Positions 1 to 57,252 of a DNA stretch of 57,252 bases are shown piece after piece. The number at the start of each line of letters is the position of its first letter. The first letter of the stretch is position 1. The stretch is from Arcobacter sp. (lineage in GTDB: Bacteria; Campylobacterota; Campylobacteria; Campylobacterales; Arcobacteraceae), in contig CBFIGT010000005.1 in the NCBI GenBank assembly GCA_965662175.1, forward strand, positions 1 through 57,252, read 5' to 3'. The notes beneath the pieces were generated by a model. The model was not told the origin of the DNA and did not search any database. It saw only the letters and a list, made by a program, of their open reading frames with translations. The translations under genes were made by a program, and so were the position numbers.

Positions 1-953
1 ACTCTCTCTAAAACTCTTGCCATAAATGGCTCATAAATTGACTCTTGGATTAATGCTCTTGATGGACAAGTACAAACCTCACCTGAGTTAAATGCAAATA
101 AAACTAAACCTTCAATTGCTTTATCAAAGAACTCATCATCAGCGTCCATAATTGATTCCATGAAGATATTTGGAGATTTTCCACCAAGCTCTAAAGTAGA
201 TGGGATAATATTTTCAGTTGCATATTGCATAATTAACTGACCAGTTGTAGTTTCACCTGTAAATCCAACTTTTTTAACATCTGGATGAGTAGATAAATGT
301 TTACCAATTTTTCCACCTGCACCATTAATAATATTAACAATACCTTTTGGAAGAACATCTTGAATAATTTCCATTAGAATTAAAATAGCCATTGGAGTTG
401 CACTAGCTGGTTTTAAAACAACACAATTTCCAGCAGCAAGTGCAGGAGCTATTTTCCATGCAGCCATTAATAATGGGAAATTCCATGGAATAATTTGAGC
501 AACAACACCTAATGGCTCATAAACCTCTTGAGAAACTGTATTTTCATCTAAATCAGCAACTGTACCAGTTTCAGCACGAATTACTGAAGCAAAATATCTA
601 AAGTGGTCAACAACTAAAGGAATATCAGCATTAAGAGTCTCTCTTACAGCTTTTCCATTATCTAAAGTTTCAGCAACTGCTAATCTTTCTAAATTAGCTT
701 CAATTGCATCTGCAACTTTATTTAACATTGTAGATCTTTCAACTATTGAAGTGTGTTTAAATGATTCAAAAGCTGTCATTGCAGCAGCAACAGCTGCATC
801 AACATCAGCTTCATTTGATCTTGGAATTCTTGTTAAAACAGTTCCATCAACAGGAGAGATATTATCAAAGTATTCACCACTATTTGGAGCAACCCACTCT
901 CCACCTATAAAGTTCTCAAATTGAGATTTGTATGTTGGTTTTGCGTATGCCAT
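1..953 (-). CDS. NAD-dependent aldehyde dehydrogenase, AldB/ExaC/AcoD type (3' end runs off window)
   Basis: Not in ORF track. Manual translation from ATG at 953: MAYAKPTYKSQFENFIGGEW...IIPWNFPLLMAAWK...GFTGETTTG...TLELGGKSP...FNSGEVCTCPSR (catalytic Glu and Cys motifs). AAGGA RBS upstream. Confidence 0.93.
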   Translation of the reverse strand, partial: MAYAKPTYKSQFENFIGGEWVAPNSGEYFDNISPVDGTVLTRIPRSNEADVDAAVAAAMTAFESFKHTSIVERSTMLNKVADAIEANLERLAVAETLDNGKAVRETLNADIPLVVDHFRYFASVIRAETGTVADLDENTVSQEVYEPLGVVAQIIPWNFPLLMAAWKIAPALAAGNCVVLKPASATPMAILILMEIIQDVLPKGIVNIINGAGGKIGKHLSTHPDVKKVGFTGETTTGQLIMQYATENIIPSTLELGGKSPNIFMESIMDADDEFFDKAIEGLVLFAFNSGEVCTCPSRALIQESIYEPFMARVLER

Positions 954-1028
954 TTTATTTCCTTTTATATGTAAAATTTTCTTTTAAAACCTGAAAAATT
1001 TTGATAGTCAAATTTTTTCTGTACTGAA

Positions 1029-1082
1029 ATCTTACACAAGAATTATAGCCTGAATATAGCTCAAATATAGCATGAGTATAGC
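1029..1082 (-). promoter_or_regulatory. Four GCTATA direct repeats (11-bp period) plus -10 TAAGAT upstream of the aldehyde dehydrogenase
   Basis: TATAGC on + at 1044, 1055, 1066 and 1077; -10-like TAAGAT at 1034-1029, 9 nt from the last repeat. Confidence 0.8.
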
Positions 1083-1197
1083 GATAGGTAAAAAGCTCTA
1101 CAAGGCCCATTATATAGGATTAGTAGCATTTACGTAGCATTTAAAATTTATGTTTTTTTTGGTCAAAAAGATTAATATTTTATGCTACAATAATTTC

Positions 1198-3084
1198 ATG
1201 AAAACATTTAATTTTACATATCAAAACAATAGTTTCAAAAATATAATTGACTACTCATTGTTTAAAAATGAAGAGAATATATTAATACAAATATTTAGTG
1301 GACAAGATCATAGTACTTTAGAGTACATTATCTCTTTGCTTAGTAAAAATCTACCCCAAGCTATTATAATTGGTACTACAACTGATGGTGAAATTAAAGA
1401 TAAAAAAGTATCTACTTTAAAAACAGTGGTCTCAATATCTGTTTTTGAAAGCACTTTTATAAAAGCTTCAATAAAAAAAGGTCTTAACTCATTTCAAAAT
1501 GGTTATGATATTGCCCAAGAATTAATTACCTCAAATACCAAACTACTTATAACTTTTACAGATGGAACTTCAACAAATGGAGAAGAGTTCTTAAAAGGTA
1601 TAACAGCTTTTGATAACTCAATTATGGTATGTGGAGGAATGGCTGGAGATAATGGAGTTTTTAAACAAACATATATCTCATTGGGCTCTAAAATAATTGG
1701 CTGTGGAGCTGTTGCTGTTTCTCTTAACTCTGATATTTTACAAGTTAGTAATGATTATAAATATGATTGGTCACCTATTGGAATTGAGCATACTATTGAT
1801 AAGGTAATTGGAAATAGAATTTATGAAATATCAGGTATGAAAGCAATTGAATTTTATGAAAAATATTTAGGAGATAGTGATTCTCATACAGAGTTTCCCC
1901 TAATAGTTCAAAGAAATGGCATGTCAGTTGCCCGTGCTGTTTTAACACGTTATTCTGATGGAAGTTTAGGTTGTGGAGGAAATTTATACAAAGGGGATAA
2001 GGTTAAACTTGGATTTGCAAATGCTGAAATGATTATCAAAAATCCAGTGAAATATTTAAAAAATATTAACAACTATCCAGCTGAAACATTTTTTATTTAT
2101 TCATGTATGGCAAGACGAAGATATATGCAAAATCTTATCAAAGTAGAGATAGAGCCTTTTGCACAAATAGCACCAACAGCTGGTTTTTTTACCTATGCGG
2201 AGTTTTTTCACACAAATAAAAGAAATGAACTTATGAACCAAACTATAACCTTAGTTGGTCTAACAGAAAATCCCCACTCCTCTAAAAAAGTTATTGAAGA
2301 GAGTAGTAATATTGTAAATCACAATGAAAGTTCATATGCAAAAACTATTCAAGCCCTTACAAGTTTAATTCAACAAAGTGCAAAAGATCAAAATGAGCAA
2401 TCAAAAGTATTAGAAGAGCAGATTAAATATTCACAAAATTTACTAAAAAATCAAAAACTATTCCTAAGACACGCTGTTCATGAAACAAATACCCCTCTTT
2501 CAGTTATTATGAGCAATATTGATTTACATGAAATGGAACATGAAAAAAGCGAATATATCTCTAATATAGAGGTTGCTATGAAAAATATCTTCTCTATTTA
2601 TGATGATTTAAGCTATTTGGTTAAAAAAGATCAAGTTGAGTATAAAATTTACTCCATAGATTTAATTGATTTTGTAAGAAATAGAGTCTATTTTTTCAAA
2701 AATGTAGCTAATCAAGTCTCTTCAAAATTTAGTTTTCAAACAAATAATGATGAGATGAGTATAAAATTTAGTGAAACAAAACTTCAAAGAATAGTTGATA
2801 ATACATTAACAAATGCAATAAAATATACTTATAAGGGAAAACCCATCAATGTAAAACTTGAAAAAATTAATAAAACTCTTAAGTTTTCTGTTTCAAGTAA
2901 CTCAAAAAAAATCCAACACCCTGAAAAAATATTTGAAGAGTATTATAGGGAAGAGAAATCAAAAGATGGTTTTGGTCTTGGATTAAACCTAGTAAAAAGA
3001 ATTTGTGATGAAGAGGATGTTCTAATTGAACTTGTTTCAGACTCAAAAAACACATGTTTTACTTATACTTTTAAAGGATGCTGA
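1198..3084 (+). CDS. Soluble FIST-domain sensor histidine kinase
   Basis: FIST-N/FIST-C motifs (IIGTTTDGEI, GGMAGD, YSCMARR, GFFTYAE), H-box HETNTPL, N-box NAIKY, G-box GFGLGL; no transmembrane segment. Start moved from 1150 to ATG 1198, which lies 7 nt after TGcTACAAT. Confidence 0.88.
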   Translation: MKTFNFTYQNNSFKNIIDYSLFKNEENILIQIFSGQDHSTLEYIISLLSKNLPQAIIIGTTTDGEIKDKKVSTLKTVVSISVFESTFIKASIKKGLNSFQNGYDIAQELITSNTKLLITFTDGTSTNGEEFLKGITAFDNSIMVCGGMAGDNGVFKQTYISLGSKIIGCGAVAVSLNSDILQVSNDYKYDWSPIGIEHTIDKVIGNRIYEISGMKAIEFYEKYLGDSDSHTEFPLIVQRNGMSVARAVLTRYSDGSLGCGGNLYKGDKVKLGFANAEMIIKNPVKYLKNINNYPAETFFIYSCMARRRYMQNLIKVEIEPFAQIAPTAGFFTYAEFFHTNKRNELMNQTITLVGLTENPHSSKKVIEESSNIVNHNESSYAKTIQALTSLIQQSAKDQNEQSKVLEEQIKYSQNLLKNQKLFLRHAVHETNTPLSVIMSNIDLHEMEHEKSEYISNIEVAMKNIFSIYDDLSYLVKKDQVEYKIYSIDLIDFVRNRVYFFKNVANQVSSKFSFQTNNDEMSIKFSETKLQRIVDNTLTNAIKYTYKGKPINVKLEKINKTLKFSVSSNSKKIQHPEKIFEEYYREEKSKDGFGLGLNLVKRICDEEDVLIELVSDSKNTCFTYTFKGC

Positions 3085-3743
3085 TGAAAATATTATTATT
3101 AGAAGATGATATTATGTTAAACAAAGCTATTAAACAATACTTAGAATCAACAGGTCATGCTGTTATTTCAGCAATGGATGGAAATTGCTGTTTAGAGATT
3201 TTAAAAGAAGAGAGATTTGATTTACTTGTTTTTGATATAAATGTTCCTGATGTGGATGGTTTAACTATTTTGGAGGATTTGCATAGCCAAAAAAGAATGG
3301 TACCCACTATTTTTATCTCAGCACTTATTGATATTGAAGATATTACACGTGCATTTGATATAGGTTGTCATGATTATTTAAAAAAACCTTTCCATTTAAA
3401 AGAGTTAACACTTAGAATAAACAAGATTTTAAAAACAAGACAAGTACCACAAGAGCATAAAAGATTATCAAAATCATATAGTTATGATGCAAAAAATATG
3501 ATTCTACTTTTTAATAATGAACCTCAAATTTTACCAAAAAGACAAATACAAATTATTGATTTATTAGCTGCAAATAGAAGCTTAGTATGCAATTATGATA
3601 TGTTTAGAGATTATGTTTGGAATGATGATTATATAGATAATGCAACTATTCGAGCTGAAGTGAATAGAGTAAAAAAAGTCTTAAAAGAGGATTTCATCTC
3701 AAATATTAGAGGAATAGGTTATATGGTTGAAAGACCTAACTAA
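3084..3743 (+). CDS. OmpR-family two-component response regulator
   Basis: Receiver motifs LLEDD, FDINVP, KKPF; winged-helix C-terminus ending IRGIGY; start overlaps the kinase stop (TGATG). Confidence 0.92.
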   Translation: MKILLLEDDIMLNKAIKQYLESTGHAVISAMDGNCCLEILKEERFDLLVFDINVPDVDGLTILEDLHSQKRMVPTIFISALIDIEDITRAFDIGCHDYLKKPFHLKELTLRINKILKTRQVPQEHKRLSKSYSYDAKNMILLFNNEPQILPKRQIQIIDLLAANRSLVCNYDMFRDYVWNDDYIDNATIRAEVNRVKKVLKEDFISNIRGIGYMVERPN

Positions 3744-3868
3744 TCTATTTTATAATTTAAACAATAAAAAAGAGTAAAATAAGCACTAACAAACAATTTT
3801 ATAAGCAATAAAAAAGAAGAATAATTAGTAAATATATTCTAGAATTTTAAAAAAATATAGGAAAAAAA

Positions 3869-5320
3869 ATGCCAAAAAAAATTTCAAAAGTTCTAGTTGC
3901 AAATCGAGGTGAAATAGCTCTAAGAATAATTAGAGCTTGCAAAGAGTTAGACATTAAAAGTGTTGCTATTTTCTCTGAAGTTGATGTTGATGGGGTATGG
4001 GTTAGAAAAGCTGATGAGTGCTATCCACTTTTAGGTGACCCAATTCAAGCTTATTTAAATTTTGACAAAATTATTGCTTTAGCAAAAAAAGCCTCTTGTG
4101 ATGCAATTCATCCAGGTTATGGCTTTTTATCTGAAAATGCTGAGTTTGCCAAAGCTTGTGAAAAAGCAGGTATTATTTTTATAGGTCCAAAAGCTGAGCA
4201 TATTGCACTTTTTGGTGATAAAATGGCCTCAAAAGTAGCTATGAAAAAGATTGGTGTTCCAGTTTTAGAGGGGACGGATACTCCTATTTTAGATGTAAAA
4301 GAGGGTGAAAGAATCTCAAAAGAGATTGGTTTTCCAATTATTATCAAAGCTGCCTTTGGTGGAGGTGGTAGAGGTATGAGAATAGTAAAAGAGGAAAAAA
4401 ACTTTAAAGAGATGTTTGAAGCAGCAACTTCTGAAGCTAAAAAATTCTTTGGAAAAGGTGACGCTTTTATTGAAAAATATGTAGAAAACCCAAGACATAT
4501 TGAGATTCAAGTTATTGCTGATAAGTATGGAAATGTTTTACACTTAGGGGAGAGAGATTGCTCTATTCAAAGAAGACATCAAAAAGTAATTGAAATAGCT
4601 CCAAGTCCAAGACTTAATGAAAAAGTTAGACGGGAGTTATATAGGGTTTCTACAAAGGCTATGTTTAAATTAGGTTATGAAAGCGTTGGTACTATTGAGT
4701 TTTTAGTTGATAGTAGTGATAATTTTTATTTTATTGAGATGAATACAAGAGTTCAAGTTGAACATCCCGTAACAGAGATTACCACAGGTATTGATATTAT
4801 TCAAAGAATGATTGAGATAGCTGAGGGTGATAAACTACAATTTTTACAAGAAGAGATAAAATTTAGAGGTTATGCAATTGAGTTTAGAATAAATGCTGAA
4901 GACCCAAAAAAGAAATTTATGCCATCAAGTGGTACTGTAAATAAATATTTAACACCAGGAGGTCCTGGAGTTAGACTTGATACAGCTGTTTATACAGGAT
5001 ATAAAGTTCCTGCAAACTATGATTCTATGATTGGAAAACTTATTGTTTGGGCTCTTGATTGGGATGGCGCTGTTAGAAAAGCTAGACGAGCTTTAGATGA
5101 GTTTTATATAGAGGGACTTCCTACAAATATCCCTTTACATAGGGAAATTGTAAGGGATTTAGATTTTATTGAGGGTAAACTAGATACTAGTTATTTGGAT
5201 AAAAAACTTGAAAAATTTAATCTTGATGCCATTGATCATATTGAAGAAGAAGAGAAAAAGATGAAAAATATTGCTTTAGTGATAGAGCAAATTAAAAAAA
5301 ATAAATTAAACGTAAGATAA
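3869..5320 (+). CDS. Biotin carboxylase subunit (pyruvate carboxylase subunit A / AccC family)
   Basis: ANRGEIA, HPGYGFLSEN, GGGGRGMR, RDCSIQRRHQK, EMNTRVQVEH motifs; 483 aa with C-terminal extension as in PycA-type subunits. Confidence 0.9.
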   Translation: MPKKISKVLVANRGEIALRIIRACKELDIKSVAIFSEVDVDGVWVRKADECYPLLGDPIQAYLNFDKIIALAKKASCDAIHPGYGFLSENAEFAKACEKAGIIFIGPKAEHIALFGDKMASKVAMKKIGVPVLEGTDTPILDVKEGERISKEIGFPIIIKAAFGGGGRGMRIVKEEKNFKEMFEAATSEAKKFFGKGDAFIEKYVENPRHIEIQVIADKYGNVLHLGERDCSIQRRHQKVIEIAPSPRLNEKVRRELYRVSTKAMFKLGYESVGTIEFLVDSSDNFYFIEMNTRVQVEHPVTEITTGIDIIQRMIEIAEGDKLQFLQEEIKFRGYAIEFRINAEDPKKKFMPSSGTVNKYLTPGGPGVRLDTAVYTGYKVPANYDSMIGKLIVWALDWDGAVRKARRALDEFYIEGLPTNIPLHREIVRDLDFIEGKLDTSYLDKKLEKFNLDAIDHIEEEEKKMKNIALVIEQIKKNKLNVR

Positions 5321-5336
5321 TCTCTTACGTTTAATT
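5304..5336. terminator. Hairpin between convergent biotin carboxylase and pqqE
   Basis: Perfect 14-bp inverted repeat AATTAAACGTAAGA-taatc-TCTTACGTTTAATT. Confidence 0.7.
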
Positions 5337-5342
5337 AAATAT

Positions 5343-6446
5343 CTATTTACAATAGTTTAAAGAGTTTTGTCTATTTCTATAAATAGGCTCTTTTGAAAAA
5401 GAGCTCAAAGCTCTTTCTACTTTTTTTGTAACTACACTATGAAAAGATGATTTATCACAAACAGGGTCAGCCTCATTCATATCGCCTGTTAGGGCATAAG
5501 CTTGACATCTACATCCACCAAAATCAGCCTCTTTTTCTGGACAAGTTCGGCAAGGCTCTTTCATCCACTTATCACCCCTAAAAAAGTTAAAAGCTTCACT
5601 ATCATTCCAAATCTCACGTACTGAAAAATCTTTTACATTTGGAAAGTTTAGTGGTAGAGTATTTGCTGTATTGCAAGGAAGTGCTACACCATCAGGATTT
5701 ATAGTTAAAAATGTTGTCCCCCAGCCATTCATACAAGCTTTTGGTCTTGTTGCAAAATAATCAGGCACTACAAAAAACACCTTCATATCATCTCTTTTTT
5801 CCCTATAATAATCAACTTCCTCTTTTGCTTTTATTAACTGCTCTTGCGTAGGAAGTAAGGCATCAATATTTTCTAAAGCCCAACCATAATATTGTATATT
5901 TGCTATCTCTAAATAGTTGGCATCCAAAGAGTTTGCAAACTCAATTATATCCCCTACTTGATGGATATTTTGTCTTGTGATACAAGAGTTAATTATTAGT
6001 TGTAAGCCATTCTCTTTACAAGCTTTTGCAAAGGCGATTTTATCTCTTTGAGCATTTTTATTATTTGTAATTAGTGCTGTTGTAATTGCATCATGTGATT
6101 GAATTCCAAGTTGTACAGTTTTTAATCCTGCCTCTTTTAGTTTTGGAATTATTGATAAATCACAAGCAACACCTGAAGTTATAAGATTTGTATAAAACTT
6201 CAAATCAGCTGCTTTTTTTACTATTTCTACAATATCTTTATTTAAAAGTGGCTCCCCACCTGAAAAACCAAGTTGAACAGCTCCCATGGCACGAGCTTCT
6301 TCCATAACCCTAAACCAATCCTCTTTTGTCATACTATCTTTTGTATTTGCAAAATCAAGTTGATTATAACAATATGAACACTCTAAAGGACACTTATGAG
6401 TTAACTCTAAAAGCATCCATAAAGGTGGTTTGATTTTACTCTCCAT
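5343..6446 (-). CDS. pqqE: PQQ biosynthesis radical SAM/SPASM enzyme PqqE
   Basis: PPLWMLLELTHKCPLECSYC, QYYGWA, RPKACMNGWG, DFGGCRCQA; operon context. Confidence 0.96.
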   Translation of the reverse strand: MESKIKPPLWMLLELTHKCPLECSYCYNQLDFANTKDSMTKEDWFRVMEEARAMGAVQLGFSGGEPLLNKDIVEIVKKAADLKFYTNLITSGVACDLSIIPKLKEAGLKTVQLGIQSHDAITTALITNNKNAQRDKIAFAKACKENGLQLIINSCITRQNIHQVGDIIEFANSLDANYLEIANIQYYGWALENIDALLPTQEQLIKAKEEVDYYREKRDDMKVFFVVPDYFATRPKACMNGWGTTFLTINPDGVALPCNTANTLPLNFPNVKDFSVREIWNDSEAFNFFRGDKWMKEPCRTCPEKEADFGGCRCQAYALTGDMNEADPVCDKSSFHSVVTKKVERALSSFSKEPIYRNRQNSLNYCK

Positions 6447-6705
6447 AAACTACCCACTTTCTATTTAAAGCCTCAATTAAAAATGCCTCAACATCTTTTT
6501 TTAAATCAGCTACTTGAAACTTTTCTTCAAGTATTTTTGCAATATCAAGTGTAGAGTTTTTACCATCACATAAATTCATAATTTCACCAGCACTTTGATT
6601 TAACTGTACCATTCCCTCAGGATATAAAAGTACAAAACACTCCTGTGCTTCTTCGTATTGCAGTTGAAAATGATTATTCACTACAAGTGATTTTTCTAGT
6701 TGCAT
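6436..6705 (-). CDS. pqqD: PQQ biosynthesis peptide chaperone PqqD
   Basis: 89 aa, [24 protein letters not shown]; lies between pqqC and pqqE. Confidence 0.93.
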
Positions 6706-7447
6706 TACAATCCTTTATATTAAAGTATGGTGGTCTTTTAAGCTCATAAGCCAAATATAAAGCATCACACATAGTCCATAAAATATCAAGTTTAAACTGT
6801 AATATTTCACAAGCTTTATTTTGTAATTCGCATGTATTAAACTCTTCTAAAGTTAAGGCTAAACCATGTTGAACATCTCTTCTTGCTTCACTTAATCTTT
6901 TTTGAAAATATCTTAAGCCATTTGCTTCTATCCAAGGATAGTTTTTTGGCCAAGTATCAAGTCTTTGTTGATGAATTTGAGGTGCAAACATTTCAGTAAG
7001 TGATGACATAGCAGCCTCTTTCCAAGGTCTTTGTTTTGCAAAATTTATATAAGCATCTACTGCAAATTTAACAGCTGGTAAAACATATTTATGAGATATT
7101 AAATCCTCTTTTTTAAGTCCTACTGCAACACCAAGTTCTAACCAAGCTTCAATTCCACCACCTACACTATCATGGTCAATTATTCTATCTATCCATTTTC
7201 TTCTATCTTCAAGGGGTGGATTATTTGACATAATAGCTGCATCTTTTATGGGAATAGCTGTTTGATAATAAAATCTATTTGCAACCCAACCTTGAATCTC
7301 CTCTTTAGAACAAGACCCCTCATACATTCTTATATGAAAAGGATGATGAATATGATACATTTCACCCATAGCTCTTAGTTTGGCTTCAAACTCCTCTTTT
7401 GATAATAAGTTATCCATTCTTTTAGTCATACTATTTTCCTCTTTCAT
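6674..7447 (-). CDS. pqqC: PQQ synthase PqqC
   Basis: [44 protein letters not shown]; true start could be a downstream Met. Confidence 0.96.
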
Positions 7448-7448
7448 A

Positions 7449-8366
7449 TTAAATTTCTATACTCATACCATCATAAGATATCTCAATCCCATGACTTATA
7501 AGCTCTTTATATTCATCATTCTCTTCATCCAAAATTGGATTTGTATTATTTATATGTATTAATATTTTTCGTGGTTTTTCTAAAGTATCTAAAACTTTTA
7601 TCAAACCATCTTCTCCATTTAAAGGAATATGTCCCATCTCAGTTCCAAGTTTTTTTGAAAAGTTTCCTTTTATCATCTCATCATTTGTCCAAAGAGTTCC
7701 TTCCAATAAAAGGATATCTGCTTTTTTCATCTCTTCTAAAATATGATCTTCTAAAACTCCAAGTCCTGGAAGATAAAACAGTCTTTTACCTGTATTTTTA
7801 TTTACAACTGTAACTCCTATATTATCACCCTTTCTTGGTTTATCTCTATAGGCTGAATATGGAGGTGCATTTGAGATTAGTGAATGGGCATAAAACTCAT
7901 ATGAAGGCATAACAGGTATTTCAAATTTTGTAGTAGAATTTGCAACAATTTCATGCCAAAAAGTTCCTCCACCATCCCAGTGTTTTAACATTTTCATTAA
8001 AGGAAATGATGTATTTAACTCTTCATTTACCTCTTTTGTACAATAAATTTGGTGAGGACATCCCTCTCTTAACATAAGTAAACCCGTTGTGTGGTCAATT
8101 TGAGCATCATTAAAAATGATAGCTTTTATTTTTGTTTCTCTTTTTTTCTTTGGATGTAAAAAGGGTGAATTATGAATTTGTTCTAAAATATCTGGTGAGG
8201 TGTTAAATAAAACCCAATTTTCACCATCTTCACTTATAGTAATAGAACTTTGAGTTCTTCTTTTAATACTTTTTTTACCCTCTCTATAGCCTTTGCAATT
8301 ATCACAATTACAGTTAAACTGAGGAAGTCCACCACCTGCACTTGAACCTAAAACTTCTATTTTCAT
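7449..8366 (-). CDS. pqqB: PQQ biosynthesis protein PqqB
   Basis: [42 protein letters not shown]. Confidence 0.96.
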
Positions 8367-8415
8367 AAAAAAACCTTCATATTTTTTTAATTGAATCTAA
8401 AATATAGACTCAAGT

Positions 8416-8447
8416 AAAAAAATAGAGCTAGAAAAAATCTAGCTCTA
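8416..8447 (-). terminator. Stem-loop with U-tract between pqqA and pqqB
   Basis: TAGAGCTAGA-aaaaa-TCTAGCTCTA (8423-8447) followed on the minus strand by a T7 run; a hairpin after pqqA is common in pqq operons. Confidence 0.75.
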
Positions 8448-8460
8448 ATATTTTTAAATC

Positions 8461-8535
8461 TTATTCGTGACAAATATACATTGTAACTTCGAATCCAAAT
8501 CTATTATCTACGAACATTGGTGTTTCCCATTTCAT
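8461..8535 (-). CDS. pqqA: PQQ precursor peptide PqqA (24 aa)
   Basis: Not in ORF track. MKWETPMFVDNRFGFEVTMYICHE* with the E-x3-Y (EVTMY) core; strong AAGGAGG RBS; directly upstream of pqqB. Confidence 0.97.
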   Translation of the reverse strand: MKWETPMFVDNRFGFEVTMYICHE

Positions 8536-8571
8536 CTCTTTGCCCTCCTTTTTTAAATTTTTCGGGTGTTA

Positions 8572-10350
8572 CTATTTATGTAGTTTAAATACGTGAACAG
8601 TTCCACCCTGATTGATGTTTTTGATTTTTTTAGCAACTTCACCACCCCATAAAGGAACAGCTCCACCCCAACCTGATACGATTGCAATATATTGCTCACC
8701 ATTTGTTTCCCATGTAACAGGAGAAGCAACAATTCCAGAACCTACATTGAATTTATATAAAATCTCACCTGACTCATCATCAAATGCTAAGAATTTACCC
8801 TCAGGAGTTCCTGCAAATACAAGTCCGCCAGCTGTAGTTAAAACTCCACCCCATAGTGGTGATGGGTTTTTATAATTCCATTTAATCTCACCTGTTAATG
8901 GATTAATAGCTTTAAGTGAACCAATATGATCTTCAAAAATTGGTTTAATAGTAAATCCAGCACCTAAGTAAGCAGCACCTTTTTTATAAGAAACCGGTTG
9001 ATTCCAAATATCCATTCCCCACTCATTTGATGGAACATAAAACATCTCTGTTTTTTTAGAATAAGCCATTGGCATCCAGTTTTTACCACCTAAGAATGAA
9101 GGTACTGAAAATACTGACTTACCTTTACTAGCTCCATTTGGATTTCCAGGTCTTCCATCTTCTGTAAAGATTGGTTTACCATCTTTATCAATTCCTTTTG
9201 CCCAAGTAATATTTGAAACAAATGGATTTGCTGTAATAAATTTACCATTAGTTCTATCTAATACATAAAAGAAACCATTTCTATCTGCAGTTGCAGCTAG
9301 TTTTTTACCATCTTTGTTAAATGAAATTAACTCATTAACACCATCAAAATCCCAACCATCATGTGGAGTTGTTTGGAAATGCCAAACAATTTTTCCAGTG
9401 TTTGGATTGATTGCTAATCTTGAAGATGAGTATAAGTTATCTCCAGGTCTTAAGTGTGAATTCCAAGGTGCTGGATTTCCTGTTCCAAAGAATAATAAAT
9501 CAGTCTCAGGATCATAAGTTCCACCAAGCCAAGTAGCAGCTCCACCTGATTTCCATAAATCACCAGGCCAAGTAAGTCCTGCTTCTCCACCTGTTATTCC
9601 ATTTTCTTTACCATTTAAGTAACCCATATGTCCTTCAACAGTTGGTCTAGTCCATACAACTTCACCAGTTTTTGCATCTCTTGCTTCAACCTTACCAACA
9701 ATACCAAACTCACCACCTGCAACACCTGTGATAACCATATCTTTTACAATAATTGGAGCTGCTGTAATTGAGTAACCATCTTTATAGTTGTTTACTTTTT
9801 TCTTCCATACAACTTTTCCAGTTTCTCTATCAAGAGCAACTAATTTTGCATCTAATGTTCCAAAAATAACTAAATTATCATATATTGCTGCACCTCTGTT
9901 GATAACATCACAACATGGTAAAATAGCATCAGGAAGTTTTGCATCATATTGCCATAACTCTTCACCACTTGCAATATCAATAGCAAACATTCTAGAGTAA
10001 GATCCAGTTACATACATAACTCCATCTTTGATTATTGGTTGAGACTCTTGCCCTCTTTGTTTCTCACCACCAAAAGAGAAGTTCCATACAGGAACTAAAT
10101 TTTTAACTGTAGTTTTATTTACTTGAGTTAATGGTGAAAATCTTTGGCCTTGAAGCCCCATTCCATTTGTAAGTACATCTCCCGTACTTTGTTCATCATT
10201 TAAGATTTCTAAATTAGTAACAGGGGCATATGATGGTTTTGTAACCTCACTTATGCTATTATTCATCGTGTTGTTTGAAGTAACACACCCGCTAATTAGT
10301 GCAGATAGTGTGATGGCTGCTGCGCTAGTTAGTAGTTTTTTGTTAATCAT
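8572..10350 (-). CDS. pedH: PQQ-dependent alcohol (ethanol) dehydrogenase, lanthanide-type PedH/ExaF-like, predicted lipoprotein
   Basis: Vicinal disulfide [36 protein letters not shown] (D334-x-D336), C-terminal [15 protein letters not shown]; lipobox ISG-C22. Confidence 0.88.
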
Positions 10351-10399
10351 TTTTTCTCCTTATTGTTTTAATAACAAACTGAAAATTTGTCTGATTGGA

Positions 10400-10431
10400 A
10401 GTATACTTGAGTTGTATAGCTTGAGTTTAGC
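10400..10431 (-). promoter_or_regulatory. Regulon box plus -10 for the pedH-pqqABCDE operon
   Basis: Minus strand GCTAAA-ctcaa-GCTATA-caactcaag-TATACT. Confidence 0.8.
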
Positions 10432-11209
10432 TATGATTTACTTTTTTACTCTTGAAGCCTACAAAGGCCATAATTAAGGCAATAACTAAAGAAAAACCTA
10501 AAATCAAAAACACCTCAAAATCAAATTTTAGATATAAAGAGAAGCGAATTGACTCTACTATATAAGTAAATGGATTGTATGTTGAGATATTAAAAAGTAA
10601 TATTGATGAGTCTTTTATCTTCCAAAGTGGATAAAGAGCTGAACTTAAAAAAAACATAGGGAAAATAACAAAATTCATAACCGTAGCAAAATTTTCCAAC
10701 TGCTTTATAACAGATGAAATAAAAAGTGCAAAAGCATTTAGTATAATTGATGAAACAATAATCACAGGAATAGTTACTAATATAGCAAAATATGAAATCT
10801 CAACCCCATAAAGTTTAGCAATAATCAAAAAAGTAATAGCTTGAATAGTAGAAACAATTGCTGTTGCAAACATCTTACAAAATAGTAAATAGTTTCTATT
10901 TATATAAGAGGTTAATAAAATCTTCATACTTCCCATTTCTCTATCAAATATCATAGTTAGACTACTTTGCATACCATTAAAAAGCAAAACCATCCCCACA
11001 AGTCCAGGCACTATATATGTTTCATAGGTAATATATGTCTCATAGGGTGGAATAATTGCAAGTCCTAAAGCTGTTTTAAATCCAACAGAAAATATAAAAA
11101 GCCAAAGTAGCGGCCTTACAAGAGCTGAAAAAAATCTACTCTTTTGTTTTATAAATCTTATTAACTCTTTATAAACAATTCCCTGCATACAGTATAAATA
11201 TTTTTTCAT
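10427..11209 (-). CDS. ABC-2 permease, PQQ alcohol dehydrogenase system (PedC-like)
   Basis: SALVRPLLWLFIF, PPYETYITYETYIVPGL, DREMGSM, LSSALYPLWK; cluster context. Confidence 0.88.
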   Translation of the reverse strand: MKKYLYCMQGIVYKELIRFIKQKSRFFSALVRPLLWLFIFSVGFKTALGLAIIPPYETYITYETYIVPGLVGMVLLFNGMQSSLTMIFDREMGSMKILLTSYINRNYLLFCKMFATAIVSTIQAITFLIIAKLYGVEISYFAILVTIPVIIVSSIILNAFALFISSVIKQLENFATVMNFVIFPMFFLSSALYPLWKIKDSSILLFNISTYNPFTYIVESIRFSLYLKFDFEVFLILGFSLVIALIMAFVGFKSKKVNHS

Positions 11210-11212
11210 AAC

Positions 11213-11935
11213 TTAGCCTACTAGATAGTTAAAAGTATCTATCAAACTCTTTTTTTCATATTTTGATAAAAGTTCTTGAACTATCCCACTATCTACTATT
11301 TTCCCTGATTTTATAATAGAAATATCATCAGCTAACTCTACCTCATCAAATAAATGTGTTATCCAAAGAACAGAAATACCATCCTCTTTTACAAGATTTC
11401 TAACATAAGCTAAAATATCAAATCTAGCTTTTACATCAAGTCCAACGGTTGCTTCATCCAAAAGTAAAAGTTTTGGTCTATTTATAAGTGCTCTTAAAAT
11501 CTCTACTCTTCTTCTATGCCCACCATTTAATTTTCGCACTTGGGTATCTAAAATATTTTCTAATTCTAATTTTTTAATTTGAGAGTCAATACTCTCTAAA
11601 GTCTCTTTAAAACTTAAACCCTTTAATGAACCATAATAATACAAGTTTTGTTTAACAGTTAAATCCAAATCTAAAGTTGGCTCTTGAAATACAATCCCAA
11701 TATCTTTTAAGGCTTTTGAATAGTTTTTTATTGAGTAGCCATTTATATCTATCTCACCTTTTTGAAGATTTTGCAATCTTGTAATAAGTGAAAAAATCGT
11801 AGATTTACCTGCACCATTTAATCCTAAAAGCACAAAAAAACTAGCCTCTTTTATGGAAAAAGAGACATTATTTAAAGCTACTTTTTTACCATAAGCAAAC
11901 TCTACATCTTTGAAGTTTAATATATTTTCTTTCAT
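11213..11935 (-). CDS. ABC ATP-binding subunit, PQQ alcohol dehydrogenase system (PedB-like)
   Basis: Walker A GLNGAGKS, VFQEPTLDLDL, signature LNGGHRRRVEI, LLLDE; start moved to MKENIL (11935), just after the upstream stop. Confidence 0.88.
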   Translation of the reverse strand: MKENILNFKDVEFAYGKKVALNNVSFSIKEASFFVLLGLNGAGKSTIFSLITRLQNLQKGEIDINGYSIKNYSKALKDIGIVFQEPTLDLDLTVKQNLYYYGSLKGLSFKETLESIDSQIKKLELENILDTQVRKLNGGHRRRVEILRALINRPKLLLLDEATVGLDVKARFDILAYVRNLVKEDGISVLWITHLFDEVELADDISIIKSGKIVDSGIVQELLSKYEKKSLIDTFNYLVG

Positions 11936-11939
11936 ATTA

Positions 11940-12896
11940 TTACTTTGGAATAACAGCAAGTCCCCAAGGGTATCTTCCAACTTGAATACTCTTTTCAACT
12001 TTTAAACTCTCAACATCTATAACAGAAACGTCACTACTTACACCATTTGTTGTATAGAGTTTTTTCTCATTTTGTGCAAACTCCAACTGCCATACTCTTT
12101 TACCAACTAATAAATATTTAATCACTTTATATGTTTTTGCATCAATAACCGCCACATGATTTGCAGGCCCCAAAGCTACAAATGCATATTTACCATCTGA
12201 TGTGAGTTTTATACCAACAGGTTGAATCAAATCTTTGAAAATTCCTGGTATTTTAAATGTGATTTTAGCAATGCTCTCTTTTGATTTAGAGTCAACAACC
12301 ATAACAGTCCCACCAATCTCACTTGAAGCCCACACCTTATCACCTGTTTTACTAAACTCAATATGTCGTGGGCGTTGGTCAACTAAAGTATTGTGGATAA
12401 TCTTTTTTGTTTTGGTATCAATCCAGTGTAAAAAGTTTGAGGTTTCAGTTGTATTTATAGCAACTGTTCCATCAGGACTTACAGCCATTCCCTCAGGCTC
12501 AACACCAACTTCAATCTGTTTTATTACTGTTCTGTTTACTGTATCAACAACTGTTACAATTGCATCATCTTCATTTGAAATATAAAGCTCTTTTCCATCA
12601 GGAGTCAAAGCAAACTGTTCAGGGTCTTCACCTGAGGGTAAATTATAAATAATCTTTTTTGATTTTAAATCAAGTACTTGAACAGTATCATCATCACTTG
12701 CACAAATATAAAGCTGAGTGTTGTCTTTGTTTAATAATATCCCCCGTGGACGCTGCCCCACTTCAATAGTGTCAATTACTTTGTTTGTATATGAATCAAT
12801 TACTGATAATGTGTTATCTTTTTCATTTGATACATAAATTGTATCTGCAAAAAGAAAACTACTTAGTGCTAAACTTGTCATTAATATTTTTTTCAT
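11940..12896 (-). CDS. Periplasmic YVTN beta-propeller, PQQ-catabolism-associated (PedA2-like)
   Basis: Signal peptide; IYVSNEKDNT, VGQRPRGI, SGEDPEQF, VGVEPEGM, VGRYPWG repeats. Confidence 0.88.
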   Translation of the reverse strand: MKKILMTSLALSSFLFADTIYVSNEKDNTLSVIDSYTNKVIDTIEVGQRPRGILLNKDNTQLYICASDDDTVQVLDLKSKKIIYNLPSGEDPEQFALTPDGKELYISNEDDAIVTVVDTVNRTVIKQIEVGVEPEGMAVSPDGTVAINTTETSNFLHWIDTKTKKIIHNTLVDQRPRHIEFSKTGDKVWASSEIGGTVMVVDSKSKESIAKITFKIPGIFKDLIQPVGIKLTSDGKYAFVALGPANHVAVIDAKTYKVIKYLLVGKRVWQLEFAQNEKKLYTTNGVSSDVSVIDVESLKVEKSIQVGRYPWGLAVIPK

Positions 12897-12924
12897 TTTG
12901 TTTCCTTTTATTTTATAGTTTCTT

Positions 12925-12956
12925 ATTGTAGAGAATATTTATAGCTTGAGTTTAGC
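12925..12956 (-). promoter_or_regulatory. Regulon box plus -10 for the beta-propeller/ABC operon
   Basis: Minus strand GCTAAA-ctcaa-GCTATA-aatattctc-TACAAT. Confidence 0.8.
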
Positions 12957-12998
12957 AGGTGGTTTTTATTTTATTATATATAATTTCCACAAATAATA

Positions 12999-13027
12999 TT
13001 GACATTGTAAATACATTATGATAGACT
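12999..13027 (+). promoter_or_regulatory. Sigma70 promoter of brnT-brnA (probably leaderless) with palindromic operator candidate
   Basis: TTGACA (12999-13004), 17-bp spacer containing TGTA-aa-TACA, TGaTAGACT; ATG 7 nt after the -10 with no RBS. Confidence 0.65.
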
Positions 13028-13033
13028 ATTTTT

Positions 13034-13318
13034 ATGAAATATGAATGGGATGAAGAAAAAAATAGACTAAATCTACAAAAGCACGGCATATCATTTGAAG
13101 AAGCAAAAGAGGTTTTTAATGATGCTCTTCACATATCAAAACTAGATAAAAGATTTAGTTATTTTGAAGAAAGATGGATAAGCATTGGTTCAACTTCAAA
13201 ATATAAAGTTTTAGTTGTTGCCAATTTATTCTTTACAGATGAAGGTGAAGAAATTATTAGAATAATAAGTGCTAGAAGAGCTAACAAAAAAGAAAGGCAA
13301 AGTTATGAAAAGTGTTGA
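13034..13318 (+). CDS. brnT: BrnT-family ribonuclease toxin
   Basis: YEWDEEKNRLNLQKHGISFEEA...EERW..IG...IRIISARRA. Confidence 0.92.
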   Translation: MKYEWDEEKNRLNLQKHGISFEEAKEVFNDALHISKLDKRFSYFEERWISIGSTSKYKVLVVANLFFTDEGEEIIRIISARRANKKERQSYEKC

Positions 13319-13553
13319 AGAAAGAGCAAAATTTGATAATTTTGAATTGGAAGATAATTATGATTTTACAGATGGTATTAGAGGAAGATTTTATAAACCT
13401 AAAAAAGTACCTACCTCTATGAGATTGGATGATGATATTTTACTTTTTTTAAAAAAAGAAGCAAGTGAAAAAAAAATACCATATCAAACACTAATTAATA
13501 ATTTACTTAGAGAGCATATGCAAGTACATGGAATAAAAAAACAAATCAACTAA
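13305..13553 (+). CDS. brnA: BrnA-family antitoxin (ribbon-helix-helix)
   Basis: YDFTDGIRGRFY...SMRLDDDILLFLK...YQTLINNLLR; overlaps the toxin 3' end; start set to ATG 13305. Confidence 0.87.
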   Translation: MKSVEERAKFDNFELEDNYDFTDGIRGRFYKPKKVPTSMRLDDDILLFLKKEASEKKIPYQTLINNLLREHMQVHGIKKQIN

Positions 13554-13561
13554 TCATCCTC

Positions 13562-13593
13562 GCTAAACTTAAGCTATAAACCTTTTATATACT
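13562..13593 (+). promoter_or_regulatory. Regulon box plus -10 for the ABC substrate-binding gene
   Basis: GCTAAA-cttaa-GCTATA-aacctttta-TATACT. Confidence 0.8.
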
Positions 13594-13618
13594 TATTAAA
13601 AGTATATAAAGGCGAAAA

Positions 13619-14767
13619 ATGAGATTGATATTATTGACTATTGTTTTCTTAAGTTTTATAAAAGCTGATATTTTAGATGTAAATATTTTATATCTAGAAC
13701 AAAAAATAAAAAAACCACCTGTTTTATCAAATGTAATCGAAGAACCTAGTGATTTAGGTATAAAAGGTGCGCAAGTTGCCATAATAGATAGCAATAAAAG
13801 TGCTAAATTTTTAAATCAAAAATATACTTTAGAAACATCTATATCTTATAATAAAAAAGAGTTAGAAAAAAGTTTTGAAGAGTTTATAAATAAAAACAAT
13901 AGTTTTGTGATTTTAAATGTGGAAGATGATTTTTTAAAAGAGTTACTAAATCATCCCTTATCAAAAAAAGCCCTATTTTTAAATGCAAGTAGCCAAAATA
14001 GTGATTTACGAAAAAACTATTGCCAAAAAAATCTACTACATACAACTCCTAGCAATGCCATGCTTTATGATGGTTTAGCTCAATTTTTAGTAAAAAGAAA
14101 TTTTAAAGATATATTTTTATTAAGTGGAAAAAATCAAAAAGATATAGAAATAACAACAGATATAAAAAGAGCTGCAAAAAAGTTTGGGCTAAAAATAGTC
14201 AAAGAAAAAACTTGGGAAAATAGTAGCGATATTAGAAGAAAAGCTAGTGCTGAGTTTCCCTCTTTTACTCAAGCTGATGATTATGATGTGATGATGGTTT
14301 CTGATTATTATGGAGATTTTGGAGAGTTTTTGTATTTTAATACCTGGCTTCCAAGACCAATAGCTGGAACACAAGGATTAAAGCCACTTTTATGGCATAA
14401 AGTAATAGAAGCTTGGGGTGCTGCTCAAATGCAAAATAGATTTGAAGCTTACTCAAATAGATGGATGGAATCACGTGACTTTTCAAACTGGATAGCAATT
14501 AGAACTATTATAAATTCACTAATGCACACAAAATCAAAAGATTTAAAAACAAATATTGATTATATTCACTCAAAAGAGTTTGAGCTAGGTGCATATTTGG
14601 GAAGAAAACTTTCATATAGGGATTATAATGGACAAATAAGATTACCTATCTCACTTGTTCAACCAAGAGCTTTAATCTCAAGCTCTCCTCAAGTTGGTTT
14701 TTTGCATCCGCTTACTGATTTAGATACTTTAGGAATTGCACCTTTTGAGATGGAGTGTAAAAAATGA
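13619..14767 (+). CDS. ABC substrate-binding protein, PQQ alcohol dehydrogenase system (PedA1-like)
   Basis: Signal peptide; LLHTTPSNAMLYDGLAQFL, WLPRPIAGTQGL, WGAAQMQNRF, SPQVGFLHP..DLDTLG. Confidence 0.85.
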   Translation: MRLILLTIVFLSFIKADILDVNILYLEQKIKKPPVLSNVIEEPSDLGIKGAQVAIIDSNKSAKFLNQKYTLETSISYNKKELEKSFEEFINKNNSFVILNVEDDFLKELLNHPLSKKALFLNASSQNSDLRKNYCQKNLLHTTPSNAMLYDGLAQFLVKRNFKDIFLLSGKNQKDIEITTDIKRAAKKFGLKIVKEKTWENSSDIRRKASAEFPSFTQADDYDVMMVSDYYGDFGEFLYFNTWLPRPIAGTQGLKPLLWHKVIEAWGAAQMQNRFEAYSNRWMESRDFSNWIAIRTIINSLMHTKSKDLKTNIDYIHSKEFELGAYLGRKLSYRDYNGQIRLPISLVQPRALISSSPQVGFLHPLTDLDTLGIAPFEMECKK

Positions 14768-15219
14768 TAAAACCTATATTTGCTTTTTTACTTTTTTGCT
14801 TAACTCTTAATGCTTATGAAATAGAAGATAAAACAGACTATTTTAAAGTAAAAATAAAAGAGAGAAGTTTTGAAAACTTATATTTAAATTTAAAAGATGA
14901 AATAGCATACAACTCTTATATACTTGTTTATGAATTAAATCTTGGAAAATCTACAGCAAGTGTAGCTAAGGCTTTAGATAAAAAAGCAGTAGTGAAAAAT
15001 GGAATAAACTTATTACTTTGTAAAAATAGCTTCACTTTAAAAATGCACGAAGAGAATATTGATAATATGACCTTTTGCCCTATGATTATCTCTATATATC
15101 AAGATGAAACCTCAAAATATATCTCTTTTAAAAAATATCACCCTTTAAAAAAGGGTGATAAAATAGCTAGCGAAATAAATAAAAGATTAAAAGAGCTAAT
15201 TTTAAATAGCTTAAAATAG
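14764..15219 (+). CDS. Exported DUF302-like protein
   Basis: Signal peptide; LLLCK...FCPMIISIY pattern and size resemble DUF302. Confidence 0.6.
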   Translation: MIKPIFAFLLFCLTLNAYEIEDKTDYFKVKIKERSFENLYLNLKDEIAYNSYILVYELNLGKSTASVAKALDKKAVVKNGINLLLCKNSFTLKMHEENIDNMTFCPMIISIYQDETSKYISFKKYHPLKKGDKIASEINKRLKELILNSLK

Positions 15220-15220
15220 A

Positions 15221-17281
15221 TTATTTTATTGGAAGTTCTATATAAAATATAGCTCCTGTTTCACTATTTTTTGCAGAGAGTTTTCCACCTAAACTTTCTG
15301 TTACTATTCTATAACTCATATTAAGTCCTAAACCTGTTCCCTCACTATCTTTTTTTGTAGTAAAATATGCTTCAAAGATTTTGGGTAAAATCTCTTCAGG
15401 AATTCCCCCTGCATTATCCTCAAAACTAATAATATAAGAATTTTCTTTTTTGATTAAATTGACACTTATAGTAGGATTTTCTATTTTATTTTCAATAAAA
15501 GCATCTTTTGCATTATTTATAATATTTATCATTACCTCTTCAAGTTCTCCTGAAACTAAATGTAAGCTAGCTGTTTTATCAGCTATATTATTTATAAGTT
15601 TAATATTATTATTGTATAAAGTTGTATTTATAAGATTTATTACTCTATTTAAACACTCTAAAATATTTACATTTTTTAACTCTTTTTTATCTTTTAAAAA
15701 GTTTCTAAAAGTCTCAATTGTATCTGACAAATAGTTAGCACTTTTTGTGATTTGTTCCATACTATCTTTAATTTCACTTTGCTGTAAAATATTCATCTCT
15801 TGTTTTAAAGAGATAGTAGTAGAAATAGTAGTAATTACAGATAATGGCTGTTTCCATTGATGAGCTATATTTCCAATCATCTCTCCCATAGCTGCCAATT
15901 TTGATTGATTTAACATTCTTTGTTTTTGTTCTTCAAACTCTTTTTTACTAGTAATATCATTTCTTTTAGAGATATATCCTGTTATTTTTTTATTTTTATT
16001 CCAAATAGGTTCAATAATGGCATCAACCCAATAATATGTACCATCTTTTTTTAGATTTTTAACTTCACCTTTCCAAGTTTTTCCACTTTGAATAGTTTCC
16101 CACATCTCTTTAAAAACACTACTATTTGTATCAGGGTGTCTTATTATACTATGTGGTTTTCCGATTAATTCCTCTTTTGTATAACCTGAAATATCACAAA
16201 ATGCTTTACTTACATAAGTTATATTTCCCTTTAAATCAGATTTTGAGAAAATTACATTATCATCATAAGTATTAAATAGTAAATTCAACTTTTTTTGTTG
16301 TTTAATTATTTTTGCTGTTTTTAGGGAAACCTCTTTATTTAAATATTTTGCATAGTTTCTATAAAAAAGATATAAAATTAATAAAATAAAAATAATTAGA
16401 AAAATAATCACTTTTATTAAATAATCAGCTTTGAAATCATACACAATAGATTTATCAAGCTTTTTTTCATCATAAAAAAATATAACAAATCCCATTTCTC
16501 CACCATGAATATCTTTTATTTGAGTTGTAAAAACTAAATAGTTCTCAAATAAAATTGGCTCATCCAAATACATTAATTTTTTTAATCCAAAAATTTCAGC
16601 TTTTTTCATAAGCTCTTTAGAAGCATTTAAATTAGCCACATAATTTTTACCAATAAAAAGTCCTGTAAATGGCTTAATAAATCTATTGGTATACTCTTCA
16701 TCTAAAACCATCAAAGGTTTTACTCCTACCTCTTCTAAAGCTGTTGCTATGGAGTTAAATTTAGAAATAACCTCAATTATTCCTATAAATTTATTTTCAT
16801 GAAAAAGTGGAATCATAGTCTTAAAAGTCATATCAAATCGACCGGTACTAATTCCTCTAATAGGTCTTGGATTTTTAATCATATCTACAATATCTATTCT
16901 TGCTTTAGCTGCATTATCCCCTACTTTATTAGTCCAACTTCTATAAAAGCTATACCCATCTTTATCAATAATTTGAATCCATAAATTCTTATTTTCATCA
17001 AAATTTTGAATATCTTTTATGATTTGTGTATAGTCGATTAATCTGTTATCATTTTTTAATAATGCTCTAGTTAATTTTTCATCTTTACTCAAAAGATATG
17101 TTAATGCAAAAGTTTTACCAAATTTTTTTTCAACTTCATTTTCAAAAAATGTAATAAGTTCATTTGATTTTGATTTATATAATTTGTTAGTTAAATTATC
17201 AATTTGCTTAGGATAATATAATCTATGAAAAATAAAAAGAGTAACAAAAACTACAATAATAAAATAAAATAATTTCTTCAT
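15221..17281 (-). CDS. Membrane sensor histidine kinase (periplasmic Cache-like domain, PAS)
   Basis: Two TM segments, PAS (SKSDLKGNITYVS...HSIIRHPD...WKGEVKN), H-box IAHQWKQPL, NNAKDA, GTGLGL. Confidence 0.9.
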   Translation of the reverse strand: MKKLFYFIIVVFVTLFIFHRLYYPKQIDNLTNKLYKSKSNELITFFENEVEKKFGKTFALTYLLSKDEKLTRALLKNDNRLIDYTQIIKDIQNFDENKNLWIQIIDKDGYSFYRSWTNKVGDNAAKARIDIVDMIKNPRPIRGISTGRFDMTFKTMIPLFHENKFIGIIEVISKFNSIATALEEVGVKPLMVLDEEYTNRFIKPFTGLFIGKNYVANLNASKELMKKAEIFGLKKLMYLDEPILFENYLVFTTQIKDIHGGEMGFVIFFYDEKKLDKSIVYDFKADYLIKVIIFLIIFILLILYLFYRNYAKYLNKEVSLKTAKIIKQQKKLNLLFNTYDDNVIFSKSDLKGNITYVSKAFCDISGYTKEELIGKPHSIIRHPDTNSSVFKEMWETIQSGKTWKGEVKNLKKDGTYYWVDAIIEPIWNKNKKITGYISKRNDITSKKEFEEQKQRMLNQSKLAAMGEMIGNIAHQWKQPLSVITTISTTISLKQEMNILQQSEIKDSMEQITKSANYLSDTIETFRNFLKDKKELKNVNILECLNRVINLINTTLYNNNIKLINNIADKTASLHLVSGELEEVMINIINNAKDAFIENKIENPTISVNLIKKENSYIISFEDNAGGIPEEILPKIFEAYFTTKKDSEGTGLGLNMSYRIVTESLGGKLSAKNSETGAIFYIELPIK

Positions 17282-17367
17282 ATTACAAAACCCTAAGTTT
17301 ATAATTTTTCTTTTTATTAATTGTACTATTTTATTACAAAATTGATTCTTTACCTTTATAGATTAAA

Positions 17368-17766
17368 TTAATATTTTCCAAACTCCTTATAACTATTATT
17401 TGAAAAAATAATATAAACAGTTTTTATCTCTTTATTATTCTCATAAGCAGGTAGTGATAAACCTATTGAGTCTTTTGGAATATTTTTAAAATAATCTTTT
17501 ATAGCTTTTAAAGGTACATTACCCTCAAATACATAATCATCTATTATGGATGTGTTACAAGATTGTAGCTCTTTTGGTACTCCTATTTCTCTTTTTAGAT
17601 TTTTTACACTCATTAAAGATACTATCTTTACATCACCAATCTCATTTTCCATATCATCAAGCCACTCTTTTGGACACTCACTTGTTACTGGTTTAAAGAT
17701 TTGCATTTTTTGATTTTGGGCAAAAAGAGCAAAAGTAAAAACTAAAATCAACATCAATTTTTTCAT
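17368..17766 (-). CDS. Exported DUF411/CopG-like protein with divergent metal ligands
   Basis: Signal peptide; KREIGVPKELQSCNTSIIDDYVFEGNVP...IGLSLP resembles the DUF411 pattern GVP..L.SCHT...Y..EGHVP...GLAVP. Confidence 0.65.
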   Translation of the reverse strand: MKKLMLILVFTFALFAQNQKMQIFKPVTSECPKEWLDDMENEIGDVKIVSLMSVKNLKREIGVPKELQSCNTSIIDDYVFEGNVPLKAIKDYFKNIPKDSIGLSLPAYENNKEIKTVYIIFSNNSYKEFGKY

Positions 17767-18461
17767 ACTATTCCTTCTAATATTTTGGGAAAAGTTTCCA
17801 AAATATGGTTTTTTATTTCATCTATTTTTTTAAGATTTGATTCTTGATTATTGTTATTTTCAAAATCTAATATCTTTTTTGTGGGATTAGCACTTAAAAA
17901 AATCATTCGATTTGATAAATGAACAGCTTCACTTAAATCATGAGTTACTAAAATAACTGTTGGTTTAAACTTTTTATAAAATGCTAAAAACTCTTTTTTT
18001 AAAGCCATTGAGGTAGGGAAATCTAAAGAAATAAAAGGCTCATCAAGTAGTATGATTTTGGGTCTATTTACAAAAGCCCGAAGTAAAGCCACTCTTCTTT
18101 TCATGCCACCTGAAAGTCTGTTTGGATAAAGATTTAAAATATTTTCTAAACCTATCATAGAGATTAAATCATCAATTTCACTCACATTTTTTGTTTTTGA
18201 AACCAATAAAAGATTCTCTTTTACTGTCAACCAAGGTAATAATCTATCATCTTGAAACATAAAAGAGATATTTGAAAAATCACCTTTTAAACTCCCTTTA
18301 TAATCCTCTTCAAGATTTGCAATAATATTTAATAATGTAGTTTTTCCACATCCTGAGGGTCCAATTATAGAAAGAAATTCTCCCTCATTTATAGCTATAT
18401 TTATATTTTTCAATACTACTTTTTTTGAAAAAAGTTTTTCATCAACACAGATATTTAACAT
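17763..18461 (-). CDS. NitT/TauT-family ABC ATP-binding protein
   Basis: GPSGCGKT, FQDDRLLPW, LSGGMKRR, LDEPF, VTHD. Confidence 0.9.
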   Translation of the reverse strand: MLNICVDEKLFSKKVVLKNINIAINEGEFLSIIGPSGCGKTTLLNIIANLEEDYKGSLKGDFSNISFMFQDDRLLPWLTVKENLLLVSKTKNVSEIDDLISMIGLENILNLYPNRLSGGMKRRVALLRAFVNRPKIILLDEPFISLDFPTSMALKKEFLAFYKKFKPTVILVTHDLSEAVHLSNRMIFLSANPTKKILDFENNNNQESNLKKIDEIKNHILETFPKILEGIV

Positions 18462-18462
18462 C

Positions 18463-19197
18463 TTATTTCCAAGCTTTTAATCTATTATCAATAGGTTTTA
18501 AAATCTTATGTTCAATTAGTAAAATAACAAATATAAAAGCAAAAGAGTAAGCTAAAATAGAACTAATATCAAAAAACTGATAATACATAGATATTTGAAA
18601 ACCAATACCATCACTTCGCCCTAATAACTCAACAACTAAAACAATTTTCCAAATTAAAGATAATGATAATCTTGTTGTTGCCATCAAATATGGATAGAGT
18701 TGGGGAAGATAGATATTAAATATTATCTCTTTTTTTGATAACTTATAAACCTTTGCAAAATCCATATATTTTTTTTCAAAAGCTCGTGTTCCTTCTCTTA
18801 TATTTGTAACTATTATTGGAACTTTATTTATAACTACGGCTAAAATCGCAGCAAAATCACTAAGTCCAAACCAAATATAGCAAACTATTATTGTAACAAG
18901 GGCTGGAATATTTAAAAATAAAATTAACAAAAAATCAAGCATCTCATCTATTTTTTGATAAAAGCCCATAGCTATTCCTATAATTACACCTATTATCATA
19001 GTTATAAAAAAAGCTACAAAGACTCTATATAAAGTTATAAATAGATGGGAAAACAACTCTTTATTTGCTATTTGTTGACTAAGATTTTTTAATACATCAA
19101 TTACACTTGGAAATAGTTCTGAGTTAACAGCTATGGAAGAGGCTTGCCAAACTATAACAACTAGCAAAATTGATAAAATTCCCCTTTGATTTTTCAT
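18463..19197 (-). CDS. NitT/TauT-family ABC permease
   Basis: Multiple TM segments; WKIVLVVELLGRSDGIG. Confidence 0.88.
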   Translation of the reverse strand: MKNQRGILSILLVVIVWQASSIAVNSELFPSVIDVLKNLSQQIANKELFSHLFITLYRVFVAFFITMIIGVIIGIAMGFYQKIDEMLDFLLILFLNIPALVTIIVCYIWFGLSDFAAILAVVINKVPIIVTNIREGTRAFEKKYMDFAKVYKLSKKEIIFNIYLPQLYPYLMATTRLSLSLIWKIVLVVELLGRSDGIGFQISMYYQFFDISSILAYSFAFIFVILLIEHKILKPIDNRLKAWK

Positions 19198-20153
19198 TTA
19201 TTTTCCAAATAAAAAATATCTCTACTAAAAGAGATATTTGAGCTAATATAAGAGGCCCCTGCTTCATTTGATAAAATTTTATAAATCTTTTCTAATTCAT
19301 CTATATCTTTTTCATCAAATTTATTTATAGTTCCTTTTTTATACTGCTGTTTTAGTGAATTAAAAATCTCTTCATTTTTTACTTTCATTAAAGCTCTGAT
19401 TTTATTCCACTCCTTATCACTACTATTCAAAAACTCCTTACTTTGAGTATTTGCTTTTAAAAAGCTATTTAATAACTCACTCTTTTTAGTTGCAAACTCC
19501 TTAGAAAATACCCAACCTACAAAACTAATATCCTCTTTTACTCCAAGCTCTTTTAAAATATCTTCAATATTAATAAGTGCTTTAAAATCTTTTTTTGGAA
19601 GTTTTGCATTAAAATGCCAGAAATTTATACTTGCATTTAGTGAATTATCAAGCATCTTTTTATATAAGATTGGAGGTGAAGCAAAAACCTTTTTCACATC
19701 ATTTTGAAGCTCTTTTCCATAGGTTTTTTTATAATAAGCCCTAAACAAAAGCCAAGTTTTATCATAAACTCCACCTGCAATTCCTAGCTCTTTATCTTTT
19801 AACTCTTCTAAACTATTGATATTGGAATTTTTATTTATCATAAGTGTTCCAAGTGCTTTTGAATAGGGATAAAACATAAACTCTTTTTTATTTGCTTTTT
19901 GTTTATTAACCCAAATCCAATCATTTACTATAATATCAACTTCATTTGCTTGTAGTGAAATTAATTGGGCATTTTTTGAAGCTAATTTTACAAGCTCTAA
20001 ATCAAAGCCGTTTTTTTTATCTAAGCCATTTTGTTTTAAAATTTCTAATCCCCAATTAACAGTTCCATAGGCTAAAACACCAACTCTTAATTTTTCATTG
20101 GCATTTAAATTTATCAAAATAAATAAAAAACAAAACACTAGTTTATAAAACAT
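19194..20153 (-). CDS. NitT/TauT-family ABC substrate-binding protein
   Basis: Signal peptide; GVLAYGTVNW, DIIVNDWIWV, PYSKALG, IAGGVYDKTW, NFWHF. Confidence 0.85.
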   Translation of the reverse strand: MFYKLVFCFLFILINLNANEKLRVGVLAYGTVNWGLEILKQNGLDKKNGFDLELVKLASKNAQLISLQANEVDIIVNDWIWVNKQKANKKEFMFYPYSKALGTLMINKNSNINSLEELKDKELGIAGGVYDKTWLLFRAYYKKTYGKELQNDVKKVFASPPILYKKMLDNSLNASINFWHFNAKLPKKDFKALINIEDILKELGVKEDISFVGWVFSKEFATKKSELLNSFLKANTQSKEFLNSSDKEWNKIRALMKVKNEEIFNSLKQQYKKGTINKFDEKDIDELEKIYKILSNEAGASYISSNISFSRDIFYLENK

Positions 20154-20183
20154 AAATCACTCCAAATATCAAATAATGCACTT

Positions 20184-20215
20184 ATTGTATATGATATTTA
20201 TAGCTTGAGTTTAGC
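20184..20215 (-). promoter_or_regulatory. Regulon box plus -10 for the NitT/TauT ABC-DUF411 operon
   Basis: Minus strand GCTAAA-ctcaa-GCTATA-aatatcata-TACAAT. Confidence 0.8.
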
Positions 20216-20236
20216 GTTAAAAATATTTATTTTGGC

Positions 20237-20268
20237 GCTATAATCAGGCTATAAAATATCTGTATAGT
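20237..20268 (+). promoter_or_regulatory. Regulon box plus -10 for the cytochrome c550 operon
   Basis: GCTATA-atcag-GCTATA-aaatatctg-TATAGT. Confidence 0.78.
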
Positions 20269-20301
20269 TTCATCAACAAAAAAAATAATAAAGGAATTTG
20301 T

Positions 20302-20712
20302 ATGAACAAAATACAAAAAATAGCTTTAGCAACACTTTTTTCAACTGTGTTTGCATTTGGTCATGGAAGTGTTACACCTCAAGCAATTGATACAAAAGAT
20401 TTAAAACCTTTAGGTGAAGAGTGGTTAGAAGAAAATCCTTATAAAGGTGATGAAAAAGCTATTGCAATTGGAAAATATGCATATAGTGAAAATTGTGCTA
20501 GATGTCATGGATTAGATGCAATATCAGGTGGAATCGCTCCTGATTTAAGATACTTAGAAGATGGAATTGATGGCGATGAGTGGTATATGGAAAGAATTAG
20601 AGGTGGAGCTGTTAGAAATGGTAATGTTTATATGCCACCATTTGAGGGTGTTTTAAATCAAGAAGCTATGTGGGCTATTAGAGCTTATTTAATCACTTTA
20701 CCAAAAGATTAA
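20302..20712 (+). CDS. pedF: Cytochrome c550, electron acceptor of the PQQ-ADH (PedF/ExaB)
   Basis: Signal peptide, HGSVTPQAIDT, NCARCHGL..ISGGIAPDLR, G.VYMPPF. Confidence 0.9.
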   Translation: MNKIQKIALATLFSTVFAFGHGSVTPQAIDTKDLKPLGEEWLEENPYKGDEKAIAIGKYAYSENCARCHGLDAISGGIAPDLRYLEDGIDGDEWYMERIRGGAVRNGNVYMPPFEGVLNQEAMWAIRAYLITLPKD

Positions 20713-20714
20713 TT

Positions 20715-21581
20715 ATGAACATTCTTAAATCTACTATCTTAATCTTAGTTATTACTCTATCTTCATATGCAAGAAGTATTGAAGATATTAAAAGTAGTGG
20801 TGAAATAATCATTGCTGTTTATGAAGATTTTCCTCCATACTCATTTATTGAAAATGGTGTTGTAAAAGGTATAGATATAGATTTAGGAAAAAAAGTTGCA
20901 AAATCTTTAAATGTAGAACCAATATGGTACTTTACAGGCTCAGATGAAACACTTGCAGATGATTTAAGAAATGTAATTTGGAAAGGAAATCTAATACATA
21001 AAACAAAAGCTGATATTATGTTTAGAGTTCCTTATGATTACGATTATATGAGAATGACAGATATTTCAACAGGTGAGTTAGAAACAGAAATGGTTTCAAT
21101 AAAAGGACCATATCAAAGTGAAAGTTGGGTTATTGCTACAAATAAAAATAAAATACCTGAAATAAACACTTTGGCTGTTTTTGCTTATCATGATATTGGT
21201 GTTGAAATAGATACTCTACCTGACCTTCATCTAAGTGGTTTTGCTAGAGGTTTAATTAGAGATAAAATTAAACACTATACTAACTTTAGAAAAGCAGTTG
21301 CTGATTTTAAAGCTGGAAGAATAGATGCCCTTGCAGGTTTAAAATCACAATTAGAGTATCTTCTTGAGTACCAAAAAAACAAAGATAAGTATTACATCAG
21401 TGATGGAATACCACAAATGAAATCAAAGTGGGATTTAGCAAGCGCAACTTCAAGTAGCTATAGAGCCCTTAGTTATCATATTGATGGAGTTATTCAAGAA
21501 GCCTATGAAAATAAAGAGATTGAAAAAATCTTCAATAAATATGGTGTTGAATATATGCCACCAATAGCAAGGACCCAATAA
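20715..21581 (+). CDS. Periplasmic binding protein family 3, quinoprotein-associated (PedG/MxaJ-like)
   Basis: VYEDFPPYSF, GIDIDLG, ETLADDLRN.IWKG, ADIMFRVPYD; follows c550. Confidence 0.8.
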   Translation: MNILKSTILILVITLSSYARSIEDIKSSGEIIIAVYEDFPPYSFIENGVVKGIDIDLGKKVAKSLNVEPIWYFTGSDETLADDLRNVIWKGNLIHKTKADIMFRVPYDYDYMRMTDISTGELETEMVSIKGPYQSESWVIATNKNKIPEINTLAVFAYHDIGVEIDTLPDLHLSGFARGLIRDKIKHYTNFRKAVADFKAGRIDALAGLKSQLEYLLEYQKNKDKYYISDGIPQMKSKWDLASATSSSYRALSYHIDGVIQEAYENKEIEKIFNKYGVEYMPPIARTQ

Positions 21582-21599
21582 AAATTATAAGGATTTATC

Positions 21600-22340
21600 A
21601 TGAAAGATATATTTTTCGCCCTAGTACTAATCATCTCTTCGCAAAGTTTATTTGCGAAGAATCCCATAGGTTCCCCAACTTTTGATGATATTATAAACAG
21701 CCTTTTAGGAAGTGAAAAATATATCTTTGATGATAAAAATATAGTTTTAAAAGTTCCAAATTTTGCTGATAATCCAGTTCAAGTTCCAATTTTCATGGAT
21801 GCTAAAAAAATCAAAGATGCAAAAAGAGTTATCCTTTTTGCTGATTTAAATCCAATACCTGTTTTACTTGATATGAAACTAAATGGCTTACTTCCAATTA
21901 TCTCACTTAATATGAAAGTTGCCCAAGAAACACCGCTTCGGGCCTTAGTTCAAGATAATAAAAATCTTTGGCATATAGGAAGTGCAAATATAAAAAGTTT
22001 TGGTGGAGGTTGTGCTGTTTCAAGTGATGCTTCTAGCAATACAGATTTTGATAAATACCTAGGAAAAGTAAAAGGTAATATCTTTAAAAAAGATGATATT
22101 GTTAGAATAAAAACCTCAATTTTTCACCCAATGGAGACAGGTTTAGTTTTTGGAAATAGTGAATTTTATATCAATAAAATCTCTATTTTTGCACAAAATG
22201 AACAAATAGGTGAATTATCAACTTATTCAGCAATAAGTGAAAATCCAAGATTTATCTTTGAGACTACAAAAATAGCAAATAACTATAAAATAAAGTTTTT
22301 TGATATAGATGCAAATGAGTTTTCTCTGGATTTAAAATGA
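21600..22340 (+). CDS. Quinoprotein dehydrogenase-associated fused SoxYZ-like carrier
   Basis: Signal peptide; FADNPVQVP, FADLNPIP, GGGCA swinging-arm motif, SoxZ-like FHPMETGL and ISENP. Confidence 0.82.
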   Translation: MKDIFFALVLIISSQSLFAKNPIGSPTFDDIINSLLGSEKYIFDDKNIVLKVPNFADNPVQVPIFMDAKKIKDAKRVILFADLNPIPVLLDMKLNGLLPIISLNMKVAQETPLRALVQDNKNLWHIGSANIKSFGGGCAVSSDASSNTDFDKYLGKVKGNIFKKDDIVRIKTSIFHPMETGLVFGNSEFYINKISIFAQNEQIGELSTYSAISENPRFIFETTKIANNYKIKFFDIDANEFSLDLK

Positions 22341-23239
22341 AAAAATTAACGATTATCCTACTCTTTTTTAACTTTTTATTTGCAAATGAGTTTGATTATC
22401 AACTCAAAGCCATAAATATAGCGAAAAATAGCTACTATTTTTATGGTAAAGAGGAGTATTTCTCAGCTCAAAATGGAGGAGATATAGCAAATAGTGCTTT
22501 TATTATCACAAAAAAAAGCGTTATTTTAATAGATACAGGAAGCTCTTATCAATATGGAAATCAAATAAAAAAACAGATATCAAAAATCACAAACAATCCA
22601 ATAAAATATATAATCAACACCCACCATCACCCTGATCATTTTTTAGGAAATAATGCCTTTGAAAAAAGTGATATTTATGCTTCAAAATTCACCCAAGATG
22701 AGATAAGTAAAAATGGTGAACTTTATATAATGAATCTAAATAATTTAGTTCAAAAAGCTATGCAAGGAACAAAAATAAAAGCTCCAAATATGCACCTAAA
22801 AACAAAAGAGTTAAATATAGATGATTATATTTTAGAGATTTTATATTTTGATGGACATACCTCAAGTGATGTGGCTATTTATGATAAACAAACAAAAGTA
22901 CTCTATAGTTCTGATTTGATTTTTAATAAAAGAGCCTTAGCCACACCCCATGCAAACTTAGAAAAATGGATAAAATCACTTGAAGAGTTAAAAAAAATAG
23001 ATTTTAAAGTTTTAGTTCCAGGTCATGGGAAAATAGCAAAATCTAAAAAAGTAATAGATGAAAATATAGCTTATTTGAAATATCTTCATAATACATTTAA
23101 AAATAGTGCAAATAGTGGTTTGGATATTTTTGAAGTATTAGAGATAAAAGTTCCAAAAGAGTTCAAAGATTATTCTATGTTTGAAGAGGAGTTTGAAAGA
23201 AGTGTAATTAATCTTTATCCTAAATATGAAAAAAGATAA
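22337..23239 (+). CDS. Quinoprotein relay system zinc metallohydrolase (MBL fold, SoxH-like)
   Basis: Signal peptide; NGGDIANSAF, IDTG, THHHPDHFLGN, GHT, VPGHG. Confidence 0.85.
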   Translation: MKKLTIILLFFNFLFANEFDYQLKAINIAKNSYYFYGKEEYFSAQNGGDIANSAFIITKKSVILIDTGSSYQYGNQIKKQISKITNNPIKYIINTHHHPDHFLGNNAFEKSDIYASKFTQDEISKNGELYIMNLNNLVQKAMQGTKIKAPNMHLKTKELNIDDYILEILYFDGHTSSDVAIYDKQTKVLYSSDLIFNKRALATPHANLEKWIKSLEELKKIDFKVLVPGHGKIAKSKKVIDENIAYLKYLHNTFKNSANSGLDIFEVLEIKVPKEFKDYSMFEEEFERSVINLYPKYEKR

Positions 23240-23281
23240 AATTTTGTTAAGATTATAAAAACTTTTCAAAGGTCAAAAAAA

Positions 23282-23761
23282 TTGCAAAAAGATTTAATCA
23301 CAGAGTTTGGTTATCAAAAAATAGTAAAAGAGTTTAAACAACTTGCCCAAAAAGAAAAACCCCATTGGGTAAAAGAGAAAGAGATAGCAGCACAACATGG
23401 TGATAGAAGTGAAAATGCCGAATATATAAGTGCTAAAGAGATGATTAGAAATATAGACAAAAGATTAAGATTTTTGGAAAAAATCATCAATAACTCAGAA
23501 GTTATTGATACAAAAAAACTAGCTCACAAAAGAGTAAATTTTGGCTCAGAAATCAAACTACTTGAGCTAAATAGTGAAGAGATAAAAACCTATACTATTG
23601 TTGGTACCTTTGAAACAAATCCAAGTGAAAATAAAATATCAAATAAATCCCCACTTGGAAAAGCTCTTTTAGGAAAAGAGCTAAACGAAGAGTTTGAATT
23701 CTCTATAAATAATCAAACTTTTGAGTATGAAATTATCTCAATTAAGATGCACGATTTTTAA
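23282..23761 (+). CDS. GreA/GreB-family transcription elongation factor
   Basis: AAQHGDRSENAEY, ISNKSPLGKALLGK; TTG start. Confidence 0.9.
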   Translation: MQKDLITEFGYQKIVKEFKQLAQKEKPHWVKEKEIAAQHGDRSENAEYISAKEMIRNIDKRLRFLEKIINNSEVIDTKKLAHKRVNFGSEIKLLELNSEEIKTYTIVGTFETNPSENKISNKSPLGKALLGKELNEEFEFSINNQTFEYEIISIKMHDF

Positions 23762-25157
23762 TAAAATCTAAGATAAGTCTAACTCCAGCACCTGTTCCTC
23801 CATAGGAGTTATATCCCCAAGCTTTTTCTCTATAAGCAGCACCTGCTATATCAAAATGAAGCCATTTTTTCTTATTCTCTTTTTTTATAAAATTATCTAA
23901 AAAAAGTGCGGCTGTAATAGCTCCTCCCATTCTAGAACTAGCACTATTAGTAATATCAGCAATACCGCTTTTTATCATATCAGGCAGATATCTATTAAAT
24001 GGTAAAAATCCAAGCAACTCACCTGAGCTTTTTGAAGATTTACCTATTTTTGCTTTTAGCTTTTCATTATGTCCCATTACACCTGTTGTAAACTCACCAA
24101 GTGCTACAATACAAGCTCCTGTCAAAGTTGCCATATCAAAAATATAATCAATATCTTTTATCTCATCTTGAGCATAACATAAACAATCAGCAAGTACTAA
24201 TCTTCCTTCCGCATCTGTATTTCTAACCTCAATAGTAACTTTATTACGAGCAACTAAAACATCATCAGGTTTATAAGCATCTCCACCAATCATATTTTCA
24301 ACAGCCCCAATAATTCCATGAACTTCATACTCACAAGATAAATCTTTTAAACTATTCATTATCCCTAAAACAGCACTTCCACCACTTTTATCACACTTCA
24401 TAGAGACCATTCCCTCACCTGATTTTAAACTCAAACCACCACTATCATAAGTTAAACCTTTTCCTACAATAACTATTTTACCTTTTGAATCTTTGGGTTT
24501 ATATTTTAAATGTATCAATTGACTTTCATGTCTTGAAGCACGACCAACTGCAAGCATCGCATTCATTGCATTCTCTTTTAGGTAATCTTCTCCATAAACT
24601 TCACACTCTAAACCATTTTTAGAGGCTATTTCTTGAGCTTTTAAAGCCATAACTTTTGGATAGAAATCTTCAGGAGTTGTGTTTATTATATCCCTTGTCA
24701 TATTTACACTATTACAAATAGTTTTTGTATTAAAAAGAGTTTGTTCTAGCTCTTTTTTATCTTTTTTACTATTTTTACAATCTAAGAAAATATTTAAATT
24801 AGATTTTTCTTTTTTTGATTTATATTTTGTAAAACTATATGAACCTAATATAAGTCCCTCAACAATCTCATTTAAAGCTAACTCTTTTTTACCTTGAATC
24901 AATGATATTTTTATATTTTTATATTTTGTTTTATTTAATACTTGAATAGCCCCAGCACAAGCTATTTTCAAATCCTCACCTTTTAGTTTTGAAGCCCCAA
25001 CATATAGTGTTTTAGCTAAAAACATAGTTTCACCAGCTTTTCCACTAAATCCACTATTTTCTAAAAACTCTTTATGCTCTTTTGGGCAATTTTTTAGATT
25101 TTTAACTAGTAAAAGTTCCACATCAAAATCTTTTATATTTTTTAATTCTATATTCAT
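23742..25157 (-). CDS. pepA: Leucyl aminopeptidase (M17)
   Basis: VGKGLTYDSGGLSLK, MKCDKSG, NTDAEGRLVLAD, HFDIAG. Confidence 0.95.
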   Translation of the reverse strand: MNIELKNIKDFDVELLLVKNLKNCPKEHKEFLENSGFSGKAGETMFLAKTLYVGASKLKGEDLKIACAGAIQVLNKTKYKNIKISLIQGKKELALNEIVEGLILGSYSFTKYKSKKEKSNLNIFLDCKNSKKDKKELEQTLFNTKTICNSVNMTRDIINTTPEDFYPKVMALKAQEIASKNGLECEVYGEDYLKENAMNAMLAVGRASRHESQLIHLKYKPKDSKGKIVIVGKGLTYDSGGLSLKSGEGMVSMKCDKSGGSAVLGIMNSLKDLSCEYEVHGIIGAVENMIGGDAYKPDDVLVARNKVTIEVRNTDAEGRLVLADCLCYAQDEIKDIDYIFDMATLTGACIVALGEFTTGVMGHNEKLKAKIGKSSKSSGELLGFLPFNRYLPDMIKSGIADITNSASSRMGGAITAALFLDNFIKKENKKKWLHFDIAGAAYREKAWGYNSYGGTGAGVRLILDFIKNRAS

Positions 25158-25288
25158 ATTTTTTTATCCTTTTTTGATAATTATTAACTATTTATTGTAG
25201 CAAAATTAGTTAATTTTGCCCTTTGACATAAAATAAAGATAATTTTGCTAAAATCTAATTTATAAAAAATCAACCTGACGAGGTAACT

Positions 25289-25489
25289 ATGCAACTAATA
25301 ATAAATGGCGAAGAAAAAAGATTTGAGGAGGGTATCTCTTTACAAGAGATAATCACTACTTTAAAAATAGAAGACAAAGTTATGGCAGCAGCTGTTAATA
25401 TGGATATTGTAAAAAAAGAGAACTGGAAAGATTATAGACCTGTAAATGATGATAAACTTGAATTACTACAGTTTGTAGGCGGAGGTTGA
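25289..25489 (+). CDS. thiS: Sulfur carrier protein ThiS
   Basis: 66 aa, IINGE...AVN...LELLQFVGGG C-terminus. Confidence 0.9.
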   Translation: MQLIINGEEKRFEEGISLQEIITTLKIEDKVMAAAVNMDIVKKENWKDYRPVNDDKLELLQFVGGG

Positions 25490-25490
25490 T

Positions 25491-27575
25491 ATGAGCGTTG
25501 TTGCTGATATAAATTCGGTTTGTACTTATTGTGGAACTGGTTGTGATATAACAGCACAAGTTCAAGATAACAAAATCCTAAAAATCTATGCCCAAAATGA
25601 TGGCTATGTTTCCCAAGGAAAACTTTGTATAAAAGGTTCAAAGGGTTATGACTTTGTAGCCTCACCTGAACGTATACGAAACTCAAGAGTTAAAAAATCT
25701 TTTATAGAAAAAAACTTAAATGACTTACCAAATGAGTTAAAAGCTAGGGCAAAAACTCTAAAAGAGTTTGATGAAAACTATTATGAAACACCCTATGAGT
25801 TTACAACTTCACTAGCAGCTTGGAAACTAACTCAAATCAAAGAAAAATATGGAAGACATGCTTTTTGTGGGATGGGAGGAGCTAGAACTTCATGTGAAAG
25901 CTCATATATGTTCCAAAAGTTTGTAAGACAAGCTATGGACTCACCTCATGTTGATTGTTGTGCAAGAGTTTGTCATAGTCCAAGTTTAAAAGGAATGAAA
26001 CCCCTTATTGGTGAGGGAGCTGCAACTAATCCATTTGATGATATTTTTAAAACAGAAAATATCATCATAATGGGTTCAAATACAACAGAAGCCCATCCAA
26101 TAGTTTCAAATAGGATAATCAAAGCCTCAAAATCAAAAAGTGCAAGTGTAACAGTAATAGATGTAAGAAATATCCAAATTGGTAAATATGGTAGAGAATT
26201 AGTTATTCCTTATGAAGCAAATCTTTTAGTTTTAAATATGATGGCTTATGTGATTTTATCTGAGAAACTTTATGATAATGAGTTTATTGATTCAAGATGT
26301 TTAGGTTTTGAAGAGTACAAAAACTCAATTTTAAATGACCCTTTTGCAAACCCTGAGTATATGAAAAATATAAAAGGCTATGAGATTTTAGCAGAGCAAA
26401 TTCCTGAAGTTGCAAGAGAGTATGCTACAAAAAAATCTATGTTTTTTTGGGGACTTGGAATAACTGAACACTTAGATGGTTCTTATGCTGTTATGGCAGT
26501 TGTTCATTTAGCACTTTTAACTGGAAATGTAGGTAAAGAAGGAACAGGTCTAATGCCACTTCGAGGACAAAACAATGTCCAAGGAGCTTGTGATACAGGA
26601 TGTTTACCATACTTTGACCCTGATTATCAAGATGCAAAAGAGATAGGTCTTATGACACCTCAATTGATTGATGAAATGTTAGAAGATAGAGTAAAAGCCA
26701 TGTATGTTATGGGCGAAGATATTGCACATATTCATCCAAATCAAAATAAAATTCATAAAGCCCTAGAACATCTTGAACTTATAATTTCAAATGAACTATT
26801 TATGAATGAAATTACAAAAAAAGCTGATATTGTATTTGGTGTAAAATCAGCCTATGAAAAAACCGGTGTTTATGTAAATGCCATGAGAAGATTACATCTT
26901 TCTCAACCTTTAGTAGAAGCTTCCATGCCTGATGATTGGGAAGTTTTAAGGGATATTGAAAATAAACTAAAAGGTGAGTTTATTTATGAGACTAGTGAAG
27001 ATGTTTGGAATGAAACAAAAGAAGCAGTTGGAAGTAGATATAGTGGAGCAACTTATCATAAACTCTCAAAAAATAGAAATAGAGGTATGCAATGGCCTAT
27101 AAAAAAAGATGATACTCCTATTTTACATTTGACAGATTTTAGAACACCAAATGGAAAAGGATATTTTCAATATCATCAATATAGATTAAGAGAACAAATT
27201 GAAAAACTTGTACATAATATAGAGACTCCAAAAAATGAGTTCTATTTAACAACAGGAAGAACAATAGTTCACTATAACAACGCAGCTCAAACAATAAGAA
27301 GTGAGGCTTTAAACTCAAGATATGAAAAAGATATAGTGTTAGCATCTAAAGAGGATAAAGAGAGAATTGGAAGTGATAATATTATAATGAAAACCCAATA
27401 CGGGGAAACAGCAATAATGCCTGTAAAATATACAAAAAACATAAAACCAGGAACACTTTTTACAACATTCCATCACCCTGAATCAAAAGTTAATTATATC
27501 TTTGGAGATGAAGCTGATGAGTTGATTTTAACAGCTAGATTTAAATCACTTAGAGTTGATGTTGTCCCAGTATAA
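25491..27575 (+). CDS. Molybdopterin oxidoreductase, formate dehydrogenase alpha (FdhF)-like, Cys-type
   Basis: CTYCGTGC...GKLCIKG [4Fe-4S] motif, VDCCARVCHSPS, PLRGQNNVQG, LTTGR..HYN; no Tat signal. Confidence 0.85.
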   Translation: MSVVADINSVCTYCGTGCDITAQVQDNKILKIYAQNDGYVSQGKLCIKGSKGYDFVASPERIRNSRVKKSFIEKNLNDLPNELKARAKTLKEFDENYYETPYEFTTSLAAWKLTQIKEKYGRHAFCGMGGARTSCESSYMFQKFVRQAMDSPHVDCCARVCHSPSLKGMKPLIGEGAATNPFDDIFKTENIIIMGSNTTEAHPIVSNRIIKASKSKSASVTVIDVRNIQIGKYGRELVIPYEANLLVLNMMAYVILSEKLYDNEFIDSRCLGFEEYKNSILNDPFANPEYMKNIKGYEILAEQIPEVAREYATKKSMFFWGLGITEHLDGSYAVMAVVHLALLTGNVGKEGTGLMPLRGQNNVQGACDTGCLPYFDPDYQDAKEIGLMTPQLIDEMLEDRVKAMYVMGEDIAHIHPNQNKIHKALEHLELIISNELFMNEITKKADIVFGVKSAYEKTGVYVNAMRRLHLSQPLVEASMPDDWEVLRDIENKLKGEFIYETSEDVWNETKEAVGSRYSGATYHKLSKNRNRGMQWPIKKDDTPILHLTDFRTPNGKGYFQYHQYRLREQIEKLVHNIETPKNEFYLTTGRTIVHYNNAAQTIRSEALNSRYEKDIVLASKEDKERIGSDNIIMKTQYGETAIMPVKYTKNIKPGTLFTTFHHPESKVNYIFGDEADELILTARFKSLRVDVVPV

Positions 27576-27894
27576 GGGAAAAGAATCAGAACAAAAAGCC
27601 TGTGAGTTTCTAATCTCATCAGGCTTTAAAATAGTAGAGCAAAACTTTTTTGCCAAAAAACTAGGTGAAATAGATATCATAGCCACCAAAGATGATATCT
27701 ATCACTTCGTAGAGGTAAAATCCTCAGTAGATTATGAAAGTGCCATAAATAACATAACACCCCAAAAACTACATAAAATCAAAAAAAGTACAGATTACTA
27801 CTTGCAAAGCAAAAAACTAGATATAAGCTTTTGTATTGATGCAATAATCATAGTAGATGAAGAGATAGAGTTTTTAGAAAATATCACCTTATAG
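27559..27894 (+). CDS. YraN/UPF0102 family nuclease
   Basis: KGKESEQKACEFL...GEIDIIA...FVEVKS. Confidence 0.9.
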   Translation: MLSQYKGKESEQKACEFLISSGFKIVEQNFFAKKLGEIDIIATKDDIYHFVEVKSSVDYESAINNITPQKLHKIKKSTDYYLQSKKLDISFCIDAIIIVDEEIEFLENITL

Positions 27895-27895
27895 T

Positions 27896-27919
27896 CTCAA
27901 GCTCGTTCCCATCGTCCCC
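27896..27919 (+). repeat. Truncated left-end copy of the REPIN-like repeat
   Basis: CTCAAGCTCGTTCCCATCGTCCCC, identical to 29213-29236. Confidence 0.85.
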
Positions 27920-27925
27920 CACAAT

Positions 27926-28024
27926 CTCGTTCCCATCGTCCCCGATGGGAATGCATACATAAACTAATACTCTTAAAAAAAATAAACTTACATAGGCATT
28001 CCAAAGCTGGAGCTTTGGAACGAG
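27926..28024. repeat. REPIN/MITE-like element, copy 1 (99 bp)
   Basis: CTCGTTCC...GGAACGAG terminal inverted repeat; hairpins TTCCCATCG-tccc-CGATGGGAA and TTCCAAAGCT-gg-AGCTTTGGAA; GC-rich against the background. Confidence 0.88.
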
Positions 28025-28116
28025 TAGAATAATATTTTACTTCATTAACTAATAAATTTATTAATTATTACATCTTTTTATTATACAATGATTTAGAGTA
28101 AAATATAAGGGTTTAA

Positions 28117-28629
28117 ATGAAAATTATTTTTATATGTTTAATAAGTTTATTTTTAAATGGTTGTATTAACACACCCTTGGCAAAAGTTCCTGTTTATAAA
28201 TTAGACAAGAATTTTGATTCAGAACAAGCAAAACTACAATTAGAAAAAGGTAATAATACAATAAAGGGTAGTGCATTAATTAAACAAAGAGGAGGAGGCA
28301 TTATAACTTGTGCTGGTAATATAATTTATTTAGTACCTAAAACTAATTATGCACAAGAAAGAATGTTTTATATTTATGGTAACGATGAAAATGGATTTAA
28401 TAAAAGTAGTTATAGTTTTATTCCAGATGAAAGTGAATATTATAAATTAACAAAATCTACAATTTGTGATACGCAGGGGTATTTTAAGTTTGAAAAAATT
28501 AAAGATGGAGAATATTATATTATAACAACAATACAATGGCTAGTAGGATACAATCAGCAAGGTGGTTCTTTAATGAAAAAAGTAAGTGTATCTAATGAAG
28601 AAATTAAAGATATTGTTTTAGTTCCATAA
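28117..28629 (+). CDS. Hypothetical lipoprotein
   Basis: Lipobox LNG-C16; 170-aa ORF with RBS-like AAGGG. Confidence 0.75.
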   Translation: MKIIFICLISLFLNGCINTPLAKVPVYKLDKNFDSEQAKLQLEKGNNTIKGSALIKQRGGGIITCAGNIIYLVPKTNYAQERMFYIYGNDENGFNKSSYSFIPDESEYYKLTKSTICDTQGYFKFEKIKDGEYYIITTIQWLVGYNQQGGSLMKKVSVSNEEIKDIVLVP

Positions 28630-28688
28630 AACTTAAAAGAATTACTATTTCAAAACCAAATTAAATTTTATCATTATGGGAAGTAAAA

Positions 28689-29207
28689 ATGTTTAAACTA
28701 AAAAATATAGTAATATTGTTATTGCTGCTATCATTTACTGGATGTAATTATTCATATAATGTAACACCAAATTCATCAACTTATAATATAGGGACAATTG
28801 TTGAATTTTCAACAAATAATCAAGTTAATTTAATAAATGTACAAAAATCTACTCAAATTGTTTTAGGTACAAGTCCAGTTGAAACAATGAATGCTAATTT
28901 GCATGAGTGGACAGATGTTTCAATACAAATATTAAAAAAAGAATTTCTAAAAAGAGGTATTATCTCTGGAGATAAATCTGCGAAAACAATTTATATTTCA
29001 GTTGAAAAAGCAAAAATGGATTTAGGAATGCTATATAATTCTTGTGAAATATTTATTAAAGTAACAATAGATGATTACTCCCAAGTTTATTATGGAAGAA
29101 GTAATGCAATATCATATCTTGATGCTTCTAGTAGTGCGATGACAGAAGCTGTTACAAATATATTAAGAGATAATACTGTTATCAAATATTTAGTAACTGA
29201 TAAATAA
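28689..29207 (+). CDS. Hypothetical lipoprotein
   Basis: Lipobox-like FTG-C19; 172-aa ORF. Confidence 0.72.
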   Translation: MFKLKNIVILLLLLSFTGCNYSYNVTPNSSTYNIGTIVEFSTNNQVNLINVQKSTQIVLGTSPVETMNANLHEWTDVSIQILKKEFLKRGIISGDKSAKTIYISVEKAKMDLGMLYNSCEIFIKVTIDDYSQVYYGRSNAISYLDASSSAMTEAVTNILRDNTVIKYLVTDK

Positions 29208-29218
29208 TAAAGCTCAAG

Positions 29219-29316
29219 CTCGTTCCCATCGTCCCCGATGGGAATGCATACATAAACTAATACTCTTAAAAAAATAAACTTATATAGGCATTCCAAAGCT
29301 GGAGCTTTGGAACGAG
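29219..29316. repeat. REPIN/MITE-like element, copy 2 (98 bp)
   Basis: Same orientation as copy 1; differs by one A in a homopolymer run and one C/T substitution. Confidence 0.88.
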
Positions 29317-29332
29317 TAAAAGGAGTAGAAAC

Positions 29333-30775
29333 CTACTTTATAGTCTCATCACTTTTTTCACTAGGTTTATCTTCTGTTTCTTCTTTTTTGGCTTTTTTAT
29401 TTCTCATTTTTAAATAAACAATTTTGATTATTCTACTCATATTTGTAAAAAACTTAGTTGTATATGTTGTTTCGGTATTTTCTATCTCTTGTCCTAGATT
29501 TACATCCAAGGCTTCAGATTTTTTCATGGATAATATTTGTGATGGGAAAACGCTTCTATGTCCTGTCATTAAAAATGCTATGATGATAGATAAAGCTGCA
29601 TAATGAGCTACATTCATACCAAAAAGTTCAACTGCCATAATCATAGCTGCTATTGGTGCTGATGTTGCACCTGCTAATACTGACACAAATCCTAAAGCTG
29701 CAAAAAGTGGAATATAACCATCTACTAAATATCCAAAAAAGTTTCCACTTGTGGCTCCCACATAAAATATGGGAGTGATAACTCCTCCACTTCCTCCAAA
29801 ACCTAAGGTAAGTGAGGTAAATATTGTTTTTAAAATAAATGTATACCAAGGAATATTTTCATGGTCATCAAAACTTGAGGATAGGGACTCTTTTATTGTC
29901 TCAAATCCTAAACCTAAATACTCATCACCTACAATTAGAGTTAAAATTACAATTAAAACTCCTCCTAAAAAAGCTTTTAATAAGTAGTTTATTTTTAGAT
30001 TATTAGCATAATTATGAATAGCTCTTAAAGTAGTAATAATAAAATCAGCAACAAGTCCAAAAAAGATTCCAGCTAATAAAATCTTAGCTATTAAAACATA
30101 GTTAAAATCAAAAACTGTATAAAATGAGATATCAAAATATGTATAACTAATACCAAACATTTTTGCCACAAAAAAAGCTGAAAATCCTGCAACAATAGAT
30201 GGTAATAAAATATCATACATCAAAGCACCAACTATTAGTATCTCAACTCCAAAAATAGCACCTGCAAGTGGAGTTCCAAATACAGAAGCAAATCCTGCAC
30301 TAATACCACAAATAACCATTTTCTTTCTATCTCTATTTGAAAACTTAAAAAGTGTAGCAACATAAGAAGCAAAAGCAGCTCCAATTTGTGCTCCAGGTCC
30401 CTCTTTTCCTACACTTCCCCCTGAAAATATGGTGATAACTGTTGCTACTAATTTTACAGGTACAACAGATATATTCATTTTCCCAGATTTTTTGTGTACC
30501 GCTTCAATTACTTTTTCAGTTCCATGACCTTGAGCACTTGGAGCAAACTTTTTAACAATATAAACAGTAATAACTAAAGCAAAGGGAAGAGTATAATAAT
30601 AATCAAAAGGTAATAAATCCCTAGACTCTTCACAATACTCTAGAAATTTTAGAAAAAAAGATACGATTACACCAATTAAGGCACCAATTATTGATGAAAT
30701 TAAAATCCATTTTGTAATACTTGCAAACATAACTGTTTGTTCTGTGAAGTGGTTGTGAACATTGTTGTTATTCAT
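29333..30775 (-). CDS. ClC-family chloride channel / H+ antiporter
   Basis: GSVGKEGP, FGTPLAGAIFGVE, GGSGGVITP; many TM segments. Confidence 0.9.
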   Translation of the reverse strand: MNNNNVHNHFTEQTVMFASITKWILISSIIGALIGVIVSFFLKFLEYCEESRDLLPFDYYYTLPFALVITVYIVKKFAPSAQGHGTEKVIEAVHKKSGKMNISVVPVKLVATVITIFSGGSVGKEGPGAQIGAAFASYVATLFKFSNRDRKKMVICGISAGFASVFGTPLAGAIFGVEILIVGALMYDILLPSIVAGFSAFFVAKMFGISYTYFDISFYTVFDFNYVLIAKILLAGIFFGLVADFIITTLRAIHNYANNLKINYLLKAFLGGVLIVILTLIVGDEYLGLGFETIKESLSSSFDDHENIPWYTFILKTIFTSLTLGFGGSGGVITPIFYVGATSGNFFGYLVDGYIPLFAALGFVSVLAGATSAPIAAMIMAVELFGMNVAHYAALSIIIAFLMTGHRSVFPSQILSMKKSEALDVNLGQEIENTETTYTTKFFTNMSRIIKIVYLKMRNKKAKKEETEDKPSEKSDETIK

Positions 30776-30873
30776 GATATTTAGCTACTTTAAAGTAAGA
30801 GGTTTAAAGAAAGTAATTATATCAGAACAAATATTATATCTCCAAGCTATAAAGCCCTAAATATCAAACTTTT

Positions 30874-31551
30874 TTAAAGATTTTTCTCCTTTAAATACTC
30901 ACTAAGTGTTTTAAGTTCATCTAAATTTTTAGGCTCGATTTTTAAAATCTCACACATAGATTTAACACCCATTGATAATAGATATTGTAAATTTGAATCA
31001 AAAGTTGCCTCTTCTATTACTAGGATTTTATCTTTATGAACTTCAAACATATAACCACCATTTGGGATAGGTGTCATTGATAAGGTTACTGTGTAGTGAT
31101 CTTTTATAATACTCTCTTTTGTTGAGTACATCAAACCTATATTATAATCTTTTTTTGAAAAGCCATGAATTAGTACAACTAAAACTTTTTGTTCACCTGA
31201 TTTTGAGGTATTAAAAATATTTATAAGCTCTTTTATTGTCTCATAACCTGGAATTTTAGAATAGACTCTTTGAACAAAATCACCAAAACTAGTCTCTACA
31301 AATATTCCAACTATATAAGCAATAAAAAGTAATAAAGCAACACCAACAATAGTCCAAATAAAAGGAAAGTTTTCAGGGTTTAAACCAATAACTTCAAACA
31401 AATATCCAGTTACATTTACAACTTTTCCATATATCCAACGAATTATTATAGTTATTGCTACAATTGGAGCTAACCAAAAAAGACCTTTTAGAATTACTTC
31501 TAAAACATGATTTTTACCATGCCCAAAAAATACTTTTATTTTATTCCACAT
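30874..31551 (-). CDS. DUF502-family membrane protein
   Basis: KGL..LAPI..T, KIPGYETIKE, TPIPNGG, LSMG pattern. Confidence 0.75.
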   Translation of the reverse strand: MWNKIKVFFGHGKNHVLEVILKGLFWLAPIVAITIIIRWIYGKVVNVTGYLFEVIGLNPENFPFIWTIVGVALLLFIAYIVGIFVETSFGDFVQRVYSKIPGYETIKELINIFNTSKSGEQKVLVVLIHGFSKKDYNIGLMYSTKESIIKDHYTVTLSMTPIPNGGYMFEVHKDKILVIEEATFDSNLQYLLSMGVKSMCEILKIEPKNLDELKTLSEYLKEKNL

Positions 31552-31642
31552 TTTTACCCTTTAAAATTGGATTATAACAGTTTTTGAATATTTTTTATAC
31601 AAAAAAAATTTTAAATAAAAAGTTTTTAGGATAATATTCTAT

Positions 31643-33283
31643 ATGGATTCATTACTAATTATAATATTCGCATCACTTGCCATTGCTACAGTTTTAAATA
31701 TAATATTTAAAAAATTATCAATATCCCATATCTTAGGATATATTATTACAGGTACAATAATCAGTACCCTATTTCATTTTAATGGTGAAAAAGATTTATA
31801 CTCTTTGGATTTGATAGCTGAATTTGGAATTGTTTTACTTATGTTTAGTATTGGATTAGAGATGCCAATTGAAAAACTAAAACGTATGAAAAATGCTTTA
31901 ATTTTTGATGGTTTTGGACAAGTTGCAATAAGTACTTTAATAATATTTTTACTTTCAAAATTTCTATTTAATCTTGATACAAACTCATCATTGATTATCT
32001 CTCTAGCTTTTTCTTTATCCTCAACAGCAATTGTATTAACTTATTTAAAGCAATCAAAAGATATTTATACACCCTATGGACAAAAAGCAACTGCAATTCT
32101 TATTTTTCAAGATTTAGCTGTTATTCCTATACTATTGCTTATTGGTTTTTTATCAAATGATACTATGAGTTTACAAGAGGTTTTAATAAAAACTACACTT
32201 TCAGCTATTGGAATTATAGTTTTTATGTTTACTATTGGGAAAAAAGTTATGGAGTGGCTTTTACAGTTTGCAAGCCAAACAAAACTTGAAGAGTTGTTTT
32301 TAGCTTCTGTTTTATCAATTGTTATGGGAGCTTCAATTTTAGCTCATAGTATTGGTTTTACTTACTCTTTAGGTGCTTTTATTGCAGGTATGATTATTGC
32401 TGAAAGCTCTTTTCATGTAAAAGTAGAATCAGATATTGCCTCATATAAAGATTTACTTTTAGGAATATTTTTCTTCTCAGTTGGTACAAAAATAGATGTT
32501 CCTTATCTTTTTTCAAATATTTTTTATGTTTTCTTGATATTTATAAGTGTAATGATAATAAAAGCTCTTGTAATTTACTTTATCATTAGATTTAAAGAGA
32601 ACAAAAGTGACTCTATTAAAGCTGCTATTTCTCTTTGTCAAGTGGGTGAGTTCTCATTTGCTGTTTTTGCTTTAGCCTCAGCTGATAATCTTTTAAGTGA
32701 TGAGCTTAGTAAGTTTTTAATCTTAGTTACTGTTTTATCAATGATTATAACCCCATTTATTGTAAACAATATTTATAAGTTAGCTTCATATTTTGTAGTT
32801 GAGTTTTATGAGTCTGATAAAATTACACCAATTGACCAAAAAAACCATACTATTGTTTGTGGATATGATACTTTGGGTAGAATTATTTCAAATAGATTAG
32901 ATGCTGAAAAAATACCTTTTGTAATAATCTCAGATGACTTAAGACATGTTTTATTAGCTAGAAAAAGAGGATTTAAAGCCTATTTTGGACACTTAGATAA
33001 AAAACCTGTTTTAGAATCACTTAAAGCTGATGAAACAAAAAGTATTATTTTAACATTAGATAATGTTGCAAAAATAAGACTTATTTCAGAAGCTATTTTA
33101 AACTATTACAATGATGCAAATTTGATAGTAAAAGTAGATACAAAAGAGGAAAAAAGAAGTTTAAAAGATTTAAATATAAAAGGTTTTGTTTCAGCTCAAC
33201 ATGAAATAGCAACAATGCTTGTAAATGAGAGTTTAAAAACCCCAAGTGAACTAGCTAATACCAAAGCTCAAACTTCGGAATAG
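31643..33283 (+). CDS. CPA2 (Kef-type) cation:proton antiporter with TrkA-N domain
   Basis: AEFGIVLLMFSIGLE, LSSTAIV, FQDLA, QVGEFSF, IVCGY..LG. Confidence 0.9.
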   Translation: MDSLLIIIFASLAIATVLNIIFKKLSISHILGYIITGTIISTLFHFNGEKDLYSLDLIAEFGIVLLMFSIGLEMPIEKLKRMKNALIFDGFGQVAISTLIIFLLSKFLFNLDTNSSLIISLAFSLSSTAIVLTYLKQSKDIYTPYGQKATAILIFQDLAVIPILLLIGFLSNDTMSLQEVLIKTTLSAIGIIVFMFTIGKKVMEWLLQFASQTKLEELFLASVLSIVMGASILAHSIGFTYSLGAFIAGMIIAESSFHVKVESDIASYKDLLLGIFFFSVGTKIDVPYLFSNIFYVFLIFISVMIIKALVIYFIIRFKENKSDSIKAAISLCQVGEFSFAVFALASADNLLSDELSKFLILVTVLSMIITPFIVNNIYKLASYFVVEFYESDKITPIDQKNHTIVCGYDTLGRIISNRLDAEKIPFVIISDDLRHVLLARKRGFKAYFGHLDKKPVLESLKADETKSIILTLDNVAKIRLISEAILNYYNDANLIVKVDTKEEKRSLKDLNIKGFVSAQHEIATMLVNESLKTPSELANTKAQTSE

Positions 33284-33884
33284 TTGCAACTGCTTTTATA
33301 ATATCTGTTTTAGAAACAATACCTAATAAATAATGCTCCGAATCAACAACAGGTATTGCATCTAATTTAAAATCAAGCATAACTTTTGCAACTCTTCTAA
33401 TATCTGTAATTGGGTCAGTTGTAATAAGTTCAGGCAAATATATATCATCAATTTTTCTATCTAATATCTCTTTTGCATTATCTATATCTTCAATGATTAA
33501 ATTTAATATTGTTTTTTTATTTATCATTCCCAATATTTTTTTTGCATTTGTAATAATAGGAATTTGATTTAAGCTATTATCTTTTAGAGTATAATAAGCC
33601 TCTTCTATAGTAAACTCATTTGTAAGTGTTATACAATCTTTTGTCATTATCTCACTTACATGGTAAACTTTCTCTGTAGTATCAAGATTTGCAATTTTTT
33701 TATATGTATTTAGAGCTTTTTCTTTATTTTCATCTTTTTTTTTGCCACTGGTATAATCTTGAAATAATGTATCATCATCAGGCTTTAACCTAACACTATT
33801 TGGAGCATCTAAACTTTTTAAAGAGTATAAGTTATCAACAGTACTTCTAAATCCTACACTTCCATTATTGTAAACTGCAAACAT
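33255..33884 (-). CDS. CBS-domain protein
   Basis: Two CBS repeats (VSEIMT...QIPI...GMI; AIPVVD...GIVSKTDI). Confidence 0.85.
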   Translation of the reverse strand: MFAVYNNGSVGFRSTVDNLYSLKSLDAPNSVRLKPDDDTLFQDYTSGKKKDENKEKALNTYKKIANLDTTEKVYHVSEIMTKDCITLTNEFTIEEAYYTLKDNSLNQIPIITNAKKILGMINKKTILNLIIEDIDNAKEILDRKIDDIYLPELITTDPITDIRRVAKVMLDFKLDAIPVVDSEHYLLGIVSKTDIIKAVATIPKFELWY

Positions 33885-33989
33885 ATTATTTCCTTAACTT
33901 TTTTTAATAATAACAAAATATCTTGTGATTTGTATAAAAAAATGTAAATAATTTAATTAAAGATTTAAACTATAAAATAGTATCATTTC

Positions 33990-34135
33990 AGTTAGTCCAG
34001 TTTAGTAGCAACCATCCTATACTTATGACTTGGGAGGAAGAAGTATAAATGTAAATTAAATGTAAATTTAATGTACAACGATAGTTGAACTATTCTGGGT
34101 ACTTGTATTAAAAATTAGTACGGATAATCCTAACT
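33990..34135. ncRNA. Candidate structured non-coding RNA or long leader (strand uncertain)
   Basis: 340-bp intergenic region with long-range complementarity (33997-34016 vs 34080-34098), hairpin TATACTT/AAGTATA (34018-34047) and hairpin GTACT/AGTAC; -10-like elements pointing in from both sides. Confidence 0.4.
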
Positions 34136-34158
34136 TACAAATATAGCAAAAACATAGC
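34127..34158 (-). promoter_or_regulatory. Possible seventh regulon box plus -10
   Basis: Minus strand GCTATG-ttttt-GCTATA-tttgtaagt-TAGGAT, same spacing as the six island promoters. Confidence 0.5.
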
Positions 34159-34225
34159 GTTTTTCTCAAAATTTAGCTTAAATCAAATTTTAATCATAAA
34201 TTAAATATAATATATAACTAAATTA

Positions 34226-35326
34226 ATGGAGATTCTTTTGTACGAAAAAGAACTAAAAGCAATCAAAAAATCCAATATATATAGACAAAGAACCATTTTC
34301 GATGAAAACTTAATTGATTTAGCATCAAATGACTATCTTGGATTATCTTCAAATAAAGAACTTTTTCAAAATGCTTATGAAAGAGTTTTACAATCAAAAT
34401 ACAAATCTCCCAAAGCCTCACTGCTTGTAAATGGATATAGTTTGATTCATAAAGAGTTTGAAGAAAATCTAAAAGAAGCAAATGAGTTTGAAGATGCCTT
34501 AGTTGTAGGAAGTGGATTTTTAGCAAATATCTCTTTAATTGAAGCACTTGTTAGAAAAACAGATATTTTATTTATTGATGAAGAGTATCATGCTAGTGGT
34601 ATTTTAGCAACAAGACTTCTAAAAAAAGAGCAAGTAATAACTTTCTCTCACAATGATTACCATGATTTAGAAAATAAAATAAAAAACTGTAAATCAAATG
34701 GTAGATTTATTATTGCAATAGAGGGTATTTACTCTATGGGTGGAGATTTAGCACCTATTGAATTTTTTGAAATATCTACAAAATATGATTGTTTATTAAT
34801 TGTTGATGAAGCACATAGCTCAGGGGTTATTGGAGATAATCTTTTAGGAATATTTGATTATTATAATATTAAACCAAATAAAAACCATATAAAAATGGGA
34901 ACTCTTGGAAAAGCTTATGGAAGTTATGGTGCATATATTTTAGCTTCTAAAAATATTATAGAGTTTTTACTAAATAGAGCTAAAGCCGTAATATACACAA
35001 CAGCACCCTCTTTATTTGATATTGCTTTAGGAAATGAAGCACTTAAATATATTTTAGAAAATGGTAAAGAGTTAAAAAACAAAATAAAAAAACAACAAAA
35101 AATTGTAAAAGATATTTTAAATATTGATTTAAAATCCTTAATAATTGCCTATGAAATAGGTGATAATAAAAAAGTATTAAGTATTCAAAAAACACTTAAA
35201 GAAAATGGCTATTTAGTAGGTGCCATAAGACAACCCACAGTTAAAAGTGCCATTATGCGGGTAATTGCTAAAATAGATATTGCAGAAGATGATTTAATTA
35301 GTGTTTGCAAACTTATCAAAAAGTAA
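34226..35326 (+). CDS. bioF: 8-amino-7-oxononanoate synthase
   Basis: DLASNDYLGL, SGFLAN, HAS, EGIYSMGGD, VDEAHS, GTLGKAYG, AIRQPTV. Confidence 0.9.
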   Translation: MEILLYEKELKAIKKSNIYRQRTIFDENLIDLASNDYLGLSSNKELFQNAYERVLQSKYKSPKASLLVNGYSLIHKEFEENLKEANEFEDALVVGSGFLANISLIEALVRKTDILFIDEEYHASGILATRLLKKEQVITFSHNDYHDLENKIKNCKSNGRFIIAIEGIYSMGGDLAPIEFFEISTKYDCLLIVDEAHSSGVIGDNLLGIFDYYNIKPNKNHIKMGTLGKAYGSYGAYILASKNIIEFLLNRAKAVIYTTAPSLFDIALGNEALKYILENGKELKNKIKKQQKIVKDILNIDLKSLIIAYEIGDNKKVLSIQKTLKENGYLVGAIRQPTVKSAIMRVIAKIDIAEDDLISVCKLIKK

Positions 35327-35341
35327 AATTTAGAGGAACAA

Positions 35342-35989
35342 ATGGATACAATAAAAAGATTAATAGCGGGAAATGAAAAGTTTAGAAAAGAGTATTTCCC
35401 ATATTTTGAAAAAGATTTAAAAGAGAGCGTTAAATTAGGTCAAAGACCACAAGTTCTTTTTATAGGATGTTCAGACAGTAGAATTACACCTGATTTAATG
35501 TTAAACACAGAACCAGGTGATATGTTTATTTTAAGAAACGTAGGAAATTTTGTAGCGCCATTCAAATTTGATGAGGATTTTCATGGTAGTGCTGCTGCTA
35601 TTGAGTTTGCTGTTTCAGTTTTAAATGTAAAAGATATTATTGTATGTGGTCATTCCCATTGTGGTGCTTGTAAAGCCTTGTATAAAGAGATACCTGCAAC
35701 TAATGAGATGATTCATGTAAAAACTTGGCTAAAACTTGGTGAAAAAGCAAAAGAGAGAACATTAAGAAATCATAAATATACAACTGAAGAAGAAAAATAT
35801 AGAGCAACTGAGAGAAACTCTATTAGGCATCAATTAGACAATCTTATGACCTATCCTGAGGTAAAAAAAAGAGTTGAAAATAATGAAATCAAAATCCATG
35901 GCTGGTATTATGATATAGAAACAGGTAATATAGATTATTACAATAAAGAAGAAGATAACTTTAAACCAATAAAGGATTTTGTACAATGA
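35342..35989 (+). CDS. can: Beta-class carbonic anhydrase
   Basis: FIGCSDSR, RNVGN, CGHSHCGA, HGWYYDI. Confidence 0.93.
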   Translation: MDTIKRLIAGNEKFRKEYFPYFEKDLKESVKLGQRPQVLFIGCSDSRITPDLMLNTEPGDMFILRNVGNFVAPFKFDEDFHGSAAAIEFAVSVLNVKDIIVCGHSHCGACKALYKEIPATNEMIHVKTWLKLGEKAKERTLRNHKYTTEEEKYRATERNSIRHQLDNLMTYPEVKKRVENNEIKIHGWYYDIETGNIDYYNKEEDNFKPIKDFVQ

Positions 35990-36303
35990 GCCAAACAGAA
36001 GTTAGAAAATTACCAAAAAAAACAATATTTATTATAGTAACTTTAATAGTTGTAACTATTGTTGGTTTCATATTAATTACTTTGTCTAAACAAGTTAAAA
36101 TGGAAGAAGTGCTAAACTCACTGGGTTATAAAAATATTAAAAATGTTATAGTTTATAATGTCTCTCAAGTAGAAGATGGTGAGACTAAGAGAAAAGGTAG
36201 CCTTTATAAGATTGGTTTCCAAAACTTGGATACAAATCAAGAGTGTATAGGCTTAGTTTTTAAAAATAATAATAAATATAAAAAAGATATTGAGTGTAAA
36301 TAA
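35986..36303 (+). CDS. Hypothetical membrane-anchored protein
   Basis: N-terminal TM segment; translationally coupled within the operon. Confidence 0.7.
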   Translation: MSQTEVRKLPKKTIFIIVTLIVVTIVGFILITLSKQVKMEEVLNSLGYKNIKNVIVYNVSQVEDGETKRKGSLYKIGFQNLDTNQECIGLVFKNNNKYKKDIECK

Positions 36304-37365
36304 ATGAGTATTATAGAAAAATTAGAAAACAATGATAGATTGAGTTATGAAGATGCTTTAGAGCTTTATGATTTAGATCTTTTTATTTTAGGTAAATATG
36401 CCGATAAAATCAGAAGAGAAAAACATAAAAACAAAAGCTACTTCAATATAAATAGACATATAAACCCAACAAATATCTGTAAAGATGTTTGTCAATTTTG
36501 TGCTTACAGTGCAAGTAGAAAAAATCCTAAACCATATACTTTATCCCATGAAGAGATTTTAAAAACTGTTGAAAACTCTTCAAAAAATGGAATAAAAGAG
36601 GTTCACATAGTATCAGCTCATAATCCAGAAACAGGATTAGAGTGGTATTTAGAGATATTTAAAAAAATCAAAACACAATTTCCTGATATCCATGTAAAAG
36701 CATTAACAGCAGCTGAAATTCATTTTTTAAGTGAAGAGTACAATAAATCACATGAAGAGATTATTGATTTAATGATTGAGTATGGTGTTGATTCTATGCC
36801 AGGTGGCGGTGCTGAAATTTTTGATGAAAAGGTGCGAAAAAAGATTTGTGGAGGAAAAGTTACTTCACAACAATGGCTAGATATTCATAAACTTTGGCAT
36901 GAAAAAGGAAAACAAAGTAATGCTACTATGCTTTTTGGACATGTTGAGAGTAGAGAGAATAGAATTGACCATATGTTAAGACTAAGAGATTTACAAGATA
37001 AAACAAATGGTTTTAACGCTTTTATTCCTTTAGTTTATCAAAAAGAGAATAATTTCTTAAAAGTAAAAGATTTTTTAACAGGTCAAGAGATACTTAAAAC
37101 TATGGCAATAGCTAGAATTTTACTTGATAATATTCCTCATTTAAAAGCTTATTGGGTAACATCAACTATAAAACTAGCTCTTGTGGCTCAAGAGTTTGGT
37201 GCAAATGATTTAGATGGAACTATTGAAAAAGAGTCTATTCAAAGTGCAGCAGGAGCTGCTAGTGCAAATGGAATGCCTTTAAATCAGTTCATAAATTTAA
37301 TCAAAAATTCTGGCTTCACTCCTGTTGAGAGAGATTCAGTTTATAATGAGCTAAAAGTTTGGTAA
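36304..37365 (+). CDS. mqnE: Aminofutalosine synthase MqnE
   Basis: FNINRHINPTNICKDVCQFCAY, SMPGGGAEIF, NATMLFGH, HLKAYW, DLDGTI. Confidence 0.92.
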   Translation: MSIIEKLENNDRLSYEDALELYDLDLFILGKYADKIRREKHKNKSYFNINRHINPTNICKDVCQFCAYSASRKNPKPYTLSHEEILKTVENSSKNGIKEVHIVSAHNPETGLEWYLEIFKKIKTQFPDIHVKALTAAEIHFLSEEYNKSHEEIIDLMIEYGVDSMPGGGAEIFDEKVRKKICGGKVTSQQWLDIHKLWHEKGKQSNATMLFGHVESRENRIDHMLRLRDLQDKTNGFNAFIPLVYQKENNFLKVKDFLTGQEILKTMAIARILLDNIPHLKAYWVTSTIKLALVAQEFGANDLDGTIEKESIQSAAGAASANGMPLNQFINLIKNSGFTPVERDSVYNELKVW

Positions 37366-37366
37366 T

Positions 37367-37726
37367 ATGCCTAAACTTTTAGTATCTATATTAATAACTT
37401 TATCACTTATTAGCTGTTTAAATGCTGCCCAAGAAAAAGAGTCTAAAGAGTGGAATGAGATAAAATCTGCCACAAAAACAATCATAGATAAAAGCTCAAC
37501 TTTTTCAAATCATGTAATGAAAGATGCAAGGGATGGATTTGAAGAGATAAATAAAAATGAAGAGGTAAAAAAACTCAAAAAAGATTTTTCAAGTTATTAT
37601 GACAAAATCTCTAAAGATACAAAAACATTTTTAAATAAAATAAGTAACTCAAAAGAGGCAAAAAATATCAAAAAAAAATCTGATGAATTTTGGAAATCAA
37701 TTTTTGGTGAAAAACCTAAAAAATAA
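37367..37726 (+). CDS. Hypothetical exported helical protein
   Basis: Signal peptide, Lys/Glu-rich; 1 nt after mqnE. Confidence 0.65.
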   Translation: MPKLLVSILITLSLISCLNAAQEKESKEWNEIKSATKTIIDKSSTFSNHVMKDARDGFEEINKNEEVKKLKKDFSSYYDKISKDTKTFLNKISNSKEAKNIKKKSDEFWKSIFGEKPKK

Positions 37727-37728
37727 CT

Positions 37729-39312
37729 CTAAAGATTCTGATGAAACTGTAATCCAAAATCTACTTCAATAAAATCTTCATTTTTCAAAAACACAATAGG
37801 ATATGAAACATTTATAGAGTATTTTTCTTTATTTAAATTATCCAATAATTCATAAAACTGAACAGGTGAATTTAATAAAATATTTACCCTATAATTATAA
37901 GTAGAAATCTTCAAATTAAAAGTTGACTCAAATTTTAAAACAGCACTTTTTGGAAGTATTATTTTTAGTTGATCTGTTACTCTTTTTTCAGGCATAAAAC
38001 CATCATTTATATATTTAGGTAATTTTTCATTAAAAATCATCTCTTTTTTGATTAGTTCATTATTATAAATTGTTACATCTAAAGCTATATTTTTTGAGTC
38101 TTTTACTTGAATATTAGAGTATTTATAGATATTTAAAAGTTGTGGCTGAATATCTTTTATATATGAATCAGGACTTATCATTTTACCTGAGATTGTTGAG
38201 TTCTCTTTTTTTATCTCTAAACTATCAACAAGCATATCAAAAGGAATTACATCTAATAAAATCTTTATATCACTTTTTATTTGATTATTAAAATTTATAT
38301 GATTTGGTAGTGCTTCAACTTTTATCTCTTTTTTTACAACTTCACTTTTTACTTCCTCTTTTTTTATGAATATTTCATCAATACTCTTTTTTACCTCATT
38401 TTGATAATAAAATCCAAGCCCAGCAAATAAACCTAAAGTTATAAAACTAAGTATAAACCATTTGAAAAATGAACTAGCTTTTTTTATTCTAGGTTTTACA
38501 TATGAGTATGTATTTGCATTAGATGAGCGTGTAAGCTCGTAAATTGAGTCTTTTAATGAAATATAGTGATAATGTACATTTATTAAAATATCATCTTCTA
38601 TTGCTTGTATTTGCTCATCACTTAGCTGTTTAATATTATATAAAATATCAATCTTCTCTATAAAATTATTAGTCTTTTTTGAGTAATACTCTTTTAATGC
38701 TTTTGAAATAGAGTTTTGTAACTCCAAGGCATAAATCTCATCATAAAGCTTTTGCCCTACCACATCAGAGGTATAAAAGTGAGATTTTTTAATATCTTTA
38801 AAATCACTTAGCTTATAGATTTTATTATAAACAATTCTATTTAGTTCATTTACAATAATAATATATACATAATTACTAACAGTAAAAACAATCAAAGAGT
38901 TAGAGCAGGGATTTTGTTCTAAGTGTAAATTTAAAATTTGAAATGGTGAAAAAACATAGTCTAAACCTGTAAACTCAAAGTAGTGTTCAACTTCAAAAAG
39001 TTTTGAACTTTTTATAACCACATCAAAACTACTATTTAAAGAGGCTTTTTTATAATCTTGTAGTTTTTTATTTGTTTTATTTATTATTTTTTCATCATCA
39101 CAAAGGCATAGAGTTGAGATATAAGTTTTAGAAATATTTTTTTGCCATTGGTTAAGTTTGCTTGCAATATCTCGTGTTAATATTTCATCATGAATTATAA
39201 ATGTTGATTCTTCAGATAAATCAAGGTTTTCATTTTTAAGCTTTTTAAAATCTACTTTTAATTGAGTATCTAATTTTAATACACTTATATATTGAGAATC
39301 TTTGCTAAACAT
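37729..39312 (-). CDS. Hypothetical bitopic membrane protein
   Basis: 527-aa ORF with one central TM segment; in operon behind miaB. Confidence 0.7.
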   Translation of the reverse strand: MFSKDSQYISVLKLDTQLKVDFKKLKNENLDLSEESTFIIHDEILTRDIASKLNQWQKNISKTYISTLCLCDDEKIINKTNKKLQDYKKASLNSSFDVVIKSSKLFEVEHYFEFTGLDYVFSPFQILNLHLEQNPCSNSLIVFTVSNYVYIIIVNELNRIVYNKIYKLSDFKDIKKSHFYTSDVVGQKLYDEIYALELQNSISKALKEYYSKKTNNFIEKIDILYNIKQLSDEQIQAIEDDILINVHYHYISLKDSIYELTRSSNANTYSYVKPRIKKASSFFKWFILSFITLGLFAGLGFYYQNEVKKSIDEIFIKKEEVKSEVVKKEIKVEALPNHINFNNQIKSDIKILLDVIPFDMLVDSLEIKKENSTISGKMISPDSYIKDIQPQLLNIYKYSNIQVKDSKNIALDVTIYNNELIKKEMIFNEKLPKYINDGFMPEKRVTDQLKIILPKSAVLKFESTFNLKISTYNYRVNILLNSPVQFYELLDNLNKEKYSINVSYPIVFLKNEDFIEVDFGLQFHQNL

Positions 39313-39325
39313 TCACACCCCAATT

Positions 39326-39940
39326 TTATTTCATAGCATTTTCTAGAAGTTTATTTTTTATAAACTCTTTAGCTTCCTCTGTTTCTAAATCACCTAAACT
39401 AAAAGGCTCACTAACATAAAAATCTAAAGTCCCAAAGGGCTTTGGTACAATAAATTTATCCCAAGAATTAAACTGCCAATATGAACTAGGCTTACAATTA
39501 AATGCCAATATCTTAGCATTTGTTTTCTTATGAATTGCAACAATACCATCAGCAACTGAAAACCTAGGACCTTTTGGACCATCAGGAGTTATTGCTATAT
39601 CATCTCCACCTTTTAACTCTTTAATTGCACCAATTAAAGCCTTAGCACCACCTCTAGTACTTGAACCTCTAATTGAATAAATTCCAAGATATTCAACTGT
39701 TTTAGTAATAGCTTCACCATCTTTATGTTCACTAATCATGGCTGAAACTTTACCCTTTGGTTTTAGTTTTTGATAATTAAAAGGTTGCATTAAAAGCTCA
39801 CCATGCCAAAAAGAGACAATATAAGTTTTATCTTTTAACTCTTTTGGATGGTGAAATCTTTTTTTACTTGTAAGATAAATAAATCTTACAAATAATTGTA
39901 ATAAAAATGGTACAACTTTAGTCATCAAAAAAAGTTTCAT
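39326..39940 (-). CDS. DUF374 lysophospholipid acyltransferase family (LpxJ-like)
   Basis: FWHGEL, ISEHKDGE, IRGSSTRGG, ITPDGPKGP, SWDKFIVPKPF. Confidence 0.88.
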   Translation of the reverse strand: MKLFLMTKVVPFLLQLFVRFIYLTSKKRFHHPKELKDKTYIVSFWHGELLMQPFNYQKLKPKGKVSAMISEHKDGEAITKTVEYLGIYSIRGSSTRGGAKALIGAIKELKGGDDIAITPDGPKGPRFSVADGIVAIHKKTNAKILAFNCKPSSYWQFNSWDKFIVPKPFGTLDFYVSEPFSLGDLETEEAKEFIKNKLLENAMK

Positions 39941-41256
39941 TAATTAACCACTTCACCTTGTAAAGCTGTTCTTGAAGCATTTGTAATTTTAACTTTTACG
40001 AACTTTCCAAGTAATTCATCACTTCCTTTTACATAAACCTGACACCAATTATCAGTAAAACCACAAACTTCACCACCTGATTTTAGGTTTTCAACTAAAA
40101 TCTCAACAGTTTGTCCTATATATTTTTTCATATGTTCAACCTGATGTTGCTTGTGTAAATCAATTACTTCAATTAATCTTTTACTAGCAATCTCATCAGC
40201 TATCTCTTTATCTTTTAATTCAAGTGCTGCTGTATTTGGTCTTGGAGAGTATTTAAAGTTAAATATTTGGTCAAATTTAACTTGATTGATTACATCAATT
40301 GTATCTTCAAAATCCTCTTGTGTTTCACCTGGAAATGCAACAATAATATCTGTTGTAATTCTAACATCAGGAACCATTTTTTTGATTTTTTCTGCTCTAT
40401 TTAAGAACCACTCTTTTGTGTATCCTCTTTTCATAGCTTTTAAAATCGATGTTGAACCACTTTGTAGTGGCATATGAATGCATTTACTTATTTTAGGATT
40501 TTTAGAAAACTCTTCAATAAACTCATCATCCATATGTAAAGGGTGAGGTGAAGTAAATCTTATTCTTTGAAGACCTTCAATCTTTGAAACCTCTTGTAAA
40601 AGTTTAGTAAATGTAGTTTTTGCTCTTTTATCAGAAAATCTTCTTCCATAAGAGTTAACATTTTGCCCTAAAAGCATAACTTCAACAGCACCCTTAGCAA
40701 CATCTTTTTGGATTTGCTCCACAATCATCTCAGGAGGAATAGAGATTTCATCACCTCTTGTTGCAGGAACAATACAATAAGTACACTCTTTATCACATCC
40801 AATAGAGATATTTACAGATGTTTTATACATAGATGTTTCACTTCTAGCAAACTCATAAGTACTTTCGTCATTTTCTATTGAAATCTCAACAGCACCTTTT
40901 ACATCAATAATATCTTTTATTTTTGATATATTTCTTGCACCCACAACAAAATCAACATAAGGAGCACGTTTAATAATATCATTACCCAAATGTGAAGCCG
41001 TACAACCGCAAACACCAATTTTTGCACCATCTTTTTTCTTAGAGTTAAACTGCCCTATTTCTGAAAAAAGCTTTTGAACTGGTTTTTCTCTTACTGAACA
41101 AGTATTAATAATAATTAAATCAGCATCTTCCATATTATCAGTTGTTTTATAATCTTTATACTTCTCAAGCTCTGCAATAATATGTTGGCTATCTGTGTCG
41201 TTCATTTGACAACCAAGTGTTTGTATAAATAGTTTTTTAGATTCTTCTTTACTCAT
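39940..41256 (-). CDS. miaB: tRNA-2-methylthio-N6-dimethylallyladenosine synthase
   Basis: [41 protein letters not shown]-terminal TRAM domain. Confidence 0.96.
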
Positions 41257-41271
41257 GTTATCTTTCACTTT

Positions 41272-41514
41272 TTAAAGTGCATGTACCTCATACATATACT
41301 CTTCGTCAGCTAAACCATATCTTACTTCTCTAAAATATACATTAAAACCTTCATCTTCTAAAGCATCAACCAAAGCCATCATATCTTTGTGAGAATTATC
41401 TCTATCAAAGTAAAATAGTTTTTGACCAAGCTCTTTTAACTCTTCAAGTATTTTTTCAAATTTTACTTTCTTTGGTTTCTCATTTAATTCGTTTCTTGCG
41501 AACAATAATTCCAT
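41272..41514 (-). CDS. HP0268-family protein
   Basis: MELLFAR...FYFDRDNSHKD...REVRYGL....YMYEVH; conserved position between miaB and nusA in Campylobacterota. Confidence 0.82.
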   Translation of the reverse strand: MELLFARNELNEKPKKVKFEKILEELKELGQKLFYFDRDNSHKDMMALVDALEDEGFNVYFREVRYGLADEEYMYEVHAL

Positions 41515-41672
41515 CTGTTTATGCCTTTTTTCTTTTTTAATTAGCTAAATATTTTAGCTTAAAGTTACTTTTAGTTTTATAAAAGATTTAATAAAAGAAG
41601 TTTTAGATATAATAATGTTCTACATTCACATTGAAAATCAAAAATTTCATTTCAATGTTAAAAAGGTTATAA

Positions 41673-42848
41673 ATGGACAAAATTATTGATATATTAGATT
41701 CTATTGCTTATGAAAAAGGTATCAAAATTGAAGAGGTTGAAACAGCTTTAAAAGAAGCGCTTATTAAAACTGGTGAAAAAATGGTTGACCAGACTCTAAG
41801 ATTCGATGCTGAAATTGACAGAAAAAATAAAAAATTAAAACTGTTTCAAAAAATTGAAGTTGTTGATGATGATGATAAAAAACTTCTTGGGGTAGAATTA
41901 GATCAATATGGAAATGTTTTAAATGCAGAAAACTTTATCTCGCTTGAAGAGGCTAAAGAGATTGATGCTGATTTAGAGATTGGTGATTTCTTAGATTATG
42001 ATTTAGAGTTTGAAGATATGGGAAGAAATGCAGCTACTATTTTGCATAACAACTTTGAATACAGAATTCAAAGATATATTGAAGAGAACTTATTATCTAA
42101 ATATAAATCAAAAATTGGAAAAATTATTAACGGAACTGTTACAAGAGTAGATAGGTCAGAAAATACTTTTGTTGAAATTGGTGAAGTTAAAGGAATGCTT
42201 ACAAGAAAAAGTAGAATAAAAGGTGAATCTTTTAAAATAGGTGATACCTTAAAAGCAGTTGTAAAAGCTGTAACTATTGACAAAACAAATGGTTTAGTTA
42301 TTGAATTATCAAGAACAAGTCCTAAGTTCTTAGAAGCTCTTTTAACACTTGAAGTTCCTGAATTAAAAGATGAAAGAATTACTATTGAAGCTAGTGCTAG
42401 AATTCCAGGAAGCCGTGCTAAAATTGCCTTATCAACTATGGAGCCTCAAATTGACCCAATTGGTTCAGTTGTTGGAGTTAAAGGTGTTAGAATTAGTGCT
42501 GTTAGCCAACAATTATGGGGTGAAAATATTGACTGTGTTGAATACTCTCCAATTCCAGAGATGTTTGTAGCACGTGCTTTAAGTCCTGCTATTATCAAAA
42601 CTGTACAAATTATCAAATCAGAAGACCCAAGAGAAAAAGATAAAGCTATAGTTACAATTCCAAGTGATCAAAAATCAAAAGCTATTGGAAAAGCTGGTTT
42701 AAATATTAGATTAGCTTCTATGCTTACAAGATGTGATATTGAGCTTGTTGAAATTGATGAGAATACGAAAGTTTCTGAAAACTCAACTACAATTCCAAGT
42801 GATGAAAAAACAAAAGATACATCTGAATTAGAGGCACTATTTAAATAA
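41673..42848 (+). CDS. nusA: Transcription termination/antitermination factor NusA
   Basis: LSRTSPKFL, ARIPGSRAK, DPIGSVVGVKGVRI, KAIGKAGLNIRLAS. Confidence 0.96.
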   Translation: MDKIIDILDSIAYEKGIKIEEVETALKEALIKTGEKMVDQTLRFDAEIDRKNKKLKLFQKIEVVDDDDKKLLGVELDQYGNVLNAENFISLEEAKEIDADLEIGDFLDYDLEFEDMGRNAATILHNNFEYRIQRYIEENLLSKYKSKIGKIINGTVTRVDRSENTFVEIGEVKGMLTRKSRIKGESFKIGDTLKAVVKAVTIDKTNGLVIELSRTSPKFLEALLTLEVPELKDERITIEASARIPGSRAKIALSTMEPQIDPIGSVVGVKGVRISAVSQQLWGENIDCVEYSPIPEMFVARALSPAIIKTVQIIKSEDPREKDKAIVTIPSDQKSKAIGKAGLNIRLASMLTRCDIELVEIDENTKVSENSTTIPSDEKTKDTSELEALFK

Positions 42849-44251
42849 TGGGCAAAATATTCATTTATGATTCTGTAAAAAAAGAGAAAGTTTTATTTGA
42901 AGCAATAGTGGAAAATCAAGCTAGAGTTTATGTATGTGGACCAACTGTTTATGATGATTCACACTTAGGCCATGCAAGAAGTGCTATTGCTTTTGATATG
43001 CTTCATAGAGTATTAAAAGCAAATGCCTATGATGTAAATATGACAAAAAACTTTACAGATATTGATGATAAGATTATTAAAAAAATCCACTCAACAGGGC
43101 AAAGCTTAGAAGAGATTACAAGCACATATATAAATGCATACAAAAATGATATGAAAGCTTTAAATGTACTTGATAACTCTTATGAGCCAAAAGCAACTCA
43201 AAATCTTGAAGCTATGATAGAGATGATAAATGATTTAATCTCAAAAGATATTGCTTATATTATCTCTGATGGTGTATATTTTGATGTTTCAAAAGATAGT
43301 TCATATGGAGAGATTTCTAAACGTGCAAGTGATGAAAACTCAATTGCAAGAGTTGAAATAAATAGTGAAAAAAGAAACTCATCTGATTTTGCCTTATGGA
43401 AGTTTGAAAAAGCAAATGATATAGCTTATGAGGCACCTTTTGGCAAAGGTCGACCTGGTTGGCATATTGAGTGTAGTGCTATGATTAAAAAACATTTAGC
43501 TTATACAAATGAGGCTTTTCAAATAGATATTCATGGCGGTGGTGCGGATTTACTTTTTCCACACCATGAAAATGAAGCAGCACAAACTAGATGTTCCTCA
43601 CATACAGAGCTTGCAAAATATTGGATGCATAATGGTTTTGTAACTATTGATGGGGAAAAAATGAGTAAATCTCTTGGAAACTCATTTTTCTTAAAAGATA
43701 TTTTAAAATCATATAGTGGTGAAGTTGTTAGATTTTATCTTTTAACAGCCCATTATAGAACTGATTTCAACTTCAATGAAGAGGATTTAATCTCATCTAA
43801 AAAAAGACTTGATAAGCTTTATAGAGTTAAAAAAAGAGTTTATGGTGCAAATGCTTCACTTGTAAATAAAGAGTTCTCTATTAAACTTTTAGAGGCTTTA
43901 AATGACGATATAAATACATCAAAAGCTATTTCAATTGTTGATGAAATGATAAACAGTGCAAATGAAAAACTAGATGCTAATCCAAAAGATAAAAATCTAA
44001 AAAAAGAGCTTATTGCAAATATTGCTTATATTGAATCTCTTTTAGGAATTGGTGGAAGCGATGCTTATGAATATTTCCAATTTGGTATTGATAATGATAC
44101 TAAAATCAAAATTGAAGAGCTTATAAATAAAAGAGCTGAAGCCAAAAAAGAAAAAGATTTTGAAACAGCTGATAGTGTTAGAGATGAATTAAAAAACTTA
44201 GGAATATCTTTAATGGATACTCCAAATGGTGTGGTTTGGGAGAAGTTTTAA
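42848..44251 (+). CDS. cysS: Cysteine--tRNA ligase
   Basis: YVCGPTVYD..HLGH, GRPGWHIECSAM, FPHHENE, KMSKS. Confidence 0.97.
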   Translation: MGKIFIYDSVKKEKVLFEAIVENQARVYVCGPTVYDDSHLGHARSAIAFDMLHRVLKANAYDVNMTKNFTDIDDKIIKKIHSTGQSLEEITSTYINAYKNDMKALNVLDNSYEPKATQNLEAMIEMINDLISKDIAYIISDGVYFDVSKDSSYGEISKRASDENSIARVEINSEKRNSSDFALWKFEKANDIAYEAPFGKGRPGWHIECSAMIKKHLAYTNEAFQIDIHGGGADLLFPHHENEAAQTRCSSHTELAKYWMHNGFVTIDGEKMSKSLGNSFFLKDILKSYSGEVVRFYLLTAHYRTDFNFNEEDLISSKKRLDKLYRVKKRVYGANASLVNKEFSIKLLEALNDDINTSKAISIVDEMINSANEKLDANPKDKNLKKELIANIAYIESLLGIGGSDAYEYFQFGIDNDTKIKIEELINKRAEAKKEKDFETADSVRDELKNLGISLMDTPNGVVWEKF

Positions 44252-44259
44252 ACTTCTTT

Positions 44260-45252
44260 TCAAACCCTAAAATCTACGCTACTAACAACTCCAGCTTCTC
44301 CATTCTCTTTTAAAAATATTGAACTCTCTGTCATTTTTGCATTATCTTTTCCTATTGATTGACTATAATTAAAATCAGTGGCAACTGTTGATAAATATAT
44401 TGCGCCAACTCCTGCTTGTGCAAGGGTAAGTAATGAGTTCTCACCTTTTTCATTTATTTCCCATACTCTTAAATCTTTAAAAATAGAGTCATTTTCATCA
44501 ATCCAATTATTTCCATCTTCATCATAAGCTTTTAACTCAGCAAAACCATCCCCAGAAGCTGCACCAAATAGTTCATGTCCATTATCAATTTGGCCATTTT
44601 TATTTTTATCCAAAGCTAAAAATCCAACCCCATCTTTAAGTAAAGCAATCTCATCTTTTTCTCCATCACTGTTTATATCAAACATAAAACTCATATTTTT
44701 ACTAATTGAGTCAAAACTACTAAGATTATCTTGCATATTTATAAGTAAAGGATCTTCAAAATTTGTTGCACCAATACTTATTCTTGTTTTATGCACTTCA
44801 TAAAACTCTTGGGAGTAAGAGAGATTTAGATTTATATTAAACTCTTTATTTCCCGATTTTATTGTAGCTTGTGCAGAAAACTCCACAGAACTTTTTTGAT
44901 AATACTCTTCGCTACTTTCATAAACAAAGCCCCAAGAAGAGCCTCTTATATTATTGGTATAAGGATTATTTTCTTTTTGTTCTAATTGTTTATTATCATT
45001 TGGATAGAGTTTAACTTTCATACTTTTTTTCATCATTTGTTCAATTAATTGTTCAATAATCCTTTTTTTAACTCTATCACTTGCAGATAACTCTTCTTCA
45101 TTATTATAAACTGCCTTTGTTGATGTTTTTTGGATATTGCTATTTTCATTACTTAATCTTTGAGTAAAAACAGCTGAACTTATTTTAGAATCATGTTTTT
45201 GAATAAAACTACTACTTGCTTGCATATTAACATCATAAGAATCAATTTTCAT
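44260..45252 (-). CDS. Hypothetical protein with DxDxDG-type Ca-binding loops
   Basis: FDINSDGEKD, LDKNKNGQIDNGHELFG, YDEDGNNWIDEND; GGAG RBS before ATG 45252. Confidence 0.7.
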   Translation of the reverse strand: MKIDSYDVNMQASSSFIQKHDSKISSAVFTQRLSNENSNIQKTSTKAVYNNEEELSASDRVKKRIIEQLIEQMMKKSMKVKLYPNDNKQLEQKENNPYTNNIRGSSWGFVYESSEEYYQKSSVEFSAQATIKSGNKEFNINLNLSYSQEFYEVHKTRISIGATNFEDPLLINMQDNLSSFDSISKNMSFMFDINSDGEKDEIALLKDGVGFLALDKNKNGQIDNGHELFGAASGDGFAELKAYDEDGNNWIDENDSIFKDLRVWEINEKGENSLLTLAQAGVGAIYLSTVATDFNYSQSIGKDNAKMTESSIFLKENGEAGVVSSVDFRV

Positions 45253-45348
45253 AGCCAACTCCTAATTTATCTATATTTAAGAATTGTATAGTATAAAGTT
45301 TAAAGCTTTCTTTAAAGAAATATATTAATATTATAAATTTTTTGCATA

Positions 45349-45384
45349 AAAAAAGGGAAGATGAAAAATCATCTTCCCTTTTTT
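45349..45384 (-). terminator. Rho-independent terminator of rpsF-ssb-rpsR
   Basis: AAAAAAGGGAAGATGA-aaaa-TCATCTTCCCTTTTTT. Confidence 0.88.
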
Positions 45385-45398
45385 ATAAAGTTATCGAC

Positions 45399-45656
45399 TT
45401 ATCTTGCGTATGCAGCGTCAGTAACGTTTTTAGTATCAACAATATATGGAACTAATGCCATATGTCTTGCTCTTTTGATAGCTAATTCTACCATCTCTTG
45501 AGATCTTTTAGAGTTCCCTGTAAGTCTTCTAGGCATAATTTTACCTCTTTCAGACATAGAGATTTTTAATAAATCTGTGTTTTTATAATCAATAAAATCA
45601 ACTTTCATTTCTGTATATTTACAGTATTTTTTTCCGTACTTTCTTCTTTCAGCCAT
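45399..45656 (-). CDS. rpsR: 30S ribosomal protein S18
   Basis: IDYKN...[13 protein letters not shown]...[13 protein letters not shown]. Confidence 0.97.
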
Positions 45657-45670
45657 TGTTTTTCCTCTTT

Positions 45671-46189
45671 CTAAAACGGTATTTCGTCTTCGTCAATATC
45701 TATTTCTGGTATTTTGTAACTATTGTCACTATTCATACCAGCACCATAAGCATTGCTAGTTTGAGCAGGCTTAGACTGGGGGTTATACTGATTTTGAGGT
45801 GCTTGTACTTGAGGTTGAGAATATCCACCACCATCTTGAGCTACACCCATATTTTGAGAATCAGATTTTGAATCTAACATTTTCATATTATCAACTCTTA
45901 GAGCATGTTTACTTCTGTTAGTTCCATCTTGAGCAGTCCACTGTTCAAAAACAAGTCTTCCTTCTAATAATACTTTAGAGCCTTTTCGTAAATACTGATT
46001 AGCTACCTCAGCAGATCTATTGAATATATTGAAATCTAAAAAACAAACTTCATCTTTCTTTTCACCTGTACTAGTTTTATAACTATATGATGTAGCAATT
46101 GCACCTTTAGCAACAGCAGCACCACTTGGTAAATATCTTAATTCAATATCTCGTGTTAAATTTCCAACCATTATTACTTTGTTATACAT
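45671..46189 (-). CDS. ssb: Single-stranded DNA-binding protein
   Basis: [17 protein letters not shown]...C-terminal DEDEIPF. Confidence 0.97.
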
Positions 46190-46218
46190 TTAGAGGCTCC
46201 TTGTTATTAAACTATGTC

Positions 46219-46572
46219 TTATGCAGACTTTTTAGCTGCTTCTGTACTTAGTGCAGTCCAAGCAGTAACTTCTTTTTTGCTCTCATATTTAATAAAAATG
46301 AATCTCATGATATTTTCATTAATTCTATAATTTCTTTCTAATTCTAAAATTGAAGATGTTGGTGCTTTGTAATAAATTACGTAGTAGTAACCTCTTTTAT
46401 TTCTTTGAATCTCATAAGCTAATTGCTTAGTACCCATATCGTTACAAGAAACAATTTCTCCACCATTTTTTTCAATGTTAGCTTTAACTAACTCAATTTG
46501 TGCCACAGTTTCCTCTTCAGTTAACGTAGGCTTTACAATAAACATTGTTTCATAATGCTTAATTCTTGACAT
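46219..46572 (-). CDS. rpsF: 30S ribosomal protein S6
   Basis: [10 protein letters not shown]...LAYEI...GYY; first gene of rpsF-ssb-rpsR. Confidence 0.96.
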
Positions 46573-46577
46573 ATATT

Positions 46578-46620
46578 CTCCTCTTAGTTTTCGCCGGTAT
46601 TATAAAAATATCAGCAAGGT
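46578..46620 (-). promoter_or_regulatory. Possible S6:S18 autoregulatory leader
   Basis: Minus strand CCTTGCTGATATT-ttta-TAATACCGGCG...AAGAGGAG: hairpin with a CCG motif next to the SD of rpsF. Confidence 0.4.
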
Positions 46621-46640
46621 TTTTTGTAAAGTCTGAGATT

Positions 46641-47624
46641 TTATCTAAGTTTTTCTGAAAATTTTCTTAGACTAGCTTGAATATAGGCATTATGGTCAGG
46701 TATTTTTGAGGATTTTAAATCAAGTTCTAATTTTCCTAAGAAATCAAAAAGTTCTAAATATTTTTCTGGTTTTATATTTATTGCTAATCTACTCTTTTTT
46801 TCCCAAATATTTGAGGGTGGAATATAACCTAAAATCTCTTTTGGATCAGGTGTTCCCATTGTTCTAGCATATGAACTTATCATAAACAATTGATGAACAA
46901 AGGCATTAATTTGAGTAGTCAAATTTATCTCATTCATTCCCTCTTCAAGCAAAAAGTGTAAATCTTTTTTTATAGCTTGTCCTGAAAGTAAATTAAATAA
47001 AAAATCTTCTAAAGAGACTGTTCCTATCCCAAAACAGTGTATTTCAATCAGTTTTGAAGAGATAGACTCTTCATTTAAAATAGCTAATTTTTTCAGGTCA
47101 TTTACACATAAATTCAAATCATTTCTATGCATAAAATAGAGATGATTAAGTGCTGAGATTTCATATCTTAAACCTAAGGTTTTAGCCTCTTGTTCTAAAA
47201 TATAAATTGCTTCTTGGGGATAGGGAGTAAACATTCTTACACTTACACTGTTGTTTTTAGCTGTAAAATATCCACCCATAGCTTTAAAATCAGCATCACC
47301 CATACAAGCAAAAATCACTTTACTATCTTGATTTATATTACAAGCATCTATTAAAGCACTTGTCTCTTTTTTATCAAGTTTTTTGTTTAGTTTTATAAGT
47401 AAAATATTTTTACTAGCAAAAAGTGAAGATTGTAAAAGTTTATCTTTACAATATTTAAAATCATAATCATCAAAATATATTTTTTCAATCTCATCACCTG
47501 CAGCAACTCTTAAAGCAAGCATATTTGCATACTTTTCAATCAAATACTCAGACTGACCATAAAACATATAAGCTGCAAACTCTTTATTTGTTTTTAATAT
47601 ATTATCAAACTCTTTTTTATACAT
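46641..47624 (-). CDS. holA: DNA polymerase III subunit delta
   Basis: MYKKEFD...YMFYGQ...QSSLF; position between rnr and rpsF. Confidence 0.85.
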   Translation of the reverse strand: MYKKEFDNILKTNKEFAAYMFYGQSEYLIEKYANMLALRVAAGDEIEKIYFDDYDFKYCKDKLLQSSLFASKNILLIKLNKKLDKKETSALIDACNINQDSKVIFACMGDADFKAMGGYFTAKNNSVSVRMFTPYPQEAIYILEQEAKTLGLRYEISALNHLYFMHRNDLNLCVNDLKKLAILNEESISSKLIEIHCFGIGTVSLEDFLFNLLSGQAIKKDLHFLLEEGMNEINLTTQINAFVHQLFMISSYARTMGTPDPKEILGYIPPSNIWEKKSRLAINIKPEKYLELFDFLGKLELDLKSSKIPDHNAYIQASLRKFSEKLR

Positions 47625-49473
47625 TCTTAATAGTTCCAACAATATTTTTTGTTATTATATCACTTGATTTTATAATGACTTTTATTTTTGAAAAGAGTTT
47701 TTCTCCTCTAAAATTATCTAAATGAACTCTTAGTCCTGGAATATCTTTATAAAACTTAGCTACTCCTCTTTCCACATCAACTATTTGAGCTTTAAACTCT
47801 TCACCTATATGTTTATTTGCCCATCTAGCATATTTTCTATCTTCAAAATCCCAAACAAGTTGGTCTACTTTTCTTTCATTTTCAGAAATATGTGTACAAA
47901 TATCATCAATACCACTTGGTATTTTTTTTGTTTTTAACATTCTATGAAGGACTAAATCTGAGTATCTTCTAATTGGACTTGTAAAGTGAGAGTATGAATC
48001 AAAACCTAATCCAAAGTGACCTAAGTTTCTTGAAGAGTATTTTGCTTGTGATTGTGACCTAATTATCAAATCATTAATCTCTTCATTAAGTCCTGTATTT
48101 TTTGCTCTTTTTTGAATATCTGTTATTGTATCATGTACATTGGATTTCATTTCAGCTTTTATACCAAGTAAATTAACCGAATCAACTAATTTTGATATTG
48201 CTTGAAAAGATGGCTCTTCATGAATTCTAAAAATACCAATTCCCTTGAGTTTTTTACTAGCTTCTATATTTGCCAATAACATACACTCTTCAATAAGTTG
48301 ATGTGATGCTGTTGAGTTTTCTGTTACTATTGACTCTAACTCTTGATTATGATTTAGTTTTAATCTATTTTCACTACTAATAAAATCATAACCTTTTTTC
48401 AATCTTCTAGCTCTTATTTGTTTTGTAATTTCATATAAAGGTATTAAATAATCAAATATCTCTTTTTCAATTTGTGTATATTTATCTAATTGTCCCTCAA
48501 TTACCCTATCAATTCTCCCATAAGAGAATTTTCTATGGGATTTAATAATAGCTTCAAAAAGTTCTGATTTTTCAACTTCTAGATTTTCATTTAAATATAT
48601 CTTAAATACATAAGAGTATCTATTCTCTCCCTCTTTTAAAGAGCACATATCTTCACTCAAACTTGGAGGTAACATCGGTAAAACTTTATTGGGTAGATAA
48701 ATTGAGGTTGATTTTAATAAAGCTTGTTTATCAAGCTCACTATCCTCTTTTACAAAATATGAAACATCAGCAATTGCAACATATAAAATATTTAACTCTT
48801 TATCAAAATAGATAGCATCATCATGATCTTTTGCACTTGCTGGATCAATAGTTGTAAAAGCTAAGTTAGTCAAATCAACTCTAGCAGGATTATTATCATC
48901 CATTGAAGCTTCAACTTCTAAATATTTCTCTTTTCTAATTAGTTCATCATATAAATATAAAGAGATAAACTCATCAATTGAAGCATCTGTTTTATTTCCA
49001 ATTTTTTCAATAAGTTCAAAAGTTTTACTATTTATAATTAAAACATCTCCCTCATCATATTTTTCCCTAATACTCTCTTTTAATAAAACAGACTCTTTTA
49101 AGCTATAAATTGATTTATCTTTTATATAGACTAAAACTGGGCTTGCTTTTGTATATAAAACCCTTTCAACTTTTGCTTTAAATGAACTTCTTGGATTAAA
49201 AACTCTTTTTACTAAAATTAAATCATCATTATATGCACCTTTTAGTTCATTGATATCTAGTTTTATATTTTTATATTCACTATCCAAATCATTTAATATT
49301 GCACTTTTATTATTTACTTTTAAAATCCCTACTCTATATTTTGAGTTTAACTTATAAATTTCGTTTTCTATATAAACTATTTTTTCATCAATAAATGGTT
49401 TTAAATATTTTTTTTCGCTATCATTTAACTCATAATTGTTAGTTAATATTTTTTTAAAAATTGTTTGTATCAA
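47617..49473 (-). CDS. rnr: Ribonuclease R (RNB domain)
   Basis: TIDPASAKDHDDA, VAIADVS, LPMLP..LS, HFGLGF..YSHFTSPIRRYSDL. Confidence 0.92.
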   Translation of the reverse strand: MIQTIFKKILTNNYELNDSEKKYLKPFIDEKIVYIENEIYKLNSKYRVGILKVNNKSAILNDLDSEYKNIKLDINELKGAYNDDLILVKRVFNPRSSFKAKVERVLYTKASPVLVYIKDKSIYSLKESVLLKESIREKYDEGDVLIINSKTFELIEKIGNKTDASIDEFISLYLYDELIRKEKYLEVEASMDDNNPARVDLTNLAFTTIDPASAKDHDDAIYFDKELNILYVAIADVSYFVKEDSELDKQALLKSTSIYLPNKVLPMLPPSLSEDMCSLKEGENRYSYVFKIYLNENLEVEKSELFEAIIKSHRKFSYGRIDRVIEGQLDKYTQIEKEIFDYLIPLYEITKQIRARRLKKGYDFISSENRLKLNHNQELESIVTENSTASHQLIEECMLLANIEASKKLKGIGIFRIHEEPSFQAISKLVDSVNLLGIKAEMKSNVHDTITDIQKRAKNTGLNEEINDLIIRSQSQAKYSSRNLGHFGLGFDSYSHFTSPIRRYSDLVLHRMLKTKKIPSGIDDICTHISENERKVDQLVWDFEDRKYARWANKHIGEEFKAQIVDVERGVAKFYKDIPGLRVHLDNFRGEKLFSKIKVIIKSSDIITKNIVGTIKNV

Positions 49474-49528
49474 TATTTATCCTATTTAAAAGTTTTCTAT
49501 AATATAATTAATTATCAAAAGGTAAAAA

Positions 49529-50290
49529 ATGAAAATTAAGTTATTCTTCACGCTATTTGTAATTTTTATTACTCTTTCTTCTTATGCACAATCAAAACCA
49601 ACACTAATTTTTTATAGCGGTATAACCATGGTTAAACCAATTAAAGAGATGGCTAAAATTATTGAAGAGAGATATAATTGTACAATAAAAATATCACAAG
49701 GGGCTTCAAAAGACCTCTATGAATCTATAAAATTTTCAAAAAAAGGTGATTTATATCTTCCTGGAACAGAATCTTATAGATTAAATAATTTAAAAGATGG
49801 CTTTTTATTAGACTCTGTTTATATAGGTTATAACCAAGCTGCAATATTTGTAAAAAAGGGTAATCCTTTAAATATACAAGGTATTGATTCTTTTATTGAC
49901 CCAGCTATATCATCAATATTATCTTCAGAAAATGCAGGAAGTATAGGAAGAATGACAAAAACCATATTTATAAAATATGGTGGTGAAGAGTTTTATCAAA
50001 AAGCTTATGATAATGCAACTATAATAGGAACCGATTCTAGAAATTTAAATAGAGCACTAATTGATAATAGTGCTGATCTAACAATGAACTGGAGAGCAAC
50101 AGCTTATTGGGATGAAAATAGTAAACATATACAGATACTAGAAGATGCATCTAAAGAGTTCCCCAAGAAAAAATTATTAATAAATCTACTAAGTTTTTCA
50201 ACTCATCCTGATATAGCTAAAAAGTTTATGGAGTTTGCAATTTCAAAAGAAGGAAAAGAGATTATGAAGAAGTATGGTTTTTTAGATTAA
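49529..50290 (+). CDS. ModA-like extracellular solute-binding protein
   Basis: Signal peptide; GASKDL, GDLYLPG, VKKGNP, GSIGR, MKKYGF. Confidence 0.75.
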   Translation: MKIKLFFTLFVIFITLSSYAQSKPTLIFYSGITMVKPIKEMAKIIEERYNCTIKISQGASKDLYESIKFSKKGDLYLPGTESYRLNNLKDGFLLDSVYIGYNQAAIFVKKGNPLNIQGIDSFIDPAISSILSSENAGSIGRMTKTIFIKYGGEEFYQKAYDNATIIGTDSRNLNRALIDNSADLTMNWRATAYWDENSKHIQILEDASKEFPKKKLLINLLSFSTHPDIAKKFMEFAISKEGKEIMKKYGFLD

Positions 50291-50291
50291 T

Positions 50292-52313
50292 ATGGAAAAA
50301 CAAAGTCCTGTAAAAAAGCTTTTTTTATTAATTTTTATTTTTATAGTAGGGATTTTATCTTTAATTATATTAAACCTTTTTTTTACAAAACTAACTACAC
50401 AAATTGATAATAAAAGTTTAAACTTAGAATCTAAAATCTCAATAGCTGAATTTATAGTAACTGATTTATATAAAATTAGGTCAGATTTTTATGAATTAAC
50501 AGTTACAGCTACAAATGAAAAAGCTAGACTTTTAATAAAGAAAAGAATAAGAGATAAAATAAATTTTATACGTGAAGCCTTAGATGTATTGGAAAATGGT
50601 GGAACACTAAAAAGAGTAATAAGATTAAATATAGCAGGTCATTTAGATACTATGAAAATAGTAAAATACAAAAAAGAGGATAAAGATAGTATCTCCTTAG
50701 AAGCTATAGATTTAAAACCAAAACTTCAACAAATAGAGGTGATGATTAAAGAGTTAGAAAAACTTTTACAAAAAAGGGCACTTTATAAAGAGAGTAAAAA
50801 GTTTGATGACTATTTAAAAAATGAAAAAGAGATTAGTAGATTTTATAAAAATACCCCAAGTTTTTTCATAAGAGTTATTGAAAATAGTTCTAGGTCTTTA
50901 TATGAGGGAAATATAGAGCTAAAAAAACTTCAAAAAGCTATACTATTTGATAAAAACTGGTACTTTAAAATTAAACTAGTTTTAATAATATTAATAATAG
51001 TAACTATTTTATATCTAGGATTTAAAATAGCAAAACAGATAAATCATACCTCTTTAAAAATACTAAAACAGGAGTTTTTTACAAGGGGAATATTAGATGC
51101 ACAATCAAATATAGTTGTTGTAAGTGATGGCGATAAAATGATTGATGCCAATAAAGCATTAGTTGATTTTTTTGATGACTTTAATAGTTTTGATGATTTT
51201 AAGAAAAAACATGCTTGTATTTGTGACTTTTTTGAAAAAATTGATATTGAAAACTTCTTAGTAGATAGGGAAATAGATGGCAAAAAATGCTATCAATATA
51301 TTTTAGATAATCCTGATATTGATTATAAAGTTGCTATGAAAAGCAAAAATGAATTACGATATTTCAAATTAAAAGCTATCAAAACAAGTTTTGATAATAC
51401 AAACTCTATAATTATTGTTTCCTTATCAGATATTACAACTGAGTTTAATGTTCAAAATAAATTAAAAGAGTTAAATGATAACTTAGAAAATATAATTTCC
51501 GAAAAAACAAAAGAGCTAAAAGAGTTAAATGAAAATCTAGAAAATAGAGTAAAACAGGAGATTGAAAAAAATAGAGCAAAAGATAAAAAACTAATAGAGC
51601 AATCAAGATATGCTTCTATGGGTGAAATGATTGCAAATATTGCCCACCAATGGAGACAACCATTATCAGCTATCTCCTCAAGTGCTTCATCTACAAAACT
51701 ACAACTTGATTTACACTTAGCAAATGAAGAAGAGGTAAAAAAATCATTAGATAAAATTATGGATTATGTACAGTTTTTAACAAAAACAATCGAAGATTTT
51801 AGAAACTTCTTTAGACAAGATAGAGAAAAAACAAAGTTTAATATTATTGATATTTTAAACAACTCTATCTCTTTAATTGAAGCTAGTTATAAAAATAATG
51901 ATATTGAAATTATTACTAATTTTTCTAAAAATGAATTTTTAGCTTTTGCCCTACCAAATGAGTTATCTCAAGTATTTTTAAATATTTTAAACAACTCAAA
52001 AGATGCATTAATAAATAAAAACCTTTCAACAAAACTTGTAAATATCAATATTTATGAAGATGAAAATTTTAATATTATTGAAGTTCATGATAATGCATTT
52101 GGAATAGAAGAGGAGATAATCACAAAAATCTTTGATCCTTATTTTACTACAAAACATAAAAGTCAAGGTACAGGTATTGGATTATATATGACAAAAGAGA
52201 TTATCGAAAAACATATGAATGGATTAATTACTGTACAAAATAATAGTTTTACAATAAACTCAAAAGAGTACTATGGAGCTTGTTTTACAATATTCATACC
52301 TAAAGAGATTTAA
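50292..52313 (+). CDS. Membrane sensor histidine kinase
   Basis: Two TM segments, PAS-like region, IAHQWRQPL, NNSKDA, FDPYFTTK, GTGIGL. Confidence 0.9.
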   Translation: MEKQSPVKKLFLLIFIFIVGILSLIILNLFFTKLTTQIDNKSLNLESKISIAEFIVTDLYKIRSDFYELTVTATNEKARLLIKKRIRDKINFIREALDVLENGGTLKRVIRLNIAGHLDTMKIVKYKKEDKDSISLEAIDLKPKLQQIEVMIKELEKLLQKRALYKESKKFDDYLKNEKEISRFYKNTPSFFIRVIENSSRSLYEGNIELKKLQKAILFDKNWYFKIKLVLIILIIVTILYLGFKIAKQINHTSLKILKQEFFTRGILDAQSNIVVVSDGDKMIDANKALVDFFDDFNSFDDFKKKHACICDFFEKIDIENFLVDREIDGKKCYQYILDNPDIDYKVAMKSKNELRYFKLKAIKTSFDNTNSIIIVSLSDITTEFNVQNKLKELNDNLENIISEKTKELKELNENLENRVKQEIEKNRAKDKKLIEQSRYASMGEMIANIAHQWRQPLSAISSSASSTKLQLDLHLANEEEVKKSLDKIMDYVQFLTKTIEDFRNFFRQDREKTKFNIIDILNNSISLIEASYKNNDIEIITNFSKNEFLAFALPNELSQVFLNILNNSKDALINKNLSTKLVNINIYEDENFNIIEVHDNAFGIEEEIITKIFDPYFTTKHKSQGTGIGLYMTKEIIEKHMNGLITVQNNSFTINSKEYYGACFTIFIPKEI

Positions 52314-52349
52314 GCTTTTTTATTAAATTTTAGGTTAGTTTTGATATAA

Positions 52350-53402
<1,053 letters not shown>

Positions 53403-53405
53403 TTT

Positions 53406-53430
53406 TAAAGTAAGGATTTTCCTTACTTTA
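53406..53430 (+). terminator. Hairpin after ilvC
   Basis: TAAAGTAAGGA-ttt-TCCTTACTTTA. Confidence 0.65.
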
Positions 53431-53445
53431 TCATCACTTAAATAA

Positions 53446-54525
53446 ATGACTAAAAAAAAATCTCCTAACAAAAAAACAACTAGAAAAAATAGTTCAAAAA
53501 TAAGTTTTATAAACAAACTTTTAATATTTATCCTAATTTCACTAATTGCAACTATTGCTTCATATTTTATAATTCTAAAAAATCATAAGGAAAATAAAGA
53601 ACCTACACAGGTAAAAAAAGAACAAACTATTCCACAAATTAATAAAACTACAAAAGAGGAATTCTTAATCAAAAAAGAAGAGCCTATTGTTGATAAATAC
53701 GAAGAGTATACAAAAGATTTAGAAAAAGATTATATGAATCATAAAGATGATACAAATGATTCAATTAAAATAAAAATAGAAGATAATCTAAAACCAATAA
53801 AAGAGATTGTAAAAAAAATAATAAACGATGAACAAAAAATTGAGATAAAAGAAGAGAAAGCAAAAGAGATAATCAAAAAACCAAAACTCTCAATTGTTAT
53901 TGATGATGTTACATTAAAATCTCAAGTTAAAAAAATAGAAGAGATTGGATATAGAGTAAATATAGCATTTATGCCTCCAACAAGACAGCATAAAAACTCA
54001 GCAAAAATTGCACAAAACCTACCATTTGCAATAGTGCATTTTCCACTACAAGCAACAATAACAAGATTTGAAGAGGAAAATACTCTAAAAGTTGGTGATT
54101 CTTATGAAAAAATTGAAAAAAGAGTTGCGGAGGTTAGAAAATTATATCCAAATGTAGAGTACACAAATAATCACACAGGTTCTGTTTTTACCTCTGATGA
54201 GAAATCAATGGATATGTTTATTAAAGCATTAAAAAAACACAACTTCAAATTTATTGATAGTAGAACAACCTCAAATAGTGTAGCTAAAAAATATACTAAA
54301 AAATATGATATGCCATATATAGCTAGAAATATTTTTTTAGACAACAATAAAGATTTTGACTACATACAAAACCAACTAAAAAAAGCCATAGATATTGCAA
54401 AACGAACAGGTTCAGCAATTGCTATTGGACATCCCTACCCTATTACAATGGAAGTACTAAAAAAATCTAAACATTTATTAAAAGATTTAGATTTAGTTTA
54501 TGTAAACCAACTTCCTATTAATTAA
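53446..54525 (+). CDS. Divergent polysaccharide deacetylase family protein
   Basis: LSIVIDD, HFP, NNHTGS.FT, FIDSRT, RNIFLD, AIAIGHP. Confidence 0.9.
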   Translation: MTKKKSPNKKTTRKNSSKISFINKLLIFILISLIATIASYFIILKNHKENKEPTQVKKEQTIPQINKTTKEEFLIKKEEPIVDKYEEYTKDLEKDYMNHKDDTNDSIKIKIEDNLKPIKEIVKKIINDEQKIEIKEEKAKEIIKKPKLSIVIDDVTLKSQVKKIEEIGYRVNIAFMPPTRQHKNSAKIAQNLPFAIVHFPLQATITRFEEENTLKVGDSYEKIEKRVAEVRKLYPNVEYTNNHTGSVFTSDEKSMDMFIKALKKHNFKFIDSRTTSNSVAKKYTKKYDMPYIARNIFLDNNKDFDYIQNQLKKAIDIAKRTGSAIAIGHPYPITMEVLKKSKHLLKDLDLVYVNQLPIN

Positions 54526-54565
54526 ACTTATTCTATAATAATTCAAAATATTATTTTGGATAGTT

Positions 54566-55339
54566 ATGAGTAATTTTATTGATTTTGAGTTTGATGAGTT
54601 AAAGTATATGAAAAAAAAGCCTGAAAAGCTTTTTTATAAGGGAAATTTAGAGCTTTTAAAAAAACCAAAAATTTCAATTGTAGGCACTAGAAAGCCAAAC
54701 TCATATACAAAGCAATTTACTCATATATTAGCATCTAGATTATCAAACTTAGGGATTTGTATTGTAAGTGGTGCTGCAATGGGTGTTGATGCTATTGCAC
54801 ATAATGGTGCAGGTGAATATAACACTATTGCTGTTGTTGCAAATGGCTTAGATATAAAATATCCAAAAGTCAACTCATCTCTAATCTCCAAAATTGAAAA
54901 AAATGGTCTTCTCTTATCTCAATTTGAAGATGGCTATAAAGCAAGAGTATACTCATTTGTCCAAAGAAATGAATTAGTTGTTTCGTTAGGAAACAGTTTA
55001 ATTGTAACTCAAGCTGACTTGGACTCAGGTAGTTTACACTCCGTAAATTTTGCCCTAAAACAGAATAAAAAAGTGTATGTTCTAGCCCATAGATGTGGTG
55101 AAAGTTTAGGTACAAATAATTTATTAAAAACTAATCAAGCCGAAGCTATCTACGATATAGATGATTTTCTTATGAAATTTGAAAAAAATAACAAAAGAGA
55201 GATAAGCGATGATTTTTTAGAATATTGCAAAAACTCACCCTCCTATGAAGAAGCCCTCAAAAAGTTTAGCACACAACTTTTTGAGTATGAATTAAGTGGT
55301 AAAATCAAAATAAATAATGGTTTTGTACAACTTATATAA
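54566..55339 (+). CDS. dprA: DNA-processing protein DprA
   Basis: ISIVGTR, IVSGAAMGVDAIAH, F.QRN, SGS. Confidence 0.92.
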   Translation: MSNFIDFEFDELKYMKKKPEKLFYKGNLELLKKPKISIVGTRKPNSYTKQFTHILASRLSNLGICIVSGAAMGVDAIAHNGAGEYNTIAVVANGLDIKYPKVNSSLISKIEKNGLLLSQFEDGYKARVYSFVQRNELVVSLGNSLIVTQADLDSGSLHSVNFALKQNKKVYVLAHRCGESLGTNNLLKTNQAEAIYDIDDFLMKFEKNNKREISDDFLEYCKNSPSYEEALKKFSTQLFEYELSGKIKINNGFVQLI

Positions 55340-55452
55340 CCACTGTTAATTAATATTTAAATATTTAAATAATATTATAGTCTATTGTAATTAAGTGATT
55401 AAATAAAAAATATTTTGACTCTTGTTATATTCTCTTTACAAAAGGTTCTTAA

Positions 55453-57252
55453 ATGAAAAGCATCACCATCAAAGTTAAGTTGATTCTACTATTTATAATA
55501 ATTAAAATTATTCCTTTGTTAATCATCAGTTTTATTGCCTATGAAGGGGTTGTCAAACTAGAAACATATTTAAGTCAAAGTACAAGATTTTTATTTAATG
55601 AAAATAAAGAGATTATATTAAATACAGCAAATCAGTCTATTGAAGATAGTATTAAAAATCTAGATAAAAAGTCTCAAATAGCACTAGAGAGATTATCTTT
55701 TGAAATAGCTAAAAATGTATCTGATTTTCTTTATGAAAGGGATAAAGATATACTATTTTTATCAAATTTAGAATTAAATCAAAATATACTTAAAAATTTT
55801 TATCAAAGTAAAAATAGAGATATTATTCTACATGAAGATTATATTTATGATGATAATACAAACAAATGGGTAAGTAGCGCTGCACTTACCGTAGCTAAAA
55901 GAGAAAATTCAAAAGCAAATTTAAAAGATAATGAAAAAGAGTTTAACTACACAGACCCACTAAATTTTCAAACCAAAAAACTACCTATTTATAAAGAGGT
56001 TGTATATTTTGATTTAAAAGGAAATGAAAAATATAAAGTTTCTCAAATTAATAAAAATTTAGTAAATATTTCAAATAGAAAAAATACCTATATTAACTCT
56101 GAAAACTATTATGAGGAAATCAAAAATCTTAAAAAAGGTGAAATATATGTTTCTGATGTAATTGGTGAATATATTGGTACAAAAGTAATAGGAGATTTTA
56201 CAAAAGCAAAAGCTGCTAAATCAAAAATAGAGTTTGAACCTGAAAAATATGCTTATGCAGGAAAAGAAAACCCTGTTGGTAAAAGATTTGAGGCTATTAT
56301 AAGATTTATAAGTCCTGTTTACAAAAACAATAAAAAAGTAGGATATATCTCTTTAGCTTTAGACCATAGACATATTATGGAGTTTACAGATACATCAAAT
56401 CCAACAAGTACTTATGCTACGCAAAATATCTCTGATGCAAGTAATGGAAACTACGCATTTATGTGGAATTATGAGGGTAAAAATATCTCACATCCAAGGG
56501 ATTATTTTATAGTTGGATATGATAAAAATACAGGTAAAGAAGCAATGCCTTGGTTAAGTGCTGATATTGCAAAAAAATATGCTGAGTCAAATCTAGAGAT
56601 AAATGAGTTTTTAGATAAATATCCAAAATTTGAAGAACAAAGTTTAACAAAAAAACCAAATATACCTCAATTAGTTAAAGATGGAAATGTTGGTCTTGAC
56701 TGTAGATACTTAAACTTTGCACCACAGTGTGAGGGATGGATGCAACTAACACAAAATGGTGGCTATGGTTCGTTTATAATATACTGGAGTAAAGTTTGGA
56801 AACTATCAACAGCAGCTACTATTCCTTATTATACAGGTAAATATAAAAACAGTAAAAGAGGTTTTGGTTTTGTAACAATTGGTGCAAATGTTAATGAGTT
56901 CCATGCAGCTGCAAATGAGACAAAAAGAAATGTAACAAAAATCTTGAATAAACAAACAGAACAGATGAAAAATATCATTGATGAAAATAAATCAGAAGTT
57001 GATAAGTTTATTACAAGTTTAATTAATGAATTATCTTTTATAACAGCAATAATGGTTATTTTAATAATTGCAATTGCTATTTGGATGTCAAAATATATCA
57101 CTTCAAAAGTTGATAACTTATTAATAGGAACAAAAAAATTCGCTAATAATGAGCTTGATTATAGAATCAAAGTAACCTCAAATGATGAAATAGGAAATCT
57201 AGAAAAATCTTTTAATGATATGGCAGGTGAAATTAAGAATTTAATTGTTAAA
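55453..57252 (+). CDS. Membrane sensor protein with large periplasmic domain and HAMP (3' end runs off window)
   Basis: Not in ORF track. Starts MKSITIKVKLILLFIIIKIIPLL; ends with a second TM segment and HAMP (..DYRIKVTSNDEIGNLEKSFNDMA); output domain lies outside the window. Confidence 0.82.
   Translation, partial: MKSITIKVKLILLFIIIKIIPLLIISFIAYEGVVKLETYLSQSTRFLFNENKEIILNTANQSIEDSIKNLDKKSQIALERLSFEIAKNVSDFLYERDKDILFLSNLELNQNILKNFYQSKNRDIILHEDYIYDDNTNKWVSSAALTVAKRENSKANLKDNEKEFNYTDPLNFQTKKLPIYKEVVYFDLKGNEKYKVSQINKNLVNISNRKNTYINSENYYEEIKNLKKGEIYVSDVIGEYIGTKVIGDFTKAKAAKSKIEFEPEKYAYAGKENPVGKRFEAIIRFISPVYKNNKKVGYISLALDHRHIMEFTDTSNPTSTYATQNISDASNGNYAFMWNYEGKNISHPRDYFIVGYDKNTGKEAMPWLSADIAKKYAESNLEINEFLDKYPKFEEQSLTKKPNIPQLVKDGNVGLDCRYLNFAPQCEGWMQLTQNGGYGSFIIYWSKVWKLSTAATIPYYTGKYKNSKRGFGFVTIGANVNEFHAAANETKRNVTKILNKQTEQMKNIIDENKSEVDKFITSLINELSFITAIMVILIIAIAIWMSKYITSKVDNLLIGTKKFANNELDYRIKVTSNDEIGNLEKSFNDMAGEIKNLIVK

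Follow-up and report, generated by a model that had tools for sequence, protein, structure and literature searches.

A ped-type cluster built around a single PedH-type alcohol dehydrogenase points to lanthanide-linked alcohol oxidation in Arcobacter

Introduction

The closest described counterpart of the locus reported here is the ped cluster of Pseudomonas putida KT2440, for which a review gene table (PMC12997753) gives PedF, PedG, PP_2677, PP_2678, PedA1A2BC, PedI and the pqq genes. That system has a PedE/PedH pair of PQQ alcohol dehydrogenases (PedH structures 6ZCW/6ZCV), a PedS2/PedR2 switch and PedD. Pseudomonas aeruginosa has the ExaA/ExaB/ExaC system, whose dehydrogenase (1FLG) belongs to the same enzyme superfamily and is accompanied by a c550 acceptor and an ExaC-type aldehyde dehydrogenase. 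In lanthanide-type (Ln-type) enzymes an extra Asp (D-x-D) coordinates Ln3+, and the substitutions D320A in XoxF1 and D319S in ExaF are described as abolishing lanthanide-dependent function (10.1101/2020.02.25.964783). Our literature searches found no paper describing lanthanide-type alcohol oxidation in Campylobacterota.

Here we describe a contig of 57,252 nucleotides from an Arcobacter sp. (the window) and compare it with its genome assembly (2.60 Mb, 249 contigs, 94% complete, so that absence of a gene elsewhere in the genome is not proof) and with 184 genomes of the family Arcobacteraceae. Gene content, diagnostic residues, phylogenetic position, distribution and co-occurrence were read directly from these sequences. 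We are fairly confident that the window encodes a ped-type system for periplasmic alcohol oxidation, located on the chromosome and centred on one PQQ alcohol dehydrogenase (ADH) of the lanthanide-coordinating PedH type, and that PQQ-linked alcohol oxidation should need lanthanides.

Results and discussion

Content of the cluster

A first-pass annotation had described a self-contained island holding an alcohol dehydrogenase with its cofactor synthesis, electron acceptor, aldehyde dehydrogenase, two ABC systems, accessory periplasmic proteins and regulators. All of these parts were recovered in place with Pfam and NCBIfam, and positions 1-23239 of the window form a ped-like cluster (Table 1). 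The gene set is present, but "self-contained" is slightly too strong, since the aldehyde dehydrogenase gene is cut by the end of the contig, which is also the end of the window; its C-terminal part was not found anywhere in the assembly. Nor should "island" be read as meaning a mobile element.

The accessory families shared with P. putida are the c550 cytochrome, the SBP_bac_3 protein, the SoxYZ-like carrier, the MBL hydrolase, PedA1A2BC and the ExaC-like aldehyde dehydrogenase; for PedA1, PedB and the SoxYZ-like carrier the best hits fall slightly short of the NCBIfam cut-offs. Unlike the P. putida cluster, the window's contains a PqqT-type importer and a DUF411 protein devoid of copper ligands, and pqqABCDE lies straight after the ADH gene. 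Three elements are not part of the core shared with relatives. The BrnT/BrnA pair and the dCache_3-PAS kinase occur in no relative's cluster viewed and are insertions specific to this genome. The third, a second biotin carboxylase, also occurs in the clusters of G048, G155, L022 and L027, whilst G045 has a hemerythrin-PAS gene instead; a biotin carboxylase copy on contig C2 is 50% identical to that of the cluster. The 151-aa exported protein, which has no Pfam or NCBIfam match, is encoded by a gene translationally coupled to pedA1 and conserved in Ln-type and calcium-type (Ca-type) clusters.

Table 1. Features of the ped-like cluster, with the evidence for each assignment
Feature	Position	Strand	Evidence
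ExaC/PedI-like NAD-dependent aldehyde dehydrogenase, N-terminal 317 aa	3..953	-	NF050026 ExaC, E 1e-154, profile positions 11-321 of 503
FIST_N/FIST_C sensor fused to histidine kinase	1150..3084	+	Pfam
OmpR-type response regulator, partner of FIST kinase	3078..3743	+	Pfam
Second biotin carboxylase, pyruvate-carboxylase-subunit-A-like, optional member	3869..5320	+	NCBIfam
pqqE	5343..6446	-	TIGR02109, 472 bits, above cut-off
pqqD	6436..6705	-	TIGR03859, 96 bits, above cut-off
pqqC	6674..7447	-	TIGR02111, 331 bits, above cut-off
pqqB	7449..8366	-	TIGR02108, 372 bits, above cut-off
Terminator-like hairpin, after pqqA	8447-8423		
pqqA precursor peptide, 24 aa	8461..8535	-	Translation, E-x3-Y motif
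PQQ alcohol dehydrogenase, PedH-type (lanthanide-Asp), 592 aa	8572..10350	-	TIGR03075, motifs and tree
pedC permease	10427..11209	-	TIGR03861, 337 bits, cut-off 241
pedB ATPase	11213..11998	-	TIGR03864, 291.1 bits, cut-off 302.25; best hit, full-length coverage
pedA2 beta-propeller	11940..12896	-	TIGR03866, 499 bits, cut-off 287
BrnT/BrnA toxin-antitoxin pair	13034..13553	+	Pfam
pedA1 substrate-binding protein	13619..14767	+	TIGR03863, 411.2 bits, cut-off 413.6; best hit, full-length coverage
151-aa exported protein, DUF302-like (lead only)	14764..15219	+	Atlas feature score 0.89 to DUF302 clusters
dCache_3-PAS histidine kinase	15221..17281	-	Pfam
DUF411 (CopG-fold) protein without Cys/His/Met copper ligands	17368..17766	-	Pfam and alignments
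PqqT-type ABC importer, ATPase	17763..18461	-	PqqT-type by its binding protein
PqqT-type ABC importer, permease	18463..19197	-	PqqT-type by its binding protein
PqqT-type ABC importer, binding protein	19194..20153	-	PqqT PDB 9B1U, E 1.6e-53
Cytochrome c550 PedF, electron acceptor	20302..20712	+	TIGR04494, 202.5 bits, cut-off 122
PedG-like SBP_bac_3 protein	20715..21581	+	Pfam
SoxYZ-like carrier	21600..22340	+	TIGR04557, 138 bits, cut-off 140; best hit, full-length coverage
Quinoprotein relay zinc metallohydrolase 1 (MBL-like)	22337..23239	+	TIGR04558, 372 bits, cut-off 300

The alcohol dehydrogenase is of the lanthanide type

The ADH scores well above the threshold of the methanol/ethanol PQQ dehydrogenase family (TIGR03075, 785.1 bits against a cut-off of 480.05) and is closer to PedH (6ZCW, 900 bits) than to the Ca-type ExaA (1FLG, 653 bits). 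It shares 68-71% identity with Pseudomonas PedH-type genes but only approximately 49-54% with Ca-type sequences. At residues 333-337 it reads WDFDG, as does PedH, where ExaA reads WDFSG; thus ExaA has Ser at the position of the lanthanide Asp, which the window's ADH carries at +2 from the catalytic Asp (D-x-D). In the alignment an 11-residue motif, a 14-residue stretch and NPAPWN match PedH exactly, and both enzymes have WDFD, GGEFG, PWN and the two adjacent cysteines of PCCD; the matching residues include the vicinal Cys-Cys and the other metal/PQQ ligands. In the tree, an Ln clade of 119 rows and a Ca clade of 21 rows are separated at SH-aLRT 100, with Asp at the +2 position in 119/119 of the former and Ser in 21/21 of the latter. 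The window's ADH lies inside the PedH-type clade. The annotation's call of an Ln-type enzyme was therefore borne out by both the diagnostic Asp and the clade placement.

That alcohol oxidation should depend strictly on lanthanides is inferred from this residue together with the published mutant work. The ADH might instead also work with calcium, in which case the dependence would not be strict. XoxF1 made without La3+ does bind Ca2+, but the Ca-bound form is described as having little or no catalytic activity (10.1101/2020.02.25.964783). Our literature searches found no assay for any Arcobacteraceae enzyme of the kind. Against calcium use, the active-site motifs are those of PedH, and Arcobacteraceae genomes that use a Ca-type enzyme have a distinct WDFS gene together with PedD. 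We regard calcium use by the ADH as quite improbable.

The N-terminus has a lipoprotein-type signal (LISGC) followed by an Asn/Ser/Thr-rich linker, a combination seen in no Pseudomonas PedH-type row, and the enzyme is probably lipid-anchored.

No calcium-type enzyme found alongside it

The absence of a Ca-type paralogue, first noted for the cluster alone, held when the search was widened: this is the only PQQ-ADH found, whether in the window or across the 94%-complete assembly. PQQ-linked alcohol oxidation should need lanthanides because the genome shows no Ca-type enzyme. Apart from it, the ADH families are represented by two genes only, one for a YqhD-like Fe-ADH and one for a YhdH/AcuI reductase. 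Both were considered as an NAD-dependent backup and rejected: the Zn-ADH-like match is the YhdH/AcuI acrylyl-CoA reductase, the YqhD-like match falls under its cut-off, and neither gene is a clear ethanol dehydrogenase.

Across the family, PQQ-ADH matches were found in 58/184 genomes. Two could not be typed; the other 56 comprise 47 Ln-only, 4 with both types and 5 Ca-only, so the Ln-only state suggested by the annotation is the usual one among carriers (47/56 typed). In 9/9 genomes that have a Ca-type gene, this gene is located within the cluster or occupies its place. In two of the genomes with both types, whose clusters were viewed (G155, G156), it sits between pedA2 and pedB, and in the other two the search coordinates put it on the contig of the Ln-type gene, at distances of approximately 3 kb and 12 kb. 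These nine WDFS genes, each with PedD, are the counterparts of the ExaA system in Arcobacteraceae, and the window's genome is without them. Its cluster runs unbroken from the aldehyde dehydrogenase gene to pepA and its pedA2 and pedB overlap, and there is therefore no room for a Ca-type gene between the two.

These data also bear on whether a Ca-type paralogue could sit in the unassembled ~6% of the genome. The assembly is fragmented and G048, of the same genus, has a Ca-type enzyme; but given where such genes lie in the family, a contiguous cluster lacking one, and no PedD homologue found in this genome (G000), we consider a hidden paralogue highly improbable. A single PedH-type enzyme remains our preferred reading.

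Age and locus of the cluster

The annotation had proposed an old, ameliorated acquisition, and we concur, because the Ln-type genes form one clade, the composition is host-like and the locus is conserved. The cluster has a GC content of 0.290 and the genome one of 0.278, and GC3 is near the genome's range. All 47/47 Arcobacteraceae Ln-type rows fall in one clade (SH-aLRT 100), which largely follows genus boundaries (12 label changes, against a minimum of 8 for 9 genera). The locus, from the aldehyde dehydrogenase gene to the MBL gene and pepA, is the same in every cluster viewed, across genera. A recent transfer of a mobile island from Gammaproteobacteria is scarcely credible: the nearest relatives outside the family are PedH-type genes of Alteromonadales and Pseudomonadaceae (69-75% identity) and the cluster contains a toxin-antitoxin pair, but composition, family clade and shared chromosomal locus all stand against it, that pair occurs in this genome alone, and none of the 25 proteins scanned in 1-23239 belongs to an integrase or transposase family. 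An empty-site comparison with G049, of the same genus and without an ADH, says nothing on insertion, as none of the genes around its pepA recurs in the flanks of cluster-bearing genomes.

PQQ supply, transporters and DUF411

The PQQ operon comprises a pqqA bearing E-x3-Y and pqqBCDE equivalogs directly downstream of the ADH gene. The cluster has no dedicated pqqF; elsewhere the genome encodes two generic M16 peptidases. Both ABC systems of the annotation are present (10427-12896 with 13619-14767, and 17763-20153), but the second is a homologue of a PQQ importer rather than a second metal system. Its binding protein, whose gene stands beside those for a permease and an ATPase, has near-full-length homology to PqqT of Methylorubrum extorquens AM1 (9B1U, 9B1V; query 18-314 against chain 1-297). 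Four of the six PQQ contacts named for PqqT in PMC11331073 are identical, including the PQQ-binding Lys142, whilst Asn143 is replaced by Thr and Ala42 by Val. PQQ binding is predicted here. In contrast to PqqT, this importer sits in a cluster that also makes PQQ.

The DUF411 gene overlaps that of the importer ATPase by 4 nt, and a DUF411 gene follows the PqqT-type importer in 34 genomes. The match to CopG (6WIS) is weak (E 1e-4 over the core), with a signal peptide and similar length in both, but the Cys-rich, His and Met copper ligands of CopG are missing. Aligned with the genome's other DUF411, a canonical paralogue on contig C178 (CECC, SCHT, EGH, GMPIGSPGM), the cluster protein reads SECP, SCNT and EGN and its Met-rich loop is deleted; judged by its ligands, it is not of the copper-binding kind.

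Among the accessory genes, PedD is found in exactly the nine genomes with a Ca-type ADH. pedA1 was found in 49/184 genomes and a PqqT-like binding protein in 51/184, and all carriers of either have a typed Ln-type ADH except G023 and G141, where the ADH is fragmentary and does not cover the motif region and which are probable Ln-type carriers. Because related genomes are not independent samples, fewer events lie behind these co-occurrences than the counts suggest. pedB and pedC persist in three of the five Ca-only clusters (G090, G107, G017) and so have no strict link to the Ln-type enzyme; the Ca-only label for G017 is itself unsafe, because that genome is fragmented and carries the cluster-type DUF411. 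It is conceivable, if rather unlikely, that there are separate helper sets, PedD being specific to the Ca-type enzyme and PedA1/PedA2, PedG, the PqqT-type importer and, in one subclade, a DUF411 protein with oxygen and amide side chains in place of its copper ligands going with the Ln form, that this ligand-swapped DUF411 is a new periplasmic lanthanide/PQQ handler, and that a mechanistic coupling links PQQ uptake with the use of lanthanides. Within Arcobacteraceae, the occurrence of Ln-only, mixed and Ca-only clusters at one locus offers a natural comparison, and yields testable hints on the poorly understood PedD, PedG, PedA1/A2 and PqqT importer.

Proposed working of the system

The working model is drawn by homology to the P. 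putida and Methylorubrum systems, and its metal dependence, substrates, transporter cargo, regulation and lipid anchoring are predictions of that kind. PQQ would be made by pqqABCDE and recaptured by the PqqT-type ABC importer, whilst PedA1A2BC would supply lanthanide at low concentrations. Ethanol or other alcohols would be oxidised in the periplasm by the probably lipid-anchored ADH, with electrons passing to cytochrome c550 and from there to the respiratory chain; the cbb3 oxidase gene ccoN is present in the genome. The aldehyde would be oxidised in the cytoplasm by the ExaC-like dehydrogenase. A genome search for C2 assimilation genes returned no malate synthase, no canonical Acs above cut-off, and for isocitrate lyase a short lyase-like fragment only. 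Ethanol may be an electron donor and not a growth substrate. The sole TonB-dependent receptor found in the genome, cut by a contig start, best matches a copper receptor far under the cut-off, and is evidence neither for nor against a LutH-type lanthanide receptor.

The system would extend lanthanide-type alcohol oxidation to Campylobacterota, and is apparently present in about one third of Arcobacteraceae species, mostly without a calcium fallback. Should this be confirmed, the availability of rare earths would shape how these bacteria, abundant in sewage, marine water and sediments, use alcohols.

Regulation

Gene control would fall to the FIST-kinase/OmpR pair, which stands in the cluster in place of the P. 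putida regulators and would replace the LuxR-type regulators of Pseudomonas. The window's genome is without PedE, PedD, PedS2/PedR2 or any LuxR-type regulator: no GerE/LuxR domain of a PedR2-like regulator was found in the 94%-complete assembly, and tblastn with PedS2/PedR2, low-complexity filter off, gave receiver-domain matches only and no PedS2-like match. In every Arcobacteraceae cluster viewed, whether Ln-type or Ca-type, the FIST kinase gene is next to that of the aldehyde dehydrogenase, and the OmpR-type regulator is 77-93% identical across relatives' clusters. A promoter scan gave 103 sites where 107 are expected by chance, and is thus uninformative. The ADH gene also occurs in sequencing runs, two of which are recorded as RNA but with shares of only 0.05-0.07.

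Gene content of the cluster and type of its dehydrogenase

The window, contig C5 of a 2.60 Mb assembly (249 contigs, 94% complete), was mapped over 1-23239 from an ORF listing and family scans. The resulting map agrees with the parts list of the first-pass annotation, and the cluster is followed by greA and pepA.

Features of the PQQ alcohol oxidation cluster (window 1-23239) and its neighbourhood
Feature	Position	Strand
ExaC-like aldehyde dehydrogenase, cut by contig end	3-953	-
FIST-domain histidine kinase	1150-3084	+
OmpR-type regulator	3078-3743	+
Second biotin carboxylase	3869-5320	+
pqqE, pqqD, pqqC, pqqB	5343-8366	-
Hairpin between pqqA and pqqB	8423-8447	
pqqA, 24 aa	8461-8535	-
PQQ alcohol dehydrogenase	8572-10350	-
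pedC, pedB, pedA2	10427-12896	-
BrnT/BrnA toxin-antitoxin pair	13034-13553	+
pedA1	13619-14767	+
151-aa gene, coupled	14764-15219	+
PAS histidine kinase (dCache_3-PAS)	15221-17281	-
DUF411 gene	17368-17766	-
ABC ATPase, permease, binding protein	17763-20153	-
Cytochrome c550 PedF	20302-20712	+
PedG-like protein, SoxYZ-like carrier, relay metallohydrolase	20715-23239	+
greA, pepA (beyond cluster)	from 23282 onward	
Molybdopterin oxidoreductase (beyond cluster)	25491-27575	

In a comparison with solved structures, the dehydrogenase matched the PedH structure 6ZCW from Pseudomonas putida with 900 bits and the Ca-type ExaA (1FLG) with 653. Alignments revealed that its 11-residue motif stretch is that of PedH, ExaA having NDAWDFSGNNE there, and that the vicinal cysteines, GGEFG and PWN are also identical to PedH. 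An alignment of 140 distinct sequences, of which 56 came from Arcobacteraceae genomes and the other 84 from bacteria outside the family, showed that the diagnostic position held Asp in 119/119 rows of the PedH-type clade and Ser in all 21 rows of the other. A mutant study (10.1101/2020.02.25.964783) reports that lanthanide-dependent function was lost in XoxF1 D320A and ExaF D319S and that Ca-bound XoxF1 had little or no activity; these mutants support the diagnostic Asp being essential for lanthanide-dependent function.

The N-terminus of the window enzyme carries a lipobox (LISGC) and an Asn/Ser/Thr-rich linker. A lipobox was present in 26 of the 47 lanthanide (Ln)-type sequences of the family, the remainder having ordinary signal peptides, as do most members of the clades coded g2 and g21. 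No lipobox was seen in any PedH-type row from Pseudomonas. Two further rows from outside the family, L011 and L029, fitted the loose lipobox pattern, a fit that we attributed to chance. The Ln-type gene of relative G167 (L160, G167:C15:400300-402700) is split over two frames near residue 344-350, possibly through decay.

No calcium-type enzyme found

When the entire assembly was searched with Pfam PF01011, the window gene was the only PQQ alcohol dehydrogenase found. The PedE-type paralog that would have refuted the first-pass annotation was thus not found, with approximately 6% of the genome missing. The missing part is a weak caveat, because the Ca-type gene lies inside or replaces the same cluster in 9/9 relatives that carry one, and no such gene interrupts the window's cluster, which is contiguous. 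The annotated feature is real and had been correctly read. Just two further genes of the alcohol dehydrogenase family were found in the genome, one for a YqhD-like iron enzyme that stays below its cut-off and one for a reductase of the YhdH/AcuI type.

We then screened 184 Arcobacteraceae genomes with TIGR03075 (E <= 1e-20). Matches were found in 58, of which 55 were above cut-off, spread over 10 of the 22 genera. The diagnostic residue typed 56 of these genomes; G023 and G141 contained only fragments without the motif. Forty-seven of the 56 carried the Ln type only, four carried both types (G155, G156, G168, G170) and five the Ca type only (G048, G043, G090, G107, G017), the status of G017 being unsure because its assembly is fragmented and still contains pedB, pedC and the island-type DUF411. 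The other genomes of the window's genus comprise five with the Ln type only, one with the Ca type only (G048) and one without the enzyme. With 47 Ln-only genomes among the 56 typed, lacking a Ca-type twin is thus the norm for Arcobacteraceae and does not single out the window's genome.

Helper genes and the two ABC systems

The first-pass annotation had noted two ABC systems, and both are present. The first is PedA1A2BC, whose loss in P. putida raised the La3+ need for PedH-dependent growth approximately 100-fold, according to PMC6839425. The binding protein of the second resembles PqqT of Methylorubrum extorquens (9B1U) over nearly its full length (E 1.6e-53). PMC11331073 names six PQQ contacts, and four of them, including Lys142, are identical here. 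By homology, this second system is most likely a PqqT-type PQQ importer and not a second metal system. Similar binding protein, permease and ATPase trios lie beside PedH-type genes at five Azospirillum loci and one Comamonadaceae locus, and an Ensifer locus has the permease and ATPase only. The DUF411 protein coupled to the PqqT-type system has lost the Cys, His and Met ligands present in the genome's other DUF411; this island type occurs in 34/184 genomes, in one subclade of clusters. In G045, a relative, its gene (L139/L140) contains two in-frame TAA stops, possibly reflecting decay.

We found pedA1 in 49/184 genomes and the PqqT-like binding protein in 51/184. Every genome with either had a typed Ln-type enzyme or was G023 or G141, whose fragments were untypable; both genes were absent from the five Ca-only genomes and all dehydrogenase-negative genomes among the 184 searched. 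Ln-type genomes without a match to pedA1 were G021, G116, G142 and G166 (76, 61, 78 and 94% complete), and those without a PqqT-like match were G064 and G142 (91 and 78% complete). Conversely, a PedD-kind pentapeptide-repeat protein (Pfam) was confined to the nine genomes that have a Ca-type enzyme and was present in each of them, its gene always adjoining that of the enzyme; it was not found in the window's genome. The PedD gene of G168 (G168:C30:62166-62879) contains one TAA, a possible sign of decay. Counting against a simple picture, pedB and pedC are kept in three Ca-only clusters, and the SoxYZ-like and metallohydrolase genes in all of them. Because the genomes are related, these numbers show a pattern and should not be read as independent events.

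Origin of the cluster

A quick IQ-TREE analysis of the 140 rows (LG+G4) was rooted at the midpoint, which fell between the two types of enzyme. The 47 Ln-type rows from Arcobacteraceae formed one clade (SH-aLRT 100), nested in a larger clade of 70 rows (98) that also contains Pseudomonadaceae and three sequences from Alteromonadales. The nine rows of the Ca type formed another single clade (99) beside Pseudomonas PedE-like genes. As the outgroup sample was limited to 80 loci, the best of 589 confirmed, no donor is named. Genus labels on the Ln-type rows required 12 changes against a minimum of 8 for nine genera, and thus descent is mostly vertical, with a few exchanges within the family. GC content was 0.290 for the island, 0.279 for the remainder of the window and 0.278 for the genome. 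GC3 of the island genes ranged from 0.117 to 0.211 (genome mean 0.147, sd 0.024, long ORFs), five of them and the flanking greA lying slightly above the 95th percentile. Moreover, the aldehyde dehydrogenase and pepA border every cluster viewed. The single clade, the mostly vertical descent, the near-host composition and the constant locus support the earlier proposal of an old, ameliorated acquisition with flank-like composition that is now an ordinary chromosomal locus.

Regulation, metabolism and accessory genes

The system is of the PedH type, a kind already known, and in open-access full texts on Arcobacter and related taxa we found no published description of it for Campylobacterota; PMC11265409 mentions "methanol oxidation" genes for one Arcobacteraceae clade, without detail. 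The system differs from the Pseudomonas model in several respects. The window's genome contains no GerE/LuxR domain and no match to a PedS2-like kinase query, and a PedR2-like query matched receiver domains only; instead, the FIST-kinase/OmpR pair is the regulator conserved in all Arcobacteraceae clusters viewed. Further differences are the lipobox and linker of the dehydrogenase and the coupling of a ligand-lacking DUF411 to the PqqT-type system. The metal requirement, substrate and lipid anchor of the dehydrogenase are putative, as is the cargo of the transporters.

The genome contains ccoN of a cbb3 oxidase. Malate synthase was not found in it, a short fragment was all that resembled isocitrate lyase, and no Acs exceeded its cut-off; our reading is therefore limited to alcohol as a putative periplasmic electron donor and does not extend to growth on C2. 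The one TonB-dependent receptor found in the assembly (contig C102, L147 1-1515) is cut by the contig start, weakly resembles copper receptors and adjoins a histidine kinase and an EAL-domain regulator.

Several minor features of the cluster were also recorded. The BrnT/BrnA pair between pedA2 and pedA1 is a recent insertion in the window's lineage, because it is missing from every relative's cluster viewed. The dCache_3-PAS kinase, between the 151-aa gene and DUF411, has no adjoining response regulator, and no relative viewed has such a kinase at the same position. The 151-aa product is DUF302-like by Atlas alone (score 0.89), which we treat as a lead. The hairpin (10-bp stem and T run) fits the higher pqqA transcript level of pqq operons. 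The second biotin carboxylase resembles pyruvate carboxylase subunit A and shares 50% identity with the other copy on contig C2; speculatively, it may have a role in anaplerosis during growth on alcohols. It is kept inside the cluster in several relatives, G045 having a hemerythrin-PAS gene instead. Lastly, the molybdopterin oxidoreductase gene just beyond the cluster is kept there in G045, with 86% identity.

Follow-up and report, generated by a model that had tools for sequence, protein, structure and literature searches.

A directly repeated promoter box accompanies a FIST kinase–OmpR-type regulator pair at alcohol and aldehyde oxidation genes of Arcobacteraceae

The question raised by this locus is what connects the promoters of an island of genes for PQQ-dependent alcohol oxidation with that of an aldehyde dehydrogenase gene lying next to a two-component system. 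A preliminary description of the DNA had placed a common box at six promoters, facing the downstream gene in each case, with three copies identical. Exact matching recovers all of these positions and strands. The pattern GCTAWANNNNNGCTATA (GCTAWA-N5-GCTATA) occurs eight times in the window (the whole 57,252-nt stretch analysed) against 0.03 occurrences expected, the expectation being the mean of 100 dinucleotide shuffles, none of which reached eight. Three overlapping matches on the minus strand (1044–1060, 1055–1071 and 1066–1082) make up four hexamers at 11-nt steps, the remaining five are listed in Table 1, and the 17-mer GCTAAACTCAAGCTATA is repeated without change at 10415, 12940 and 20199. 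The repeats are direct rather than inverted, with a half-site period of 11 nt, and the box can be written in extended form as GCTAWA-yTyAr-GCTATA. Among spacings of GCTAWA pairs that are not multiples of 3, there is a peak at 11 nt (10 pairs), compared with two pairs at 10 nt and one at 13 nt.

Exactly 9 nt separate each proximal box from a TAnnnT hexamer downstream; the six hexamers are those that had been described, and the gene toward which the box is oriented starts 25–75 nt beyond its hexamer. We designate these hexamers as putative −10 elements, and the region of the box as a putative −35 region, from their sequence. The direct repeats, with their 11-nt period, lie over the −35 region, keep a fixed distance to a −10-like hexamer and run in the direction of transcription, an arrangement that agrees with the PhoB/OmpR-like geometry suggested earlier. 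A generic sigma-70 scan says little about DNA of this composition (28% GC), returning 103 promoter-like sites where 108 are expected from shuffles. We also considered an origin of the box as a mobile repeat or by chance, which is rejected by its promoter-specific placement and fixed spacing.

Table 1. Boxes, putative −10 hexamers and associated genes in the window
Feature	Coordinates	Strand	Remarks
ExaC-like NAD aldehyde dehydrogenase	3..953	-	Pfam Aldedh; NCBIfam ExaC, 515.8 bits on partial protein; gene truncated by contig end
Putative −10-like hexamer TAAGAT	1029..1034	-	9 nt past proximal hexamer
Array of four GCTATA hexamers, 11-nt steps	1044..1082	-	Aldehyde dehydrogenase gene promoter, divergent from kinase–regulator operon
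Soluble sensor kinase	1150..3084	+	FIST_N, FIST_C, HisKA and HATPase domains
OmpR/PhoB-type response regulator	3078..3743	+	Response_reg 87.9 bits, Trans_reg_C 35.7 bits; proposed box binder
pqqA, 24 aa	8461..8535	-	36 nt past dehydrogenase stop
PQQ-dependent alcohol dehydrogenase	8572..10350	-	Closest solved relatives 6zcw and 6zcv; TIGR03075, 785.1 bits (cut-off 480)
Putative −10 hexamer TATACT	10400–10405	-	PQQ alcohol dehydrogenase promoter; 9 nt after box
Box, PQQ alcohol dehydrogenase promoter	10415..10431	-	Overlaps 3′ end of ABC-2 permease gene
Putative −10 hexamer TACAAT	12925–12930	-	Operon 10427–12896; 9 nt after box
Box, operon 10427–12896	12940..12956	-	Beta-propeller protein (TIGR03866), ABC ATPase, ABC-2 permease
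Box, PQQ-system binding protein gene (TIGR03863, 13619–14767) and next gene (151 aa)	13562..13578	+	
Putative −10 hexamer TATACT	13588–13593	+	TIGR03863 gene promoter; 9 nt after box
Putative −10 hexamer TACAAT	20184–20189	-	Operon 20153–15221; 9 nt after box
Box, operon 20153–15221	20199..20215	-	NMT1/SsuA-like binding protein, permease, ATPase, DUF411, dCache_3-PAS kinase
Box, gene run from cytochrome c550 PedF (20302–20712)	20237..20253	+	Followed by SBP_bac_3, SoxYZ-like and metallo-beta-lactamase-fold genes
Putative −10 hexamer TATAGT	20263–20268	+	PedF promoter; 9 nt after box; footprint in unanchored alignment
Candidate variant box GCTATG-N5-GCTATA	34142..34158	-	Then 9 nt and TAGGAT; ~245 nt upstream of CBS-domain gene

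The genes behind the boxes are assigned by profile scores that exceed the cut-offs for PedF (202.5 bits against 122) and TIGR03866 (498.8 against 287.3) and fall slightly under it for TIGR03863 (411.2 against 413.6). The pqqA gene is probably co-transcribed with the PQQ alcohol dehydrogenase gene, and a hairpin with a T-run lies beyond it at 8423–8447; a terminator-like site at 15136–15160 closes the long operon that ends with the dCache_3-PAS kinase gene. The regulator had been proposed to activate all catabolic operons of the island. This is too wide, because neither exact nor relaxed scans of the window place a box ahead of pqqBCDE, the biotin carboxylase gene or the kinase–regulator operon itself. 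Relaxation to two mismatches yields 24 matches where 14.5 are expected (one of 100 shuffles reached 24), and the only structured-looking site among them is that at 34142. This variant and its hexamer are conserved in six same-genus genomes, and Rfam has no match at 33700–34300; its membership of the regulon is uncertain.

The regulon also reaches outside the island. The 2.6-Mb Halarcobacter-like genome holds nine exact matches to the box and none to the reversed pattern, and these nine resolve into seven promoters, all for alcohol/aldehyde oxidation genes. The ninth match, on another contig (C22), is followed by 9 nt, TATGAT and a 401-aa gene; this target is outside the island, and a type-II NADH dehydrogenase is among the box targets in this genome. 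The genome-wide scan that had been proposed earlier finds a promoter-bound motif rather than one common at random positions, and the regulon extends beyond this genome and predates it. When 58 sites from other genomes are used to train a weight matrix, the matrix gives nine hits here: the seven promoters, one upstream member of an array and a weak additional site. In all seven promoters TAnnnT is found at exactly +9 from the paired box, compared with 38 of 1276 single GCTATA hexamers (3.0%) and with a frequency of 3.6% over all genome positions.

The same architecture is evident in related genomes, where a search for the box had also been suggested. Orthologues of the same genes have the box ahead of them in 16 further genomes of the family, and arrays of 2–4 hexamers are present at the aldehyde dehydrogenase promoter in all 16. 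Among 94 distinct exact-match contexts from the 17 genomes, 71 have TAnnnT at +9 and the other 23, by our reading of the contexts, are all upstream pairs inside longer arrays, which reach 3–6 hexamers with 11-nt phasing in the genomes compared. The position of the dehydrogenase-promoter box is conserved in the 10 island-bearing genomes. When the 10 intergenic regions between the cytochrome c and binding-protein genes are aligned without anchoring, mean column identity is 73% and the invariant blocks are confined to both boxes and both −10 hexamers. Additional targets in relatives are genes for ethanolamine ammonia-lyase, a FIST chemoreceptor and a molybdenum aldehyde oxidoreductase.

Which protein might read the box is suggested by what accompanies it. 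The OmpR-type regulator gene noted earlier at 3084–3743 is confirmed by its domains and begins at 3078; it adjoins a box in 16 of 16 other genomes. All 50 regulator orthologues compared, the most distant of them 61% identical, share an invariant stretch TIRxExNRxK, which by analogy with PhoB we take to be the recognition helix. Of 151 genomes of the family, 79 have an orthologue of the adjacent kinase; these average 5.5 boxes, and 39 of them have at least five. The other 72 average 0.97 boxes, with at least five in none. This co-occurrence is confounded by the shared ancestry of the genomes and by the location of the pair within the island, which links it physically to the boxes. A single exact match in a genome means little, because genomes without the pair still carry about one each (mean 0.93). 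The 36 genomes that have the pair and lack the PQQ dehydrogenase carry 2.2 boxes on average, and an intact PQQ island without the pair was found in no sampled genome. In one genome (G069) the regulator gene contains six stops and the dehydrogenase gene is split, and regulator and target therefore appear to have decayed together.

Two kinds of locus bear on this association. Six genomes retain only a module of regulator/kinase, box and aldehyde dehydrogenase, with the boxes between the dehydrogenase gene and the pair; flanking genes vary, no other regulator is common to the six, and the neighbours that the box has in all of them are limited to the pair and the aldehyde dehydrogenase with DUF779. 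The NAD aldehyde dehydrogenase is the universal core target of the box regulon. In Sulfurospirillum-type (and related-label) loci, the pair, with identities of 50–58% and 61–67% for its two proteins, is divergent from a non-homologous molybdenum aldehyde oxidoreductase (confirmed by Pfam at two loci), and the box lies ahead of the oxidoreductase gene. The 9-nt step to TATAAT or TATACT is kept at four of these loci, and Rfam has no match in their long leaders.

We consider it likely that the box is the PhoB-like activator site of the regulator 3078–3743, serving an acetaldehyde-centred regulon. That this regulator binds the box, and that binding activates, are both steps we infer from the sequence evidence above. 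The soluble FIST kinase would partner the regulator, and the phosphorylated regulator would bind as a head-to-tail dimer to the two hexamers of the box, which would span about −38 to −22 if transcription starts ~7 nt past TAnnnT. Bound there, it would recruit RNA polymerase as PhoB does at the pho box, and further dimers may occupy the longer arrays of 4–6 hexamers. Acetaldehyde would be the centre of a regulon comprising the PQQ alcohol dehydrogenase, cytochrome c550, pqqA, accessory transporters and NAD aldehyde dehydrogenase, with the addition of type-II NADH dehydrogenase in this genome and of ethanolamine ammonia-lyase, FIST chemoreceptor or molybdenum aldehyde oxidoreductase in relatives. 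The functional coherence of the additional targets (ethanolamine ammonia-lyase, NADH dehydrogenase and FIST chemoreceptor) supports this assignment.

Two alternatives retain the box as a regulatory site. It could be bound by another factor, candidates being a paralogue of the OmpR type encoded elsewhere in the genome and the partner of the orphan dCache_3-PAS kinase (15221–17281). OmpR-type paralogues are numerous (nine matches in G069 alone), some genomes have a second FIST kinase–regulator pair, the orphan kinase lies within a box-driven operon and the co-occurrence evidence is confounded by linkage. We nevertheless regard another binder as unlikely: the orphan kinase is absent from the corresponding loci of the 16 other genomes (at a threshold of at least 35% identity over half its length), the minimal loci have only the pair and the DUF779-accompanied dehydrogenase beside the box, and the box remains with the pair when the target enzyme is swapped. 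The paralogous FIST pair, which is co-directional and behind another gene at five loci, has no box nearby and no 10–12-nt direct repeat upstream at any of the five. The other possibility, that the adjacent regulator binds the box as a repressor blocking RNA polymerase, appears less probable still. Promoters of this bacterial group often have no −35 element, and its absence alone is therefore no proof of activator dependence; such promoters can function without one, the −10 hexamers here (TATACT, TACAAT, TATAGT) are fairly good, and the site covers a region occupied by polymerase. Strict orientation and an exact 9-nt step in 71 of 71 proximal sites argue against repression, because polymerase contact requires them and steric repression does not. 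By our reading of the contexts, moreover, all seven promoters lack TG where an extended −10 element would usually carry it, and the geometry is that of PhoB activation.

It seems very improbable that an alternative sigma factor, such as an ECF sigma, instead of a regulator recognizes the hexamer pair, as its upstream promoter element. An ECF sigma mutant of Arcobacter butzleri did show altered expression of the aldehyde dehydrogenase operon AB0376–0377 (PMC3445524), but the words promoter and motif do not occur in that article and the effect may be indirect. The downstream element here is a sigma-70-type TAnnnT, and tandem arrays of 3–6 hexamers with 11-nt phasing are unlike a −35 element.

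Returning to activation by the adjacent pair, the kinase contains no 19-residue hydrophobic window above 1.6, and it would respond to a cytoplasmic aldehyde-linked signal. A tentative extension, for which we claim rather less than even confidence, is that the FIST kinase senses acetaldehyde or a closely linked aldehyde/redox signal in the cytoplasm, that the kinase–regulator–box unit has been re-wired across Campylobacterales onto non-homologous enzymes that make or remove acetaldehyde, and that it also drives a chemoreceptor with the same type of sensor domain. The enzymes in view are PQQ alcohol dehydrogenase, ethanolamine ammonia-lyase, NAD aldehyde dehydrogenase and molybdenum aldehyde oxidoreductase. 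If this reading is true, it would be the first case in which the operator and regulon of a FIST kinase are defined. The target-gene set offers a candidate signal for the FIST sensor domain, whose ligands are largely unknown. Few regulons are known in Arcobacteraceae and related Campylobacterales, and for a two-component system of this group the results offer a regulon, an operator and a promoter architecture that can be tested. From genome sequences, the box could allow the use of ethanol, ethanolamine and aldehydes to be predicted, and it could also be employed as a part for inducible promoters. Neither the box nor the two-component system was found described in the full-text literature searched, which has most subscription journals outside its coverage, and a prior description may exist.

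Among known systems, the closest parallel in architecture is PhoB of E. coli, which activates from the −35 region at pho boxes whose direct repeats recur every 11 bp and lie ~10 bp before the −10 element. Both systems have direct repeats that replace the −35 element and are oriented with transcription, extra repeats at some promoters, and a regulator composed of a receiver and a winged-helix domain. They differ in the half-site, which is GCTAWA here; in the regulator, which scores 87.4 bits against a cut-off of 296.2 for the PhoB profile TIGR02154; in the sensor, a soluble FIST kinase rather than PhoR; and in the regulon, which concerns alcohol/aldehyde oxidation rather than phosphate. Operators of several repeats are also known for TorR (tor boxes) and other OmpR-family regulators. 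The aldehyde dehydrogenase promoter resembles the tor boxes in having at least four tandem direct repeats at about one helical turn, but sequence, sensor and regulon are different.

In gene content the parallel is with the ped/exa system of Pseudomonas, with which the locus shares homologous genes for a PedH-like PQQ dehydrogenase, cytochrome c550 PedF, ExaC-like aldehyde dehydrogenase, a beta-propeller/ABC system, a binding protein and pqq functions. Control in Pseudomonas involves AgmR/ErbR, PedS2–PedR2 and the NosP-like PP_2663 with PedS1, and the regulators are of the LuxR type, according to the review PMC12997753; that review has no mention of ‘OmpR’ or ‘FIST’, and neither of its two ‘binding site’ passages concerns DNA. 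No LuxR-type domain was detected among the 24 ORFs of at least 80 aa scanned in 1–22340, and the regulator here is of the OmpR type. Both clusters combine a FIST-type sensor with a kinase, but in the present one sensor domain and kinase are fused in a single protein, which scores 41.5 bits against the NosP equivalog cut-off of 450 though the FIST_N and FIST_C Pfam domains are present. PQQ/lanthanide-type alcohol oxidation would in these bacteria be under an OmpR-type regulator instead of the LuxR-type cascade of Pseudomonas.

The candidate operator GCTAWA-N5-GCTATA (hereafter the box), two direct-repeat hexamers with an 11-nt period, occurs in the 57-kb window as eight exact matches, whereas 100 dinucleotide-preserving shuffles predict 0.03, and all eight matches lie within 1044–20253, where the preliminary description had placed them. 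The overlapping matches at 1044–1082 amount to four GCTATA hexamers in 11-nt steps, and the identical 17-mer reported earlier is present at 10415, 12940 and 20199. Inspection of the sequence also bears out the described TAnnnT hexamers (TAAGAT, TATACT, TACAAT, TATACT, TACAAT and TATAGT) exactly 9 nt past the proximal boxes, and every proximal box is oriented toward a gene starting 25–75 nt beyond its hexamer. This spacing is not a chance outcome, because TAnnnT stands at +9 of all seven paired boxes (7/7) but occupies only 3.6% of positions in the genome and follows 38 of 1276 single GCTATA hexamers. We assign these hexamers as putative –10 elements.

A genome-wide scan, proposed in the preliminary description, found the box to be rare: nine exact matches in the 2.6-Mb assembly (27.8% GC) and none of the reversed pattern. 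The ninth match, on contig C22, is followed after 9 nt by TATGAT and then by the gene for a 401-aa Pyr_redox_2 protein, read here as a putative type-II NADH dehydrogenase. A weight matrix built from 58 distinct proximal sites, all from other genomes, scored nine sites in this genome, namely the seven promoters (22.8–45.0 bits), a single upstream member of an array and a weak hit on contig C8. The latter (17.5 bits; GCTATA-N5-GCTATG, 21897–21937, plus strand) is followed by a 261-aa gene whose product we take to resemble a fumarate-reductase cytochrome b subunit. A variant box, GCTATG-N5-GCTATA, occurs at window positions 34142–34158 (minus), 9 nt before TAGGAT and with a CBS-domain gene about 245 nt downstream; box and hexamer are conserved in six same-genus genomes, in synteny about 13 kb from the island, and Rfam had no match to the leader (33885–34141).

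Pfam and NCBIfam assignments identify the box-bearing region as a PQQ alcohol-oxidation island.

Features of the island and their positions in the window
Feature	Position	Strand	Basis and remarks
ExaC-like aldehyde dehydrogenase	3–953	minus	Pfam/NCBIfam; truncated by contig end
FIST_N/FIST_C-HisKA-HATPase kinase	1150–3084		Pfam/NCBIfam
OmpR-type regulator	3078–3743		Pfam/NCBIfam
Biotin carboxylase	in island		Pfam/NCBIfam
pqqEDCB	in island		Pfam/NCBIfam
pqqA	8461–8535	minus	24 aa, E-x-x-x-Y motif; 36 nt behind dehydrogenase gene
PQQ alcohol dehydrogenase	8572–10350		Pfam/NCBIfam
ABC-2 permease, ATPase, TIGR03866 beta-propeller protein	in island		Pfam/NCBIfam
TIGR03863 binding protein, then 151-aa gene	in island		Pfam/NCBIfam
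Operon: NMT1-like ABC system, DUF411, dCache_3-PAS kinase	in island		Pfam/NCBIfam
Orphan kinase of that operon (dCache_3-PAS-HisKA-HATPase)	15221–17281	minus	last gene of box-driven ABC operon
Cytochrome c550 PedF, then SBP_bac_3, SoxYZ-like, metallo-beta-lactamase-fold genes	in island		Pfam/NCBIfam

Among solved chains, 6zcw and 6zcv (E 7e-270), which we take to be the lanthanide enzyme PedH, are much closer to the alcohol dehydrogenase than 1flg (E 2.5e-195), presumably the calcium enzyme ExaA; it contains WDFDG, in our understanding a lanthanide signature. Since pqqA closely follows the dehydrogenase gene and is itself followed, ahead of pqqB, by a strong 10-bp hairpin with a T-run (pqqA and hairpin together at window 8423–8535, minus), the dehydrogenase promoter probably also serves pqqA, an arrangement compatible with abundant pqqA product and attenuated read-through. 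No hydrophobic segment is present in the FIST kinase (over 19 residues, the Kyte–Doolittle value peaks at 1.37), which makes it a predicted soluble protein. The orphan membrane kinase has two hydrophobic segments; tblastn did not find it in the loci of 16 other genomes, which weakens it as the core sensor, and it may supply an extra periplasmic input in this genome only. Between the divergent beta-propeller-operon and binding-protein promoters lies a BrnT/BrnA toxin–antitoxin pair (13034–13553), the boxes here being 605 nt apart. The same two boxes stand back to back, with about 9–12 nt between them, in eight other genomes fetched, so that BrnT/BrnA seems to have been inserted exactly between the two promoters.

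Of 151 sampled genomes of this family, 118 contain at least one box match, with many showing matches clustered within about 20 kb; the reversed pattern occurs 0–2 times per strand in these genomes. The comparison with related genomes suggested earlier found the box before the same orthologues in loci of 16 genomes that represent at least five genera, in which window proteins were placed by tblastn. It precedes the aldehyde dehydrogenase gene in 16/16, always divergent from the kinase–regulator pair and usually with two to four hexamers. In the ten island genomes it also precedes the alcohol dehydrogenase, the beta-propeller/ABC operon, the binding protein, the NMT1-type ABC operon and cytochrome c550; the exception is G150, where the dehydrogenase is only 51% identical and no beta-propeller/ABC, binding-protein or NMT1 genes were found in the locus. 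TAnnnT stands at +9 in 71 of 94 distinct exact-match contexts (17 genomes), and the other 23 read as upstream pairs inside arrays of at least three hexamers. When ten cytochrome c/NMT1 intergenic regions were aligned without anchoring (mean column identity 73%), the invariant blocks were two boxes and two –10 hexamers. Genomes G048 and G067 have the kinase orthologue and no exact match; one-letter variants (GCTATT, GCTTTA) lie between their aldehyde dehydrogenase and kinase genes, and that of G067 retains the 9-nt step, to TAGAAT. Arrays of at least six GCTAT hexamers in 11-nt steps, ending 9 nt before TATAAT, occur at L018:4724–4800 (a locus of G144, where a 399-aa protein without Pfam match follows), near 10259 in L021 and near 1799 in L022 (loci from G129 and G150).

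The regulator would act as an activator much as in PhoB-type activation, which is characterized by strict orientation and exact spacing to the promoter. A transcription start about 7 nt past the hexamer would put the half-sites at about –38 to –22. We consider it likely, from sequence comparison, that the adjacent regulator acts on the box as an activator. Repression by that same regulator is improbable, as occlusion would require neither the exact spacing nor the strict orientation observed, and these features favor activation. The preliminary description had the regulator activating all catabolic operons of the island. Linkage of box to regulator agrees with the choice of regulator, and the PhoB-like geometry with activation; the word 'all' does not hold, as a search of the window revealed no box upstream of pqqBCDE, the biotin carboxylase gene or the kinase–regulator operon. 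Least probable is that the box is an alternative-sigma element. A study of ECF sigma factors in Arcobacter butzleri reported that expression of an aldehyde dehydrogenase operon was altered; the words promoter and motif are absent from it (PMC3445524).

Binding of the box by another factor is unlikely, though somewhat less so than repression. Kinase hits separate into orthologues (E of 1e-139 or better) and paralogues (1e-99 or worse). Box number averages 5.5 in the 79 genomes that have an orthologue (at least five in 39) and 0.97 in the 72 that lack one (at least five in none); means are 8.2 for 43 genomes with pair and alcohol dehydrogenase, 2.2 for 36 with the pair and no alcohol dehydrogenase and 0.93 for 71 with neither, all counts being confounded by linkage and kinship among genomes that are not phylogenetically independent. 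One genome, G069, has the alcohol dehydrogenase without a kinase orthologue; its island looks to be in decay, with six stop codons in the regulator gene (five TGA, one TAA), the dehydrogenase gene in two pieces and, in G069:C15:393265–415838, three remaining boxes and no detected kinase orthologue.

Minimal modules and target change carry more weight than these counts. Six genomes have boxes near the pair only in the module regulator/kinase–box–aldehyde dehydrogenase–DUF779; these loci have differing flanking genes, no PQQ genes nearby and no other regulator common to all six. Among 29 loci from named records (closest relatives Halarcobacter and Arcobacteraceae), 16 have an exact box that lies no more than about 200 nt from the kinase start and is oriented away from it, two have one in the opposite orientation and 11 have none (seven one-letter variants, two with nothing visible, two without upstream DNA). 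In loci labelled as Sulfurospirillum-type, the divergent gene encodes not an NAD aldehyde dehydrogenase but a molybdenum aldehyde oxidoreductase (Fer2, Fer2_2, Ald_Xan_dh_C and MoCoBD in the two loci scanned), and the box lies 9 nt before TATAAT or TATACT in L043, L049, L050 and L052. Because the box is present before the molybdenum enzyme, it stays with the regulator while the target becomes a non-homologous enzyme for the same substrate class. A leader of about 280 nt between box promoter and oxidoreductase gene, upstream of the kinase gene, is conserved in L043, L045, L048–L052 and L056; Rfam at gathering thresholds returned nothing for three such leaders. When 50 regulator orthologues with identities as low as 61% were aligned, T-I-R-x-E-x-N-R-x-K at residues 190–199, presumably the recognition helix judging by PhoB structures, was invariant, which is consistent with, and no proof of, a conserved operator. 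Some genomes (loci L082–L086) have a second FIST kinase–regulator pair (50–54% and 64–66% identity), co-directional behind another gene, with no box nearby.

The box, with its 9-nt step, is found outside the islands before the NADH dehydrogenase gene in this genome and G002, a 659-aa FIST-MCP chemoreceptor gene (Pfam) in G054 and the eutBC ethanolamine ammonia-lyase genes in G129; it also precedes an ORF of the chemoreceptor's length in G098 and ORFs of EutB-matching length in G150, matched on length only. Acetaldehyde is made by both the alcohol dehydrogenase and the ammonia-lyase and removed by both aldehyde-oxidising enzymes, and NADH dehydrogenase can reoxidise the resulting NADH. As the targets make or remove acetaldehyde and the sensor is predicted to be soluble, the most economical inference is a response of the system to an aldehyde-linked signal in the cytoplasm, to which we give an even chance at best.

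None of the best 25 of the regulator's 98 NCBIfam matches reaches an equivalog cut-off, and a full-text literature search, with most subscription journals outside its coverage, returned no description of the box or the kinase–regulator system. Operators of this type are textbook knowledge, but half-site, regulon and sensor pairing appear undescribed. The structural genes of the island are homologous to the Pseudomonas ped/exa cluster, whose control, according to a 2026 review, involves the LuxR-type regulators AgmR and PedR2 and a NosP-like protein beside a hybrid kinase (PMC12997753). The regulator here is OmpR-type rather than LuxR-type, and its partner kinase carries the FIST domain as a fusion.

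Follow-up and report, generated by a model that had tools for sequence, protein, structure and literature searches.

The window analysed here, a 57,252-nt stretch of an Arcobacter sp. contig, carries an island of genes around a pedH-type PQQ alcohol dehydrogenase gene. This gene (8572..10350, minus strand) is the single open reading frame (ORF) listed at its position, starts with ATG and encodes a protein of 592 amino acids. The island order on one strand is pedA2-pedB-pedC-pedH-pqqABCDE. Together with pedA1 and the genes for cytochrome c550 PedF and ExaC, this puts a ped-type helper set (PedA1A2BC, PedF, PQQ biosynthesis and an aldehyde dehydrogenase) near pedH.

The transporter genes were assigned using curated profiles. 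pedC (10427..11209, minus strand) encodes an ABC-2 permease matching TIGR03861 phenyl_ABC_PedC with 337 bits (cut-off, 241), and pedA2 (11940..12896, minus strand) a YVTN beta-propeller transporter protein matching TIGR03866 with 499 bits (cut-off, 287). The ABC ATPase gene pedB (11213..11998, minus strand) scored 291 bits against TIGR03864, slightly below the cut-off of 302; it is listed from a TTG at 11998, and the ATG at 11935 is the likelier start, the TIGR03864 match beginning at residue 27. On the plus strand, pedA1 (13619..14767) encodes a periplasmic substrate-binding transporter protein (TIGR03863, 411.2 bits; cut-off, 413.6). The names of pedA1 and pedA2 follow PMC6839425, which states that growth at nanomolar La needs PedA1A2BC. 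The analysis identified no component for lanthanide uptake across the outer membrane. Behind pedA1 lies a gene for a secreted 151-aa protein (14764..15219, plus strand), which adjoins pedA1 in six of seven Arcobacteraceae loci. This protein has no Pfam or NCBIfam match; atlas feature scores of 0.87 to 0.89 to DUF302 clusters, below the 0.9 line, provide a lead that it is possibly DUF302-like.

Four PQQ biosynthesis genes on the minus strand exceeded their profile cut-offs, namely pqqB (7449..8366; TIGR02108, 372 bits, cut-off 245), pqqC (6674..7447; TIGR02111, 331 bits, cut-off 240), pqqD (6436..6705; TIGR03859, 96 bits, cut-off 46), and pqqE (5343..6446; TIGR02109, 472 bits, cut-off 381). Translation of the pedH-pqqB spacer revealed an ORF of 24 amino acids (8461..8535, minus strand) with an E-x-x-x-Y motif, which we take to mark it as the PQQ precursor peptide PqqA. 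Just past pqqA, the promoter/terminator scan found a terminator-like hairpin with a 10-bp stem and a subsequent T run (8423..8447, minus strand). Cytochrome c550 PedF, the expected electron acceptor, is encoded at 20302..20712 (plus strand; TIGR04494 c550_PedF, 202 bits, cut-off 122). It is directly followed by a gene for a family-3 solute-binding protein (20715..21581, plus strand; Pfam SBP_bac_3), which also comes after pedF in loci of Pseudomonas and Alteromonadaceae. The genes for a quinoprotein-dehydrogenase-associated SoxYZ-like carrier (21600..22340, plus strand; TIGR04557) and quinoprotein relay system zinc metallohydrolase 1 (22337..23239, plus strand; TIGR04558, 372 bits, cut-off 300) come next. 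With 138 bits against a cut-off of 140, the SoxYZ-like protein, like PedB and PedA1, narrowly missed its curated threshold. An Rfam scan of the window returned no family at threshold.

At the contig end, an exaC/pedI-like acetaldehyde dehydrogenase gene (3..953, minus strand) is truncated to the N-terminal 317 aa of its product, which matches Pfam Aldedh and positions 11 to 321 of 503 of NF050026 AcaldDHExaC (E value of 1e-154). Its neighbor, adjoining exaC in six of the seven Arcobacteraceae loci examined, encodes a FIST-domain sensor histidine kinase (1150..3084, plus strand; Pfam FIST, FIST_C, HisKA, and HATPase_c) as the candidate sensor of the island. An OmpR-family response regulator (3078..3743, plus strand; Pfam Response_reg and Trans_reg_C), 93% identical in the closed congeneric genome G045, is the candidate binder of a family-specific direct-repeat box, TATAGC-N5-TWTAGC, that precedes the island operons. 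Eight exact boxes lie in intergenic regions of the island and nine in the whole 2.6-Mb genome, where the reversed pattern does not occur. Between exaC and the kinase gene, four in-phase hexamers (1044..1082, plus strand) form three overlapping TATAGC-N5-TATAGC boxes with exact matches at 1044, 1055, and 1066, an array that is conserved in the corresponding spacer of Arcobacteraceae loci. A TATAGC-N5-TTTAGC box (10415..10431, plus strand) is located 65 to 81 nt upstream of the pedH start codon and overlaps the pedC stop codon; it recurs at the orthologous place, 67 to 83 nt upstream of pedH, in loci L001, L002, L005, and L020 and nearby in L025. Further boxes are found 44 to 60 nt upstream of pedA2 (12940..12956, plus strand), 41 to 57 nt upstream of pedA1 (13562..13578, minus strand), and between pedF and an SsuA-like ABC operon that also belongs to the island (20199..20253; 20199-20215 on the plus and 20237-20253 on the minus strand). 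The sole box outside the island is on contig 22, between nfo and genes for a pyridine-nucleotide-disulfide oxidoreductase and an LctP-type permease, a neighborhood in which no clear link to the island was seen. We infer that the OmpR-type regulator encoded nearby, acting with the FIST-domain kinase, is the most likely protein to bind the box. In comparison to the PedH system of Pseudomonas putida, the AT-rich box and the OmpR/FIST pair are additions, neither being present in 12 Pseudomonadota loci checked; these control loci are GC-rich, so fewer chance matches of the box are expected in them. A sigma-70 promoter scan of positions 5200 to 13700 gave 33 sites versus 42 expected from shuffles.

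We then closely examined the pedH product. It matches TIGR03075 with 785.1 bits (cut-off, 480.05) over profile positions 4 to 530 of 530, and a phmmer search against the PDB scored PedH (6zcw/6zcv) at about 900 bits, ExaA (1flg) at 653 bits, and XoxF at about 350 bits. The active-site segment [14 protein letters not shown] spans residues 327 to 340, as located by a script on the translation. The same script recovered, exactly as the sequence-only reading had described it, a second aspartate, D336 (GAT, codon 9345-9343), two residues past the catalytic D334 (GAT, codon 9351-9349). The TIGR03075 score and the roughly 900 bits to 6zcw/6zcv argue against a chance match of this motif. In the HMMER alignment, the motif columns read DFD in PedH and DFS in ExaA (1flg), and D334 corresponds to D316 of 1flg. 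Residues C146, C147, E214, N292, D334, and D336 are invariant among 24 aligned sequences; we presume that the vicinal cysteines and the Glu, Asn, and Asp residues act as metal-binding or catalytic residues, as known from the ExaA and PedH structures. The AlphaFold model (pLDDT of 74, pTM of 0.80) is weak at active-site loops, with a pLDDT below 50 at residues 294 to 303 and 331 to 334. Its best PDB matches are 6zcv/6zcw (TM scores of 0.86/0.91), followed by 1flg, and model and matches together point to an eight-bladed beta-propeller. The frame is intact and the dN/dS against G045 is about 0.11, which ruled out a pseudogene.

The extra aspartate characterizes the lanthanide-dependent PedH/ExaF class and, according to bioRxiv 10.1101/2020.02.25.964783, is required in XoxF1 and ExaF. 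At this +2 position, 143 distinct sequences carry Asp (119), Ser (22, including Pseudomonas PedE orthologues and nine Arcobacteraceae paralogues), or Ala (2, both MxaF). In an IQ-TREE phylogeny of 62 rows with XoxF/MxaF as the outgroup, the window protein falls inside the Asp-type PedH/ExaF clade (support, 93/97) and there into an Arcobacteraceae clade (100/99) whose sister group consists of the Pseudomonas and Alteromonadaceae PedH rows (97/92). The Ser-type PedE/ExaA sequences form a separate clade (100/99), and FastTree on all 143 rows agrees with the placement of the window protein; reference rows were verified against the PDB (L075, PedH; L140, MxaF; L136, XoxF1). The alignment and tree proposed by the sequence-only reading thus group the protein with PedH/ExaF, apart from XoxF and MxaF, and the clustering with PedE/ExaA that had been set beforehand as counterevidence was not observed. 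Among the 22 sites separating the Asp and Ser classes, the window protein has the Asp-class residue at 20, the Ser-class residue at 1, and neither at 1. The Methylorubrum orthologues L043 and L071, which stand in here for ExaF of Methylorubrum extorquens AM1, share clade and motif with the window protein at about 68 to 70% identity but belong to a different subclade, the window protein being closer to the gammaproteobacterial PedH rows. Calcium-dependent PedE/ExaA (1FLG) has the same fold and all but one of the PQQ and metal ligands at about 51 to 53% identity, but Ser instead of Asp at +2. The methanol dehydrogenases XoxF and MxaF (6OC5 and 1W6S) belong to the same superfamily, with the extra Asp common to XoxF, but share only about 35 to 39% identity with the window protein.

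The N terminus shows a basic n-region, a hydrophobic core, and a lipobox, L-I-S-G-C, with Cys22, as judged by eye and with a regular expression. A Ser/Thr/Asn-rich linker of about 21 aa follows, and the propeller starts at around residue 44. On this predicted lipoprotein signal, the enzyme would be exported to the periplasm and probably lipidated, so that it would be tethered at Cys22 via the linker. We conclude that the ORF very probably codes for a PQQ alcohol dehydrogenase of the lanthanide-type PedH/ExaF class, located in the periplasm and folded as an eight-bladed propeller, and that it lies on an Arcobacteraceae chromosome.

A close known counterpart is PedH of Pseudomonas putida KT2440 (PP_2679, 6ZCV/6ZCW), to which the sequence-only reading had noted a close resemblance; this was substantiated by 68% identity to the solved structures over the whole mature domain. 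Both proteins share the fold, the Cys-Cys pair, the Glu, Asn, and Asp residues, and the extra Asp, and both systems include pedA1, pedA2, pedB, pedC, pedF, pqq genes, an aldehyde dehydrogenase, a SoxYZ-like carrier, and a metallohydrolase. The host of the window, however, belongs to another phylum; P. putida PedH has an ordinary signal peptide, whereas the window protein is predicted to carry a lipoprotein signal peptide and linker, and in contrast to the P. putida gene order, pedA2-pedB-pedC-pedH-pqqABCDE forms one co-directional block. TIGR03075 has a single match in the source genome (94% complete), the pedH of the window, and this search found no calcium-type PQQ alcohol dehydrogenase paralogue. 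Without the PedE partner of P. putida, no calcium/lanthanide switch is possible, although a second dehydrogenase may lie on the unassembled DNA.

A methanol/ethanol-family PQQ dehydrogenase is present in 58 of 184 Arcobacteraceae species genomes, and a sample of 377 genomes from the remaining Campylobacterota families yielded none. About 53 of the 58 have the PedH type, a count that rests partly on identity bands, with the motif inspected in all counted genomes but 10 (G056, G058, G064, G166, G173, G174, and the fragmentary G023, G141, G167, and G171). The Ser type occurs in nine Arcobacteraceae genomes, and four genomes of the family, G155 and G168 among them, carry both types. pedA2 is found in 51 of 53 PedH-type genomes, in none of the 5 Ser-only genomes, and in none of the 126 with neither type. 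The island gene order is repeated in seven named Arcobacteraceae loci, and isolates with the gene include Arcobacter roscoffensis, Arcobacter sp. YIC-464 and YIC-80, and a Malaciobacter sp. The trait is therefore common in Arcobacteraceae and not special to the source genome. In public records, the PedH-type gene is present under generic annotation only.

Based on homology unless otherwise marked, the following route can be proposed. The enzyme would bind PQQ made by the neighboring pqqABCDE and hold a light lanthanide ion with E214, N292, D334, and the extra D336, the metal being supplied via PedA1A2BC, a transporter with three of its four genes immediately ahead of pedH in the same orientation. 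In P. putida, loss of pedA1A2BC raises the lanthanide requirement roughly 100-fold. It would oxidize ethanol, other short-chain alcohols, or aldehydes and pass electrons to PedF, encoded 10 kb away, and ExaC would oxidize the resulting aldehyde. The shared box would put the island operons under the OmpR-type regulator and the FIST-domain kinase. With no calcium-type PQQ alcohol dehydrogenase in the genome, the route would run only with lanthanides available. Oxidation of alcohols with a rare-earth cofactor by this organism is a well-supported prediction, given the homology, the class-diagnostic residues, and the adjoining PedA1A2BC genes; the metal content, activity, and substrate range of the enzyme are predicted likewise. 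Going further, we lean slightly toward the view that in this organism and most island-bearing Arcobacteraceae, periplasmic alcohol oxidation is obligately lanthanide dependent, with the sole quinoprotein alcohol dehydrogenase a membrane-tethered lipoprotein of the PedH type that lacks a calcium-dependent back-up, is cotranscribed with transporter and PQQ genes, and is under a family-specific two-component regulon (TATAGC-N5-TWTAGC).

The source genome is an assembly of 249 contigs, 94% complete with an estimated contamination of 1.8%, and the nearest relatives of the protein outside the family are Gammaproteobacteria, as would fit a binning error or contaminating contig from a gammaproteobacterium. 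This reading is hardly conceivable and, to the extent that sequence can tell, refuted: the GC content across the window is 28%, the pedH GC3 of 0.167 equals the window median of 0.160, and 45 of 56 window ORFs, among them those for NusA, CysS, SSB, S6, and RNase R, keep their order in G045 (2.66 Mb), whose chromosome bears the same island. The gene also occurs in closed and isolate genomes, those of A. roscoffensis and Arcobacter sp. YIC-464. Members of the family in which the genome is placed carry the NCBI names Arcobacter or Aliarcobacter, and the assignment of the window to Campylobacterota in the sequence-only reading holds. A recent transfer was likewise ruled out, as pedH has the GC3 of its host and synteny of the island is kept within the genus. 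The island would go back to a single acquisition by an ancestor inside Arcobacteraceae, from a lineage close to the Gammaproteobacteria and long enough ago for codon usage to fit the host.

Placement in a clade is by itself no proof of the metal, since preprint 10.64898/2026.07.10.737718 notes that some clades (types 2b and 6a) are predicted to mix Ca and Ln enzymes; the same preprint describes PedH versus PedE as predictable from sequence. A Ca/Mg-characterized glucose dehydrogenase is argued to bear the motif too (ISME J 2025). The enzyme might then use calcium or either metal despite its extra Asp, with D-x-D a poor predictor in this lineage, and our literature search found no assay of any Arcobacteraceae enzyme. 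We nevertheless consider this quite improbable: the protein shares 68% identity with PedH, which is active with lanthanides only (PMC5487730), and has Asp-class residues at 20 of 22 diagnostic sites. Moreover, calcium use by the Asp type would make the family's separate Ser-type clade redundant, and pedA2, a marker of PedA1A2BC, accompanies Asp-type genes (51 of 53 genomes) but is missing from Ser-only genomes (0 of 5). An unlikely but somewhat more plausible alternative keeps the lanthanide but gives the enzyme a main role other than growth on ethanol: it could detoxify or co-oxidize further volatile alcohols and aldehydes, or act as a sensor. The substrate is not readable from sequence, P. 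putida PedH has a broad substrate range and a regulatory, sensory role according to PMC5487730, and the SsuA-like ABC system under the same box is uncharacterized. Against it, the ExaC-type acetaldehyde dehydrogenase gene carries the same box and adjoins the regulator pair, which is consistent with alcohol being converted to acid in two steps.

Most lanthanide-dependent enzymes characterized to date come from methylotrophs and Pseudomonas. The sequence-only reading knew of no characterized lanthanide enzyme in the phylum, and our literature search concurs: lanthanides or PQQ alcohol dehydrogenases were never linked to Arcobacter or Campylobacterota in what it covered, although Huang et al. 2019 (ISME J) and Keltjens et al. 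2014 may list sequences of this sort. The enzyme kind is already known, and the island is no new kind of system; broad surveys have placed lanthanide-type PQQ dehydrogenases in many phyla, with 14 of 33 phyla of ocean metagenome-assembled genomes according to PMC11996626. If our prediction holds, Campylobacterota would gain a first case of lanthanide-dependent metabolism, in a family with cultured species, and the supply of rare earths would be tied to how Arcobacter-like bacteria turn over carbon. Direct testing is feasible because gene-bearing isolates exist, and a cleaner growth phenotype than in Pseudomonas can be expected, since a calcium-type back-up is missing from most carriers. Studies of metal loading could profit from two small variations, the lipoprotein form and the compact transporter-enzyme-cofactor block. 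Part of the pedH gene was also found in 20 sequencing runs, with at least half of its words in 3 of them and a share of 0.05 to 0.07 in the two certain RNA runs.

The open reading frame at 8572..10350 on the minus strand, here named pedH, is the single long frame of this region in the ORF listing of the window. It encodes 592 amino acids, and its ATG start is preceded within a few bases by a Shine-Dalgarno-like AAGGAG, as read from the sequence. The product belongs to the PQQ-dependent dehydrogenase, methanol/ethanol family: its score with TIGR03075 is 785 bits, above the cut-off of 480, and no other protein in the genome matches this model. Its best matches among all PDB sequences were 6zcw/6zcv (~900 bits, residues 44 to 592), titled [quoted passage not shown] followed by 1flg (ExaA of P. 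aeruginosa; 653 bits) and XoxF entries (~350 bits); at the aligned position, PedH reads D-F-D and ExaA D-F-S. An AlphaFold2 model based on an alignment of 24 sequences (mean pLDDT, 74.4; pTM, 0.80; <50 for residues 1 to 35) gave 6zcv/6zcw as the closest structures (TM, 0.86/0.91; 68% identity) and then 1flg (51% identity). C146, C147, E214, N292, D334, and D336 are invariant across the 24 aligned sequences. The sequence-only reading had named P. putida PedH as a close relative, which both comparisons bear out, and script-based mapping confirmed its D334 (codon 9351-9349) and reproduced exactly its codon for D336 (9345-9343) in the 14-residue active-site segment (residues 327 to 340).

For classification, we assembled 143 distinct homologues from 80 named loci, the loci of the window's own family, all family members in one Pseudomonas juntendi genome, and all those in two Methylorubrum genomes and one Halioxenophilus genome. 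The residue two positions after the catalytic Asp (+2) is Asp in 119, Ser in 22, and Ala in 2. Comparison of reference rows with the PDB identified the Ala rows as MxaF and one outgroup Asp row as XoxF1, and the Asp-type ORF of P. juntendi is essentially PedH (1,296 bits to 6zcw). An IQ-TREE phylogeny (LG+G4, rooted on XoxF/MxaF) of 62 of the 143 rows, picked to cover all groups, separated a Ser-type clade (11 rows; support, 100/99) from an Asp-type PedH/ExaF clade (46 rows; 93/97). The window's protein falls into the latter, in agreement with the PedH/ExaF class previously deduced from the additional Asp, and lies in an Arcobacteraceae-only clade (19 rows; 100/99) whose sister consists of the Pseudomonas and Alteromonadaceae PedH rows (97/92). 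FastTree analysis of all 143 rows agreed, with the 43 Arcobacteraceae Asp rows forming one clade (support, 100).

Closely spaced on the minus strand are pedA2, pedB, pedC, pedH, pqqA, pqqB, pqqC, pqqD, and pqqE, with pedA2 encoding a YVTN propeller and pqqA a 24-amino-acid precursor; a terminator-like hairpin (8447-8423) comes after pqqA. The transporter gene names are taken from PMC6839425, which reports that PedH-dependent growth of P. putida at nanomolar lanthanum needs PedA1A2BC. Divergent from this block is pedA1 (13619-14767), encoding a substrate-binding protein, and beyond it lie genes for cytochrome c550 PedF (TIGR04494, 202 bits; cut-off, 122), a family-3 binding protein, a SoxYZ-like carrier, and a "quinoprotein relay" metallohydrolase. 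The opposite end of the island harbors genes for an ExaC-type acetaldehyde dehydrogenase (truncated at the edge of the contig), a FIST-domain histidine kinase (1150-3084, plus strand), and an OmpR-type response regulator. This gene order is repeated in seven named Arcobacteraceae loci, whereas in the Pseudomonas, Alteromonadaceae, Azospirillum, and Methylorubrum loci pedC-B-A2-A1 is divergent from pedF and pedH.

With NosP and the NahK/ErcS C-terminal model, whose cut-offs are 450 and 400 bits, the FIST-domain kinase scored 41 and 50 bits, respectively, both weak matches far below threshold. ErcS' participates in regulating how P. aeruginosa oxidizes ethanol, and we regard these likenesses as a lead only. 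A BrnT/BrnA-type toxin-antitoxin pair (13034-13553, plus strand; Pfam BrnT_toxin, E = 8e-27; BrnA_antitoxin, E = 8e-10) is located between pedA2 and pedA1 and is missing at the corresponding place in the closed congeneric genome G045. The island also contains a biotin carboxylase gene (3869-5320, plus strand) and a dCache_3/PAS histidine kinase gene (15221-17281, minus strand), neither of which is collinear in G045, with only a 39% partial match to the kinase elsewhere.

Class, fold, residues, context, and host of the pedH product are established at the level of sequence, and they suggest how the system may work. The enzyme would be exported and then lipid-tethered, receive PQQ made by the neighboring pqq genes, and bind a light lanthanide through E214, N292, D334, and D336. 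It would oxidize ethanol and similar alcohols and pass electrons to PedF, with the aldehyde being oxidized by ExaC; PedA1A2BC may supply the lanthanide, and the FIST-domain kinase and OmpR-type regulator may control the island. A function other than ethanol-supported growth, which would be compatible with lanthanide use, appears rather unlikely. As to the metal, 22 alignment positions distinguish 72 PedH/ExaF rows from 13 Ser rows (all non-Arcobacteraceae), and the window's protein carries the Asp-class residue at 20 of these, the Ser-class residue at one (position 204), and neither at one. Published work describes PedH activity as restricted to lanthanides (PMC5487730) and the extra Asp as required by XoxF1 and ExaF (bioRxiv 10.1101/2020.02.25.964783). 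The pedH product is very probably lanthanide-dependent, and an enzyme that uses calcium or accepts both metals is improbable.

The window makes up contig 5 in full; the genome comprises 2.6 Mb in 249 contigs (94% complete, 1.8% contamination). Of its 56 ORFs, 45 have collinear matches within 80 kb of G045, 2 match elsewhere, and 9 have none; the collinear set covers NusA, CysS, SSB, ribosomal protein S6, RNase R, IlvC, and the whole island. The GC3 of pedH (0.167) is close to the window median (0.160). Both results argue against a misbinned contig, which we consider a negligible prospect, and uphold the Campylobacterota origin. Together with a dN/dS of ~0.11 relative to G045 (dN, 0.057; dS, 0.51), they mark pedH as a chromosomal gene that is adapted to its host and subject to purifying selection, and exclude a contaminant or recent arrival. 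The PedH of G045 is recorded at NCBI under Arcobacter sp., and the family to which the window's genome is assigned has loci identical to records that bear the names Arcobacter, Aliarcobacter, or Arcobacteraceae.

The N terminus of the pedH product, with a basic n-region, a hydrophobic core, and L-I-S-G-C, is a predicted lipoprotein signal, followed by a Ser/Thr/Asn-rich stretch of ~21 residues up to the propeller start at about residue 44. This form is predicted for 23 of 42 full-length distinct Arcobacteraceae PedH-clade sequences (one, L002, by eye), the remaining 19 having an ordinary signal with an A-x-A end. Among 76 other Asp-type rows, the lipobox expression matched three, all ambiguous. 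A lipobox-like L-[TA]-S-C also occurs in two of nine Ser-type Arcobacteraceae enzymes (L112 and L113, from G043 and G017).

Matches at E ≤ 1e-30 were found in 58 of 184 Arcobacteraceae species genomes (10 of 22 genera), including 6 of the 7 further genomes that belong to the same genus as the window. Nine family genomes encode a paralogue of ~55% identity, with Ser at +2 in all nine sequences, which form their own clade adjoining Pseudomonas PedE. Five of these genomes have the Ser type only and four have both, leaving 53 with the PedH type, assigned by motif in 43 distinct sequences and otherwise by at least 66% identity. pedA2 is present in 51 of the 184 genomes, all 51 with the PedH type, and in none of the five Ser-only genomes; the two PedH-type genomes lacking it are 76% and 78% complete. 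As the genomes are mutually related, this co-occurrence counts as a pattern rather than as statistical evidence. Among 401 genomes sampled evenly across the phylum, matches occurred only in the window's own genome and 4 of 23 others of Arcobacteraceae, with none in 377 genomes from 13 other Campylobacterota families. In G167 (C15, 400587-402372), the PedH-type gene consists of two adjoining frames (residues 1 to 351 and 350 to 592), which suggests a frameshift, sequencing error, or pseudogene. A 515-amino-acid partial sequence of the same 90%-identity cluster (P0018, 5.2-kb contig) is labeled "Sulfurovum sp." at NCBI, a label that may stem from binning or naming; by length alone, it matches a 515-amino-acid partial of G142, a genome placed in the window's family.

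Public records, cultured species among them, list these proteins as "PQQ-dependent methanol/ethanol family dehydrogenase" with no metal named. In the literature searched, no paper connected PedH, PQQ alcohol dehydrogenases, lanthanides, or rare earths with Arcobacter, Arcobacteraceae, Campylobacterota, or Epsilonproteobacteria, although an earlier sequence listing is possible.

Upstream of the island operons, we found a direct repeat, T[AT]TAGC-N5-T[AT]TAGC. Its eight exact occurrences in the window all fall in intergenic stretches of the island, and allowing one mismatch raises the count to 12 (shuffle mean, 2.2; maximum, 6). Single boxes lie 41 to 81 nt upstream of pedH, pedA2, pedA1, pedF, and an SsuA-like ABC operon, all five oriented alike with respect to the gene that they precede, and the spacer between exaC and the kinase gene contains four hexamers in phase. 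The SsuA-like operon (17368-20153, minus strand; SsuA/NMT1-like binding protein, permease, ATPase [SaoA/SaoP-like], and DUF411 protein) carries its box 46 to 62 nt upstream and is kept in G045 at 53 to 61% identity. Other family loci carry boxes at orthologous spacers (65 in 278 kb); none occurred in 40 kb of G045 sequence beyond the island or in 259 kb from 12 Pseudomonadota ped loci, which are GC-rich controls. Since an 11-bp period in direct repeats fits OmpR-type regulators, the adjacent regulator is the obvious candidate for binding the box. The lipoprotein signal and the box are minor local variations on a known type of system. TATAGC-N5-T[AT]TAGC has nine exact matches in the whole genome, eight of them in the island, and the reversed pattern has none. 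The sole exact box outside the island is on contig 22 (18274-18290; locus L170, 3275-3291), between nfo and a gene for a pyridine-nucleotide-disulfide oxidoreductase, which is followed by an LctP-family permease gene.
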